Origin: Haliotis cracherodii | Lineage: Eukaryota | Reading direction: 5' to 3' | Assembly (NCBI RefSeq): GCF_022045235.1 | Contig: NW_027266271.1 | Coordinates: 14,012,001-14,076,000 of the forward strand | Length of the DNA stretch: 64,000 bases | In this document: positions 1 to 64,000 of the stretch, piece after piece | Layout of the letters: every line of letters begins with the position of its first letter | Position numbering within the stretch: position 1 is the first letter of the stretch | Position numbers and translations under genes: made by a program | The notes under the pieces: model-generated | What the model saw: only the letters and a program-made list of their open reading frames with translations | Told to the model about the DNA's origin: nothing | Database searches by the model: none

Positions 1-438
1 CATTTCGCATGAAAATATGAAAAAACGTACGAACGTAGAGACATTTTCAATTTAAGAATACCAAAATTTGGGCTACCATGTTGGTATCAACAAGTATATG
101 TATCGATTTGCAAAACCCACAAGACTACGACGATGGATGATAGAATAATGGATAAAAACTAATGTTCTCTACTAATAAGTATGATCAAAACGTAGCAGTC
201 TTTCTACATGTATGTAGACCAGTTGTCATCCCCTCCGGAAATTCTGTTTATAAGAACAAAATTAAGATTGAGCCGGGAGTAGACCTTAAATGGAAGTTTC
301 ATGAACATCGATGGTGGTACTTGTACAAAGATTTGACCCCCTGTCAAAAGAAGTTAACTACGGCCTTGACTGCAGACCTACTTTCGCATTAGTTTAATCG
401 GTACGTCACATTCATGAACATATGCAATATTATTAAGT

Positions 439-1035
439 ACATGTACTGACATTTTGAAGTTACCTTCCACTCTTTACAATTCAACTTTTACATCCAACAC
501 ATTCCCGAAAGGAAAACCCAAAGACATTAATATATGGTACTTATCGTTACCCTGCCTGACGCTCAGCATTAATTTTGTTTTGTTTATTTGTTGTTTAATG
601 CCGCAATCGGGAATATTGCAGCTATATGACGGTGGTCTGTAAATAATGATTTTACGCTGCTTTTATAAATATTCCAACAGTTTCTCGGCAGGGAACACCA
701 GAAATGGGCTTCACACATTGTACCCATGTCGGGAATCGAACCCAGGCCTTCAGCGCGACAAGCGAACACTTTAACCGCTAGACCACCGCCTGTCAATGAG
801 TCTGGACACATGTACTGACATTTTGAAGTTACCTTCCACTCTTTACAATTCAACTTTTACATACAACACATCACACGCATTACCGAAAGGAAAACCAAAA
901 GACATTAATAAATGGTACTTATCGTTACCCTGCCTGACGCTCAGCATTAAATTTGTTTTGTTTATTTGTTGTTAACCGCCGCAATCAGCACTATTCCAGC
1001 TATATGACGGTGGTCTGTAAAAAAATGAATCTGGA
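439..1035 (+). repeat. Local direct duplication (units start at 439 and 808)
   Basis: ACATGTACTGACATTTTGAAGTTACCTTCCACTC...GGTGGTCTGTAAA occurs twice; the first unit contains an extra SINE. Confidence 0.85.
650..790 (-). mobile_element. tRNA-derived SINE, family A
   Basis: Same body as 28228-28394 (ACACCAGAAATGGGCTTCACACATTGTACCCATG); B box on minus strand. Confidence 0.85.
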
Positions 1036-1425
1036 CCAGACAATCCAGTGATTGACATCATCCACTCAATGACATGCATCAACCAATGAAAGTCAGTGAG
1101 TCTGACCACCTGATCCCGCTAGTCGCCTCTTCCGACAAGCATAGTCGCCATGTACGGCAAGCATGGGTTGCTGAAGACCTATTGTACCCCGGATCTTCAT
1201 GGGTCGCTTGGCATTAATTGGATAAAACACGGCCTGGTCTGCTCGGAGTCAGTATACTGTGTCTGAGAGGGGTTTTCATGTTAAACCGTGGCATGGTATC
1301 TCAGTGTAATGACATTATAAAATCGGCTTTAGTCTGGATCAGTACAAGTATAGACTCAAGCACGCACGCACTCACGCACAGACAAGCACGCACTCACGCA
1401 CAGACAAGCACGCACATACGCGCAC
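895..1425 (+). mobile_element. SINE family D (Meta-SINE-like body) interrupted by a family B element
   Basis: CCAAAAGAC...ATGGTACT...TGCCTGACGCTCAGCATTAA, resuming at GCATTAA...GCTCGGAGTCAGTATACT; similar to 22409-22555; ends in a (GCAC)n tail. Confidence 0.6.
951..1204 (-). mobile_element. SINE-like retroposon family B (structured non-tRNA head)
   Basis: Reverse complement of the 4511-4765 family; flanked by imperfect 13-bp TSD CGCTCAGCATTAA/CGCTTGGCATTAA. Confidence 0.8.
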
Positions 1426-2698
1426 GTCGCTGTATAGGTGTATTAATTTTGAACGCTCACTTTGTTTAAGCTCAATTCAGGGCGTTTTACATGTACCGGG
1501 TGTAAATAGTTTCACCTATATTTAATTAACAATGAACATACACCAACATACCTATCTAAATCAATAGCTGTTGAAAACAAATAGAATTATCCGAATTGAC
1601 AAAGGAGTGGAAGTGTGTGCCGCAAAATGAGAAACGGTTGAGAAACTTTTTTCGGACTTAGCTTGAAACATACTCACCATTATGATACATGGATAATGTT
1701 ATTGATGCGAGAAGCCAGTCCGATAAACTTGGTATCTCGATACGATAAATATGCAAAATTGTCACCAAATACCAAACACTTTTAATCTCCATGCATCAAT
1801 GCCTTGTCCACTTGCTCAGTAAACTACTGAATTACGTTCTCAATAAGTGTTTCCTAATATGCAGGCGATTATGTAGAAAATCATTTGGCACTATAAGATA
1901 AATGGGCGGTTCACTCACAAAATGTATTCATATCCAGTTTCTGAAGTAACAGTTACTTCATTGAACGAAATTACGTCTTAAACATTGAAAACTGGTTATT
2001 TTAAGAATGACATTATATGATAAAGAAAATATTACCCTCATGTATTTCCATATCGTAAATATCAAAATGTAAGTATCATAGATATGTGAGGCAGCAATAG
2101 TCTTGCATAATGCAGAAACACTCACTCACTCAGCTAAACATCTCTATTTACCAGAGGCATTAACGTTATAACAGTTAAGCAAATCCCAAATCTTGAGAAT
2201 ATCTTGTTCCAACCTTTCTCACAGATTCCAACCGCAAAGACGCATTCGGCAAAAGGGTTCGAGTCAAAATACAAATGTAAAAGTCCACATTTTATTTCCG
2301 TCAATAATGATCGATAGCGATCTTCGCGTGGTTGCGGCAAAACAAGGTATAATGACATCCGCATATGTACTTTATTACCATATATTTGTGTTATTATTGA
2401 ATCGCACGTAGCAAATTAAAAAAAAACATTTGTTAAGAAACGTGTCTTATTATATTTAATATATATCCAACAAATGGAACCGACATAAATGAGAGAGCTA
2501 ATACCTATCTTTAAAAGAAATTAAATAATGGCATTCAATCTGACCTTGATTTATGGTAACACAATATATTTTCATAATATTATAATACAATGATTTGTAA
2601 AGGATCTATATTGTAACCGCATGAGAACTAGACAGGCTGCACGATAACACGGGACACGTTCTATGCATGTAAGTCTTTGAACATCGGATAAAGAGGAT

Positions 2699-2895
2699 TG
2701 AGTGAGTGGGTGAGTTTTAACAATATTGCAGTTATATCACAGCGTGTCAGTTTCATGTAGGAGGAAAGCCCGAAGTGATGCAGGTCTCAGACGTTTACCA
2801 CCAGGAGCACGGATGTGGTTTCTGGCGTGCCGAAGGGACGCATCTCTGCACAGCGAATCGGGGCGCCTTAGGCGACTGGGCCACCCGTGCCCCCC
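2699..2895 (-). mobile_element. SINE family C, internally deleted
   Basis: Homologous to 8607-8828 and 12852-13125; (GAGT)n tail. Confidence 0.75.
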
Positions 2896-4510
2896 AGAGG
2901 ATTGAGTGTTGGGTGAGGTGACCATATTATTCAAAGCAATTACAGAGTAATTTGAAACATTTACCATGGGTGTTGGAGAGAATCGTTATATGTTATCTTC
3001 GTATATTTACCATATATTGCGGATATGTATGGTATAAGTTTTGATCGGTCAAGCATGTTTTTTGTAGTTCGACCATAATTCACAATGCTCACGTGTAAAA
3101 GATTCTCATTTACTCATACATAACTGACGAGTGAACTACTGTTTCTCTGTTGCTATTGCAATTTCTCAGGTTGCGTTTCGAGCGTATTATCAGATTCACA
3201 AAATATTCAAATGTAGATATGAAGGTAATTCATGTTGCGAATAATTTACAGTATGTGAGTATGATGTGCGGGTTGTGTTGATGCAGTAATATGTGATAAG
3301 TAATTACTTTTGTGATATTGTGGATTATCTTTGGGGCTAAGTACAACATCACGGATGTTATTAGATCAATGATGATACGTTGTATCCCGGAACTGATACG
3401 TCATATGCAGATCTGTTACATCTGATAATTCACCCGATAGCCTGATATAGTGGACCAGATGGGATTCGTGGGTGGGTGTGGTCCCCAGTCACGTAAGCTT
3501 GTCGTTATAGTCAACTATAATGGATTAGATGGTTAGGTTCGGTGACACGGTTGGTGTCATCGCGTTCCTCAAATCAATGGTTTATTTGGCCTATTGATGT
3601 AGCTGAAATATTGCTGACTGTGCCATTCAACAACATTTACGCAAGGGAATGCATATAAACCAGCAAATGAATTTAGAGAAAACCAAGAAGTGAAATACCT
3701 ATCCATAGTCAGTCGAAGTTCGTGACCTCACAATGAAAATTGAGCAGAAACGTTTGCGCATCGGTTTCCAAATTGATATACTGTAATCTGCTTTGTCTTC
3801 AATACACTTGCTTCAGCGATGTTTTAGCTTGTTATCTCTGCCATATGGAATTCTTCCGAAAAGGGCCTCGACGGCGACAATCTACTTATCGTAATGATAA
3901 AAACACTACCACGCAGGTGTGATTAATATTTGAGTTTAGGGAAGTGGTAAAAGAGGGTGCCAGGTCAGGCGAGTGAGGCACATGGAAATAATTCAAAGCC
4001 ACAAATTCTACCCCAGAAACTGACGACATCCGCTTGTACTTCTTTGTTAGGACGTTTCCAATTTTGACTCTGGATGAACAGATGTTTCATTCTGGGTTAG
4101 AATTCGTATCAAACATATATTTCAGGATTCTGCTGATAGTTGGTCGAAACGTTGAGTTGGTCAACATTCTCGGTACCCATCAGACAGAGAGATTGATCAT
4201 GTCGAATTGCAGTTTTGGAGGACTGTACTCTTAACCTTAACACGTTGGTCCGTTAAAACCATGCGGTAGACACTTGCCTGTGACGAGCAGCCACCCCAAA
4301 GTGTGCTTGTGATATCTTAGTGGATTTGCTTTGTTTATATGCCTTTTGTATGCAGGTGATTCGTCACAGTAGGTTTCTAAGTTTTCTTCATGTTTGCAGT
4401 TTCATCAACCCCTGTCAAGTTCTCCAGCTGAGTGCGCGAAAACAGATGCAGTAATGCGCCCGCATCTTGTACTTTCATCCTTGTATGAAACCACCCCCAA
4501 ACCTTTACCC

Positions 4511-4765
4511 ACCCGTAAAGATCCGGGTTAGAATACTTCAGCAACCCTTGCTTTCCTGAAAAGCGAGTATGCTTGTCGTAAGAGGCGACTAACGGGATCG
4601 GGTGGTCAGGCTCGCTGACTTGGTTGATGCATATATCGTATCCCTATTGCGTGGATCGATGCTCATGATGTCAATCATTGGGTTATCTGGTCCTGACTCG
4701 ATTATTCACAGACCGCCGTCATATAGCTGGAATATTGCTGAGTGCGGCGTTAAATAACCAACCGA
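4511..4765 (+). mobile_element. SINE-like family B
   Basis: CCGTAAAGATCCGGGTTAGAA...GCTTGTCGTAAGAGGCGACTAACGGGATC...GCTGGAATATTGCTGAGTGCGGCGTTAAA. Confidence 0.85.
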
Positions 4766-4942
4766 ACCTTTACTCTCGTAGCAGGAACACACAGTTGCAA
4801 TGGCAAAGGCTTCCAGAACAAGTAATGGTTGAGTTACAGTTGCCGAATTCATATTTATGCAGAACACGTTTCTGTTAAACATATTACTAACTAGACTGAT
4901 CACTCAATAGTGTTCATTTGATCAGTCAAACCCATTCCCAAA

Positions 4943-5135
4943 TCCGTGCAGATCCGGGGGAGGTTGTCTTCAGCAACCGATACTTGTAGCAGGCAACTAA
5001 CGGGATCGGGAGGTCGAATTGCGGACTTGGTGGCATGTCATCGTATCGGGTCCTGACTCGATAATTTAAAGACCGACGTCATACGGCTGGAATATTGTTA
5101 AGTGCGTCGTTAAACAAGAGACTAACAAACAAACA
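4943..5135 (+). mobile_element. SINE-like family B, degenerate
   Basis: Same head and tail motifs. Confidence 0.75.
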
Positions 5136-5379
5136 TTCATATCAGACATTGGAAATAATAATATTATACTAATATTTACTCAGTGTGTGTTGATGTTGTA
5201 ATTGGTCATTGTCGCGCAACTGATAAGTTTTATTTTATTTTTCTTTGGTAATTAACTATGTGTTTATAAGACAAAAGCTTCAGTTGCCCTTCGGTGTTCA
5301 GCTTGTTTGACACAAACACAAATTATCCTGACTTAAACGCATGCCTTGTTTTTGTGTAAAGTTTATGTGTTGAAACATC

Positions 5380-5605
5380 TCGTGAAGATCCGACTTAGAA
5401 CTGGTCTTCAGCTGCACATGCTTGTCGTAAGAGGCGACTTGCGGCATTGAAAGGGTGATAAGACTCACTGACTTGGTTGATGCATGTCATCGTATCCCAA
5501 TGCCGTAGATCGATCCTCATGATTTCAATCACTGGATTGACCTGTCGAGACACGACTATTTATAGACCGCCGTCATTAGGCTGGAAAATTAAACAAGTAA
5601 CAAAT
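5380..5605 (+). mobile_element. SINE-like family B
   Basis: CGTGAAGATCCG...GGTCTTCAGC...CTTGTCGTAAGAGGCGAC. Confidence 0.8.
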
Positions 5606-6081
5606 AATGATAATAATCATCTGGGAATCGATCCCACGATCATCGGATCCGGGTACACCTAAGGGACGCTACTCCACATGGTGAACTGCGACAACTTATT
5701 CAACCATGACCCCAAGTCCATTACTCATATAATGATAAACTGCACAATACGGATATGTTGATGCTAACCAGAATCTTTTCTCGTTCTGAGAACAAGGACA
5801 CCCATCAACGTAAGGCTCTACCGATAATAAAGTTATCGATTATTGTGACTTTTCATGTTGTGTGTTTAATATTTATGGTTCTACATAACAGCAACGAAAC
5901 GGGCTTGTCGTTGGCATGAAATTAACTTATTAAAATTTGATAAGAATGTCTATTAATTATTAATGATTCCCATAGCAATATACCATACACGACGAGTACA
6001 TGAAACTATATATGGCCATTAATGTCAACTAGTTTTTTACCTTAGAGTTATGACTGTGAAGGAAATAGTTATCGTATAATA

Positions 6082-7008
6082 CGAGGGTTGATTGAAACGT
6101 TCTGAGACTCACGTAGAACGACTTCACCTTAAGATATTAAAATGGTTTATTTTTCACCATAATCCCCTTCCACGTTGATACTCTTTACAAACGAAGTTGG
6201 AGGTTTTTCCCCAGTTTCGAAGAAGTCCTTCTCTTGGTTGTCCAAACGTTCTCCACAACTGCAATGTCGACGTCGTGCGAGTTGAAATAGGTTCCGACTA
6301 GAGCGTGCTACATGTTTGGGAACAGATGGAAGTTTGACGGAGCCAGATCAGGAGAATAAGGTGAGTTTTGGATGATTTCAAATCATCACTGAAGGATTGT
6401 ATCCAAGGTAATAGCTGATTTCTGCACTGGTGCCTTGTTGTGATAGAGGAGCACACCTAACATCAGGTTACCATGTCTCTTAGTCTTAATATTATTCCGC
6501 AAATGCCTCAAAAGTGTAGCATACGATGCCCAGGTTTCATTCATAGTCACAAATCGTTGCAAGAACCTTTCTGGAACAGTTTCAGTCAGGTAGATTATCA
6601 CGACAAATGTAAAATGGAATGTACACTCTCTTGGTAAATGCTTTCTGAAATAGCAATATGATACTCAGCCATCACCATATTGTGGATTCTCTGTGTTATT
6701 TCTGGTGTTCTGGCCGTCATCGAAGGCTCTCCTTGAGAACTTAAACTCTGCCAACTTCTTTAAGGTGGCATAGGAAGGAGCATCCTTCCAGTCTGTTGTA
6801 CTTTTCATGTAAAGCCATTTTAATGGAAGTATTTTATCACTGCAAGTTCTTCAAGTGTGTCCATTTTCCAAAGGTCACAGACCACTCCTTGTTTTAGTGA
6901 CTTAGCACAGAAACTATCTTCTCAGTTGACTCAAGGTTTTGTGCATGTACCTCAATGACATCATGTAATGTCGACAAGAAAATTTGTGAGGCTCAGAATT
7001 TATCAATC
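6082..7008 (-). mobile_element. Decayed mariner DNA transposon
   Basis: TA then TIR CGAGGGTTGATTGAAACGTTCTGAGACTCAC, with partner GTGAGGCTCAGAATTTATCAATC at ~6986. Minus-strand remnants FVTMNETW, HNKAPVQKS, PYSPDLAPSNFHLFP. Confidence 0.9.
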
Positions 7009-7463
7009 GCGAAGTGGTAACAACTCAAGATCTGGAAAAAAGTAATCAGTTGGAATATACAGTCAACTTAGAATTGCCAGCAGGGAAATACGTATGTATC
7101 TGATCATGTGAGGTATTAATAATATTATATTTTACGTACAAGTTTATCTTAGACTGGCTTTGCTCGTCTTTTTGTTCAGGAAAATCTTTTCAGTCAGATG
7201 AAGATTACATTTGTAATTCTGTAATATTATGTTCTTGACGAATGTTCCTGTGCATAGTGTTAATATGCCAAATCAGCTGTAGTTTAAAAGATGTTGTTGT
7301 GGTTTTAGATTGTGCAAAATGTAGTGCCTCATTTTGTATTTTTATTTTACATGTATGTACTATAATTCAGTTATTGTATTTTTGCAAGAAAAATATATAT
7401 GTATGATAATTAATTTTGTTTGGTTTACAAGCTTATTTACAGCTAATCATTCTTTGGTATTGG

Positions 7464-7651
7464 NNNNNNNNNNNNNNNNNNNNNNNNNNNNNNNNNNNNN
7501 NNNNNNNNNNNNNNNNNNNNNNNNNNNNNNNNNNNNNNNNNNNNNNNNNNNNNNNNNNNNNNNNNNNNNNNNNNNNNNNNNNNNNNNNNNNNNNNNNNNN
7601 NNNNNNNNNNNNNNNNNNNNNNNNNNNNNNNNNNNNNNNNNNNNNNNNNNN
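7464..7651. other. Assembly gap (188 N)
   Basis: Run of N. Confidence 1.
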
Positions 7652-7818
7652 NGTCCAGTTTTGATCTTGTTACAAAATTTAATCCTTTTGTGCGCACATA
7701 TCCTTCGCCGCTCAACGGCTCTTGAACTCCTGAGGTGTTGAGCGGCGAGATATCTTGTATGTGTTTTTATGTATTAATATTTAATTTAAACACCCAAAGA
7801 AATCACTTGTAATGTTAC

Positions 7819-7870
7819 ATTGTAGACCATGGACCATATATATATATATATATGGTCCATGGTCTACAAT
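7819..7870. repeat. Perfect 52-bp palindrome with (TA)n core
   Basis: ATTGTAGACCATGGACCA(TA)nTGGTCCATGGTCTACAAT. Confidence 0.95.
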
Positions 7871-8606
7871 CTTGAGATCGATGTTAACCAATGTTCGATC
7901 GTGTATACCTGGTAAGGACGGAGCCACTGATTTGTTTGATTGCCATATTTGTTTGAGGTCAATTCAGGCAAATTCTGCTGAAAAAATGCCAATGCGATTT
8001 TGAAAAAGGTAAACATGGGGTCCAATTATTCGATCATCTATTAGAAACATAACTGTTTCTATTTGTTGCAAAAATGAAAACAATATACATTTGTTGAATA
8101 TATATTCACAATGAAACCGAACTGTGATAAGATCAGCCTATATAATAACATGTTTGATGGTGCCAGAATGAAGCAACGGTCAAGAAAAGATGAAACAAAA
8201 TGACCTGTGAGTAATAGAGAAACTAGGACTATAATGTAGGACGAGGGTAAATTCCATTTTCTACTGATTCCTCACCATGACAACTTGTTATTAATTGCGT
8301 TACTTATCTCTTGTGAGTAAAAAAAGTATTAATTGAGCTCATGGAATGTATAAAGAATCCGATGAAAATCATAATTTCCATGCCCTTTTGCTTTATAAAG
8401 ACACAAATAATATGTATTCACTGTAACATTGTTTTAACAAAATGTTATTTGTATAGGGGTCGGTGATCGCAAGTCTAATAAGAATACCTGACCTGATAGT
8501 ACTGTCAAGGTTAAGGTGTATTCTCAATTATATATTCTCAAGTTACATATGTATTATTATTTACACATATATAATATTATACTCGACATAAAGTCTATGT
8601 CACTGT

Positions 8607-8828
8607 GGGGGCACGGGTGTCCCAGTCGGTGGTGCAGAGTTGCGTCCCCCCTTGGGCAGAAACCTTTGATTGTGGGTTCGAATTCCGGTTCGCCCCGATT
8701 ATGTTTCTAGCTTTGTCAGCACCATACTCGTGCTTGTTGGTTTCACCATATTGGTAAACGTCTGAGATCTGCATCACTTCGGGCTTTCCTCCCACATTAA
8801 GCTGACCCAATTCACTCACTCACTCACT
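8607..8828 (+). mobile_element. tRNA-derived SINE family C (V-SINE-like motif)
   Basis: B box GGTTCGAATTCC, GGCTTTCCTCCCAC motif, (CACT)n tail, flanking TGTCAC repeats. Confidence 0.75.
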
Positions 8829-10064
8829 GTGTCACAGTAGAATAACAGTTATTTGAATCGAGACATAAACTTGATATAGAACTGAAGGTGTAAATAGTTT
8901 ACAGCATTATCATGACATCTTTACAATATTGCATACTTTTAGATTGAATTTCCAACATAGTTAATGTACAGTGTTCCCGTACAAGCACAATGTGTTCATC
9001 TTTGTCATGATAGGTACATGTAAATACACAACTCTTGAATCACATCAACAAGTCATTAAAGAGAGAATAACCAGTGGAAGCAGATTCCACTGGGCGTAAA
9101 AAGCGAAATAGCGTGGAAACTTATATGAATGGATCACAAAAATTCGACTGACATTATTTTCGAAAATGTTTTAATTAAACATAAATATATGTAATATGTC
9201 CCGAGTACAACGGCTTCTCTTATTAGTCCATCAGCACTCTGTAACTTAGCTTCTATTTATTTGTCTCTGTTATAGTTCACATGTACATGTATCTATATAA
9301 TTAGGCCGCTAGCAACAGGATATTTACAATGACTCGACACCATGTATATTTAAACACTGTCATCAGTGGAATGTATAATTGAGAAGCCGAATCAATATAT
9401 CGCCATTATACAACCCCCATATTTACAATGAGGAGTGTCAATGAGGAACTATACATTTGTTTTACTTAAAACTCCGAAAGACGTTCTCGTATGAATACAG
9501 GAAATGAGATATCTCTGCGTGCTATTGTAGGACTCTACTGCTCAAAATATGTCCACACAATATTAATAGATTAGAAAACAATAGTACATTGTCAAGGCTA
9601 TTTGTGACTAGAAACTGGGAACATATTTCAAGTCATCATTTCGTGATTGGTCCATGAGAACGGTTTGCAAGTACCATCGTATCATTATTGGGAAGGATAC
9701 TGGAAACTGTTGATATGTACCACCACATTCACAAGAACTGGGAAACAGTAACTGTTGCATGTATCATCGTTTCGTTGAGAAGGATATTTAGAAACACTTT
9801 GTGGGTACCATCATATTTTAGAGAAGTATGATAGCGTAAATATTGCAGGTGACATCGGTTTATCCAAACGAATGTTAAAGAACTTTGTCTAACTGCCAAC
9901 CTTCTTCTGGCTAATCTTCTGGCTAAGGCTTACAGGGAACGTGTTGCAGGTATCATCATATTGTCGAGAAGAATACCCTTGAACAGCCTGAAGATATCAT
10001 CGTATCGAGAAGGATACAAGGGGAAAGACTGATGGTGTCATTATATTGTCCAGAAGGATACATG

Positions 10065-10863
10065 GGAACAGGTTAACAGTAGCATTATATTGTCCATAGG
10101 CTACCGGAGAACTGGTTAACAGTATCATTATATTATCAAGAGGCTACTGGGGAACAGGTTAACAGTATCATTATATTATCCACAGGCTACTGGGGAACAG
10201 GTTAACAGTAGCATTATATTATCCACAGGCTATTGGGGAACAGGTTAACAGTAGCATTATATTATCCACAGGCTACTGGGGAACAGGTTAACAGTATCAT
10301 TATATTATCCACGGGCTACTGTGGAACAGGTTAACAGTATCATTATATTATCCAGAGGCTTCTTGGGCACAGGTTAACAGTATCATTATATTATCCAGAG
10401 GCTACTGTGGAACAGGTTAACAGTAGCATTATATTATCCACAGGCTATTGGGGAACAGGTTAACAGTATCATTATATTATCCACAGGCTACTGGGGAACA
10501 GGTTAACAGTATCATTATATTATCCACGGGCTACTGTGGAACAGATGAACAGTATCATTATATTATCCAGAGGCTTCTTGGGCACAGGTTAACAGTATCA
10601 TTATATTATCCAGAGGCTACTGTGGAACAGGTTAACAGTATCATTATATTATCCACAGGCTACTGGGGAACAGGTTAACAGTATCATTATATTATCCACA
10701 GGCTACCGTGGAACAGGTTAACAGTATCATTCTATTATCCACAGGCTACTGGGGAACAGGTTAACAGTATCATTATATTATCCAGAGGCTACTGGGGAAC
10801 AGGTTAACAGTATCAGTATATTATCCACAGGCTACTGGGGAACAGGTGAACAGTATCATTATA
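10065..10863 (+). repeat. 43-bp minisatellite, ~18 copies
   Basis: Unit GAACAGGTTAACAGTATCATTATATTATCCACAGGCTACTGGG; decayed copies extend back to ~9650. Confidence 0.97.
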
Positions 10864-10961
10864 TGGTGGTGAGGGATACCGAGAACTGTTTGCTGCAATC
10901 ACCTGCCATCTTGTATCTTCACGTTTGGTAAAAAAAGTTTTGGACAACAGTTTCTCGAACG

Positions 10962-11028
10962 ATGTCGACTTTCAGATGGAATATTTATTTCGTGGTCATG
11001 ACGACATTACCCGCAGTGTGTGATCTCG
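10962..11028 (+). CDS. Cadherin-like gene exon 1 (signal peptide)
   Basis: MSTFRWNIYFVVMTTLPAVCDL(G), followed by consensus donor GTAAGT; phase 1 joins exon 2 in frame. Confidence 0.72.
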
Positions 11029-14000
11029 GTAAGTACAACGTACAGATTTTGACTCATTGCCATTGATGACATGTGACAATGGGCGTTGGCTTTGAAATGG
11101 TTACACCCAAACCCAAACCCAAACCCAAACCCAGAGCTACCAAAATGATTGCAAACACCTGGTGTCATCACTGCTTTATTAGTGATCCCTTTATATAATC
11201 AATTCGAACTCAAAGACGCTTTAAAAAAAATGACAGTATGTGTGAAAAGTAAAACATTTATGCAACAGGTTCTGTGTTCTTGTGAAAACTGTTATGGAAC
11301 ACTTAAAGAAAACGTAAATGGATACTTAACAGTAAAAAACAAGTCATATACATCTGATATTTATGTTTAAGTTTCTATGTTAACATAGGTAAAGTGACGT
11401 TTACAACGGTAGGAGCCGGTTCCTTTAAAAATCTCATAGAGAAAGGGGTTGTTGTGGCTGGGAAATCGTCGCTCATGTTCTCCGTCAAGTCCTGTCACAG
11501 TGCCGTTATAGTAATCTCAGACATCATGGCCATCAAGGATACGTCCGGCAACTACTTCCTGCTAATGCTCGGCAACAATGAGAACACCATGGTCGTAGGT
11601 CAGGACAGTTGTTTTGCCTGTAAACGGACGAACTCAACAGCAGTCAAAGCGTTAAACTGTGACGAGATGAAGGATTTCTGGATCAGATGGGACAAAAAGG
11701 GTTTTTTTGAAACGGGATCTGGGACGGCAGTTGGGGTTAATACGTTGTTATCCCTCCAAGGACAGAAGGACATGTACCAAATCAATACCGCCGCTATTAC
11801 GTCCACGAACAAGATAACAGCACTCTGGGAGTTTACGAATGGTAGGTTCAAACAAGATTATGTACATACAAACGCATCTTGTTTGTAATGGCCCCGTGGA
11901 GGTCAAGGGTAGAATGAACCTCCCCATGAACCTATGCTGGACATACGAGGCGACTTAATGGACCGGGTAGTCATGTTCGGTGACTTGGTTGATGGCGTGT
12001 CATAGTACACCGACGGCGTGGGTCGTTTATCACGATATCAATCACTGAATTGTCTAGTATGACGTTGTCTACCTTGAATATTGCTGAGTGCGGAGTTAAA
12101 CAAGAAGCAAAAGCTAGTTTAAGATGGACATCGTTTCTAGAACTCATGTTATTGAATGTTTAATTATATATGTAAGCCGATCAATGAATCTGTAATGATG
12201 GTCTTTTCTGCGAGCTTTTGTTTTCCAATGGACTCTGGGACTATTATGTAGCTTAGCGCTTATTATGTTCGCGCGTCCGAGTTCGATTCATCATATGCGA
12301 AACCAATTATTGGCATTCCCTGCTGCTCTATTGCTGGAATATTCCTGAAAGCAGTATGAAACGATACTACACGCTCATCCTTTCCCCTGGCATCTAAACC
12401 CTTTGTCAAATTAATCCTTACTTATGAAGTCTGCCTGACTATAATAATATTGAATTATATCATATCACAAAAAGACAAATTATATAATGATATATATCAC
12501 AACTATTGACCGAAACATGAAAGAGTTAAACGGTACGTGCCCTATATGCTATCAATGTGTATTTTCACAGAGGACACATCCACGATGATCTATGAGCCTG
12601 TTCCAAGCGGCAGCACGGTGGTAGAGATGAGTGAGACGACCCCAGTCGGGGCGGATGTGTTCGACATAATCCTGAAGCCGCCCAACGAGAATATAACATT
12701 CAGATTAAACGGAAAAACGGCTGACATGTTCTTTGTAAATAAAACAAAGATCAAACTTGCGAAGAGTCTGGACTACGAGATGAAGCAGTTCCATACACTG
12801 TCAATATCGTGAGATAATAACAATCATACTTTGGGAGAGTAGATTCTATTAGAGTGAGCGAGTTTAGTTTAACGCCGCTATAACAGTATTTCAGTTATAT
12901 CACGGCTTGTGCGTTTAATGTCGGAGGAAGCCCGAAGTGATACAGGTCTTAGACGTTTACCACTTTGGGGAAACCCACGGGCAGGGATATGGAGCTGACA
13001 AACCTAGAAACATAATCGGGGCGAACCTGTATGCGAACCCATAATCATAGGATTCTGGCGTATGTAAGGGACGCAACTCTGCACAGCGAATTGCGGCGCC
13101 TTAGACGACTGAGGCAACCGGGCCCAATCTTAAGATTAGAAAATTAATATATCTATGGAGAATAACAATGCTATATCGACGAAAGTATATACTATACATA
13201 TTTAAATGTCGAGATGATTATTATCTTATGTCGAAGATTATATGATTGATGTCTATGGAGTGCTAGTTTTTCATGGTTGTTCTTTATATCCAGACCAAAA
13301 GAAATTTTCATATGAGATTGTGTGCTCGGTCTTTACAAGAAAAAAAAATATTTGTTTAAGTTTTGTAGGATGGAACAATAATACATATTATACACTTTCA
13401 ACCTTTGTGATATTATACGTTTTATATATTGAGCGTAGACGATACATTATACATAGATGCACATAGGTGATTCCATTTTTAGCTGCAGAAACGGACAATG
13501 CGTGCACGTTTCTGATGATATTGTTCGGGTTTATTTGATACCCCTTGAAGTTTGTTTCAATATGTTGTCAGCACAACTGCTGGACTATCCGCTTCAATGA
13601 CTATCGTTGTGCTGAACGCAATAGACGAAATTCCTCAAGTAAATGTCAGTGACCTCGTAATACCGGAAGAACTACCTGTCGGTACAGTGATTGGATGGAA
13701 TCTTACAGTACTAGACCCTGACACAAATGATACATTGTCCTACAAGATAGAAGGTATTTATTTTGTGTTTTGTTTTCCATCCATTGCTGAGTATGTTATG
13801 TCTTTGTTCAGATATGACTTTGCAATTGACTCAGTTCTGTGACAAAATGCATTGGGTCCTTGCACGAGTAATGGACGTAACTCGTGAATTTGGCACCGCT
13901 TACGCGTATTTTTATATTAAGAACAGACATTCAATTGATTAGTCTAATTACTGTGTTTATTGTAACTGATTCCTGATTCCAATGGCACACGGTTATGAAT

Positions 14001-17000
14001 TGCAATTTCTATCTTAGCTAGTATTTCTAGTAGATTATCAATTTCTCTTCCTGACATGTAGTATTGTTTCGATTTTCCTAGGCGTCATAAGTGACATGTT
14101 AACAATTCTACCAAATGGGAATCTTCAAGTCACAAAGAGAATAGATCGAGACACTATGGACAACTCCAGCATCGTGAGCAATCTTACCGTCAGTGTGTCT
14201 GACGCTAAACCTCACACCGTCACAGTTACTATTCCTGTGGCGATCAAGGACTTAAACGACAATCGGCCACAGTTCAACCAAACTATTTACCGGACTGAAA
14301 CACAAGAAAAACCAACCAAAGGTATCTTACAGTGTCGACTAGTCGTATTTGGTTTTAATATTATACACGATGATTAGCTTCAACTAAAAGTACCCAGGAC
14401 CTATTGGCTTAGTCATATGTTATAAATGTAATAGTGTAATTATATTTCAACTGTGCAACTGTATTTACATGTATAGTGCAACGCGGCTAAACGTAATCAT
14501 TCCACTTTATATATGGTTTAATTTGATGGATAATTCTTGTTTGACATTAGAACGATGAGGCTAATGAAACACGAAAATGAAAAAGGTCTCTCCTAGAGTT
14601 ATGCCAGGATACATAATGTAATATAACCAGCGAATCTTTCCAGTATCAGACCAACTATTAAGATGGAGCAGACCTGTTGTCTGAGGTTTTGTTCATCAGA
14701 TAATTCTCCTTAACTCGTCTACCAAGGGCATTATTTTGTGTATTCCTACGCTTTATAAAGCTTATAAATTTTCCAAAAGACGTCCTCAAACGAAATAGAG
14801 AGGGGAGGTCTTAAGGGACCAGTTCAAGTTTTGGGGCATACCTCTCCACCCGCCCCCCAAAATAATTCCGAAAATCCGAAGTCCGAAGTTTCGTGACCTC
14901 TTTTGTCACGCATTCTTGTGCTTTCCCCTATTTTTCAGAACATTTATCGACTGATGTTCATTTACTAGGTGTTGAAAATACTTAGTAGACTTTTTATAGA
15001 ATCTGATCAAATCTGCCATTCTGTATTACGCACTGCACAGATGGACTTACCGCTATTGCCGGCGACTATTCAGTCCTACCTTGTGGACGAATGGATGTAC
15101 TTTGTGACAAATCCTAACAGCATACGAATAAAAATAGGATCGGTTTAGTTTAGTTCCTATGAAAAAAACATTGAGAAATCAGGTAAGATTATTGTGTATG
15201 CATCCGACGTGGAAGTTTTGAACTGGCCCCTAAGACACAGTGTGTATGTCATTTAGAGTGTGATAATGAACACGGGACATGTCCTAACAGACGGGCGAAC
15301 GCTGAACATGTGACAGATGCATTTAATTTGACTTCAGATAGATCACTATTGACCCTGTCGGTCTGGGATGTGGATGAGGGTGGGAATGGTCATGTGAATC
15401 TGAGTATCCTGGAAGGTGGCAACAGTTTTTACCTGAAGAACAGCACTCTGTACGTCAAGGCTGGCCAGCTGGACTATGAAAGATCAAGCACCCACGAGGA
15501 GACTGTCATTGTGCAGGCGGTCGATCTACCTGAATCGGGTCCTTCCCAGTCAGAGACAATCGTCGTCCTTGTTCAAGTGAGTTTTTGAAATATTTGAATT
15601 TAGCATTGATAACGTTATATAGAGAATCTCACCCGAGTGTCTTTTGATATGTTGATATATTTGATATCAAAAGACACGAGGGGGAGATTTTATTTATCAT
15701 CCAATATCATTCTTCCAACTTTTTCAATTTGCAGACAGTAATAAGCAGTGTCTTAAGTGTAAAAGGTACTGCTCATAGCTTCTGTAGCAGAGCCATTGTG
15801 ATGTCATTTGATTGTGATGTCATGGTAACCAGTGACGTCACAATGGTCTGTAAAGCATTGTGATGTAATTTCATTGAAGCGATATCCACAGTGTAGATAT
15901 CGATTGATCTCATCCAAGCGATATCTCCTGTGGGAGCCAGTTTTGGATGATAAATGTTCTGTACATACATAAAAAAATGATTTTCTTGGAATCTTCCCAG
16001 GAGATATAGTTGGAATCGAGGTGAAACACAAAGAGGTACTTTGACCTTGGTAACACATTGATAGTATTTTGCAGGTATAATTTGAAGTATTGTGAGTACT
16101 ATTTATCATGATATCGTGTTATAGTAATTCATATTTACTCTGTAGGTTCTTCAAAAGGAAGCACAGCTGATTTCTTGGCTCTCGCCAGCGTCAGACGGCC
16201 TAGGGAGCTTTAAAGAAATCGTGATGTCGAGTTCGACTCCACTTGGAAGCACAGTGACTAAATTTGAGGTTTCCACCGCCAACAGCAGTGACATCATTCG
16301 CTACAATGTCACATCAAAGTCTTCTGCAGGTAGGTGTACGTTTGTATTGTTCTGACACCCACAACACTGTATGACAGTTCGACCAAAATAATTTAAAGGC
16401 TATGAATAGTGGGTGAACGGAGGACTGGTAGTCGAATGTGCTCAGTTGTTAACATCTGCTTGGTCGCTGTTTTAAATGCTTGGTGTTAACCCCTTTTGTA
16501 ATCCTTGGGATGTCAGTTTTAATATTTCGTCCTGCCTTTTTAACGTATCAAATACGCAAAAAAAGTTATAAAAACGCTATTGAAATATAGCTAATGCGTA
16601 AATTCTAAATATCAGATAAAACGACTCTGTATAATACAACTGCTTGATAAAATGATTGTGTAGCAGCCGATTCCCCTACCGACAATTACATTCGGAAAAG
16701 CTTCTGTGACAGACATACTGATAGATACCAATTGAAAAGCTCATCGTGCCTAGTCAATGTTCACGTTGTATCTTATTTAGTCGGTGATTGGTAATTCAAA
16801 CAACAGTGCCTTTCTTACAATATTAGGTTTTGCAAACAAAAAATGGCTTCCGGAGAGGGAGCCGAAGCAATACGCAGACAGGTATACTACTATTCATGTA
16901 GTTTTAAATTATTTACATGGATTGTTACGAAACAGGTTTTAAGTTAAATACCCAAATGTCAAGAAAGAGGTGGGTAAAAAATGAATACTCTCTAAAGCTT

Positions 17001-20000
17001 GTGGATACCCAATCAAAATCAAACCCCTGGGTAAAATACCGAAATGACCAAAAGCTTATCTTTTGCTCTGTTTTATATATCATAAGTGAAGAAGAGTTAC
17101 AGTGACTGACAGATATTTTTCGGACACTCCATCTAAGTTTTAACCTTTACTTTCGAGATGAACGATGAACGTCTTGCAATTCTTTCATGACGTCGTTTCT
17201 AGAGATTCATTATGGTGACGTAGTACATTGGCCGATCATATTTTTGCACCCATATTTGTTTATTCTCCCTGCAGTGTTTTATTGCATGATACACACTCAT
17301 CCCGTTTGTTTCTTAAATATCCGAGGTTTAATGACATGGCACATCAATAATTCGTGGTATAACACATGTCTTATTAAAATGGTTTGAATATTCTATTCTT
17401 CCTCAGAGTTTGATCTCAACCCTGATACAGGTGTGCTGAAGACAAAGTCGATGTTAGAAAGGCCATCCTACACTGTCATTATTTCTGCAACCAGCGGCAA
17501 TATCTCAATCAGCGGCACCTTAACAGTTATGGTCCAGAAAGCATTAGATACAAACAAGAACGATTCCCAAACTGTTCAGTTTGATAGATCCGTGTATATG
17601 GTATCAAGACCAGTCATGGGGGATGAAGGCAAATCTCTTGTACAAATTCGTGTTCTCGCCCCAAATGCATCTGTCATTAACATTTCAATGGACGCCGAAG
17701 GTAAGAAGGCATTCGTGCTGAAGAAAGGAAACCATTTCTGGAATCTTGTAGCCAGGCAACACGCTGTTTCTATACCTTCTGTCATAAACCTTACCGCCAT
17801 AGATCTGAATAGCACCAAAAGAGACACTTCGTTTGTTGTGGTGAATGGTTCATTCACGATACAGGGAACACCATCCCATACTGAAGCTAGGACCTCAATG
17901 GCATCGACAAACACACCATCATGCGCCACACAGTCGTCGGCCGAAATAGTTACAGCAACTGAGTCACAACATACCACAGCTTCTACAACTGTGGCAACTA
18001 CGATGACGACGACGACGACCGTAATACCGACCACCGTTACAGCATCTACCCGTCAAACTAATATTGGATCAGATTCAAAAACGATGAGAGGTAATCAGAT
18101 CGTTTTTCACTAAAAACAAGATTAAACTTGTAAACAACTGGATTGGACATGCAACATTTATTTTATGAAAGAGGGCAAAACACCATTATTGATTTTTCTT
18201 TTCTTTCACAGAATGTCCTCCCCCAAGCAGAACGAAAGAGGTTGCCTACATCAGCGTCATAGCTACCCAGGGTCTGGCTGTGGGAGCTCTGATAGGAGTT
18301 AAAGTTTTTGCAATAATGAAAAGGTTGGTAAAAATAGCGGTCAAATGTCGTTGTATCAAGGCCGCTTATCTTCAAATATCGTCAACCATTTTATTTCAAA
18401 ATATATATATTAAAATATGGGTTTCCTATTTACACAAAGTATTTCAACTCGTCAATTGACACTATAGCTGAAAAAATGATCGGTTCACTCATCAAAAAGT
18501 CCTTTCTACAAAATCATTGATCTCTCTCAATGACTTGTATCTCTCATTCAGACCATGATCCCTTTAACTCTCATAACGTCTCGAAACCATTCAATCATTT
18601 GCCCCTACACAGATCGACTGGCATCTTTCATTCACCCCGGTCCGTGAAGATCCGGCTGAGAACTGGTCTTCAGCAACCCATACTTGTCTTAAGAGGGGAC
18701 TAAGAGGATCGGGTTGTCCGATTCGCTAACTTGAAGCATGACATTGTATCCCAATTGCGTAGATCGATGATCATAGTGTTAATCACTGGATTGTCTGGTC
18801 CTGAATCAATTATTTACAGAGCGCCATGATGCTGCTGGAATATTGCTAAGTGACGCATTAAACAACAAATAAACACTCACCTTCTTAGTTCACCAATGAT
18901 CCCCTTTCACTTGTCCCCCTCTGTATAATGGTCATCACCACTTTGTCAGTCAAGTGACCTCTCCAACTAACCCATTAACACCTTGGGGATTCATAGGTAT
19001 AATAATGCTTATAATACGAGTCAACTGACACGACTGGTTGCGTTTACATCGTCTTTCGTCGAAGAGTGCTTATGCATTCTGTGACAGATTTGGCCGCAGA
19101 TCCAGACTCGATTGTTTGAAGGCTGCTATGAAATATGTGGAATGTTGCTCAATCACATTCACCGACTCACTCAAACATTCACTCGGTCACTGGTCCATTA
19201 AAGTCACCTCTGACCATTCCCACGCCCACTGGTTTCTTTCACACGCCCATTAAATCCTTTCATACGTCCATTGGTTCCTCTTATTAACCCACGGATTTCT
19301 ATCGCATGCCAAAAGGTTTCTGTCACTCGCCCATTGGTTCATCATCCTCAGCCTCAGTTTTCTTTTACACGCGCACTCGTTTCTCACATACGTCCTATTG
19401 TTATTTTCACACGCCCATTAGTTCCTCTCATTCACCTCGTTGTTTTCACATGCCAAAAGGTACCTTTCACACGTCCATTGGTTACCTTATTCACCCACAT
19501 GTCCACTTTTCCACTAGCTTACGTTTTCTTATGTCTCACTCACCTGCTCATCCCCCATACTCGATGCCACGTTTCATAGTGCAACAATTCCACCAATCCC
19601 TCATTCAGTGTTATACAGTTCAACGACACAAGCTACTTTTTATGCTTTCTTAATATGACAGGAAAAAGAAGAAGAATGCGATAGAGCCCGAAAGGCGAGA
19701 ACCTGTTGGATGTGAACCAGGTACTTTCATTTATGAAACTAGCGTATATTCAACACGTATGTCAATTCAGCTTCTTGCCAGAAACATCATGGTAATGTCA
19801 GGAGTGGTGATTAAGTTGAGATGGCATAGTCCTTATTTATGCATTAGTAGTTAAATAGTTAATACCATGATTTTGACGTTCCACGCACAATATTATTAAA
19901 CACAAGTTTAAACTTTGTCCTTTTAGTGTGTTTGAGGGGAGATATTCTATATCTAACTCAAACATGTAGATACGTTCCCATTGGAAAACAATTTATTCAC

Positions 20001-21718
20001 ATTCACCAATCCTCATGCAACTGAATGTGTAATTGATTTCAACGATAACTTTGCTATTCCTCAATCTCGCGTGATATGGAAATATACATTTTATTCTTTA
20101 TCATTGATCACGTTGTGTCTAACTATTATGTTTTCTAGAACGAAATTACTCTTCAAGAAAAGGAAATATAAAAAATGAAGCCACTTGTGAAGATACCATT
20201 TTGGAGATCGAAGACGAAACCAAGAACAGAAACCATATTTATAGCAAGGATCCTGTGCATGGAAAGGAGTGGACTCAAGATAAACTCAACCAAAATAGCC
20301 TTAAAGATGTAAACATTGAGAGCGACGCTGTAGTGCCTGGGAAACTGTCTTGCCTTGAAGTTGGGAAAGATTGTCTCGAGGATTCCAGTTCAACACATAG
20401 TAACGATTATGATAGTGGTGACAAAGAATCTGTTAAACCTGATGCTACTGATTCAGAAGTAAAACAAACATACCCTGACGAGGGAAAACGGTGTGGTACG
20501 GAAGAAAGAGGATCTTCAGTAGTTGAACCTTCAGAACTACCAACAAACCACGAAACTGAAGATCACAGTAGAGCTGATGATTCAAATGTGTCAGATGATG
20601 TTTCTGAAAGAAAGACAGACATCGGTACACGTCAACCTGAAGTACTGAATGAGGGAGAAACAGCCACTGATCATGAGGAGACAGATAGAACACCTATTTT
20701 AAGAGACGAGGAAATTAAAGAGTATGAAGACATTCTGAATCAAGATATGACTTCAGTCGAGAGCCATGTTGAGACGGGTAATAACACCATAGAGGAACCT
20801 CTTAGGCCCAATACTGAGGGTACATTGGATGGTGAAAAGTCAGAAGAACCGTGGAATCTCCAAGGATTGACTCCTGCATATTTAAGCCATTTGCCCGGTA
20901 ACACGCCAGAAAGCCCAACACAAGACGAAGAAAAAAATGCATCTGTGTATGCAGAGAGTACTGTGAATGAGACAGTGGCTCTATCGGACTTCATTGCCCA
21001 AGATGATGACTTTGACTACACCATCAGTAGAATGGAAGAAGGAAATCGGGTAATGAAGGATAACACAATGGACACCCAAGTAAATATCGACTCTCTTCCA
21101 AATTTCCAAGTTCGTGATATGTACAGCAGAGTACACACGTCACCGTTGGAGATGACCTCGCCATGCATCCTCGTCGAGAAGAGGGAACAGAAACATGTTA
21201 TAAACACTACCAATATTAACAAACAAAAGGACCAGAATAAAGTATCTGGCCAAACTCAGGCTGTAGACACCCTTATATCGAGGCTAAGTCCTTCTGAGGG
21301 TGCAGGCACACAACACTCTGTCTTACCTCAATCAGGACAACCATTTCCAGAAACTGCATCTAATGCACATAAGAACAACACAAAAGTAACTGACAATGGT
21401 TTCAATTCAGAAGATGACGACGACGATGAGGAAGAAGAAGAGGAGGAGGGGGAAGACATAAAGGAGCCAGCACCAGAGGGTAATGGTACAGCCCCTGCTA
21501 CAACATACCTTTCATCACAAACAGTGGCGGCATTGAACATAGAGTCTGTCAAGCAGGATGTGACGAGGTCCCAGGCTCAGAACATCCCAGTAGACACCAT
21601 TCCCCCAGAGTCAAAAAAGTCAAAAAAGGATGGAAAGAAAAAGAAAGGCGAAAAGAAAGGCAAATCAAAAAAGAAAGGTGCTTCAAAGAAAAAGAACAAG
21701 AAAGGAAAAGGAAAATAG
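10962..21718 (+). CDS. Cadherin-related single-pass membrane protein with N-terminal Methyltransf_FA-like domain (11 exons, 1345 aa)
   Basis: Exons 10962-11028, 11389-11841, 12571-12808, 13572-13753, 14082-14321, 15338-15576, 16146-16329, 17407-18090, 18212-18323, 19662-19720, 20139-21718. All introns are GT-AG with matching phases; total 4038 nt, open to TAG. Cadherin motifs PEELPVG, LDYE, DPD, DLNDNRPQF, DVDEGGNG. Confidence 0.85.
11105..11132 (+). repeat. (AAACCC)n microsatellite in intron 1
   Basis: Direct reading, about 4.5 units. Confidence 0.9.
11389..11841 (+). CDS. Exon 2: Methyltransf_FA / FAMeT-like beta domain
   Basis: FSVKSCHSAVIVIS...LMLGNNEN...LNCDEMKDFWIRW...GSG...ALWEF matches the remembered family pattern; symmetric phase 1-1 exon. 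Confidence 0.75.
11890..12110 (+). mobile_element. SINE-like family B, old copy in intron 2
   Basis: CCCCGTGGAGGTC...GAGGCGACT...GAATATTGCTGAGTGCGGAGTTAAAC. Confidence 0.7.
12245..12378 (+). mobile_element. SINE family A, degenerate
   Basis: GAGTTCGATTC B box; ATTGCTGGAATATTCCTGAAAGC tail. Confidence 0.55.
12571..12808 (+). CDS. Exon 3: cadherin repeat 1
   Basis: VEMSETTPVG...KSLDYE; acceptor TTTTCACAG, donor GTGAGA. Confidence 0.85.
12852..13125 (-). mobile_element. SINE family C in intron 3
   Basis: GGAGGAAGCCCGAAGTGATACAGGTCTTAGACGTTTACCA shared with the 2699 and 8607 copies. Confidence 0.8.
13572..13753 (+). CDS. Exon 4: cadherin repeats 1/2
   Basis: NAIDEIPQ...IPEELPVG...LDPDTND; acceptor position less certain. 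Confidence 0.8.
14082..14321 (+). CDS. Exon 5: cadherin repeats 2/3
   Basis: IDRD...VSD...DLNDNRPQF; acceptor TTTTCCTAG. Confidence 0.88.
14815..15230. mobile_element. MITE, PIF/Harbinger-like
   Basis: TIRs GGGACCAGTTCAA / TTGAACTGGCCCC (12 of 13 match), flanked by TAA on both sides. Confidence 0.7.
15338..15576 (+). CDS. Exon 6: cadherin repeat 3
   Basis: WDVDEGGNG...LDYE...QAVD; donor GTGAGT. Confidence 0.88.
15617..15955. mobile_element. Non-autonomous element with terminal hairpin and asymmetric inverted repeat
   Basis: 26-bp-arm hairpin 15625-15689, plus perfect 13-bp IR ATTTATCATCCAA (15692) / TTGGATGATAAAT (15943). Confidence 0.6.
16146..16329 (+). CDS. Exon 7: degenerate cadherin repeat 4 (not in ORF track)
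   Basis: VLQKEAQLISW...MSSSTPLGSTVTKFEVS...IRYNV; phase 0 to 1 links exons 6 and 8. Confidence 0.8.
17407..18090 (+). CDS. Exon 8: degenerate cadherin repeats 4/5 plus Thr-rich mucin-like stalk
   Basis: FDLNPDTGVL...QFDRSVY...TTASTTVATTMTTTTTVIPTT. Confidence 0.85.
18212..18323 (+). CDS. Exon 9: transmembrane helix
   Basis: Strong polypyrimidine acceptor; VAYISVIATQGLAVGALIGVKVFAIM. Confidence 0.8.
18640..18875 (+). mobile_element. SINE-like family B in intron 9
   Basis: CCGTGAAGATCCGG...GGTCTTCAGCAACCC...GCTGGAATATTGCTAAG. Confidence 0.85.
19160..19610 (+). repeat. Degenerate ~21-bp minisatellite
   Basis: Recurrent CACACGCCCATTGGTTCCTTT-like units. Confidence 0.7.
19662..19720 (+). CDS. 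Exon 10: basic juxtamembrane segment
   Basis: RKKKKNAIEPERREPVGCEP fits the positive-inside rule; phase 2 to 1. Confidence 0.75.
20139..21718 (+). CDS. Exon 11: acidic low-complexity cytoplasmic tail with Lys-rich C-terminus
   Basis: Acceptor TTTTCTAG, in frame with the 505-aa ORF 20201-21718. Confidence 0.85.
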
Positions 21719-22408
21719 CACTTTACATGATTGTATTAATGTCAGTGGGATATCTTGCAACAGATTAAATGTTATACATGATTGTGTGTACGTGCTTTTG
21801 GATGAAGGTGAACCACACTCAAGAGCAAGCGGGTTGAGAGACTGATTTCAGTTTTGACAGTATGACAAAATGCGTCACTTTATTAATGTGAGCAAGGGAC
21901 ACTCATATTTTAGCATTCATGTCATATCCGTATTCATTTAATGATTGACAGTAATGTATTTAAGTGTACATTGTAGCATGTATTATTGATTTCACCTTTC
22001 GTATATTTTGTAAAACCAAAAACTATTTGATGTATTCGTATACGACAAAGTAAGGACATTCAATCTTGTCGGGAAATAATGTAGACATCGCAATGCAGTA
22101 ACGGCAAAGAGCTTCAATAACAAAGGAAATATATATCATACCCACAATTACATAGTTTTTCGTTTGAATGCTAATTTGATCAAAGTTGACTATTTTTGTG
22201 AGTGAGTGAGCGAGTGAGTGAGTTTAATTTATGGTCACATGTTTTATTTGTGGTACGGGGGTTATGGAAATTATATGTGTGAACTACTACAGTGTTTCTG
22301 TTTTTATCATTTATCTGGTGGAAAGAGTGTACATGTTGCCAAGTTGCAAATTCAGCTACTGGTACCCTTCGTATACAATAACATCGTTTTTCAACATTGA
22401 ATTGAATT

Positions 22409-22555
22409 GGTAGAACGCCCGCCCGGAGTGTCGAGTGTCCGGGGTTCGATCCCCGGCAGCGTCATACCAAAAGACGTTAAAAGATGGTACTGCCTGGCGC
22501 TTTAGGCATTAAGGGGCTAAAACAAGGACTGGTCGGCTCGGAGTAAGTATACTGT
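22409..22555 (+). mobile_element. tRNA-derived SINE family D, truncated
   Basis: TGGTAGAACG...GGGTTCGATCCCCGG head, then GTCATACCAAAAGACG...ATGGTACTGCCTGGCGC body. Confidence 0.75.
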
Positions 22556-23639
22556 GTTATTATTGAATATCGAATTCGCCTTTGTTAAAATACTGTTTGT
22601 ATGAAAACTCATCACAGAAATATGTGCCTTGTTAGATTGATAGACGCCCTCTAAAAGGATTTCTTCCATGGCTTTTTGTAATCCTGTATTCTGGATGAAC
22701 CGCAAGTGGTATCGAAGCTAACTTGACCATGCTTGTTCAGACTTTGTAAGATGATTAATTATCATTGATGGATACAATAACATCTTTGTGTCCATAACTA
22801 CACCAAATACATACCACCAATGTACAACACACTTCGAGAGTGATTTTCTATGAATGGAATGGTGAGGATAATATGAAGATTAAAATTTCATTTTAGATCT
22901 GTTCGTTATTGATTACTTTACATTCAACACGCACATAAGGAGTAGAAGTACAATAGACAGCTATGAGTGTCAAGTAGGTCTATCATAAAAGAGCCGTTCG
23001 AAAGAGAGACATGGTTCAAACATATTGTAAGTACTGGAATCGATTTTTCTATGCAGTGGTTAACATGACATGTGACGTCAAACGTAGATTGCCTTAATCG
23101 GCACAACCCCGAGAACGGATTAATTCATAGATCCAGTCTGTCGTCGACATTTTGGCCATTTCGTCCCATATTCCGTCAAGCGGTATTTGTTGGACAACCA
23201 GGAGGATGCGGGACAACGGGCACGTGCAATGCCAATTATCGATATATTGAGCAATTTTCTGGACAAGTTAACCTGTTTCCTAAGTCGAAGACCACATTGG
23301 TGCCTGCAGACCACACAGCCAAACAAACACAGTTGCGTGTGTTCTAATTGGGTATATAAAAAGGTATGCGTGAAATGTTACTATGTTCCGCTATTAATTT
23401 TAGTATATTACCAAGCCATTTTACGAAACAATCAAATTTAGAGTAATACCAAATATTATATGATCCTAAGAAAAATGCAATGAGTTCTGGAAATTATAAC
23501 TAATTTGTGTATTTCTTCTTGAAAACGTCTTTCAAGACATTAAACCTTTTTTTAATTAAAGATATCACACATTGGACACTCACGTGAAACAAGGTCTTTT
23601 TTAAAAAGCGGAAAAATACATGCTTATGTTCTAAAATAA

Positions 23640-24698
23640 CTTTAATTAAGTGCAAGTTATGAGCATTACCCTGCTGTACATAACGTCTTCAAAGCGATAA
23701 TATTGTCTTCCGATGAACATTAAAATGTCTGGAAACTTCGTTTAGCGCCATTGCTTTTTGAAGCATACTAACGGCGCCTAGACGTTCATTTCTAGTAAGT
23801 TGTGGCCGGTCGTCCACGTGTGACGTGACGTCAACAAGACAACCATATTCGGTTGATGCATCTACGGAATCGATACCAAGCTGCTACATTAACAGCTCGA
23901 ACAATTCCTGAGTTGAGACCAAATAGTGGCAGAACCGTACGCAACCGGTTGAGGTGGACAACATCCGGTCCCGACCTCCGACGATTGTGCTTCCACGTCA
24001 TGGTTAGGCACGCCTAGCTTAGTGTAGACAGCATCGGAGATTTAGAAGTCAAGACTGGTACAGTATACTGTTCACAGATGGGTCCAGGTTTCACCTGGAC
24101 AGCAAGAAGACCGTGCAAGGCGTCTACGGGAGAATGCTTGCGTTACACAGCGTCGTCAGTTTGGGAATGGAGGCGTAATAAATGGGGTGCCTACACAACT
24201 TATCATTGTTAGTGGCAATTGGAATTGGGTCCGCTTCCGGGACGACATCATTCGTGTTCATGTTCTACCATGTTCTAAATTCTAACATTTCGGCACTGCC
24301 ATAGCTGGCTTTTTCGCCAGACCTGTCCCCCAAAGAACTTGTATGATATGAGAATGAGGGACGCCTACAACAGGAATAGAACCATCCTATTATTGCAGCA
24401 CAGTTAAGCAAAGCGTTGGTTAATATTTGGACCATGCCCCAAGCGGTTTTCAATCATCCGGTGTCTTCATTGCACCGCCGCTGCCTCGCCTTTATATACG
24501 CAAAAGGTGGTCAAAAGGTGTTTATTCACCACCATCTTTTAGGGTGTGTCGCTCAATCTCCTGCAATCAGGTATGGGTTTTGTCAATGAATCTGTTATGG
24601 CAAAACACTGATCAGACGAATGACCAAATATCATGCTCTATAGATTAACATTTACACCACTTTTTATGAACCTTAGTTACCGTTTTTCCACCTGTATA
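23640..24698 (+). mobile_element. Decayed Tc1-like transposon
   Basis: Frameshifted remnants GRPRVT, HIRLMHLRNRYQAA, SRFHLD, LAFSPDLSP; 3' end CCACCTG-TA; 5' limit approximate. Confidence 0.8.
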
Positions 24699-26156
24699 TA
24701 TCATAGCTCTCATAGCATTGTGCAAGGAATAGATAGCATTAGGCCAGTTGAACAATTTTAACAGTAAACTTTTCATGAAATGTGAATGCGGAACTCGTTG
24801 TATAAACAAATGTTTATGATGGTCATATTTCTGTCCTGTTGAGACGTTTAATTTCCATAATGTGGCTGTTTCGCCAGAGTTCGTGAACTAAGATAAGCAA
24901 TATTAAATTATTATATGTTGAAGAATATGTATATTCTACCAATGACAACATCTCGCACTGATTTAACCCACTGGAATTAAGACATTCATTGGGTTTAACT
25001 TCTCTATTCGTTTCGAGAGCGGTGTTTTCCAGTATTATAATCTTATGTGCTCTCATAAATATATATGTTACAGAATTGTACACGTAAAAGCATTTTTTTA
25101 AATGTAATAGCATGATACTAATAACAACTCGTTCTTTGTACCTGATTGGTTCACCTTCATCCTCGTTAAGGTAGCTCTTTTGAAGACATACAACTGGTTC
25201 TCTTTCATGGATCAATCGGTAACACCTCTGTCTTCTGATCAAGTGTGATACGCTTTATTACACGTGCTTCTATGTAAAATTGTCTGTACAGATTATTCGC
25301 GGATCCGCCCTTATTCGGATCGTTGGAGCTTCAGCAACATTTCGCATCACTTCTACAATAAGCTGACAGGCTGTGATGCAAAAGAATTACTTCATATCAA
25401 AGAGGGCCTTAATTTAAATCCTTCTCTCCTCAAACTCCTGAACACGATAAAATATTAATTCTTGAAAGTCGAATCTGATACGGATATCGTTAATAAACTT
25501 ACCGTGAATTGATGAAGTTTTCTCATGTCGTGGTACAAACAAGTTATCGTCTCTCTCTTCATTTGTGGAAGGTGTGACATTATTCACGAATCGTATCCGG
25601 GGTGGATATGACATTCTGTGCATGAGATTCTGTCTAGAACATTATTTGGCAAAGACAGCGTGCTAGTTGCGTTCACTTTACTTTCTCTCAGAGCATGGAT
25701 TTCATTGACGACCCTGGGATTAAGGTAATTATAGTGACCGTTCATTGACGTCAGCTTCAAAAGTTTGTTTGAATAATTTGCGAATGTTAATCCACTTAAT
25801 TGAATCGTAAACATCACTGAAACCAAATAGCTTCCCTCGTCTCATTGTGTTCTATTGTCAGTAAGGGATTAACTACTGATCGCTAATTTGATGCTTAACG
25901 ACCAGTAATCCCAACACGGTGTCTGGCGCTTGTCGCGTTTCCACAGCAGCAACAGTAAACACAACAGCGTCACGTTCGTTATGGTGCCAATAACGTTAGC
26001 GTGACATTATAAAGTAATCAGTGTCACTTTGCCATGGATATCAGACGAGAGGAATAAAAGCAGACTGGTAGTGGGGATAGTATCACTGTCCTCGGGTAAC
26101 TGAACATAGAGCTACTTTTCTTTCTTGTAACCTGAAAATTTACATAACTTACCAAC

Positions 26157-27494
26157 ATGGAGAGATGTGAATCAGGGCTCTGTCTCCTTGACAGCGACCT
26201 CTTAGAAAACGAAGGTAAGTTGATACTCAATGACATTACAAATACAATCGATAAAGGCAAATCAATGAACAAATAATATTCATTGATCCGTTTACTATAC
26301 TATCAGGATCAGAGAATGTTTTTCGTGTCTATGAAACTATTCAAATCTCTTTTAAGATATATATAACACGCACACGAAACAACTCTCCATGTCAAATAAG
26401 TGACACAATTTATGTAACATTTTCAGATGCAAGATCGTCGGGCTATGAATCGTGTGACTCATTCACCCAGGCCCCGTCACCACCCTCAACTCCATCCTCC
26501 AAAGTCAGAGCTTCATCTAGCGGCCACAAGGAGGTAATGATGTACAGCAACATGGCCGACCTGTCAGAAAGTCTACAGTACATCACTAGTATGCCGGAGT
26601 TGTGTGACGTCACTTTTCTAGTTGGCCACCTGCAGTTTCCCATTCATGGAGTTAAAGCAATCATGGCTACCAGGAGCAGGTAAATATCCCTTACAACTGA
26701 AACACACCAATGGCCTTTTATTCGGAAACTTTTAGAAGTAAACACCGTGATTAATGTGTGTATTCCAAATTAAAGCACATGCAACAACATGGTTATCTGG
26801 CAGTTAGGATTTGAGAAAGTAGCAGTGCTTCAACACATACATTTCATCCCTGCCCCTTTATAATTATTCACACGTGTAGATGTGAGTTTCCTATGATATA
26901 TGTAGATGAAAATATACATGGTTTTTCTTTCATCTTTCCAGGGTTTTCTATCAGATGATCTTGCATCACCAGAGGAAGGTCACAGAGTCGGTGAAACCTA
27001 AATCTCGACTGAGGATGAGAGCTAAGTCGTCAACTGTCAATCTGCACAGCAAACTCCAGATCCCAATCCCAGACTACGACCATGTTGTCTTTACCAGTCT
27101 TCTTAACTTCTTACACTCCGGACGATTTCGAGTACAACTTGAAACAGTCACAGGTAAGCAGTAAAATGTGTTTGGAAGAAGAAAAACCTTTCTGCTTATC
27201 ACATTCGATATTGAAGCATTTATCTTCTTTACTGTAATAAACTGTAATATCAAGAGTGAATTATAATATGTTATTATGAATATAACATCCCCATATCAAT
27301 AGCTGCTTCTTATTTGAACAGGTTTATTCTGTGCTGCCATAGAATTTGGACTGAAGGATCTGCAGAAAGCATGCTGGGACTTCTTAAAACGGTGTGTAGG
27401 TGAAGATCAGAAGAGGGCTTTGATGACGTCAACACAACACTATCTTAAGAAGAAGGGAGCTCAGAAAATCTTGTCCCAAGTGTGCAGGTTGTGA
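26157..27494 (+). CDS. BTB/POZ domain protein (serine-enriched protein/gprs-like), array copy 1, diverged, ~231 aa
   Basis: Exons 26157-26214, 26427-26679, 26942-27153, 27322-27494. SMPELCDVTFLVG...GVKAIMATRSRVFYQM...LLNFLHSG...GLFCAAIEFGLKDLQKAC. A further exon at 27794-27856 is possible. Confidence 0.85.
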
Positions 27495-28227
27495 TTATTT
27501 GAGGACCGTAATTGCTCTGGTTTCCTATAATAAATCTCTTGGACACAGTCAAACTGTGGAACCATTAGTGCTTCAATATACATTTTCAACGACTGTCCAT
27601 TGGCTGGCATTCCGATGACCCGGGCAAAGCTGATCAAAGTGGAAACTGATGTCACTTCCTATTGATTGTTACCGGACACACAATGACAGAGATGGAGATC
27701 CCTAATCTATCTTACACAAGCGAGAAAATCAGACAGCGAGTTGAATGTAAATGCTACTTTAAATAGTATGTCAGTTATTCTTCTGTGTGTCAGCTTAGTG
27801 AGAGACGAAAGATTGAATTGACACAGAGGATATCTCTGAAAGGAAAATTATCTTAACGAAGCTTCGACCAGAGTCCTGGAACGTCTAAGGGATGTAACTC
27901 TGCATAGAGAACTATGGCGTAAATATTACTGTGTAATACTGCTTAATATTGTAAGTCGCTTAGATTGTACATTTGCTACATATGTATTGTTATCCCTTTT
28001 ATGGGAGTTGTTCGTTTTTTTCTTGTTGTCAAATGCAAATAAAAATTAAATCTATTCCTGATCCTGTGTTGTCTGATGTTCCATTTCAGGAAGACCTGGT
28101 GTCAATATTGTCTAGTTATTCTATTAAGTGTGACAGTTTGACGTTTTTCAGGAAAAGGAATATATTTTTTTAATTCTTAAATGTTTTCCTACAGTTTATC
28201 ATCACATCTTGAAGCCACTGTTTTATA

Positions 28228-28394
28228 GTGAGTGAGTGAGTTTGGTTTTACGCCGCTTTTAGCAATGTTCCAGCAATATCACGGCGGGGGACACCAGAAA
28301 TGGGCTTCACACATTGTACCCATGTCGGGATTCGAACCCGGGTCTTCGGCGTGACGAGCGAACGCTTTAACCACTAGGCTACCCGACCGCCCCC
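28228..28394 (-). mobile_element. Full-length young tRNA-derived SINE, family A
   Basis: A box TAGCCTAGTGG, B box GGTTCGAATCC, (CACT)n tail; perfect 13-bp TSD CCACTGTTTTATA at 28215 and 28395; empty site in units 2-8. Confidence 0.95.
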
Positions 28395-30591
28395 CCACTG
28401 TTTTATAATTGGCCTTTACATGCCTACGTGACTGAAGGTAACTAGGGCTTTTTTGGTTCTGATAGCAAAATGCTGGATTTTATATAATAAGCAGTAGAAA
28501 GAAAAATAGTAGAAATGAAGGAATAGCAGAGAAGAAAAGGATAGTGGTTGTTGAGAAAGTGACAGAACAAATATCTACATTTTACACATTGCAAGCATAT
28601 AAAATACCGCCATAGGATTATTTTGTCAAGCGCTGGTCATATTCTCAATTTTAAACAAAACCGCTACAATATATAGTACAGCATTATCAGTCAACCGTAT
28701 CTCAACTAACATGCGTCAACTTTTGTAACTGCATTACTCCGAACCTTCATTCCAGTTGTATCGTTTTTCTTACCACAAATCTGCAATTTCTCTCACCGTT
28801 TATCATTTGGAAATAATTAAACATGTTCTATCAGACTGAGTTCATTTTGTCGACATGCATGTCTCTTACCCAATAACATTTAAAACGAACACGCCAATCC
28901 TTTGACTAAATACGAAACTAATTTCATACACAGCCTATTGAATTCAAATGCCAGAAAAGACATGTCAGTCTGTCAAAAGACGAGAAACAGAGGCAGTGAA
29001 CATGACATCATGTTGGTAGACGTGAAATGGTTTCAGAAGTGACGGAATTCGAATATGATTAGTAAACACAACATGGTGCCAATAGTCACAGAGATGTTCC
29101 TTGTATCTGTTCATATAGAACATTCAGATATCCGTTGTCATTAATTAATGCTGTACTTAGAAGGTGTAAACTGATTTAAATACAGAGTAACTGTGTTTGA
29201 CCCAAAATATCTATCCGATGCCGATCTTCAGTCACTTTTTTATGAATATTCTTTATCGCATATGGTTTGTCCATTTCATAAAGAAACAGTGCTTTGTTGC
29301 TTTCATTTATATCCATATTTATATATTCTGTCCATATTTCATGTACAGTGCAAATTACCACTGTGATAAATAGATTACCACACATGTGAAGAGCAATAAT
29401 AACGCGAATCCATTGCAAACAAAGCAACATCTTGCAATATTCATTCTTAACGTGTCTCTATTGTGTTTTTTATTTGTTATTGGGTGTGTTTTCACAATTT
29501 AAGGTGTATACCTTCATTTTAATGTCGTAAAGTCTATCTCAAGTTTGATTCCATGTCTCATTTATAAGTAAGATTGATTCAACATCGTCTATCTGAATCC
29601 AGTTTCGATAATGACATTTCCACAACATCCAGTGTGACACGAGCTCACACATGTACTGCAGTTGTTTTATGAACCCGACACTGTACAATTCCAACCATGC
29701 ACGGAAAAAATATTTCCCAATTGTTTTGATTGAGCAATAACTGCAAATTAATAATTTCCGCTGAGCTTCTTCACTCACTTTATTCAGTATATAAAGTATA
29801 TGGTCTTTGTGTTTCAATACAAAGTGCATCTATGAAATGTAACTGTTGTTTGAACATAGAGAAAATATCCATTTCACAAGAACACAACTACATTTACAGT
29901 GTTAAACAGATTGTTATAGTTTATGGAAAGTCGGGTGTATGATAACCTTATCAGGTTCTATAACATCGCCATCAAATCAAAAGCAAGTGCATAGGGAAAC
30001 TGTTGCACTGGATTTAATGATCTTAAACTTATCAATTGAAATAGAGAAGTTAATCATCCACAATGTTTTGTTATCAACTACCAGTTGTTATAGTTAACTA
30101 CGGAAACAAACTCATTTGTGTATCTAATTGAGATATTTGGTAAGAAAACAAGCACGTTTCTTAATATATTGATTTCATACTTCTTCAATTAATACTAAAT
30201 AAACATATTGAGCACAGTACGTTCATAGTATCAAATAGTTCATCTTTCTAACGGATATCCATTTTAAACACCCTTGACGCAATTATAGAATTGTTTCTTG
30301 GAATGGGAATAGTTTTCTTCAGGTGGCGCTTTTCGTTTTCTAAAGAAGCCATCATCTCGGCTCTTCATTTACGGAACGTGTGACTTTATCCACACATCGT
30401 GTGCGGAATGAATGAGCCTAGCATGGTGCATAGTCACAAGGTTCCCTTCTTGAACAAATTCCGGAAAAGATGGATGCCACTTACTTAGTGTCAAACGCAA
30501 ACAAACTGCATTCCACTTTAGATGATTGTCAGAACACGGGTTTAATTGACGACTCCCGGGATCACAGTAATTACAATGACCGTAAGTTCAC

Positions 30592-30902
30592 TGACGTCAG
30601 CAGCGTTTTCAATCTGTTTAAATGATTTCCGAATGTTAATTCAACTAATTGAATAGTAAAAATCACTGGACGCAAATACCTTACCTAATCCGATTATGTT
30701 CTATTGTTTGTAAAGGATTAACTATTGATCGCTAGTTTGATGCTTAACGGCCTTTAATCCCCCGATCCCAACATGCTCTTTGGCACTTGTCACGTGACCA
30801 CAGCAGCAAAAGTAAACATTACAGTGTCATGTTCCTAATAATGCTAAGAGCGTTGGCGTGACATTGTAAAGTGATCAGTGTCACTTTGCGTTTGGCCACG
30901 TG
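30592..30902 (+). promoter_or_regulatory. Putative BTB-gene promoter motifs: CRE and two E-boxes, repeated in units 2-8
   Basis: TGACGTCA at 30592, GTCACGTGAC at 30789, CACGTG at 30897, all within ~430 bp of the ATG; CRE also at 25746 for copy 1. Confidence 0.4.
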
Positions 30903-31021
30903 GTATTGGAAAAGGGGTATTAAACGTGATTTGTAGAGAGCCTAACATCACTGTTCTCTGGCAATTGAACATACAGCTAGTGTTCATTCTTGTAACCGGA
31001 TAACTCATACAACTAAGCAGC

Positions 31022-32401
31022 ATGAAGAGATGTGAATCTGAGCTCTGTCTCCTTGACAGCGACCTCTTAGAAAACACAACAAACACGTTTAACAGAGATA
31101 GCGAAGGTGAGTTAATACTCAATGGTATTATGTGTGTAATCGATAAAGTCAAATAAATGAACACATAATATTCGTTGTTCCGTTCAGTATGCTCTCAGCA
31201 TAAAAAAATACTTGTTCTGAAGAAAACATAAAAAATTCATCTTTTATATGAAACCATGCAAAGCTCTTTCAAAATATAACTTTCTTGCGAATGAAACAAC
31301 TGTCCACGTCAAATGAATGGCTAAATTTATGTAACATTTTCAGATGCAAGATCGTCGGGCTATGAATCGTGTGACTCATTCACCCAGGCCCCGTCACCAC
31401 CCTCAACTCCATCCTCCAAAGTCAGAGCTTCATCTAGCGGCCACAAGGAGGTAATGATGTACAGCAACATGGCCGACCTGTCAGAAAGTCTACAGTACAT
31501 CACTAGTATGCCGGAGTTGTGTGACGTCACTTTTCTAGTTGGCAACCGGCACCTTCCCATTCATGGAGTTAAAGCAATCCTGGCTACCAGGAGCAGGTAA
31601 ATATCCCTTACAATTGAAACACGCCAATGGTCTTTTATTCGGAAACTTTTAGAAGTAAACACCGTGATAAATGTGTGTATTCCAAATTAAAGCACATGCA
31701 ACAACATGATTATCTGGCAGTAAGGATTTGAGAAAGTAGCAGTGCTTCAACACATACATTTCATCCCTGCCCTTTTATAATTATTCACACGTGCAGAGAT
31801 GAGTTTCCTATGAGATCTGCAGATGAAAATATAAATAGTTTCCCTTCATCTTTCCAGGGTTTTCTATCAGATGATCTTGCATCACCAGAGGAAGGTCACA
31901 GAGTCGGTGAAACCTAAATCTCGACTGAGGATGAGAGCCAAGTCGTCAACTGTCAATATGCACAGCAAACTCCAGATCCCAATCCCAGACTACGACCATG
32001 TTGTCTTTTCCAGTCTTCTTAACTTCTTACACTCCGGCCGAGTTCGAGTACAACTTGGAACAGTCATAGGTGAGCAGTAAAATGTGTTTGGAGGAAGAAA
32101 AACCTTTCTTCTTATGACATTCGATATTGAAGCATTTACTCCTTTACTGTAATAAACTGTAATATCAACAGTGAATTGTAATATGTTATTATGAATATAA
32201 TTTCAATGGCTGCTTCTTATTTGAACAGGTTTATTCTGTGCTGCCATAGAATTTGGACTGAAGGATCTGCAGAAAGCATGCTGGGACTTCTTAAAACGGT
32301 GTGTAGGTGAAGATCAGAAGAGGGCTTTGATGACGTCAACACAACACTATCTTAAGAAGAAGGGAGCTCAGAAAATCTTGTCCCAAGTGTGCAGGTTGTG
32401 A
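31022..32401 (+). CDS. BTB/POZ protein, copy 2 (~240 aa)
   Basis: Exons 31022-31106, 31344-31596, 31858-32069, 32229-32401; frame open. Confidence 0.85.
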
Positions 32402-35400
32402 TTATTTGAGGACAGTAATTGCTCTGGTTTCCTATAATATATCTCTTAGACACAGTCAAACTGTGGAACCATTAGTGCTTCAATATACATTTTCAACGAC
32501 TGACAATTTGGCTGGCATTCCGATGGCCCAGGCGAAGCTGTTCAAAGTGGAAACTGATGTCATTTCCTATTGATTGTTAACTGACACACAATGCCAGAGA
32601 TGGAGATCCCTGATTTTTCTTAAACAAGCGAGAAAATCAGGCAGCGAGTTGAACTTAATGCTCCTTTAAATAGTATGTCGGTTATTTTTCCGTGTGTCAG
32701 CTTAGTGAGAGACGAAAAATTGAATTGACGCAGAGGATATCTCTGAAAGGAATATTATCGGAACGAAGCTTCGACCAGAGAGTCCTGGAACGTCTAAGGG
32801 ATGTAAATATGCATAGAGAACTATGGCGTAAATATGACTGTGTAACACTTCTTAATATTGTAAGTCTCTTAGATTGTACATGTGCTATATATGTATTGTT
32901 ATCCCTTTATTGGAGTTGTTCGGTTTTTTCTTGTTGTCAAAAGCAAATAAAAATTAAATCTAATCATGATCCTGTGTTGTCTGCCTGATGTTCCATTTCA
33001 GGAAGACCTGGTGTCAATATTGTCTAGTTATTCTATTAAGTGTGACAATTTGACATTCTTCAGGAAAAGGAATATTTCTCTAATTTTTTTATGTTTTTCT
33101 TGAGTTTATTATCACATCTTGAAGCCACTACTTTATAATTGGCCTTTACATGCCTACGTGGCTGAAGGCTCCTAGGGCTTTGTCTGTTCTGATAGCAAAA
33201 GGCTGGATTTTATATAATAAGCAGTAGAAAGAAAAATAGTAGAAATGAAGGAATAGCAGAGAAGTAAATGGATAGTGGTTGATGAGAAAGTGACGAGTTT
33301 GATCAAATATGCTGCTTCTCGACAATAGGGTTGTCGCCAAAAAGTCTATCCCATTTGGACAGAACAAATATCTACATTTTACACATTGCAAGCATACAAA
33401 ATACAAGCAAAAGATCATTTTGTCCAGCGCTGGAGATATTCTCTTTTTTAAACAAAACCGCAACAATAAATAGTACAGCATTATCATTCAACCGTATCTC
33501 ATCTAACATGCGTCAACTTTTGTAACTGCATTACTCTGAACCTTCATTCCAGTTGTATTGTTTTTCTTACCACAAATCTGCAATTTCTCTCACCGTTCAT
33601 CATTTGGAAATGATTAAATAAACATGTTCTATCAGTTCATTTTCCCGACATGCATGTATCTCATCCAATAACAGATATAAAACGAACACGCCAGGTTTTT
33701 GACTAAATGCAAAACTATTTTCATACACAACATATTTAATTTAAATGCCAGAAAAAAACATGTAAATCTGTCAAAAGACGAGAAACAGAGGCAGTGGACA
33801 TGACATCATGTTGGTAGACATGGAATGGTTTCAGAAGTGATGGAATTCGAATATGATTAGTAAACACAACATGGTGCCAGTAGTCACAGAGATGTTCCTT
33901 GTATCTGTTCATATAGAACAAGATATCCGTTATCATTAATTAATGCTGTACTTAGAAGATGTAGACTGATTTAAATACAGAATAACTGTGTTTGACCTAA
34001 AAAAAACTATCCGATGCCGATATTCAGTCACTTTTTATGAATATTCTTTATCGTATATGGTTCGTCCATTTAATAAATAAGCAGTGGTTTGTTGTTTTCA
34101 TTTATATCCATATTTATATATTCTGCCCATATTTCATGTACTATGCAAATTACCACTGTGATAAATAGCATACCACAAATGTTAACAACAAATGTAACGC
34201 GAATCTATTGCAAACAAAGCAACATCTTGCAATATTCATTCTTAACGTGTCTCTATTATGCTTTTATATTTGTTATTGGGTGTGTTTTCACAATTTAAGG
34301 TGTATACATACATTTTAATGTCGTAAAGTTTATCTCAAGTTTGACTCCATGCCTCATTTCTAAGTAGGATTAATTCCACATCGTCTATCTGAATCCAGTT
34401 TCGATAATGACATTTCCACAACATCCAGTGCGACACGAGCTCACACAGCAGTTGTTTTATGCACCCGACATGCTATGGAGAACAATCATATCATTATTAT
34501 CTGTATTATTTGTCAAAACCCTCAATAATATATACACTGTACAATTCCAACCATGCATGGAAAGAATATTTCACAATTGTTGTGATTGAGCAATAACTGC
34601 AAATTAATCATTTCCTCTGGGTTTCTTCACACACTTTATTCAGTATATAAAGTATAATAAAAAAAATTATGCTCTTTGTGTCAGACTTCAATACAAAGTG
34701 CATCTATGAAATGTAACTGTTGTTTGAACATAGAGAAAATATCCATTTCACAAGAAGATAAATACATTTACAGTGTTAAACAGATTGTTATAGATTATAT
34801 GATATCGGGTGTATGATAACCTTATTAGGTTCTATAACATCGCCATCAACTCAAAAGCATGTGCATAGGGAAACTGTTGCACTGGATTTAATGATCTTAA
34901 ACTTATCAGTTAAAATAGAGAAGTTGATCATCCACACTATCTTGTTATCAATTACCAGTTGTTTTAGTTAACTGCGGAAACAAACTCACCTGTGTATATA
35001 ATGAGATATTTGGTAAGAAAACAAGCACGTTTCTTAATATATTGATTTCTTACTTCTTCATGAATAAATACGAAATAAACATATTGGTACAGTACATACA
35101 GTACGTTCATAGTATCTAATAGTTCATCTTTCTAACGGATATCCATTTTAAACACCCTTGACGCAATTTTAGGATTGTTTCTTGGAATGGGAATAGTTTT
35201 CTTCAGGTGGCGCTTTTCGTTTTCTAAAGAAGCCATCATCTCGGCTCTTCATTTACGGAACGTGTGACTTTATCCACGCAGCGTGTGCGGAATGAATGAG
35301 CCTTGCATGGTGCATAGTCAGAAAGTTCCTTTCTTGAACAAATTCCGGAAAAGATGGATGCCACTTATTTAGTGTCAAACGCAAACAAACTTCATTCCAC

Positions 35401-35911
35401 TTTAGATGATTGTCAGAACACAGGTTTAAGTTTCATTGACGACTCCCGACATCACAGTAATTGCAATGACCGTAAGTTCACTGACGTCAGCAGCGTTTTC
35501 AATCTATTTAAATCATTTCCGAATGCTAATTCAACTAATTGAATAGTAAAAATCACTGGACGCAAATGCCTTACCTAATGTGATCATGTTCTATTGTTTG
35601 TAAAGGATTAACTATTGATCGCTAATTTGATACTTAACGGCCTTTAATCCCCCGATCCCAACATGCTCTTTGGCACTTGTCACGTGACCACAGCAGCAAA
35701 AGTAAACATTACAGTGTCACGTTCCCAATAATGCTAAGAGCGTTGGCGTGACATTGTAAAGTGATCAGTGTCACTTTGCGTTTGGCCACGTGGTGTTGGA
35801 AAAGGGGTATTAAACGTGATTTGTAGAGAGCCTAACATCACTGTTCTCTGGCAATTGAACATACAGCTAATGTTCATTTTTGTAACCGGATAACTCATAC
35901 AACTAAGCAGC

Positions 35912-37292
35912 ATGAAGAGATGTGGATCTGAGCTCTGTCTCCTTGAGAGCGACCTCTTAGAAAACACAACAAACACGTTTAACAGAGATAGTGAAGGTGA
36001 GTTAATACGCAATGGTATTATGTATGTAATCGATAAACTCAAATAAATGAACTCATAATATTCGTTGTTCCGTTCCGTATCTCTAAGCATAAAAAATACT
36101 TGTTCTGAAGAAAACATAAAAAACTTCATCTTTTATATGAAACTATGCAAAGCCCTTTCAAAATATATCTTACTTGCGCATTAAAAACAAGTGTCCATGT
36201 CAAATGAATGGCTATATTTATGTAACATTTTCAGATGCAAGATCGTCGGGCTATGAATCGTGTGACTCATTCACCCAAGCCCCGTCATCACCTTCAACTC
36301 CATCCTCCAAAGTCAGAGCTTCATCTAGCGGCCACAAGGAGGTAATGATGTACAGCAACATGGCCGACATGTCAGAAAGTCTACAGTACATCACTAGTAT
36401 GCCGGAGTTGTGTGACGTCACTTTTCTAGTTGGCAACCGGCACCTTCCCATTCATGGAGTTAAAGCAATCCTGGCTACCAGGAGCAGGTAAATATCCCTT
36501 ACAATTGAAACACGCCAATGGTCTTTTATTCGGAAACTTTTAGAAGTAAACACCGTGATAAATGTGTGTATTCCAAATTAAAGCACATGCAACAACATGA
36601 TTATCTGGCAGTAAGGATTTGAGAAAGTAGCAGTGCTTCAACACATACATTTCATCCCTGCCCTTTTATAATTATTCACACGTGCAGAGATGAGTTTCCT
36701 ATGAGATCTGTAGATGAAAATATAAATAGTTTCCCTTCATCTTTCCAGGGTTTTCTATCAGATGATCTTGCATCACCAGAGGAAGGTCACAGAGTCGGTG
36801 AAACCTAAATCTCGACTGAGGATGAGAGCCAAGTCGTCAACTGTCAATATGCACAGCAAACTCCAGATCCCAATCCCAGACTACGACCATGTTGTCTTTT
36901 CCAGTCTTCTTAACTTCTTACACTCCGGCCGAGTTCGAGTACAACTTGGAACAGTCACAGGTGAGCAGTAAAATGTGTTTGGAGGAAGAAAAACCTTTCT
37001 TCTTATGACATTCGATATTGAAGCATTTACTCCTTTACTGTAATAAACTGTAATATCAACAGTGAATTGTAATATGTTATTATGAATATAATTTCAATGG
37101 CTGCTTCTTATTTGAACAGGTTTATTCTGTGCTGCCATAGAATTTGGACTGAAGGATCTGCAGAAAGCATGCTGGGACTTCTTAAAACGGTGTGTAGGTG
37201 AAGATCAGAAGAGGGCTTTGATGACGTCAACACAACACTATCTTAAGAAGAAGGGAGCTCAGAAAATCTTGTCCCAAGTGTGCAGGTTGTGA
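35912..37292 (+). CDS. BTB/POZ protein, copy 3
   Basis: Exons 35912-35996, 36235-36487, 36749-36960, 37120-37292. Confidence 0.85.
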
Positions 37293-40200
37293 TTATTTGA
37301 GGACAGTAATTGCTCTGGTTTCCTATAATATATCTCTTAGACACAGTCAAACTGTGGAACCATTAGTGCTTCAATATACATTTTCAACGACTGACAATTG
37401 GCTGGCATTCCGATGGCCCAGGCGAAGCTGTTCAAAGTGGAAACTGATGTCATTTCCTATTGATTGTTAACTGACACACAATGCCAGAGATGGAGATCCC
37501 TGATTTTTCTTAAACAAGCGAGAAAATCAGACAGCGAGTTGAACTTAATGCTCCTTTAAATAGTGTGTCGGTTATTTTTCCGTGTGTCAGCTTAGTGAGA
37601 GACGAAAAATTGAATTGACGCAGAGGATATCTCTGAAAGGAATATTATCGGAACGAAGCTTCGACCAGAGAGTCCTGGAACGTCTAAGGGATGTAAATAT
37701 GCATAGAGAACTATGGCGTAAATATGACTGTGTAACACTTCTTAATATCGTAAGTCTCTTAGATTGTACATGTGCTATATATGTATTGTTATCCCTTTAT
37801 GGGAGTTGTTCGGTTTTTTCTTGTTGTCAAAAGCAAATAAAAATGAAATCTAATCATGATCCTGTGTTGTCTGCCTGATGTTCCATTTCAGGAAGACCTG
37901 GTGTCAATATTGTCTAGTTATTCTATTAAGTGTGACAATTTGACATTCTTCAGGAAAAGGAATATTTCTCTAATTTTTTTATGTTTTTCTTGAGTTTATT
38001 ATCACATCTTGAAGCCACTACTTTATAATTGGCCTTTACATGCCTACGTGGCTGAAGGCTCCTAGGGCTTTGTCTGTTCTGATAGCAAAAGGCTGGATTT
38101 TATATAATAAGCAGTAGAAAGAAAAATAGTAGAAATGAAGGAATAGCAGAGAAGTAAATGGATAGTGGTTGATGAGAAAGTGACGAGTTTGATCAAATAT
38201 GCTGCTTCTCGACAATAGGGTTGTCGCCAAAAAGTCTATCCCATTTGGACAGAACAAATATCTACATTTTACACATTGCAAGCATACAAAATACAGGCAA
38301 AAGATCATGTTGTCCAGCGCTGGAGATATTCTCTATTTTAAACAAAACCGCAACAATAAATAGTACAGCATTATCATTCAACCGTATCTCATCTAACATG
38401 CGTCAACTTTTGTAACTGCATTACTCTGAACCTTCATTCCAGTTGTATTGTTTTTCTTACCACAAATCTGCAATTTCTCTCACCGTTCATCATTTGGAAA
38501 TGAATAGATAAACATGTTCTATCAGTTCATTTTCCCGACATGCATGTATCTCATCCAATAACAGATATAAAACGAACACGCCAGGTTTTTGACTAAATGC
38601 AAAACTATTTTCATACACAACATATTTAATTTAAATGCCAGAAAAAAACATGTAAATCTGTCAAAAGACGAGAAACAGAGGCAGTGGACATGACATCATG
38701 TTGGTAGACATGTAATGGTTTCAGAAGTGATGGAATTCGAATATGATTAGTAAACACAACATGGTGCCAGTAGTCACAGAGATGTTCCTTGTATCTGTTC
38801 ATATAGAACAAGATATCCGTTATCATTAATTAATGCTGTACTTAGAAGATGTAGACTGATTTAAATACAGAATAACTGTGTTTGACCTAAAAAAAACTAT
38901 CCGATGCCGATATTCAGTCACTTTTTATGAATATTCTTTATCGTATATGGTTCGTCCATTTAATAAATAAGCAGTGGTTTGTTGTTTTCATTTATATCCA
39001 TATTTATATATTCTGCCCATATTTCATGTACTATGCAAATTACCACTGTGATAAATAGCATACCACAAATGTTAACAACAAATGTAACGCGAATCTATTG
39101 CAAACAAAGCAACATCTTGCAATATTCATTCTTAACGTGTCTCTATTATGCTTTTATATTTGTTATTGGGTGTGTTTTCACAATTTAAGGTGTATACATA
39201 CATTTTAATGTCGTAAAGTTTATCTCAAGTTTGACTCCATGCCTCATTTCTAAGTAGGATTAATTCCACATCGTCTATCTGAATCCAGTTTCGATAATGA
39301 CATTTCCACAACATCCAGTGCGACACGAGCTCACACAGCAGTTGTTTTATGCACCCGACATGCTATGGAGAACAATCATATCATTATTATCTGTATTATT
39401 TGTCAAAACCCTCAATAATATATACACTGTACAATTCCAACCATGCATGGAAAGAATATTTCACAATTGTTGTGATTGAGCAATAACTGCAAATTAATCA
39501 TTTCCTCTGGGTTTCTTCACACACTTTATTCAGTATATAAAGTATAATAAAAAAAATTATGCTCTTTGTGTCAGACTTCAATACAAAGTGCATCTATGAA
39601 ATGTAACTGTTGTTTGAACATAGAGAAAATATCCATTTCACAAGAAGATAAATACATTTACAGTGTTAAACAGATTGTTATAGATTATATGATATCGGGT
39701 GTATGATAACCTTATTAGGTTCTATAACATCGCCATCAACTCAAAAGCATGTGCATAGGGAAATTGTTGCACTGGATTTAATGATCTTAAACTTATCAGT
39801 TAAAATAGAGAAGTTGATCATCCACACTATCTTGTTATCAATTACCAGTTGTTTTAGTTAACTGCGGAAACAAACTCACCTGTGTATATAATGAGATATT
39901 TGGTAAGAAAACAAGCACGTTTCTTACCATATTGATTTCTTACTTCTTCATGAATAAATACGAAATAAACATATTGGTACAGTACATACAGTACGTTCAT
40001 AGTATCTAATAGTTCATCTTTCTAACGGATATCCATTTTAAACACCCTTGACGCAATTTTAGGATTGTTTCTTGGAATGGGAATAGTTTTCTTCAGGTGG
40101 CGCTTTTCGTTTTCTAAAGAAGCCATCATCTCGGCTCTTCATTTACGGAACGTGCTACTTTATCCACGCAGCGTGTGCGGAATGAATGAGCCTTGCATGG

Positions 40201-40801
40201 TGCATAGTCAGAAAGTTCCTTTCTTGAACAAATTCCGGAAAAGATGGATGCCACTTACTTAGTGTCAAACGCAAACAAACTTCATTCCACTTTAGATGAT
40301 TGTCAGAACACAGGTTTAAGTTTCATTGACGACTCCCGACATCACAGTAATTACAATGACCGTAAGTTCACTGACGTCAGCAGCGTTTTCAATCTATTTA
40401 AATCATTTCCGAATGCTAATTCAACTAATTGAATAGTAAAAATCACTGGACACAAATGCCTTACCTAATGTGATCATGTTCTATTGTTTGTAAAGGATTA
40501 ACTATTGATCGCTAATTTGATACTTAACGGCCTATAATCCCCCGATCCCAACATGCTCTTTGGCACTTGTCACGTGACCACAGCAGCAAAAGTAAACATT
40601 ACAGTGTCACGTTCCCAATAATGCTAAGAGCGTTGGCGTGACATTGTAAAGTGATCAGTGTCACTTTGCGTTTGGCCACGTGGTGTTGGAAAAGGGGTAT
40701 TAAACGTGATTTGTAGAGAGCCTAACATCACTGTTCTCTGGCAATTGAACATACAGCTAATGTTCATTTTTGTAACCGGATAACTCATACAACTAAGCAG
40801 C

Positions 40802-42180
40802 ATGAAGAGATGTGGATCTGAGCTCTGTCTCCTTGAGAGCGACCTCTTAGAAAACACAACAAACACGTTTAACAGAGATAGTGAAGGTGAGTTAATACGC
40901 AATGGTATTATGTATGTAATCGATAAACTCAAATAAATGAACTCATAATATTCGTTGTTCCGTTCCGTATCTCTAAGCATAAAAAATACTTGTTCTGAAG
41001 AAAACATAAAAAACTTCATCTTTTATATGAAACTATGCAAAGCCCTTTCAAAATATATCTTACTTGCGCATGAAACAAGTGTCCATGTCAAATGAATGGC
41101 TATATTTATGTAACATTTTCAGATGCAAGATCGTCGGGCTATGAATCGTGTGACTCATTCACCCAAGCCCCGTCATCACCTTCAACTCCATCCTCCAAAG
41201 TCAGAGCTTCATCTAGCGGCCACAAGGAGGTAATGATGTACAGCAACATGGCCGACATGTCAGAAAGTCTACAGTACATCACTAGTATGCCGGAGTTGTG
41301 TGACGTCACTTTTCTAGTTGGCAACCGGCACCTTCCCATTCATGGAGTTAAAGCAATCCTGGCTACCAGGAGCAGGTAAATATCCCTTACAATTGAAACA
41401 CGCCAATGGTCTTTTATTCGGAAACTTTTAGAAGTAAACACCGTGATAAATGTGTGTATTCCAAATTAAAGCACATGCAACAACATGATTATCTGGCAGT
41501 AAGGATTTGAGAAAGTAGCAGTGCTTCAACACATACATTTCATCCCTGCCCTTTTATAATTATTCACACGTGCAGAGATGAGTTTCCTATGAGATCTGTA
41601 GATGAAAATATAAATAGTTTCCCTTCATCTTTCCAGGGTTTTCTATCAGATGATCTTGCATCACCAGAGGAAGGTCACAGAGTCGGTGAAACCTAAATCT
41701 CGACTGAGGATGAGAGCCAAGTCGTCAACTGTCAATATGCACAGCAAACTCCAGATCCCAATCCCAGACTACGACCATGTTGTCTTTTCCAGTCTTCTTA
41801 ACTTCTTACACTCCGGCCGAGTTCGAGTACAACTTGGAACAGTCACAGGTGAGCAGTAAAATGTGTTTGGAGGAAGAAAAACCTTTCTTCTTATGACATT
41901 CGATATTGAAGCATTTACTCCTTTACTGTAATAAACTGTAATATCAACAGTGAATTGTAATATGTTATTATGAATATAATTTCAATGGCTGCTTCTTATT
42001 TGAACAGGTTTATTCTGTGCTGCCATAGAATTTGGACTGAAGGATCTGCAGAAAGCATGCTGGGACTTCTTAAAACGGTGTGTAGGTGAAGATCAGAAGA
42101 GGGCTTTGATGACGTCAACACAACACTATCTTAAGAAGAAGGGAGCTCAGAAAATCTTGTCCCAAGTGTGCAGGTTGTGA
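40802..42180 (+). CDS. BTB/POZ protein, copy 4
   Basis: Exons 40802-40886, 41123-41375, 41637-41848, 42008-42180. Confidence 0.85.
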
Positions 42181-45100
42181 TTATTTGAGGACAGTAATTG
42201 CTCTGGTTTCCTATAATATATCTCTTAGACACAGTCAAACTGTGGAACCATTAGTGCTTCAATATACATTTTCAACGACTGACAATTGGCTGGCATTCCG
42301 ATGGCCCAGGCGAAGCTGTTCAAAGTGGAAACTGATGTCATTTCCTATTGATTGTTAACTGACACACAATGCCAGAGATGGAGATCCCTGATTTTTCTTA
42401 AACAAGCGAGAAAATCAGACAGCGAGTTGAACTTAATGCTCCTTTAAATAGTATGTCGGTTATTTTTCCGTGTGTCAGCTTAGTGAGAGACGAAAAATTG
42501 AATTGACGCAGAGGATATCTCTGAAAGGAATATTATCGGAACGAAGCTTCGACCAGAGAGTCCTGGAACGTCTAAGGGATGTAAATATGCATAGAGAACT
42601 ATGGCGTAAATATGACTGTGTAACACGTCTTAATATTGTAAGTCTCTTAGATTGTACATGTGCTATATATGTATTGTTATCCCTTTATGGGAGTTGTTCG
42701 GTTTTTTCTTGTTGTCAAAAGCAAATAAAAATGAAATCTAATCATGATCCTGTGTTGTCTGCCTGATGTTCCATTTCAGGAAGACCTGGTGTCAATATTG
42801 TCTAGTTATTCTATTAAGTGTGACAATTTGACATTCTTCAGGAAAAGGAATATTTCTCTAATTTTTTTATGTTTTTCTTGAGTTTATTATCACATCTTGA
42901 AGCCACTACTTTATAATTGGCCTTTACATGCCTACGTGGCTGAAGGCTCCTAGGGCTTTGTCTGTTCTGATAGCAAAAGGCTGGATTTTATATAATAAGC
43001 AGTAGAAAGAAAAATAGTAGAAATGAAGGAATAGCAGAGAAGTAAATGGATAGTGGTTGATGAGAAAGTGACGAGTTTGATCAAATATGCTGCTTCTCGA
43101 CAATAGGGTTGTCGCCAAAAAGTCGATCCCATTTGGACAGAACAAATATCTACATTTTACACATTGCAAGCATACAAAATACAGGCAAAAGATCATGTTG
43201 TCCAGCGCTGGAGATATTCTCTATTTTAAACAAAACCGCAACAATAAATAGTACAGCATTATCATTCAACCGTATCTCATCTAACATGCGTCAACTTTTG
43301 TAACTGCATTACTCTGAACCTTCATTCCAGTTGTATTGTTTTTCTTACCACAAATCTGCAATTTCTCTCACCGTTCATCATTTGGAAATGATTAGATAAA
43401 CATGTTCTATCAGTTCATTTTCCCGACATGCATGTATCTCATCCAATAACAGATATAAAACGAACACGCCAGGTTTTTGACTAAATGCAAAACTATTTTC
43501 ATACACAACATATTTAATTTAAATGCCAGAAAAAAACATGTAAATCTGTCAAAAGACGAGAAACAGAGGCAGTGGACATGACATCATGTTGGTAGACATG
43601 GAATGGTTTCAGAAGTGATGGAATTCGAATATGATTAGTAAACACAACATGGTGCCAGTAGTCACAGAGATGTTCCTTGTATCTGTTCATATAGAACAAG
43701 ATATCCGTTATCATTAATTAATGCTGTACTTAGAAGATGTAGACTGATTTAAATACAGAATAACTGTGTTTGACCTAAAAAAAACTATCCGATGCCGATA
43801 TTCAGTCACTTTTTATGAATATTCTTTATCGTATATGGTTCGTCCATTTAATAAATAAGCAGTGGTTTGTTGTTTTCATTTATATCCATATTTATATATT
43901 CTGCCCATATTTCATGTACTATGCAAATTACCACTGTGATAAATAGCATACCACAAGTGTTAACAACAAATGTAACGCGAATCTATTGCAAACAAAGCAA
44001 CATCTTGCAATATTCATTCTTAACGTGTCTCTATTATGCTTTTATATTTGTTATTGGGTGTGTTTTCACAATTTAAGGTGTATACATACATTTTAATGTC
44101 GTAAAGTTTATCTCAAGTTTGACTCCATGCCTCATTTCTAAGTAGGATTAATTCCACATCGTCTATCTGAATCCAGTTTCGATAATGACATTTCCACAAC
44201 ATCCAGTGCGACACGAGCTCACACAGCAGTTGTTTTATGCACCCGACATGCTATGGAGAACAATCATATCATTATTATCTGTATTATTTGTCAAAACCCT
44301 CAATAATATATACACTGTACAATTCCAACCATGCATGGAAAGAATATTTCACAATTGTTGTGATTGAGCAATAACTGCAAATTAATCATTTCCTCTGGGT
44401 TTCTTCACACTCTTTATTCAGTATATAAAGTATAATAAAAAAAATGATGCTCTTTGTGTCAGACTTCAATACAAAGTGCATCTATGAAATGTAACTGTTG
44501 TTTGAACATAGAGAAAATATCCATTTCACAAGAAGATAAATACATTTACAGTGTTAAACAGATTGTTATAGATTATATGGTATCGGGTGTATGATAACCT
44601 TATTAGGTTCTATAACATCGCCATCAACTCAAAAGCATGTGCATAGGGAAACTGTTGCACTGGATTTAATGATCTTAAACTTATCAGTTAAAATAGAGAA
44701 GTTGATCATCCACACTATCTTGTTATCAATTACCAGTTGTTTTAGTTAACTGCGGAAACAAACTCACCTGTGTATATAATGAGATATTTGGTAAGAAAAC
44801 AAGCACGTTTCTTACCATATTGATTTCTTACTTCTTCATGAATAAATACGAAATAAACATATTGGTACAGTACATACAGTACGTTCATAGTATCTAATAG
44901 TTCATCTTTCTAACGGATATCCATTTTAAACACCCTTGACGCAATTTTAGGATTGTTTCTTGGAATGGGAATAGTTTTCTTCAGGTGGCGCTTTTCGTTT
45001 TCTAAAGAAGCCATCATCTCGGCTCTTCATTTACGGAACGTGTGACTTTATCCACGCAGCGTGTGCGGAATGAATGAGCCTTGCATGGTGCATAGTCAGA

Positions 45101-45689
45101 AAGTTCCTTTCTTGAACAAATTCCGGAAAAGATGGATGCCACTTACTTAGTGTCAAACGCAAACAAACTTCATTCCACTTTAGATGATTGTCAGAACACA
45201 GGTTTAAGTTTCATTGACGACTCCCGACATCACAGTAATTACAATGACCGTAAGTTCACTGACGTCAGCAGCGTTTTCAATCTATTTAAATCATTTCCGA
45301 ATGCTAATTCAACTAATTGAATAGTAAAAATCACTGGACGCAAATGCCTTACCTAATGTGATCATGTTCTATTGTTTGTAAAGGATTAACTATTGATCGC
45401 TAATTTGATACTTAACGGCCTATAATCCCCCGATCCCAACATGCTCTTTGGCACTTGTCACGTGACCACAGCAGCAAAAGTAAACATTACAGTGTCACGT
45501 TCCCAATAATGCTAAGAGCGTTGGCGTTACATTGTAAAGTGATCAGTGTCACTTTGCGTTTGGCCACGTGGTGTTGGAAAAGGGGTATTAAACGTGATTT
45601 GTAGAGAGCCTAACATCACTGTTCTCTGGCAATTGAACATACAGCTAATGTTCATTTTTGTAACCGGATAACTCATACAACTAAGCAGC

Positions 45690-47068
45690 ATGAAGAGATG
45701 TGGATCTGAGCTCTGTCTCCTTGAGAGCGACCTCTTAGAAAACACAACAAACACGTTTAACAGAGATAGTGAAGGTGAGTTAATACGCAATGGTATTATG
45801 TATGTAATCGATAAACTCAAATAAATGAACTCATAATATTCGTTGTTCCGTTCCGTATCTCTAAGCATAAAAAATACTTGTTCTGAAGAAAACATAAAAA
45901 ACTTCATCTTTTATATGAAACTATGCAAAGCCCTTTCAAAATATATCTTACTTGCGCATGAAACAAGTGTCCATGTCAAATGAATGGCTATATTTATGTA
46001 ACATTTTCAGATGCAAGATCGTCGGGCTATGAATCGTGTGACTCATTCACCCAAGCCTCGTCATCACCTTCAACTCCATCCTCCAAAGTCAGAGCTTCAT
46101 CTAGCGGCCACAAGGAGGTAATGATGTACAGCAACATGGCCGACATGTCAGAAAGTCTACAGTACATCACTAGTATGCCGGAGTTGTGTGACGTCACTTT
46201 TCTAGTTGGCAACCGGCACCTTCCCATTCATGGAGTTAAAGCAATCCTGGCTACCAGGAGCAGGTAAATATCCCTTACAATTGAAACACGCCAATGGTCT
46301 TTTATTCGGAAACTTTTAGAAGTAAACACCGTGATAAATGTGTGTATTCCAAATTAAAGCACATGCAACAACATGATTATCTGGCAGTAAGGATTTGAGA
46401 AAGTAGCAGTGCTTCAACACATACATTTCATCCCTGCCCTTTTATAATTATTCACACGTGCAGAGATGAGTTTCCTATGAGATCTGTAGATGAAAATATA
46501 AATAGTTTCCCTTCATCTTTCCAGGGTTTTCTATCAGATGATCTTGCATCACCAGAGGAAGGTCACAGAGTCGGTGAAACCTAAATCTCGACTGAGGATG
46601 AGAGCCAAGTCGTCAACTGTCAATATGCACAGCAAACTCCAAATCCCAATCCCAGACTACGACCATGTTGTCTTTTCCAGTCTTCTTAACTTCTTACACT
46701 CCGGCCGAGTTCGAGTACAACTTGGAACAGTCACAGGTGAGCAGTAAAATGTGTTTGGAGGAAGAAAAACCTTTCTTCTTATGACATTCGATATTGAAGC
46801 ATTTACTCCTTTACTGTAATAAACTGTAATATCAACAGTGAATTGTAATATGTTATTATGAATATAATTTCAATGGCTGCTTCTTATTTGAACAGGTTTA
46901 TTCTGTGCTGCCATAGAATTTGGACTGAAGGATCTGCAGAAAGCATGCTGGGACTTCTTAAAACGGTGTGTAGGTGAAGATCAGAAGAGGGCTTTGATGA
47001 CGTCAACACAACACTATCTTAAGAAGAAGGGAGCTCAGAAAATCTTGTCCCAAGTGTGCAGGTTGTGA
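45690..47068 (+). CDS. BTB/POZ protein, copy 5
   Basis: Exons 45690-45774, 46011-46263, 46525-46736, 46896-47068. Confidence 0.85.
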
Positions 47069-50000
47069 TTATTTGAGGACAGTAATTGCTCTGGTTTCCT
47101 ATAATATATCTCTTAGACACAGTCAAACTGTGGAACCATTAGTGCTTCAATATACATTTTCAACGACTGACAATTGGCTGGCATTCCGATGGCCCAGGCG
47201 AAGCTGTTCAAAGTGGAAACTGATGTCATTTCCTATTGATTGTTAACTGACACACAATGCCAGAGATGGCGATCCCTGATTTTTCTTAAACAAGCGAGAA
47301 AATCAGACAGCGAGTTGAACTTAATGCTCCTTTAAATAGTATGTCGGTTATTTTTCCGTGTGTCAGCTTAGTGAGAGACGAAAAATTGAATTGACGCAGA
47401 GGATATCTCTGAAAGGAATATTATCGGAACGAAGCTTCGACCAGAGAGTCCTGGAACGTCTAAGGGATGTAAATATGCATAGAGAACTATGGCGTAAATA
47501 TGACTGTGTAACACGTCTTAATATTGTAAGTCTCTTAGATTGTACATGTGCTGTATATGTATTGTTATCCCTTTATGGGAGTTGTTCGGTTTTTTCTTGT
47601 TGTCAAAAGCAAATAAAAGTTAAATCTAATCATGATCCTGTGTTGTCTGCCTGATGTTCCATTTCAGGAAGACCTGGTGTCAATATTGTCTAGTTATTCT
47701 ATTAAGTGTGACAATTTGACATTCTTCAGGAAAAGGAATTTTTCTCTAATTTTTTTATGTTTTTCTTGAGTTTATTATCACATCTTGAAGCCACTACTTT
47801 ATAATTGGCCTTCACATGCCTACGTGGCTGAAGGCTCCTAGGGCTTTGTCTGTTCTGATAGCAAAAGGCTGGATTTTATATAATAAGCAGTAGAAAGAAA
47901 AATAGTAGAAATGAAGGAATAGCAGAGAAGTAAATGGATAGTGGTTGATGAGAAAGTGACGAGTTTGATCAAATATGCTGCTTCTCGACAATAGGGTTGT
48001 CGCCAAAAAGTCTATCCCATTTGGACAGAACAAATATCTACATTTTACACATTGCAAGCATACAAAATACAGGCAAAAGATCATTTTGTCCAGCGCTGGA
48101 GATATTCTCTATTTTAAACAAAACCGCAACAATAAATAGTACAGCATTATCATTCAACCGTATCTCATCTAACATGCGTCAACTTTTGTAACTGCATTAC
48201 TCTGAACCTTCATTCCAGTTGTATTGTTTTTCTTACCACAAATCTGCAATTTCTCTCACCGTTCATCATTTGGAAATGATTAGATAAACATGTTCTATCA
48301 GTTCATTTTCCCGACATGCATGTATCTCATCCAATATCAGATATAAAACGAACACGCCAGGTTTTTGACTAAATGCAAAACTATTTTCATACACAACATA
48401 TTTAATTTAAATGCCAGAAAAAAAACATGTAAATCTGTCAAAAGACGAGAAACAGAGGCAGTGGACATGACATCATGTTGGTAGACATGGAATGGTTTCA
48501 GAAGTGATGGAATTCGAATATGATTAGTAAACACAACATGGTGCCAGTAGTCACAGAGATGTTCCTTGTATCTGTTCATATAGAACAAGATATCCGTTAT
48601 CATTAATTAATGCTGTACTTAGAAGATGTAGACTGATTTAAATACAGAATAACTGTGTTTGACCTAAAAAAAACTATCCGATGCCGATATTCAGTCACTT
48701 TTTATGAATATTCTTTATCGTATATGGTTCGTCCATTTAATAAATAAGCAGTGGTTTGTTGTTTTCATTTATATCCATATTTATATATTCTGCCCATATT
48801 TCATGTACTATGCAAATTACCACTGTGATAAATAGCATACCACAAATGTTAACAACAAATGTAACGCGAATCTATTGCAAACAAAGCAACATCTTGCAAT
48901 ATTCATTCTTAACGTGTCTCTATTATGCTTTTATATTTGTTATTGGGTGTGTTTTCACAATTTAAGGTGTATACATACATTTTAATGTCGTAAAGTTTAT
49001 CTCAAGTTTGACTCCATGCCTCATTTCTAAGTAGGATTAATTCCACATCGTCTATCTGAATCCAGTTTCGATAATGACATTTCCACAACATCCAGTGCGA
49101 CACGAGCTCACACAGCAGTTGTTTTATGCACCCGACATGCTATGGAGAACAATCATATCATTATTATCTGTATTATTTGTCAAAACCCTCAATAATATAT
49201 ACACTGTACAATTCCAACCATGCATGGAAAGAATATTTCACAATTGTTGTGATTGAGCAATAACTGCAAATTAATCATTTCCTCTGGGTTTCTTCACACA
49301 CTTTATTCAGTATATAAAGTATAATAAAAAAAATGATGCTCTTTGTGTCAGACTTCAATACAAAGTGCATCTATGAAATGTAACTGTTGTTTGAACATAG
49401 AGAAAATATCCATTTCACAAGAAGATAAATACATTTACAGTGTTAAACAGATTGTTATAGATTATATGGTATCGGGTGTATGATAACCTTATTAGGTTCT
49501 ATAACATCGCCATCAACTCAAAAGCATGTGCATAGGGAAACTGTTGCACTGGATTTAATGATCTTAAACTTATCAGTTAAAATAGAGAAGTTGATCATCC
49601 ACACTATCGTGTTATCAATTACCAGTTGTTTTAGTTAACTGCGGAAACAAACTCACCTGTGTATATAATGAGATATTTGGTAAGAAAACAAGCACGTTTC
49701 TTACCATATTGATTTCTTACTTCTTCATGAATAAATACGAAATAAACATATTGGTACAGTACATACAGTACGTTCATAGTATCTAATAGTTCATCTTTCT
49801 AACGGATATCCATTTTAAACACCCTTGACGCAATTTTAGGATTGTTTCTTGGAATGGGAATAGTTTTCTTCAGGTGGCGCTTTTCGTTTTCTAAAGAAGC
49901 CATCATCTCGGCTCTTCATTTACGGAACGTGTGACTTTATCCACGCAGCGTGTGCGGAATGAATGAGCCTTGCATGGTGCATAGTCAGAAAGTTCCTTTC

Positions 50001-50578
50001 TTGAACAAATTCCGGAAAAGATGGATGCCACTTACTTAGTGTCAAACGCAAACAAACTTCATTCCACTTTAGATGATTGTCAGAACACAGGTTTAAGTTT
50101 CATTGACGACTCCCGACATCACAGTAATTACAATGACCGTAAGTTCACTGACGTCAGCAGCGTTTTCAATCTATTTAAATCATTTCCGAATGCTAATTCA
50201 ACTAATTGAATAGTAAAAATCACTGGACGCAAATGCCTTACCTAATGTGATCATGTTCTATTGTTTGTAAAGGATTAACTATTGATCGCTAATTTGATAC
50301 TTAACGGCCTATAATCCCCCGATCCCAACATGCTCTTTGGCACTTGTCACGTGACCACAGCAGCAAAAGTAAACATTACAGTGTCACGTTCCCAATAATG
50401 CTAAGAGCGTTGGCGTGACATTGTAAAGTGATCAGTGTCACTTTGCGTTTGGCCACGTGGTGTTGGAAAAGGGGTATTAAACGTGATTTGTAGAGAGCCT
50501 AACATCACTGTTCTCTGGCAATTGAACATACAGCTAATGTTCATTTTTGTAACCGGATAACTCATACAACTAGGCAGC

Positions 50579-51957
50579 ATGAAGAGATGTGGATCTGAGC
50601 TCTGTCACCTTGAGAGCGACCTCTTAGAAAACACAACAAACACGTTTAACAGAGATAGTGAAGGTGAGTTAATACGCAATGGTATTATGTATGTAATCGA
50701 TAAACTCAAATAAATGAACTCATAATATTCGTTGTTCCGTTCCGTATCTCTAAGCATAAAAAATACTTGTTCTGAAGAAAACATAAAAAACTTCATCTTT
50801 TATATGAAACTATGCAAAGCCCTTTCAAAATATATCTTACTTGCGCATGAAACAAGTGTCCATGTCAAATGAATGGCTATATTTATGTAACATTTTCAGA
50901 TGCAAGATCGTCGGGCTATGAATCGTGTGACTCATTCACCCAAGCCCCGTCATCACCTTCAACTCCATCCTCCAAAGTCAGAGCTTCATCTAGCGGCCAC
51001 AAGGAGGTAATGATGTACAGCAACATGGCCGACATGTCAGAAAGTCTACAGTACATCACTAGTATGCCGGAGTTGTGTGACGTCACTTTTCTAGTTGGCA
51101 ACCGGCACCTTCCCATTCATGGAGTTAAAGCAATCCTGGCTACCAGGAGCAGGTAAATATCCCTTACAATTGAAACACGCCAATGGTCTTTTATTCGGAA
51201 ACTTTTAGAAGTAAACACCGTGATAAATGTGTGTATTCCAAATTAAAGCACATGCAACAACATGATTATCTGGCAGTAAGGATTTGAGAAAGTAGCAGTG
51301 CTTCAACACATACATTTCATCCCTGCCCTTTTATAATTATTCACACGTGCAGAGATGAGTTTCCTATGAGATCTGTAGATGAAAATATAAATAGTTTCCC
51401 TTCATCTTTCCAGGGTTTTCTATCAGATGATCTTGCATCACCAGAGGAAGGTCACAGAGTCGGTGAAACCTAAATCTCGACTGAGGATGAGAGCCAAGTC
51501 GTCAACTGTCAATATGCACAGCAAACTCCAGATCCCAATCCCAGACTACGACCATGTTGTCTTTTCCAGTCTTCTTAACTTCTTACACTCCGGCCGAGTT
51601 CGAGTACAACTTGGAACAGTCACAGGTGAGCAGTAAAATGTGTTTGGAGGAAGAAAAACCTTTCTTCTTATGACATTCGATATTGAAGCATTTACTCCTT
51701 TACTGTAATAAACTGTAATATCAACAGTGAATTGTAATATGTTATTATGAATATAATTTCAATGGCTGCTTCTTATTTGAACAGGTTTATTCTGTGCTGC
51801 CATAGAATTTGGACTGAAGGATCTGCAGAAAGCATGCTGGGACTTCTTAAAACGGTGTGTAGGTGAAGATCAGAAGAGGGCTTTGATGACGTCAACACAA
51901 CACTATCTTAAGAAGAAGGGAGCTCAGAAAATCTTGTCCCAAGTGTGCAGGTTGTGA
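50579..51957 (+). CDS. BTB/POZ protein, copy 6
   Basis: Exons 50579-50663, 50900-51152, 51414-51625, 51785-51957. Confidence 0.85.
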
Positions 51958-54900
51958 TTATTTGAGGACAGTAATTGCTCTGGTTTCCTATAATATATCT
52001 CTTAGACACAGTCAAACTGTGGAACCATTAGTGCTTCAATATACATTTTCAACGACTGACAATTGGCTGGCATTCCGATGGCCCAGGCGAAGCTGTTCAA
52101 AGTGGAAACTGATGTCATTTCCTATTGATTGTTAACTGACACACAATGCCAGAGATGGAGATCCCTGATTTTTCTTAAACAAGCGAGAAAATCAGACAGC
52201 GAGTTGAACTTAATGCTCCTTTAAATAGTATGTCGGTTATTTTTCCGTGTGTCAGCTTAGTGAGAGTCGAAAAATTGAATTGACGCAGAGGATATCTCTG
52301 AAAGGAATATTATCGGAACGAAGCTTCGACCAGAGAGTCCTGGAACGTCTAAGGGATGTAAATATGCATAGAGAACTATGGCGTAAATATGACTGTGTAA
52401 CACGTCTTAATATTGTAAGTCTCTTAGATTGTACATGTGCTATATATGTATTGTTATCCCTTTATGGGAGTTGTTCGGTTTTTTCTTGTTGTCAAAAGCA
52501 AATAAAAATTAAATCTAATCATGATCCTGTGTTGTCTGCCTGATGTTCCATTTCAGGAAGACCTGGTGTCAATATTGTCTAGTTATTCTATTAAGTGTGA
52601 CAATTTGACATTCTTCAGGAAAAGGAATATTTCTCTAATTTTTTTATGTTTTTCTTGAGTTTATTATCACATCTTGAAGCCACTACTTTATAATTGGCCT
52701 TTACATGCCTACGTGGCTGAAGGCTCCTAGGGCTTTGTCTGTTCTGATAGCAAAAGGCTGGATTTTATATAATAAGCAGTAGAAAGAAAAATAGTAGAAA
52801 TGAAGGAATAGCAGAGAAGTAAATGGATAGTGGTTGATGAGAAAGTGACGAGTTTGATCAAATATGCTGCTTCTCGACAATAGGGTTGTCGCCAAAAAGT
52901 CTATCCCATTTGGACAGAACAAATATCTACATTTTACACATTGCAAGCATACAAAATACAGGCAAAAGATCATGTTGTCCAGCGCTGGAGATATTCTCTA
53001 TTTTAAACAAAACCGCAACAATAAATAGTACAGCATTATCATTCAACCGTATCTCATCTAACATGCGTCAACTTTTGTAACTGCATTACTCTGAACCTTC
53101 ATTCCAGTTGTATTGTTTTTCTTACCACAAATCTGCAATTTCTCTCACCGTTCATCATTTGGAAATGATTAGATAAACATGTTCTATCAGTTCATTTTCC
53201 CGACATGCATGTATCTCATCCAATATCAGATATAAAACGAACACGCCAGGTTTTTGACTAAATGCAAAACTATTTTCATACACAACATATTTAATTTAAA
53301 TGCCAGAAAAAAACATGTAAATCTGTCAAAAGACGAGAAACAGAGGCAGTGGACATGACATCATGTTGGTAGACATGGAATGGTTTCAGAAGTGATGGAA
53401 TTCGAATATGATTAGTAAACACAACATGGTGCCAGTAGTCACAGAGATGTTCCTTGTATCTGTTCATATAGAACAAGATATCCGTTATCATTAATTAATG
53501 CTGTACTTAGAAGATGTAGACTGATTTAAATACAGAATAACTGTGTTTGACCTAAAAAAAACTATCCGATGCCGATATTCAGTCACTTTTTATGAATATT
53601 CTTTATCGTATATGGTTCGTCCATTTAATAAATAAGCAGTGGTTTGTTGTTTTCATTTATATCCATATTTATATATTCTGCCCATATTTCATGTACTATG
53701 CAAATTACCACTGTGATAAATAGCATACCACAAATGTTAACAACAAATGTAACGCGAATCTATTGCAAACAAAGCAACATCTTGCAATATTCATTCTTAA
53801 CGTGTCTCTATTATGCTTTTATATTTGTTATTGGGTGTGTTTTCACAATTTAAGGTGTATACATACATTTTAATGTCGTAAAGTTTATCTCAAGTTTGAC
53901 TCCATGCCTCATTTCTAAGTAGGATTAATTCCACATCGTCTATCTGAATCCAGTTTCGATAATGACATTTCCACAACATCCAGTGCGACACGAGCTCACA
54001 CAGCAGTTGTTTTATGCACCCGACATGCTATGGAGAACAATCATATCATTATTATCTGTATTATTTGTCAAAACCCTCAATAATATATACACTGTACAAT
54101 TCCAACCATGCATGGAAAGAATATTTCACAATTGTTGTGATTGAGCAATAACTGCAAATTAATCATTTCCTCTGGGTTTCTTCACACACTTTATTCAGTA
54201 TATAAAGTATAATAGAAAAAATTATGCTCTTTGTGTCAGACTTCAATACAAAGTGCATCTATGAAATGTAACTGTTGCTTGAACATAGAGAAAATATCCA
54301 TTTCACAAGAAGACAAATACATTTACAGTGTTAAACAGATTGTTATAGATTATATGATATCGGGTGTATGATAACCTTATTAGGTTCTATAACATCGCTA
54401 TCAACTCAAAAGCATGTGCATAGGGAAACTGTTGCACTGGATTTAATGATCTTAAACTTATCAGTTAAAATAGAGAAGTTGATCATCCACACTATCTTGT
54501 TATCAATTACCAGTTGTTTTAGTTAACTGCGGAAACAAACTCACCTGTGTATATAATGAGATATTTGGTAAGAAAACAAGCACGTTTCTTACCATATTGA
54601 TTTCTTACTTCTTCATGAATAAATACGAAATAAACATATTGGTACAGTACATACAGTACGTTCATAGTATCTAATAGTTCATCTTTCTAACGGATATCCA
54701 TTTTAAACACCCTTGACGCAATTTTAGGATTGTTTCTTGGAATGGGAATAGTTTTCTTCAGGTGGCGCTTTTCGTTTTCTAAAGAAGCCATCATCTCGGC
54801 TCTTCATTTACGGAACGTGTGACTTTATCCACGCAGCGTGTGCGGAATGAATGAGCCTTGCATGGTGCATAGTCAGAAAGTTCCTTTCTTGAACAAATTC

Positions 54901-55466
54901 CGGAAAAGATGGATGCCACTTACTTAGTGTCAAACGCAAACAAACTTCATTCCACTTTAGATGATTGTCAGAACACAGGTTTAAGTTTCATTGACGACTC
55001 CCGACATCACAGTAATTACAATGATCGTAAGTTCACTGACGTCAACAGCGTTTTCAATCTATTTAAATCATTTCCGAATGCTAATTCAACTAATTGAATA
55101 GTAAAAATCACTGGACGCAAATGCCTTACCTAATGTGATCATGTTCTATTGTTTGTAAAGGATTAACTATTGATCGCTAATTTGATACTTAACGGCCTTT
55201 AATCCCCCGATCCCAACATGCTCTTTGGCACTTGTCACGTGACCACAGCAGCAAAAGTAAACATTACAGTGTCACGTTCCCAATAATGCTAAGAGCGTTG
55301 GCGTGACATTGTAAAGTGATCAGTGTCACTTTGCGTTTGGCCACGTGGTGTTGGAAAAGGGGTATTAAACGTGATTTGTAGAGAGCCTAACATCACTGTT
55401 CTCTGGCAATTGAACATACAGCTAATGTTCATTTTTGTAACCGGATAACTCATACAACTAAGCAGC

Positions 55467-56845
55467 ATGAAGAGATGTGGATCTGAGCTCTGTCTCCTTG
55501 AGAGCGACCTCTTAGAAAACACAACAAACACGTTTAACAGAGATAGTGAAGGTGAGTTAATACGCAATGGTATTAAGTATGTAATCGATAAACTCAAATA
55601 AATGAACTCATAATATTCGTTGTTCCGTTCCGTATCTCTAAGCATAAAAAATACTTGTTCTGAAGAAAACATAAAAAACTTCATCTTTTATATGAAACTA
55701 TGCAAAGCCCTTTCAAAATATATCTTACTTGCGCATGAAACAAGTGTCCATGTCAAATGAATGGCTATATTTATGTAACATTTTCAGATGCAAGATCGTC
55801 GGGCTATGAATCGTGTGACTCATTCACCCAAGCCTCGTCATCACCTTCAACTCCATCCTCCAAAGTCAGAGCTTCATCTAGCGGCCACAAGGAGGTAACG
55901 ATGTACAGCAACATGGCCGACATGTCAGAAAGTCTACAGTACATCACTAGTATGCCGGAGTTGTGTGACGTCACTTTTCTAGTTGGCAACCGGCACCTTC
56001 CCATTCATGGAGTTAAAGCAATCCTGGCTACCAGGAGCAGGTAAATATCCCTTACAATTGAAACACGCCAATGGTCTTTTATTCGGAAACTTTTAGAAGT
56101 AAACACCGTGATAAATGTGTGTATTCCAAATTGAAGCACATGCAACAACATGATTATCTGGCAGTAAGGATTTGAGAAAGTAGCAGTGCTTCAACACATA
56201 CATTTCATCCCTGCCCTTTTATAATTATTCACACGTGCAGAGATGAGTTTCCTATGAGATCTGTAGATGGAAATATAAATAGTTTCCCTTCATCTTTCCA
56301 GGGTTTTCTATCAGATGATCTTGCATCACCAGAGGAAGGTCACAGAGTCGGTGAAACCTAAATCTCGACTGAGGATGAGACCCAAGTCGTCAACTGTCAA
56401 TATGCACAGCAAACTCCAGATCCCAATCCCAGACTACGACCATGTTGTCTTTTCCAGTCTTCTTAACTTCTTACACTCCGGCCGAGTTCGAGTACAACTT
56501 GGAACAGTCACAGGTGAGCAGTAAAATGTGTTTGGAGGAAGAAAAACCTTTCTTCTTATGACATTCGATATTGAAGCATTTACTCCTTTACTGTAATAAA
56601 CTGTAATATCAACAGTGAATTGTAATATGTTATTATGAATATAATTTCAATGGCTGCTTCTTATTTGTACAGGTTTATTCTGTGCTGCCATAGAATTTGG
56701 ACTGAAGGATCTGCAGAAAGCATGCTGGGACTTCTTAAAACGGTGTGTAGGTGAAGATCAGAAGAGGGCTTTGATGACGTCAACACAACACTATCTTAAG
56801 AAGAAGGGAGCTCAGAAAATCTTGTCCCAAGTGTGCAGGTTGTGA
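55467..56845 (+). CDS. BTB/POZ protein, copy 7
   Basis: Exons 55467-55551, 55788-56040, 56302-56513, 56673-56845. Confidence 0.85.
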
Positions 56846-59800
56846 TTATTTGAGGACAGTAATTGCTCTGGTTTCCTATAATATATCTCTTAGACACAGT
56901 CAAACTGTGGAACCATTAGTGCTTCAATATACATTTTCAACGACTGACAATTGGCTGGCATTCCGATAGCCCAGGCGAAGCTGTTCAAAGTGGAAACTGA
57001 TGTCATTTCCTATTGATTGTTAACTGACACACAATGCCAGAGATGGAGATCCCTGATTTTTCTTAAACAAGCGAGAAAATCAGACAGCGAGTTGAACTTA
57101 ATGCTCCTTTAAATAGTATGTCGGTTATTTTTCCGTGTGTTAGCTTAGTGAGAGACGAAAAATTGAATTGACGCAGAGGATATCTCTGAAAGGAATATTA
57201 TCGGAACGAAGCTTCGACCAGAGAGTCCTGGAACGTCTAAGGGATGTAAATATGCATAGAGAACTATGGCGTAAATATGACTGTGTAACACTTCTTAATA
57301 TTGTAAGTCTCTTAGATTGTACATGTGCTATATATGTATTGTTATCCCTTTATGGGAGTTGTTCGGTTTTTTCTTGTTGTCAAAAGCAAATAAAAATTAA
57401 ATCTAATCATGATCCTGTGTTGTCTGCCCGATGTTCCATTTCAGGAAGACCTGGTGTCAATATTGTCTAGTTATTCTATTAAGTGTGACAATTTGACATT
57501 CTTCAGGAAAAGGAATATTTCTCTAATTTTTTTATGTTTTTCTTGAGTTTATTATCACATCTTGAAGCCACTACTTTATAATTGGCCTTTACATGCCTAC
57601 GTGGCTGAAGGCTCCTAGGGCTTTGTCTGTTCTGATAGCAAAAGGCTGGATTTTATATAATAAGCAGTAGAAAGAAAAATAGTAGAAATGAAGGAATAGC
57701 AGAGAAGTAAATGGATAGTGGTTGATGAGAAAGTGACGAGTTTGATCAAATATGCTGCTTCTCGACAATAGGGTTGTCGCCAAAAAGTCGATCCCATTTG
57801 GACAGAACAAATATCTACATTTTACACATTGCAAGCATACAAAATACAGGCAAAAGATCATTTTGTCCAGCGCTGGAGATATTCTCTATTTTAAACAAAA
57901 CCGCAACAATAAATAGTACAGCATTATCATTCAACCGTATCTCATCTAACATGCGTCAACTTTTGTAACTGCATTACTCTGAACCTTCATTCCAGTTGTA
58001 TTGTTTTTCTTACCACAAATCTGCAATTTCTCTCACCGTTCATCATTTGGAAATGATTAGATAAACATGTTCTATCAGTTCATTTTCCCGACATGCATGT
58101 ATCTCATCCAATATCAGATATAAAACGAACACGCCAGGTTTTTGACTAAATGCAAAACTATTTTCATACACAACATATTTAATTTAAATGCCAGAAAAAA
58201 ACATGTAAATCTGTCAAAAGACGAGAAACAGAGGCAGTGGACACGACATCATGTTGGTAGACATGGAATGGTTTCAGAAGTGATGGAATTCGAATATGAT
58301 TAGTAAACACAGCATGGTGCCAGTAGTCACAGAGATGTTCCTTGTATCTGTTCATATAGAACAAGATATCCGTTATCATTAATTAATGCTGTACTTAGAA
58401 GATGTAGACTGATTTAAATACAGAATAACTGTGTTTGACCTAAAAAAAACTATCCGATGCCGATATTCAGTCACTTTTTATGAATATTCTTTATCGTATA
58501 TGGTTCGTCCATTTAATAAATAAGCAGTGGTTTGTTGTTTTCATTTATATCCATATTTATATATTCTGCCCATATTTCATGTACTATGCAAATTACCACT
58601 GTGATAAATAGCATACCACAAATGTTAACAACAAATGTAACGCGAATCTATTGCAAACAAAGCAACATCTTGCAATATTCATTCTTAACGTGTCTCTATT
58701 ATGCTTTTATATTTGTTATTGGGTGTGTTTTCACAATTTAAGGTGTATACATACATTTTAATGTCGTAAAGTTTATCTCAAGTTTGACTCCATGCCTCAT
58801 TTCTAAGTAGGATTAATTCCACATCGTCTATCTGAATCCAGTTTCGATAATGACATTTCCACAACATCCAGTGCGACACGAGCTCACACAGCAGTTGTTT
58901 TATGCACCCGACATGCTATGGAGAACAATCATATCATTATTATCTGTATTATTTGTCAAAACCCTCAATAATATATACACTGTACAATTCCAACCATGCA
59001 TGGAAAGAATATTTCACAATTGTTGTGATTGAGCAATAACTGCAAATTAATCATTTCCTCTGGGTTTCTTCACACACTTTATTCAGTATATAAAGTATAA
59101 TAGAAAAAATTATGCTCTTTGTGTCAGACTTCAATACAAAGTGCATCTATGAAATGTAACTGTTGTTTGAACATAGAGAAAATATCCATTTCACAAGAAG
59201 ACAAATACATTTACAGTGTTAAACAGATTGTTATAGATTATATGATATCGGGTGTATGATAACCTTATTAGGTTCTATAACATCGCCATCAACTCAAAAG
59301 CATGTGCATAGGGAAACTGTTGCACTGGATTTAATGATCTTAAACTTATCAGTTAAAATAGAGAAGTTGATCATCCACACTATCTTGTTATCAATTACCA
59401 GTTGTTTTAGTTAACTGCGGAAACAAACTCACCTGTGTATATAATGAGATATTTGGTAAGAAAACAAGCACGTTTCTTACCATATTGATTTCTTACTTCT
59501 TCATGAATAAATACGAAATAAACATATTGGTACAGTACATACAGTACGTTCATAGTATCTAATAGTTCATCTTTCTAATGGATATCCATTTTAAACACCC
59601 TTGACGCAATTTTAGGATTGTTTCTTGGAATGGGAATAGTTTTCTTCAGGTGGCGCTTTTCGTTTTCTAAAGAAGCCATCATCTCGGCTCTTCATTTACG
59701 GAACGTGTGACTTTATCCACGCAGCGTGTGCGGAATGAATGAGCCTTGCATGGTGCATAGTCAGAAAGTTCCTTTCTTGAACAAATTCCGGAAAAGATGG

Positions 59801-60354
59801 ATGCCACTTATTTAGTGTCAAACGCAAACAAACTTCATTCCACTTTAGATGATTGTCAGAACACAGGTTTAAGTTTCATTGACGACTCCCGACATCACAG
59901 TAATTACAATGACCGTAAGTTCACTGACGTCAGCAGCGTTTTCAATCTATTTAAATCATTTCCGAATGCTAATTCAACTAATTGAATAGTAAAAATCACT
60001 GGACGCAAATGCCTTACCTAATGTGATCATGTTCTATTGTTTGTAAAGGATTAACTATTGATCGCTAAATTGATACTTAACGGCCTTTAATCCCCCGATC
60101 CCAAAATGCTCTTTGGCACTTGTCACGTGACCACAGCAGCAAAAGTAAACATTACAGTGTCACGTTCCCAATAATGCTAAGAGCGTTGGCGTGACATTGT
60201 AAAGTGATCAGTGTCACTTTGCGTTTGGCCACGTGGTGTTGGAAAAGGGGTATTAAACGTGATTTGTAGAGAGCCTAACATCACTGTTCTCTGGCAATTG
60301 AACATACAGCTAATGTTCATTTTTGTAACCGGATAACTCATACAACTAAGCAGC

Positions 60355-61733
60355 ATGAAGAGATGTGGATCTGAGCTCTGTCTCCTTGAGAGCGACCTCT
60401 TAGAAAACACAACAAACACGTTTAACAGAGATAGTGAAGGTGAGTTAATACGCAATGGTATTATGTATGTAATCGATAAACTCAAATAAATGAACTCATA
60501 ATATTCGTTGTTCCGTTCCGTATCTCTAAGCATAAAAAATACTTGTTCTGAAGAAAACATAAAAAACTTCATCTTTTATATGAAACTATGCAAAGCCCTT
60601 TCAAAATATATCTTACTTGCGCATGAAACAAGTGTCCATGTCAAATGAATGGCTATATTTATGTAACATTTTCAGATGCAAGATCGTCGGGCTATGAATC
60701 GTGTGACTCATTCACCCAAGCCTCGTCATCACCTTCAACTCCATCCTCCAAAGTCAGAGCTTCATCTAGCGGCCACAAGGAGGTAATGATGTACAGCAAC
60801 ATGGCCGACATGTCAGAAAGTCTACAGTACATCACTAGTATGCCGGAGTTGTGTGACGTCACTTTTCTAGTTGGCAACCGGCACCTTCCCATTCATGGAG
60901 TTAAAGCAATCCTGGCTACCAGGAGCAGGTAAATATCCCTTACAATTGAAACACGCCAATGGTCTTTTATTCGGAAACTTTTAGAAGTAAACACCGTGAT
61001 AAATGTGTGTATTCCAAATTGAAGCACATGCAACAACATGATTATCTGGCAGTAAGGATTTGAGAAAGTAGCAGTGCTTCAACACATACATTTCATCCCT
61101 GCCCTTTTATAATTATTCACACGTGCAGAGATGAGTTTCCTATGAGATCTGTAGATGAAAATATAAATAGTTTCCCTTCATCTTTCCAGGGTTTTCTATC
61201 AGATGATCTTGCATCACCAGAGGAAGGTCACAGAGTCGGTGAAACCTAAATCTCGACTGAGGATGAGACCCAAGTCGTCAACTGTCAATCTGCACAGCAA
61301 ACTCCAGATCCCAATCCCAGACTACGACCATGTTGTCTTTTCCAGTCTTCTTAACTTCTTACACTCCGGCCGAGTTCGAGTACAACTTGGAACAGTCACA
61401 GGTGAGCAGTAAAATGTGTTTGGAGGAAGAAAAACCTTTCTTCTTATGACATTCGATATTGAAGCATTTACTCCTTTACTGTAATAAACTGTAATATCAA
61501 CAGTGAATTGTAATATGTTATTATGAATATAATTTCAATGGCTGCTTCTTATTTGTACAGGTTTATTCTGTGCTGCCATAGAATTTGGACTGAAGGATCT
61601 GCAGAAAGCATGCTGGGACTTCTTAAAACGGTGTGTAGGTGAAGATCAGAAGAGGGCTTTGATGACGTCAACACAACACTATCTTAAGAAGAAGGGAGCT
61701 CAGAAAATCTTGTCCCAAGTGTGCAGATTGTGA
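60355..61733 (+). CDS. BTB/POZ protein, copy 8
   Basis: Exons 60355-60439, 60676-60928, 61190-61401, 61561-61733. Confidence 0.85.
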
Positions 61734-63184
61734 TTATTTGAGGACAGTAATTGCTCTGGTTTCCTATAATATATCTCTTAGACACAGTCAAACTGTGAAA
61801 CCATTAGTGCTTCAATATACATTTTCAACGACTGACAATTGGCTGGCATTCCGATAGCCCAGGCGAAGCTGTTCAAAGTGGAAACTGATGTCATTTCCTA
61901 TTGATTGTTAACTGACACACAATGCCAGAGATGGAGATCCCTGATTTTTCTTAAACAAGCGAGAAAATCAGACAGCGAGTTGAACTTAATGCTCCTTTAA
62001 ATAGTATGTCAGTTATTTTTCCGTGTGTCAGCTTAGTGAGAGACGAAAAATTGAATTGACGCAGAGGATATCTCTGAAAGGAATATTATCGGAACGAAGC
62101 TTCGACCAGAGAGTCCTGGAACGTCTAAGGGATGTAACTATGCATAGAGAACTATGGCGTAAATATGACTGTGTAACACTTCTTAATATTGTAAGTCTCC
62201 TAGATTGTACAAGGGCTATATATGTATTGTTATCCCTTTATGGGAGTTGTTCGGTTTTTTATTGTTGTCAAATGCAAATAAATCTTAAATTTAATCATGA
62301 TCCTGTGTTGTCTGCCTGATGTTCCATTTCAGGAAGACCTGGTGTCAATATTGTCTAGTTATTCTATTAAGTGTGACAATTTGACATTCTTCAGGAAAAG
62401 GAATATTTCTCTAATTCTTTAATGTTTTCCTTGAGTTTATTATCACATCTTGAAGCCACTACTTTATAATTGACCCTTACATGCCCACCTGGCTGAAGGC
62501 TCCTAGGGCTTTGTCTGTTCTGATAGCAAAAGGCTGGATTTTATATAATAAGCAATAGAAAGAAAAATAGCAGAAATGAAGGAATAGCAGAGAAGTAAAT
62601 GGATAGTGGTTGATGAGAAAGTGACGAGTTTGATCAAATATGCTGCTTCTCGACAATAGGGTTGTCGCCAAAAGGCCTATCCCATTTGGACAGAACAAAT
62701 ATCTACATTTTACACATTGCAAGCATATAAAATACAGGCAAAAGATCCTTTCGTCCAGCGCTGGAGATATTCTCTGTTTTAAACAAACCCGCAACAATAA
62801 ATAGTACAGCATTATCATTCAACCGTATCTCATCTAACATGCGTCAACTTTTGTAACTGCATTACTCTGAACCTTCATTCCAGTTGTATTGTTTTTTCTT
62901 ACCACAAATCTGCAATTTCTCTCACCGTTCATCATTTGGAAATGATTAATTAAACATGTTCTATCAGTTCATTTTCCCGACACGCATGTATCTCATCCAA
63001 TAACACATATAAATTGAACACGCCAGTTTTAGTTTTTGACGAGACGAGAAACAGAGGCAGTGGACATGACATCGTGTTGGTAGACGTGGAATGGTTTCAG
63101 AAGTGATGGAATTCGAATATGATTAGTAAACACAACATGGTGCCAGTAGTCACAGAGATGTTCCTTGTATCTGTTCATATAGAT

Positions 63185-64000
63185 AGAGGTTATCACGCGA
63201 GTGTGTTTGGGGATGGTAAGTATCCTGCATTAGGAATAAACATTGTATTTAGCGCGTGTTTATTCCTAATAATGGATATTTACCATCCCCAAACACACAA
63301 GCGTGATAACCTCTTGATCATATAATGTCATTCTTTAATTCTCTGCTTCAAAAGCGCTTTCCCTCTCTCACAAACATTACCGAAACCTTGCGAGTTTTCC
63401 TGGAATGCGCGCAATAATATTTATTACGTCACAAGGTAAGTGATGTGTCAGTCGGACAGTGACAGTAGCCAATATAGTTCCAACTGAATTGTCTTTCTTA
63501 TGCAGTGACGAAGCAACATATACGCAAAACAAACAATTCTTTTTAATTGCCTTTCACGGCAATCCATCGGTCTGTCTGCTAGAGTAACTGCCCTTTGTCG
63601 AAGCCACGGTCAGACGTTGTTGACAGTCGGTCTTTCCTGTCACAACGTTAAGAAATTAGTCAGATGTACACACAGCGACAAAACGAAACAGGGTAACAAT
63701 TCAAACATATTTAAGCCAAATCCAACTAATTTGTGGAGAAAGGTTCAAGCCGCAGAGGTCTACAAGCACAGATATGGCTACTGATCCCGCTTGGCTAGGC
63801 CTCGTGCCCTCGCAAAATTGTGTTGAAATTTATGTATGCAAAATTGCCAAAACATATAAAATGCCTTTGCTACGTCACAGTAAGACACTGATTTTCAGTA
63901 TATTAGACTGTTCTTTTGATAATGAAAGCAAGTATCTCTGTAGTTTATCCAGATTCCCGATGGTTAAATCGGACTCGATCGCCGAATGACGAGGGCGACG
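63185..64000. mobile_element. Hairpin-terminated element interrupting array unit 8
   Basis: 130-bp imperfect palindrome 63185-63314 starts exactly where unit homology stops; right end not seen. Confidence 0.55.

What the first reader, a model, noticed from the sequence alone, without database searches (positions are those of the whole stretch)
10962..21718. Unusual receptor architecture: FAMeT-like domain + cadherin repeats + mucin stalk + large acidic tail
Seen: one phase-consistent 1345-aa spliced ORF. The Methyltransf_FA-like domain sits on its own phase 1-1 exon after a signal peptide, as expected for exon shuffling. Known: this domain occurs in crustacean 'FAMeT' proteins and CPAMD8 and its function is unclear; cadherin-plus-mucin stalks recall vertebrate CDHR5. 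Inference: a lineage-specific adhesion or recognition receptor in which the FAMeT-like fold is the distal extracellular binding module rather than an enzyme. I do not know a characterised protein with this combination.
Basis: partly seen in the sequence, partly recalled or inferred. Interest (0 to 1): 0.75.

Follow-up and report, generated by a model that had tools for sequence, protein, structure and literature searches.

The report
Lectin-headed cadherin receptor in abalone
This is a ten-exon abalone gene for a cell-surface cadherin-type receptor whose outermost domain is a so-called farnesoic-acid methyltransferase domain that is predicted to fold like a sugar-binding lectin, and it belongs to a small undescribed gene family in some sea snails.

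Summary
The described features are in the sequence. Ten exons on the + strand (10962-21718) have AG/GT borders and consistent phases. Exon 2 (11389-11841, phase 1-1) hits Pfam Methyltransf_FA above the curated cutoff. Exons 3-8 carry five cadherin repeats, the last degenerate, followed by a Ser/Thr-rich stalk. Exon 9 holds a transmembrane segment. Exon 10 is a 519-residue acidic tail with a polybasic end.

No RNA evidence could be obtained. The domain link rests on paralogues. Eight of 15 Methyltransf_FA loci examined in this Haliotis genome have cadherin exons following in order. In one paralogue a single uninterrupted exon encodes both the domain and the start of the first cadherin repeat. 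RefSeq models from three Haliotis species and Gigantopelta share the architecture but are auto-named "protocadherin-like".

An AlphaFold model of exon 2 (pLDDT 93.5) is a galectin/CBM/ConA-like beta-sandwich, not a methyltransferase fold. That supports a distal binding head.

The combination is not unique, but I found no paper describing it. This gene's own product was not found in the protein libraries I could search. Function is inferred, not shown.

The parts
10962..11028 (+). Exon 1: start codon and signal-peptide-like segment (22 codons plus 1 nt, ends in phase 1)
   Evidence: Read directly. It is the first ATG after an in-frame stop. The core is hydrophobic. The donor is GT at 11029. The C9 paralogue also has a separate signal-peptide exon.
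11389..11841 (+). Exon 2: Methyltransf_FA (PF12248) domain, 453 nt, phase 1-1. Predicted galectin/CBM-like beta-sandwich.
   Evidence: Pfam scores 34.5 bits against a cutoff of 24.2. The family's near-invariant residues are all present: C35, L42, G61, L88, C90, W97, W100, G109, G111, W146. The AF2 model has pLDDT 93.5. Of 7 listed differences to DNA run X2 in this exon, 5 are synonymous third-position changes.
12571..12808 (+). Exon 3: first part of cadherin repeat 1
   Evidence: Pfam Cadherin, E 1.3e-4. It follows in order in tblastn with P0151 (aa 167-250), P0027 (200-279) and P0108 (177-255), directly after their Methyltransf_FA domains.
13572..13753 (+). Exon 4: end of repeat 1, a degenerate linker (NAIDEIP), start of repeat 2
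   Evidence: Phase-consistent acceptor and donor. tblastn with P0151 aa 243-310, P0027 272-344 and P0034 235-306. Motif position.
14082..14321 (+). Exon 5: end of repeat 2, the only canonical Ca2+-type linker (DLNDNRPQF at 14249), start of repeat 3
   Evidence: Pfam Cadherin, E 0.036. tblastn. Motif.
15257..15576 (+). Exon 6: repeat 3. The alternative in-frame acceptor at 15338 removes 27 residues that hold two Cys.
   Evidence: Pfam Cadherin scores 31.1 bits against a cutoff of 28.8, and the match begins at about 15337. Paralogue exons here are 255-261 nt, closer to the 239-nt form. Sequence.
16146..16329 (+). Exon 7: non-canonical linker and start of repeat 4
   Evidence: Open frame with an AG/GT phase 0 to phase 1 border. 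No Pfam hit on its own. Its position matches the C9 paralogue exon.
17407..17858 (+). Exon 8, first part: end of repeat 4, degenerate linker, and degenerate membrane-proximal repeat 5
   Evidence: Pfam Cadherin, E 0.01. It aligns in order with the matching exons of the C9 and C1 paralogues, where C1 has a canonical DVNDNPP linker and a clear fifth repeat. Single copy in the genome.
17859..18090 (+). Exon 8, second part: Ser/Thr-rich mucin-like stalk
   Evidence: 36 of 77 residues are S or T. P0027 and P0153 have a similar T-rich stretch before their transmembrane segments.
18212..18323 (+). Exon 9: juxtamembrane Cys/Pro stretch, a transmembrane segment (18241-18318), then K-R. The donor is uncertain (18323, or possibly 18349).
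   Evidence: Best 19-residue hydropathy is 1.81. Donors are listed. The C9 paralogue has a matching transmembrane exon.
20158..21718 (+). Exon 10: 519-residue acidic, probably disordered cytoplasmic tail. It has a D5E7 run at 21413-21448, a polybasic end at 21614-21715 and a TAG stop at 21716-21718. The alternative acceptor is 20139.
   Evidence: The 531-codon open frame has a chance probability of about 1e-16. It has no upstream ATG of its own near its start. Single copy in the genome. The C9 paralogue has a 436-codon last-exon frame of the same make-up. ATTAAA lies at 21764.

Best explanation
The locus is an intact protein-coding gene of an abalone (Haliotis) genome.

It encodes a type I membrane protein of about 1320-1346 residues, made up of:
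- a signal peptide;
- one Methyltransf_FA domain;
- five cadherin repeats, of which only one linker has the canonical Ca2+ motif and the fifth repeat is degenerate;
- a Ser/Thr-rich stalk of about 77 residues that is probably O-glycosylated;
- one transmembrane helix;
- an acidic disordered tail of about 520 residues that ends in a polybasic cluster.

It belongs to a gastropod gene family in which this domain caps a short cadherin stalk.

Most likely mode of action (inferred): the Methyltransf_FA domain is a lectin-like beta-sandwich that binds an extracellular ligand, perhaps a glycan. It sits at the membrane-distal tip. The cadherin repeats and mucin stalk act mainly as a partly Ca2+-stiffened spacer that holds it away from the membrane. 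The tail couples to intracellular partners. Because exon 2 is a symmetric phase 1-1 exon, skipping it would keep the frame, so a head-less isoform is possible.

Shown here: the domains, their order, the exon phases, the paralogues and the predicted fold.

Inferred: the splicing of this particular gene, its expression, ligand binding and tail function.

The head-to-cadherin link:
- Four gastropod RefSeq proteins align in order across E2 to E3-E6, with contiguous query coordinates.
- All four of those proteins carry both Pfam families; they are 4 of the 10 proteins scanned in that call.
- In the C1 paralogue, P0153 residues 52-278 lie on one uninterrupted exon at 100% identity. That stretch holds the Methyltransf_FA domain plus the first ~80 residues of repeat 1.
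- The C9 paralogue has the same exon layout. Its exons are 237/192/240/255/237/690/144 nt; the window's are 238/182/240/239 or 320/184/684/112 nt.
- Eight of 15 Methyltransf_FA loci examined have cadherin exons following in order within the stretch fetched.

Constraint on the sequence:
- 7 of 9 listed exonic differences to DNA run X2 are synonymous.
- The 531-codon tail frame has a chance probability of about 1e-16.

Fold of the head domain:
- AF2 model: pLDDT 93.5, pTM 0.88, all beta.
- Foldseek top hits are galectin carbohydrate-recognition domains, E 1.7e-5 and TM about 0.56.
- VIA-align gives CBM66 at Z 13.0 (rmsd 2.8, 132 residues aligned), then galectins at Z about 12, legume-lectin-like, SPRY and GH32 C-terminal domains.

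Extracellular use of the domain elsewhere:
- It sits at the N-terminus of MEGF10/scavenger-receptor-like proteins (P0016, P0023, P0028).
- It also occurs with C-type lectin, fibrinogen, Sushi and WSC domains.
- A secreted Haliotis shell-matrix protein carries it (passage of PMC6003135).
- CPAMD8 carries it (passage of PMC9363628).
- The enzymatic role of FAMeT is doubted (passages of PMC10015273).

Tail:
- The last-exon frame of the C9 paralogue (L017:8332-9640, 436 codons) is also acidic, with a poly-D/E run and a K-rich end.
Against: - No RNA support. In one search the two runs guessed to be RNA gave only short low-depth pieces. One of them (13966-14195) crosses an intron-exon border. None of the 15 joints shown lies at a predicted intron; 614 further joints were not shown.
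- The gene's own product was not found. The best library match to E2 is 47% identical (P0001, the C9 paralogue), although paralogues from this same genome are in the library. The gene may therefore be unannotated, annotated without E2, or weakly expressed.
- The E9-E10 joint needs either a weaker acceptor or a weak donor.
- The tail has no detectable relative among proteins of 286-909 residues, none in the ESM Atlas, and no significant alignment to the C9 tail (E 4.9). The resemblance between the two tails is compositional only.
- Fold similarity to lectins comes with only 5-14% identity and does not show sugar binding.
- No galectin Pfam hit was found on E2 at E up to 1.
Confidence: 0.72

Rival explanations
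1. There are two products rather than one. Exons 1-2 would give a small secreted single-domain Methyltransf_FA protein, ending in the read-through frame after exon 2. The cadherin exons would then belong to another transcript, or to an isoform that skips exon 2. The full fusion would be rare or absent for this gene.
For: - After the exon-2 donor the frame runs on for 15 codons to a stop at 11886-11888.
- Most library hits to E2 are single-domain proteins. Of the 150 listed, 116 are under 400 residues.
- A secreted Haliotis shell protein has signal peptide plus this domain only (PMC6003135 passage).
- Exon 2 is phase 1-1, so skipping it keeps the frame.
- No protein containing this E2 was found in the libraries.
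Against: - Exon 3 has no start codon with a signal peptide of its own.
- Paralogues with the same exon layout are modelled as fusions. One has both domains on a single exon.
- No AATAAA or ATTAAA lies within about 700 nt after the read-through stop.
Confidence: 0.13
2. The locus is a silent or decaying duplicate, that is, an unexpressed paralogue or young pseudogene. Its frames are still open only because too little time has passed.
For: - No RNA evidence.
- Its product is absent from the protein libraries, although paralogues of the same genome are present.
- Three of four cadherin linkers lack the canonical Ca2+ motif.
- The E9-E10 splice signals are awkward.
Against: - E2 is only 45% identical to its nearest paralogue, so the duplication is old.
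- All ten exons are nevertheless open with AG/GT borders.
- A 531-codon open frame is not expected by chance, at about 1e-16.
- 7 of 9 listed exonic differences to another individual's DNA are synonymous.
Confidence: 0.1
3. The Methyltransf_FA domain is a true O-methyltransferase displayed on the cell surface, acting as an ecto-enzyme on a sesquiterpenoid or other carboxylate.
For: - The Pfam family name and the original crustacean reports (recalled).
- The Pfam hit itself.
Against: - The model is an all-beta sandwich. Its matches are lectins, carbohydrate-binding modules and SPRY domains, and no methyltransferase is among the rows listed.
- The PDB profile search finds nothing.
- Passages of PMC10015273 say methylation by FAMeT was never reliably shown in vitro and that the Drosophila mutant left hormone levels unchanged.
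- S-adenosylmethionine is not expected outside the cell (general knowledge).
Confidence: 0.03

Closest known systems
RefSeq-predicted 'protocadherin-like' proteins of Haliotis and Gigantopelta that carry an N-terminal Methyltransf_FA domain: XP_048242089.1 (P0151), XP_071102907.1 (P0001), XP_046330605.2 (P0027), XP_071100661.1 (P0153), XP_046561080.1 (P0034), XP_046562252.1 (P0131) and XP_041372466.1 (P0108)
   Same: - The order of parts is the same: signal peptide, Methyltransf_FA, cadherin repeats, a T/S-rich stretch, then a transmembrane segment.
- They align in order with the window's exons 2-6.
- The C9 paralogue has the same exon layout.
   Different: - Identity is only 26-45% in the head domain and about 28-40% in the repeats.
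- The modelled tails are short, whereas the window has a 519-residue acidic tail. The C9 locus does hold a long acidic open frame beyond the RefSeq end.
- None of these proteins is characterised. Their names are automatic.
- In P0151 and P0131 the Methyltransf_FA score falls below Pfam's cutoff, at 22.6 and 20.2 against 24.2. Domain databases may therefore not show the head at all.
Arthropod FAMeT proteins (2x PF12248, or PF12248 plus DUF3421)
   Same: They share the PF12248 domain (PMC10015273 passages).
   Different: By the passages read, arthropod FAMeT proteins consist only of PF12248 copies with or without DUF3421. Here there is a single copy at the tip of a membrane receptor, behind a signal peptide.
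CPAMD8 and other extracellular multidomain proteins with PF12248
   Same: The domain is used in secreted or extracellular proteins (PMC9363628 passage). P0004 and P0015 combine it with trypsin, TSP1, C-type lectin, fibrinogen-C, WSC and Sushi domains.
   Different: Those proteins have no cadherin repeats. In them the domain is internal or repeated, not an N-terminal cap.
CDHR5 (mucin-like protocadherin) and other short cadherin-related proteins of vertebrates
   Same: The layout is analogous: a few cadherin repeats, a mucin-like stalk and a single transmembrane segment. The CDHR5 layout is recalled, not tested here.
   Different: CDHR5 has no lectin-like head. No orthology is indicated. Among the 120 listed hits to P0151, bird CDHR3 proteins appear at about 25% identity but no CDHR5. 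The tails are unrelated.
Galectin carbohydrate-recognition domains, CBM66 and the ConA-like lectin/glucanase fold
   Same: The predicted fold matches: Z 11-13, rmsd 2.5-3.1 over 122-142 residues. Foldseek gives TM about 0.5-0.64.
   Different: Sequence identity is 5-14%. No galectin Pfam match was found. The galectin sugar-binding motif (recalled) is not evident in the exon-2 sequence. Ligand binding is untested.

Membership tests
Methyltransf_FA (Pfam PF12248) | Profile match above Pfam's gathering score | tested here: met
   34.5 bits against a cutoff of 24.2, E 2.1e-8, covering profile positions 20-134 of 140.
Methyltransf_FA (Pfam PF12248) | The family's conserved residues (Cys pair, Trp and Gly positions) | tested here: met
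   In the 90-row alignment A1 the near-invariant columns are C35, L42, G61, L88, C90, W97, W100, G109, G111 and W146, all numbered on the window's own residues.
SAM-dependent O-methyltransferase (enzyme class implied by the domain name) | A Rossmann-type SAM-binding fold, or any methyltransferase structural match | tested here: not met
   The model is all beta. No methyltransferase is among the rows listed: about 45 Foldseek rows and 50 VIA-align rows. The PDB profile search gave only noise, E 0.8 or worse.
SAM-dependent O-methyltransferase (enzyme class implied by the domain name) | Methyl-transfer activity | not testable with these tools
   This needs an enzyme assay. Passages of PMC10015273 say it was never reliably shown for FAMeT.
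Cadherin superfamily | Tandem extracellular cadherin repeats (PF00028) | tested here: met
   Exon 6 scores 31.1 bits against a cutoff of 28.8. Three further exon pieces match with E from 1.3e-4 to 0.036. The exons align in order with the cadherin repeats of P0027, P0151, P0034 and P0108 and with paralogue exons.
Cadherin superfamily | Ca2+-binding linker motif (DxNDNxP) between repeats | tested here: inconclusive
   One of four linkers is canonical (DLNDNRPQF at 14249). One is degenerate (NAIDEIP at 13615). Two lack the motif. The motif definition is recalled.
Cadherin superfamily | Signal peptide and a single transmembrane segment (type I topology) | tested here: inconclusive
   Hydropathy only: 1.04 for E1 and 1.81 for E9 over 19 residues. 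There are 21 N-glycosylation sequons in exons 2-8. No dedicated topology predictor was available.
Clustered or delta protocadherins (the names RefSeq gives the paralogues) | Six or seven repeats, with the ectodomain largely on one large exon (recalled definition) | tested here: not met
   There are five repeats spread over six exons, plus an extra N-terminal domain.
CDHR5 / mucin-like protocadherin | Orthology, or specific sequence similarity beyond generic cadherin repeats | tested here: inconclusive
There is no CDHR5 among the 120 listed relatives of the nearest paralogue P0151. Only the layout is analogous.
Galectins | Gal-bind_lectin profile match or conserved sugar-binding motif | tested here: not met
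   Pfam reports only Methyltransf_FA for exon 2 at E up to 1. Identity to galectin structures is 5-14%. Only the fold is shared.

The most novel reading that the evidence does not exclude
Methyltransf_FA would be a glycan- or ligand-binding lectin domain misnamed as an enzyme.

Vetigastropods and neomphaline snails would have expanded a family of 'lectin-headed cadherins', with at least eight loci in this genome. These, together with Methyltransf_FA-headed MEGF10/scavenger-like receptors, would serve as cell-surface recognition receptors for microbes, settlement cues or gametes.

The window gene would be an unannotated member of this family. Its long acidic tail with a polybasic end would give it a signalling output that the modelled family members lack.
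Probability: 0.25. Interest if true: 0.7.

Novelty: new variant of a known kind. Interest (0 to 1): 0.5.

Why it matters
The Methyltransf_FA domain carries an enzyme name that the literature itself doubts. Here it sits on the outer tip of membrane receptors, behind signal peptides, and it models as a lectin or carbohydrate-binding-module type sandwich. That gives a concrete, testable alternative function for the domain wherever it occurs, including CPAMD8, shell-matrix proteins and arthropod FAMeT.

For mollusc biology it points to a lineage-restricted, expanded receptor family that automatic annotation hides under "protocadherin gamma/Fat/stan-like" names. In some members the head domain scores below Pfam's cutoff, so domain databases may not show it.

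For annotation, this locus appears to lack a matching protein in the public sets I could search.

Tried and rejected
RNA evidence
- The look-up of sequencing runs found no run on record as RNA that holds the stretch.
- Read laying on 10900-16800 showed that X2 and X4 are DNA runs covering introns at 22-34x. X1 and X7 (kind guessed) hold only short low-depth pieces or repeat pieces. The junctions therefore stayed unchecked.

Searches for the gene's own product or orthologue
- HMMER with E2 against 1.84 billion representatives: best hit 47% identical.
- Word search with the nearest paralogue P0151, whole: 376 hits, almost all generic cadherins.
- The same search limited to the head region of P0151: only P0001.
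- The tail exon alone: nothing among proteins of 286-909 residues.
- A full-length product of about 1345 residues lies outside the length range.
- The joined ten-exon model was not built or searched. Absence from the databases is therefore not shown.

Other checks
- P0156 (H. rubra, 1497 residues) was tested as a possible orthologue and rejected. It gave a single weak match to exon 4.
- The tail gave nothing in the ESM Atlas. Its alignment to the C9 tail is not significant. Its Pfam CDV3 hit is below cutoff, at 19 bits against 27, and I take it as compositional.
- I built a tree of 31 head domains to ask whether the cadherin fusion arose once. Deep nodes were unresolved. The label needs 6 changes on the best tree, but well-supported branches force only 1. 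A single origin is therefore neither shown nor excluded. Only the C1 paralogue plus Gigantopelta P0108 pair is solid, at 99/99 support.
- I considered a micro-exon between E9 and E10. By analogy with the C9 paralogue, which goes straight from its transmembrane exon to its tail exon, I judged it unnecessary.

Literature
- 0 papers hold 'Methyltransf_FA' together with 'cadherin'.
- 0 papers hold 'farnesoic acid' with 'cadherin' and 'domain architecture'.
- 2 irrelevant papers hold 'FAMeT' with 'galectin'.
- 23 papers hold 'abalone' with 'protocadherin'. Of the 15 listed, none concerns this family judging by title and abstract start.
- I saw only passages, not the whole text, of PMC10015273, PMC9363628 and PMC6003135.
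- Supplements were closed. The shell-proteome supplement of PMC6003135 could hold more on Methyltransf_FA proteins.

Earlier findings
- Nothing was noted at this place. Two notes on other cadherin genes of this genome did not bear on this locus.


Full report
WHAT IS THERE

The window is eukaryotic DNA of about 38% G+C. On the + strand between 10962 and 21718 I read ten exons. Every internal border is AG...GT and the phases chain without a break.

| Exon | Coordinates | Content |
|---|---|---|
| E1 | 10962-11028 | Start codon and a hydrophobic signal-peptide-like segment; ends in phase 1 |
| E2 | 11389-11841 | 453 nt, phase 1-1; Methyltransf_FA domain |
| E3 | 12571-12808 | Cadherin repeat 1, first part |
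| E4 | 13572-13753 | End of repeat 1, start of repeat 2 |
| E5 | 14082-14321 | End of repeat 2, start of repeat 3 |
| E6 | 15257-15576 | Repeat 3; in-frame alternative acceptor at 15338 |
| E7 | 16146-16329 | Start of repeat 4 |
| E8 | 17407-18090 | End of repeat 4, repeat 5, stalk |
| E9 | 18212-18323 | Transmembrane segment |
| E10 | 20158-21718 | Tail; TAG stop |

The lengths sum to 4041 nt, which is 1346 codons plus the stop. The 15338 acceptor gives 1319. I added up exon lengths only.

DOMAINS

Pfam, exon by exon:
- E2 is Methyltransf_FA, 34.5 bits against a cutoff of 24.2.
- Cadherin is found on E3 (E 1.3e-4), E5 (0.036), E6 (31.1 bits against a cutoff of 28.8) and E8 (0.01).

An alignment of E8 with the matching exons of two paralogues shows that E8 holds the end of a fourth repeat, a degenerate linker and a degenerate fifth repeat.

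Only one of the four linkers has the canonical DxNDNxP motif (DLNDNRPQF at 14249). One is degenerate (NAIDEIP) and two lack the motif. The motif definition is recalled.

The remaining features:
- The end of E8 is a stalk in which 36 of 77 residues are Ser or Thr.
- E9 has a 26-residue hydrophobic segment followed by K-R.
- Exons 2-8 carry 21 N-glycosylation sequons.
- E10 encodes 519 residues with 110 D+E and 64 K+R.

E10 also has a D5E7 run at 21413-21448 and a 34-residue polybasic end at 21614-21715. Its 531-codon open frame has a chance probability of about 1e-16. It has no start codon of its own near its beginning.

WEAK POINTS OF THE MODEL

- The best E9 donor (18323, phase 2) does not fit the strongest E10 acceptor (20139, which needs phase 1).
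- Two in-frame solutions exist: 18323 with 20158, or the weak donor 18349 with 20139. They differ by about 15 juxtamembrane residues.
- For E6, the 15338 acceptor fits the Pfam cadherin profile without an insertion. It is also closer to the 255-261 nt size of the paralogous exons. The 15257 form adds 27 residues with two Cys.

RNA EVIDENCE

None was obtained. No run on record as RNA holds the stretch.

Four runs were laid on 10900-16800:
- X2 and X4 are DNA. Their contigs cross introns at 22-34x and differ from the window by about 3%.
- X1 and X7 (kind guessed) give only short pieces, one of which crosses the intron-E5 border.
- The 15 joints shown all lie inside high-copy intronic repeats. 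A further 614 joints were not shown.

The listed differences to X2 that fall in exons are informative. Seven of nine are synonymous third-position changes. The table is truncated, so this is only a sample.

SUPPORT FROM RELATIVES

HMMER with E2 against 1.84 billion representative proteins gave 217 hits at E up to 1e-3. The best (P0001) is 47% identical.

Pfam on ten of the longer hits:
- Four have N-terminal Methyltransf_FA followed by cadherin repeats: P0001, P0027, P0034 and P0108.
- Two have it before laminin-type EGF repeats: P0023 and P0028.
- Others combine it with trypsin, TSP1, C-type lectin, fibrinogen-C, WSC and Sushi domains.

A local phmmer screen with four generic cadherins found cadherin regions in 5 of the 150 listed hits. 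All five are RefSeq predictions from Haliotis cracherodii, H. rufescens, H. rubra or Gigantopelta aegis. Their automatic names are "protocadherin gamma-A1-like", "protocadherin Fat 3-like" and "protocadherin-like wing polarity protein stan".

tblastn of four of these proteins on the window gives matches in order, with contiguous query coordinates running from E2 into E3-E6. For example, P0151 aligns as 22-171, 167-250, 243-310 and 310-372.

THE WINDOW'S OWN GENOME

The genome is 1.18 Gb in 80 contigs. It holds at least 52 Methyltransf_FA-like exon matches.

It is a Haliotis genome. P0153 maps to contig C1 at 100% identity and P0001 to C9 at 97-100%.

Two paralogues are decisive:
- At C1, residues 52-278 of P0153 are encoded by one uninterrupted 681-nt exon. 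That stretch holds the whole Methyltransf_FA domain plus the first ~80 residues of cadherin repeat 1. A Methyltransf_FA-cadherin polypeptide therefore exists in this genome without any splice prediction.
- At C9, the exon layout matches the window's exon for exon. There is a signal-peptide exon and a head domain (there split in two). Exons of 237/192/240/255/237/690/144 nt then follow; the window's are 238/182/240/239 or 320/184/684/112 nt.

I fetched about 10 kb downstream of 11 further Methyltransf_FA exons and about 30 kb for a twelfth. Five of these 12 loci have cadherin exons following in order. With the window, C9 and C1, that makes 8 of 15 loci. Two of the seven loci without cadherin exons are the MEGF10-like genes.

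The tail exon and E8 are single copy in the genome.

A tree of 31 head domains left the deep nodes unresolved. It did join the C1 paralogue to the Gigantopelta protein at 99/99 support. At least that branch of the family therefore predates the split between the two snail lineages.

THE TAIL

No relative was found among proteins of 286-909 residues or in the ESM Atlas.

The last-exon frame of the C9 paralogue is 436 codons long (L017:8332-9640). It continues past the point where the RefSeq model of the sister species ends. It has the same make-up: acidic, with a poly-D/E run and a K-rich end. The two tails do not align significantly (E 4.9). I take this as compositional support that a long acidic tail belongs to this kind of receptor, and nothing stronger.

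WHAT THE HEAD DOMAIN IS

I modelled E2 with AlphaFold2 on a 90-row alignment made of E2 and 89 of the 150 listed hits, the short ones. The result has pLDDT 93.5 and pTM 0.88, and is an all-beta domain of twelve strands.

- Foldseek against the PDB puts galectin carbohydrate-recognition domains first (E 1.7e-5, TM about 0.56). Legume lectin and GH16 follow.
- VIA-align against 48,161 chains gives CBM66 at Z 13.0 (rmsd 2.8, 132 residues aligned). Galectins follow at Z about 12, then legume-lectin-like, SPRY and GH32 C-terminal domains.
- No methyltransferase appears in either list.
- A sequence profile of the family finds no solved structure.

Identity to all these structures is 5-14%, and E2 has no galectin Pfam match. 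What is shared is the ConA/galectin-like sandwich fold, not a demonstrated sugar site.

The literature agrees with a non-enzymatic reading, from the passages I read:
[quoted passage not shown] It adds that methylation was never reliably shown in vitro and that the Drosophila mutant had unchanged hormone levels.
- PMC9363628 lists the domain as typical of CPAMD8.
- PMC6003135 lists a Haliotis shell-matrix protein with a signal peptide and this domain.

HOW IT MOST LIKELY WORKS

This section is inference.

The protein is a type I surface receptor whose ligand-binding part is the lectin-like head. The head is held out from the membrane by five cadherin repeats, with one Ca2+-type linker, and by an O-glycosylated stalk.

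Because repeat 1 is capped by another domain, the strand-swap adhesion of classical cadherins is unlikely. That mechanism needs the free N-terminus of repeat 1 (recalled). A protocadherin-like antiparallel contact cannot be excluded.

The same head sits on MEGF10/scavenger-receptor-like proteins and next to C-type lectin and fibrinogen domains. This points to recognition of microbes, matrix or cues rather than cell-cell adhesion.

The acidic, disordered tail with its polybasic end could bind the inner leaflet or act after cleavage. Nothing tests this.

Exon 2 is phase 1-1, so a head-less isoform is possible. A short secreted exon 1-2 product is also conceivable.

COMPARISON AND NOVELTY

The gene belongs to the cadherin superfamily and carries a bona fide PF12248 domain.

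It is not a clustered or delta protocadherin by repeat number or exon structure, despite the names given to its paralogues. It is only analogous in layout to CDHR5. It shares a fold, not membership, with galectins.

The architecture is not unique to this locus. It is a family with at least eight loci here and with public predicted proteins in four species.

I found no paper that describes it:
- 0 papers for 'Methyltransf_FA' with 'cadherin'.
- 0 for 'farnesoic acid' with 'cadherin' and 'domain architecture'.
- Nothing relevant among the 15 listed of 23 papers for 'abalone' with 'protocadherin'.

In two family members the head domain scores below Pfam's cutoff, which may hide the architecture from domain databases.

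The window gene's own product was not found in the libraries I could search. A full-length model would fall outside two of those searches' length ranges, and I could not query the locus annotation directly.

VERDICT

- The splice of this gene, its expression and its function remain to be shown.
- I rate it a new variant of a known kind (a lectin-headed cadherin-related receptor family) of moderate interest.

Noticed in passing
window 30000-64000 (ORF copies at 35734-36129, 40624-41019, 55289-55684, 60177-60572, minus strand): A tandem array with a period of about 4.89 kb. Four copies of a 131-codon ORF are identical or differ at one residue, spaced 4890, 14665 and 4888 nt apart. The G+C profile alternates with the same period. 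I did not determine what the unit is.
   Followed up: no
window 11885-12278, 12870-13263, 15628-16021 (introns 2, 3 and 6): High-copy interspersed repeats. The summed contig depth in DNA runs reaches 1e5-2e6, against about 25-35 for flanking DNA. The loose ends at 13027 and 13066 read like the end of a tRNA-derived SINE.
   Followed up: partly
window 19214-19655 (intron 9): A C/T-rich stretch in which all three + frames stay open for 100-120 codons. It includes a 21-nt tandem repeat at 19217-19279, and G+C skew is -0.17 over 18-20 kb. I read it as low-complexity intron DNA, not as an exon.
   Followed up: partly
window 10448-10860, just upstream of the start codon: The ORF translation shows a near-repeat of a ~30-residue unit. 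The DNA continues in the same pattern up to about 10860, which suggests a minisatellite next to the likely promoter.
   Followed up: no
window 11100-11135 (intron 1): A short (CCCAAA)n microsatellite. Reads seem to be cut there.
   Followed up: no
   Followed up: no
L017:8332-9640 (own genome, contig C9): The last exon of the nearest paralogue lies in a 436-codon open frame. This frame runs about 345 codons past the point where the RefSeq model of the sister species (P0151) ends. It encodes an acidic tail with a K-rich end. The same-genome RefSeq model P0001 stops at 553 residues, in the middle of the cadherin repeats. Both public models may be incomplete or may be alternative isoforms.
   Followed up: partly
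L024 and L025 (own genome, contig C56): These Methyltransf_FA exons are near-identical to the head domains of MEGF10/scavenger-receptor-like RefSeq proteins P0016 and P0028 (100/100 support; EGF_laminin in P0028). The same head domain therefore caps a second receptor scaffold in this genome.
   Followed up: partly
P0002 (Lingula anatina, 3814 residues): This uncharacterised brachiopod protein has 13 matched Methyltransf_FA stretches. It is a very large tandem array of the domain.
   Followed up: no

What the first reader, a model, noticed from the sequence alone, without database searches (positions are those of the whole stretch)
25520..63183. Recent 8-copy tandem amplification of a short BTB-only gene
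Seen: 8 head-to-tail ~4.89-kb units, each with 4 intact exons and splice sites and no stop or frameshift. Copies 3-8 differ by only scattered SNPs. Known: the SMPELCDVTFLVG motif typifies serine-enriched protein/gprs BTB domains, and many BTB proteins are Cullin-3 adaptors or oligomerisation modules. Inference: a 231-240 aa protein with no recognisable substrate-binding domain, amplified with its promoter, could be a dosage-selected, copy-number-variable regulator or a CUL3/BTB decoy.
Basis: partly seen in the sequence, partly recalled or inferred. Interest (0 to 1): 0.78.

Follow-up and report, generated by a model that had tools for sequence, protein, structure and literature searches.

The report
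Tandem array of small BTB genes
A black abalone chromosome carries a head-to-tail array of near-identical 4.9-kb units, each holding a complete small BTB-domain gene; the genes are already annotated automatically and similar arrays occur in other abalone, so this is a real but fairly ordinary amplified gene family of unknown function.

Summary
The window has 8 head-to-tail units (period 4888-4917 bp, 25700-63183). U3-U7 are 99.4-99.7% alike, U2 97.8%, and U1 is older. Each unit carries an intact 4-exon gene of 240 aa (231 aa in U1).

The array runs past the window to 11 gene copies, including a 10.6-kb higher-order duplication marked by a transposon.

RefSeq already lists the genes as "serine-enriched protein-like" of Haliotis cracherodii (XP_071101811-821). 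H. rufescens and H. asinina have several close copies each, so the multi-copy state is old and only the top layer is recent.

Spliced RNA contigs from a congener match all three introns exactly. Older copies show purifying selection (dN/dS about 0.24).

The protein is a disordered N-terminus with a conserved SSGYES motif, followed by a BTB domain and two 3-box-like helices. Its nearest folds are KEAP1 and SPOP.

A CUL3 adaptor or decoy role is untested. The one raw-read DNA run did not show the expected excess depth, but my chosen stretch lacked a single-copy control, so that test is inconclusive.

The scan has noted similar BTB arrays on other pieces of this genome (s1-829606, s1-834521, s1-823190, s1-832025).

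Verdict: new member of a known kind, moderate interest.

The parts
25700..63183 (+). The part of the tandem array inside the window (7.7 units; the array continues beyond the window end)
25700..29677 (+). Unit U1, the old copy. Its 5' part is 20-30% diverged from the other units. Gene: ATG 26157, exon 0 CDS 26157-26214, exon A 26427-26679, exon B 26942-27153, exon C 27322-27494 (stop). 231 aa = XP_071101811 (P0171).
29678..34568 (+). Unit U2 (97.8% alike to U3-U7). Exons 31022-31106, 31344-31596, 31858-32069, 32229-32401. 240 aa = P0151.
34569..39456 (+). Unit U3. Exons 35912-35996, 36235-36487, 36749-36960, 37120-37292 = P0175.
39457..44344 (+). Unit U4, used as the reference unit. Exon 0 runs from at least 40659 to 40886 (ATG at 40802), exon A 41123-41375, exon B 41637-41848, exon C 42008-42180 (TGA stop), with a 3'UTR to at least 42722 = P0175.
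44345..49233 (+). Unit U5. Exons 45690-45774, 46011-46263, 46525-46736, 46896-47068 = P0177.
49234..54121 (+). Unit U6. Exons 50579-50663, 50900-51152, 51414-51625, 51785-51957 = P0169.
54122..59009 (+). Unit U7. Exons 55467-55551, 55788-56040, 56302-56513, 56673-56845 = P0168.
59010..63183 (+). Unit U8, cut short by a transposon, with a 77-bp deletion at 63030-63042. Exons 60355-60439, 60676-60928, 61190-61401, 61561-61733 = P0170.
60212..62275 (+). Stretch of U8 covered by spliced RNA contigs of a congener. Pieces 60212-60439, 60676-60928, 61190-61401 and 61561-62275, joined at GT..AG introns.
63184..64000 (.). Dispersed transposon with about 130-bp inverted ends, inserted in U8. The insert is about 950 bp and runs past the window end. 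The same insert, 100% identical over 817 bases, lies after U10.
28228..28394 (-). 167-bp tRNA-like SINE inserted in U1 only
   Evidence: ARAGORN calls no tRNA there
40372..40379 (+). Palindrome TGACGTCA (a CRE-type site) about 290 bp upstream of the first RNA-covered base. It is present at the same place in all 8 units (25746, 30592, 35482, 40372, 45260, 50149, 55037, 59925).
   Evidence: function not tested

Best explanation
This is a real, old, multi-copy locus of black abalone (Haliotis cracherodii). It is a tandem array of 11 complete transcription units, 8 of them in the window. Each unit encodes a 240-aa gprs-type protein made of three parts: a disordered N-terminus with a conserved SSGY[E/D]S motif, a dimer-type BTB domain with a basic loop, and two 3-box-like helices. 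Shown: the array structure, the intact genes, their RefSeq annotation, splicing in a congener, purifying selection on the older copies, and several copies in two other Haliotis species. Inferred: the array is kept and turned over by unequal crossing-over and gene conversion. This gave the species-specific burst U3-U8/U10 and the 10.6-kb duplication [U8-transposon-U9] to [U10-transposon-U11]. Many copies are probably kept because dose matters. More weakly inferred: the protein dimerises and docks on cullin-3 through its BTB and 3-box. Having no folded substrate domain, it would act either as an adaptor that recruits partners through its N-terminal motifs or as a competitor for CUL3, and the SSGYES motif may make it short-lived.
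For: Structure: (the higher-order repeat is 99.78% identical over 10,198 bp). Not a mobile element: the spacer is found only at this locus. Unit-specific variants: 176 biallelic sites among U2-U8, 17 of them shared, mostly by neighbouring units. The published assembly was built from 37x HiFi reads with read N50 15,971 bp (PMC9709981, passages). Genes: all 11 copies are intact and match RefSeq proteins. RNA: contigs in X19 and X20 are joined exactly at the three introns once the tool's stated cut shifts are applied. Selection: U9 vs U4 gives dS 0.156, dN 0.037 and a ratio of 0.24. Coding exons are 2.8-12.9% diverged against 6-18% for introns and UTR. Other species: 6 H. rufescens accessions (4 distinct proteins), 9 H. 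asinina accessions (7 proteins) and 1 H. rubra protein. Species-specific clades: H. asinina 97/99, and H. cracherodii U3-U8/U10 100/96. Protein: Pfam BTB at 3.3e-16. In the AF2 model residues 1-61 are disordered, followed by BTB and helices 211-222 and 228-239. Best fold matches are KEAP1 BTB/3-box (Z 14.1, 155 residues aligned) and SPOP BTB/3-box (Z 13.8, 147 aligned to residue 324). SSGYxS occurs in 25 of 33 aligned family members.
Against: Depth: the raw-read DNA run X21 gave a mean depth of about 0.86 over the unit (my mean of 25 bins). In addition, 346 of 352 laid reads fitted only in part. My stretch had no single-copy control, since its only non-array part is a transposon at depth 9-22. 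The tool also warns that a dip in depth is no finding. Copy number in that sample is therefore unsupported rather than refuted. Expression: the one RNA-labelled run of the window's own species that I laid (X22) showed no gene exon. Runs X23 and X24 held next to none of the stretch's words. Expression in H. cracherodii itself is therefore not shown. Selection: the young copies differ by too few changes to show it (U5, U6, U7 and U8 vs U4 give 1N/1S, 1N/0S, 3N/0S and 3N/1S). CUL3: binding was not tested. A V-T-E triplet sits in a longer, low-confidence loop and is not conserved in paralogues.
Confidence: 0.6

Rival explanations
1. Assembly over-expansion: the true locus has fewer units, and the near-identical copies U3-U7 were multiplied by the assembler.
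For: X21 depth on the unit is about 0.86, with no excess. U3-U7 are 99.4-99.7% alike over 24 kb, which is longer than a mean HiFi read.
Against: Each unit has its own variants: 33 singletons in U3-U7 and 17 shared sites. That is far more than a Q62 assembly would produce by error (PMC9709981). The transposon-marked 10.6-kb duplication and the mosaic U9 are complex structures. Independent assemblies of H. rufescens and H. asinina also give several close copies on one contig. A different family array on C7 has the same look. The X21 test had no valid control.
Confidence: 0.1
2. Neutral birth-and-death: the array is an unstable segmental copy-number variant. One or a few copies do the work, the extra copies bring no benefit, and they will decay.
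For: Young copies show about as many non-synonymous as synonymous changes. U1 has a 20-30% diverged 5' region and a 9-codon shorter first exon. Transposon and SINE insertions occur within the array.
Against: All 11 of 11 copies are intact, including copies 10-14% diverged in their introns. Old pairs give dN/dS of 0.21-0.31. Several close copies are kept in three Haliotis species. Other family members also sit in homogeneous arrays here, and by run of accession numbers also in Mya arenaria.
Confidence: 0.22
3. The protein does not work through cullin-3. It would instead be a BTB oligomerisation module, for example in chromatin or transcription, or a partner of other BTB proteins. It could also be mainly a substrate of an SCF ligase through its SSGYES motif.
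For: BTB cores of ZBTB8A, PLZF and BCL6 score as high as KEAP1 on the core alone (Z 12.5-13.9). The phi-x-E motif that I recall as typical of CUL3 binders is not conserved in the family. SSGYES differs by one residue from the PER2 degron SSGYGS, which the authors liken to the beta-TrCP motif (PMC11223080, passage).
Against: The two C-terminal helices align only with 3-box-bearing chains: KEAP1 to residue 206, SPOP to 324, KLHL11 to 227, and plant NPR1. The best profile matches in the PDB are BTBD6, SPOP, KLHL3, gigaxonin and KBTBD4. There is no DNA-binding domain.
Confidence: 0.3

Closest known systems
gprs / 'serine-enriched protein' BTB family (named after the Drosophila gene; the names on these proteins are automatic)
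   Same: The protein is 36% identical over 182 aa (E 3e-35) to 'serine-enriched protein isoform X3' of the bee Ceratina, which carries the identical SMPELCDVTFLVGN stretch. The match covers the BTB, the basic loop and the 3-box region. NCBI names the abalone, oyster, scallop and mussel proteins 'serine-enriched protein-like', and Mya proteins 'GPRS-like'.
   Different: The mollusc proteins stop right after the 3-box (224-301 aa). They have their own N-terminal extension with the SSGY[E/D]S motif, which the bee protein lacks, since its BTB starts at residue 17. I found no function for gprs in the paper library.
CUL3 substrate adaptors with BTB and 3-box (SPOP, KEAP1, KLHL3, KLHL11)
   Same: The fold matches over residues 60-240, including the two helices after the BTB. 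They are also the best profile matches in the PDB.
   Different: There is no MATH, Kelch or other folded substrate-binding domain. There is a 20-residue basic insert in the loop where the CUL3-contacting motif would lie. CUL3 binding was not tested.
Gene-bearing macrosatellites and tandemly amplified gene families. The examples DUX4/D4Z4, USP17/RS447 and the rodent Tdpoz MATH-BTB cluster are recalled, not checked here.
   Same: Kilobase-sized head-to-tail units, each with a whole gene, very high identity between units, and turnover specific to each species.
   Different: Here the units hold a spliced 4-exon gene with 2.8 kb of spacer. Copy-number variation between individuals has not been shown.

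Membership tests
BTB/POZ domain (Pfam PF00651) | Match to the family model above its curated cut-off | tested here: met
   P0175 (the U3/U4 protein) scores 59.9 bits against a cut-off of 20.5, E 3.3e-16, residues 86-206. Single exons alone stay below the cut-off at 17.3 and 17.6 bits.
BTB/POZ domain (Pfam PF00651) | BTB fold | tested here: met
   In the AF2 model, pLDDT is 88-95 over most of the core. KEAP1 gives Z 14.0 at rmsd 3.0 over 127 residues, and BTBD6 gives Z 12.8 at rmsd 1.6 over 101 residues.
gprs / serine-enriched protein family | Specific sequence similarity to proteins of that name, including an insect one | tested here: met
   (E 3e-35, 36% identity over 182 aa)
gprs / serine-enriched protein family | Long serine-rich region after the BTB, as in the Drosophila protein (recalled, not checked) | tested here: not met
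   The protein ends at residue 240, just after the 3-box-like helices.
CUL3 adaptor (BTB with 3-box) | Paired helices (3-box) directly after the BTB | tested here: met
   Helices 211-222 and 228-239 align to SPOP up to residue 324 and to KEAP1 up to residue 206. This is a match at the level of a predicted fold only.
CUL3 adaptor (BTB with 3-box) | phi-x-E motif in the loop after helix 3 (recalled from the KLHL11-CUL3 work) | tested here: inconclusive
   V126-T-E128 is present in all Haliotis copies. It lies about 3 residues later than in my recalled alignment, next to a low-confidence loop, and is not conserved in paralogues.
CUL3 adaptor (BTB with 3-box) | A substrate-binding domain | tested here: not met
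   No second Pfam family reaches its cut-off. The N-terminal 61 residues are predicted disordered.
CUL3 adaptor (BTB with 3-box) | Physical binding to the CUL3 N-terminal domain | not testable with these tools
   No complex prediction or experiment is available here.
Gene-bearing macrosatellite / amplified gene array | Head-to-tail kilobase units of very high identity, each with a complete gene | tested here: met
Gene-bearing macrosatellite / amplified gene array | Copy number varies between individuals | tested here: inconclusive
   The only raw-read run showed no excess depth, but the stretch had no valid control. Between species, the accession counts are 11, at least 6, and at least 9.
beta-TrCP-type phosphodegron | D/S-pS-G-x-x-pS motif in a disordered region | tested here: inconclusive
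   SSGYES lies at residues 32-37 in a disordered stretch, and SSGYxS occurs in 25 of 33 aligned members. This is resemblance to PER2 SSGYGS only (PMC11223080). Phosphorylation and binding were not tested.

The most novel reading that the evidence does not exclude
Molluscs may keep a family of degron-tagged BTB/3-box proteins as homogenised, gene-bearing macrosatellites. Array copy number would then set the dose of a short-lived cullin-3 binder that has no substrate domain. This would make a heritable, copy-number-tunable brake or buffer on CUL3 ligase capacity, re-amplified independently in each lineage (Haliotis species, several arrays within one genome, and perhaps Mya).
Probability: 0.12. 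Interest if true: 0.7.

Novelty: new member of a known kind. Interest (0 to 1): 0.4.

Why it matters
If the dose idea is right, array length would be a simple heritable dial on ubiquitin-ligase activity in an endangered, disease-struck animal. It would also give a marker for copy-number surveys in abalone populations. As it stands, this is a clean, well-bounded example of concerted evolution in a spliced gene array. It also shows that the 'serine-enriched protein-like' genes of molluscs are BTB/3-box proteins with a conserved N-terminal motif, and no function has been published for them in the library I could search.

Tried and rejected
**Fourth coding exon.** I first considered a further coding exon at 42479-42637. 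It has an open frame in U2-U8. I rejected it for three reasons: it is broken in U1, it is the most diverged segment between U9 and U4 at 18.2%, and the RNA contig runs straight through it as 3'UTR. RefSeq does use that region in one alternative model, P0178.

**Interferon-type promoter motif** (a lead from note s1-823190). GAAANNGAAAS has 0 matches in the array and 1 elsewhere in the window, against 1.9 expected. It is not supported here.

**Unit as a mobile element.** Rejected, because the spacer is found only at this locus.

**True tRNA gene in U1.** Rfam scores 30.9 bits against a cut-off of 29 and ARAGORN finds none. The piece is a high-copy SINE.

**Exon-by-exon searches.** The PDB searches gave nothing useful.

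**Literature.**
- No paper in the library holds 'serine-enriched protein' in a relevant sense.
- Nothing relevant came from BTB + abalone + tandem, BTB + lineage-specific expansion + mollusc, BTB + tandem array + concerted evolution, gprs + BTB + Drosophila or Haliotis + BTB + transcriptome.
- The 2026 black abalone ancient-DNA paper has no occurrence of BTB, cullin, tandem or copy number in its main text.
- The H. laevigata preprint mentions only an unrelated BTBD16-like gene.
- Supplementary tables of these papers were closed and may list such genes.

**Protein Atlas.** It gave only generic BTB clusters.

**Depth test.** It was inconclusive because of my choice of stretch.


Full report
**What is there**

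The window is G000:C8:14012001-14076000.
- Self-comparison shows one tandem array on the + strand.
- The BTB motif occurs 8 times, spaced 4917, 4891, 4888, 4888, 4889, 4888 and 4888 bp.
- Similarity to the unit starts at about 25700 (75% there, 93% from 26330) and ends at 63183, after a 77-bp deletion.
- U3-U7 are 99.37-99.71% alike and U2 is about 97.8% alike to them.
- U1 is much older. It is 90-93% alike in its 3' two thirds and 20-30% diverged upstream of and in its first exon and first intron.
- Tandem Repeats Finder cannot see periods this long.
- The only N run (7464-7652) is outside the array.

**The array is larger than the window**

A six-frame search of the genome with exon A found 11 copies on C8. 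I fetched the next 30 kb and laid the unit on it.
- After U8 comes an insert of about 950 bp, then U9 (91% alike), U10 (98.6%), the same insert again, and U11 (87%), with remnants up to about 15.5 kb past the window end.
- The stretch 58000-68195 is repeated at 68602-78799 (running coordinates) with 99.78% identity over 10,198 bp. So a block [U8-insert-U9] was duplicated as a whole.
- The insert is a dispersed transposon with about 130-bp inverted ends. It has 2541 first-look candidates in the genome, and the best non-local copy is 90% alike.
- The unit itself is not a mobile element. Both halves of the spacer occur only at this locus, apart from one segment of about 260 bp with 73-76% matches elsewhere.
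- U9's 3' spacer is about 100% alike to that of U4, while its gene part is about 90% alike. The units are therefore mosaics.

**The gene**

Reading U4 and aligning all 11 copies gives four exons:
- exon 0, with the ATG (85 coding bases; 58 in U1);
- exon A (253 bases);
- exon B (212 bases);
- exon C (173 bases up to TGA).

All have AG/GT splice sites and none has a stop or frameshift.

Instead, exon A alone went to the large representative library. That search returned a 236-aa abalone protein. Its relatives include P0151, named 'serine-enriched protein-like [Haliotis cracherodii]', on a contig of 32,474,904 bases, which is the length of C8. This names the organism.

The 90% cluster holds XP_071101811, 813-819 and 821 of H. 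cracherodii. For each of the 8 window copies, all four exon translations are found in one of these proteins. For U9 and U11, three of four are found, because RefSeq gives them another 3' end. The genes are therefore already annotated, automatically.

**RNA**

Only one read-laying run was allowed. I laid 58400-64000 with one raw DNA run and three runs guessed to be RNA.

Two runs of a related species (coded organism B) hold spliced contigs:
- A 1182-nt contig (depth 290) covers 60674-60925, 61187-61397 and 61557-62275.
- A second run has the first of these joints.
- A 228-nt contig covers 60212-60439 and is joined to 60674.

With the cut shifts that the tool states (+2, +3, +4), the joints fall exactly on the exon ends (60439|60676, 60928|61190, 61401|61561). 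All three joints are GT..AG.

The last exon runs on for at least 540 bases past the stop, so the extra exon I had first considered is UTR. The contigs carry H98Q and V209E (my reading of the changes at 60884 and 61636). These are the residues of the H. rufescens proteins, so the RNA comes from the orthologous array of a red-abalone-type genome.

Against this, the laid run of the window's own species (X22) shows no gene exon. It is small, at 88 million letters.

**Copy-number test**

The raw DNA run X21 gave a mean depth of 0.86 over the 25 array bins (my mean). About 1.6 would be expected for a single copy, from 1938 million letters read over a 1182-million-base genome. In addition, 346 of 352 laid reads fitted only in part. 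This does not show the 13-16-fold depth that 8-10 copies predict.

I cannot take it as a refutation, for three reasons:
- The only non-array part of my stretch is the transposon (depth 9-22), so there is no single-copy control.
- The share of the run that is abalone DNA is unknown.
- The tool says a dip in depth is no finding.

The following speak for a real array:
- Each unit has its own variants: 176 biallelic sites among U2-U8, with 33 singletons in U3-U7 and 17 shared sites, mostly between neighbours.
- The published assembly is from 37x HiFi reads with read N50 15,971 bp and quality Q62 (PMC9709981, passages).
- The transposon-marked block duplication is a complex structure.
- Independent assemblies of H. 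rufescens (6 accessions, 4 proteins) and H. asinina (9 accessions, 7 proteins, numbered XP_067687030-039) hold several close copies on one contig.

**Evolution**

Selection on the older copies:
- U9 vs U4 gives dS 0.156, dN 0.037 and a ratio of 0.24.
- U2 vs U9 gives 0.21 and U1 vs U9 gives 0.31.
- Between U9 and U4, coding exons are 2.8-12.9% diverged, against 6.1-14.2% for introns and 10.8-18.2% for the 3'UTR.

The protein is therefore under purifying selection.

U1 vs U4 has dS 0.034 against 12% intron divergence. This suggests that U1's exons were overwritten by neighbours through gene conversion, which is an inference. The young copies differ too little to judge.

A protein tree of 23 rows was built from 8 H. 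cracherodii, 4 H. rufescens, 7 H. asinina and 1 H. rubra proteins plus 3 outgroups, with nothing dropped.
- The H. asinina copies form one clade (97/99).
- U3-U8/U10 form another (100/96).
- U1, U2, U9/U11 and the H. rufescens proteins are left unresolved.

So the last burst is specific to black abalone, but the multi-copy state is older than the species.

The same genome holds other homogeneous arrays of diverged family members:
- At least 15 copies at a period of 4392 bp on C7, 99.7-99.9% alike over the first 1819-bp match.
- 9 copies at a period of about 3893 bp.
- Smaller groups on C67, C7 and C11.

There were 49 exon-A matches in all, which is a lower bound.

In Mya arenaria, 'GPRS-like' proteins WAQ94851 and WAQ94854-94859 share one 90% cluster and one contig. 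I read this as a likely array, from the run of accession numbers only.

**The protein**

- BTB is the only Pfam family above its cut-off (3.3e-16, residues 86-206).
- An AF2 model built on 33 family sequences (mean pLDDT 74) has residues 1-61 and 139-147 disordered. It shows a BTB core with its N-terminal helix, and two further helices at 211-222 and 228-239.
- Foldseek and the second-look aligner put KEAP1 BTB/3-box (Z 14.1, 155 aligned), SPOP BTB/3-box (Z 13.8, 147 aligned up to residue 324), and the KEAP1-CUL3 and KLHL11-CUL3 entries on top. ZBTB cores tie with them on the core alone.
- A family profile finds BTBD6, SPOP, KLHL3 and gigaxonin first in the PDB.
- The protein is 36% identical over 182 aa to a bee 'serine-enriched protein' isoform that has the same SMPELCDVTFLVGN stretch.
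- SSGYES is one residue away from the PER2 degron SSGYGS, which its authors liken to the beta-TrCP motif (PMC11223080, passage). This is a lead, not a test.

**How it most likely works**

Shown: this is a spliced, constrained gene that is kept in many copies.

Inferred: unequal crossing-over and conversion keep the units alike and change their number, and a high dose of the product is wanted. The product most likely dimerises through its BTB and docks on cullin-3 through the BTB and 3-box. Lacking a folded substrate domain, it would either recruit partners through its N-terminal motifs or compete with full adaptors, and its level may be limited by a phosphodegron. My odds are about 0.85 for the structural and evolutionary part and about 0.3 for the CUL3 mechanism.

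**Comparison and novelty**

The kind of feature is known: amplified gene arrays, gene-bearing macrosatellites and lineage-specific BTB expansions. The genes are in RefSeq. I found no paper on this family or its arrays in molluscs, and supplements were closed. The scan's own notes list similar BTB arrays on other pieces of this genome. I rate it a new member of a known kind, of moderate interest.

Noticed in passing
window 10038-10864: A 43-bp tandem repeat, 19.2 copies, 91% matches. It lies just before the receptor-like gene that another note places at 10962-21718.
   Followed up: no
window 28228-28394: A young, high-copy 167-bp SINE with a tRNA-like part (Rfam tRNA 30.9 bits; ARAGORN finds none). 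It has at least 908 first-look candidates in the genome, and the 40 scored are 97-99% alike, so the element was active recently.
   Followed up: partly
window 63184-64000 and L031 1-135: A transposon of about 950 bp with about 130-bp inverted ends and 2541 first-look candidates. Contigs of the RNA-labelled runs cover it at depths in the thousands, so copies of the family are transcribed or very abundant.
   Followed up: partly
window 60598-60618 (intron 0 of U8): Contigs of three runs (X19, X20, X22) all leave the unit at 60618 with the same unlike letters. A short piece here is shared with something expressed elsewhere.
   Followed up: no
G000:C7:9430512-9492277 and C7:9388504-9419855: Two further homogeneous arrays of diverged family members, with periods of 4392 and about 3893 bp, at least 15 and 9 copies, and 99.7-99.9% identity in the first. 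They share no DNA similarity with this array.
   Followed up: partly
P0178 (RefSeq model of U9/U11): An alternative 3' end of 254 aa that splices out of exon C after FLKRC into the region I first took for a fourth exon. It is not seen in the congener's RNA contig.
   Followed up: no
family alignment A2: Several bivalve members end in E/T-S/T-I/T-V (RESIV, RETIV, LETTV, LTTTV, KQTSV). From recall, this looks like a PDZ-binding tail. The abalone copies lack it.
   Followed up: no
window 41301-41308 and 42110-42117 (and the same places in every unit): Two more TGACGTCA palindromes lie inside coding exons A and C. With the upstream one, that makes three per 4.9-kb unit, against 1.09 expected per 64 kb. 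The one in exon A overlaps the conserved CDVT codons.
   Followed up: no
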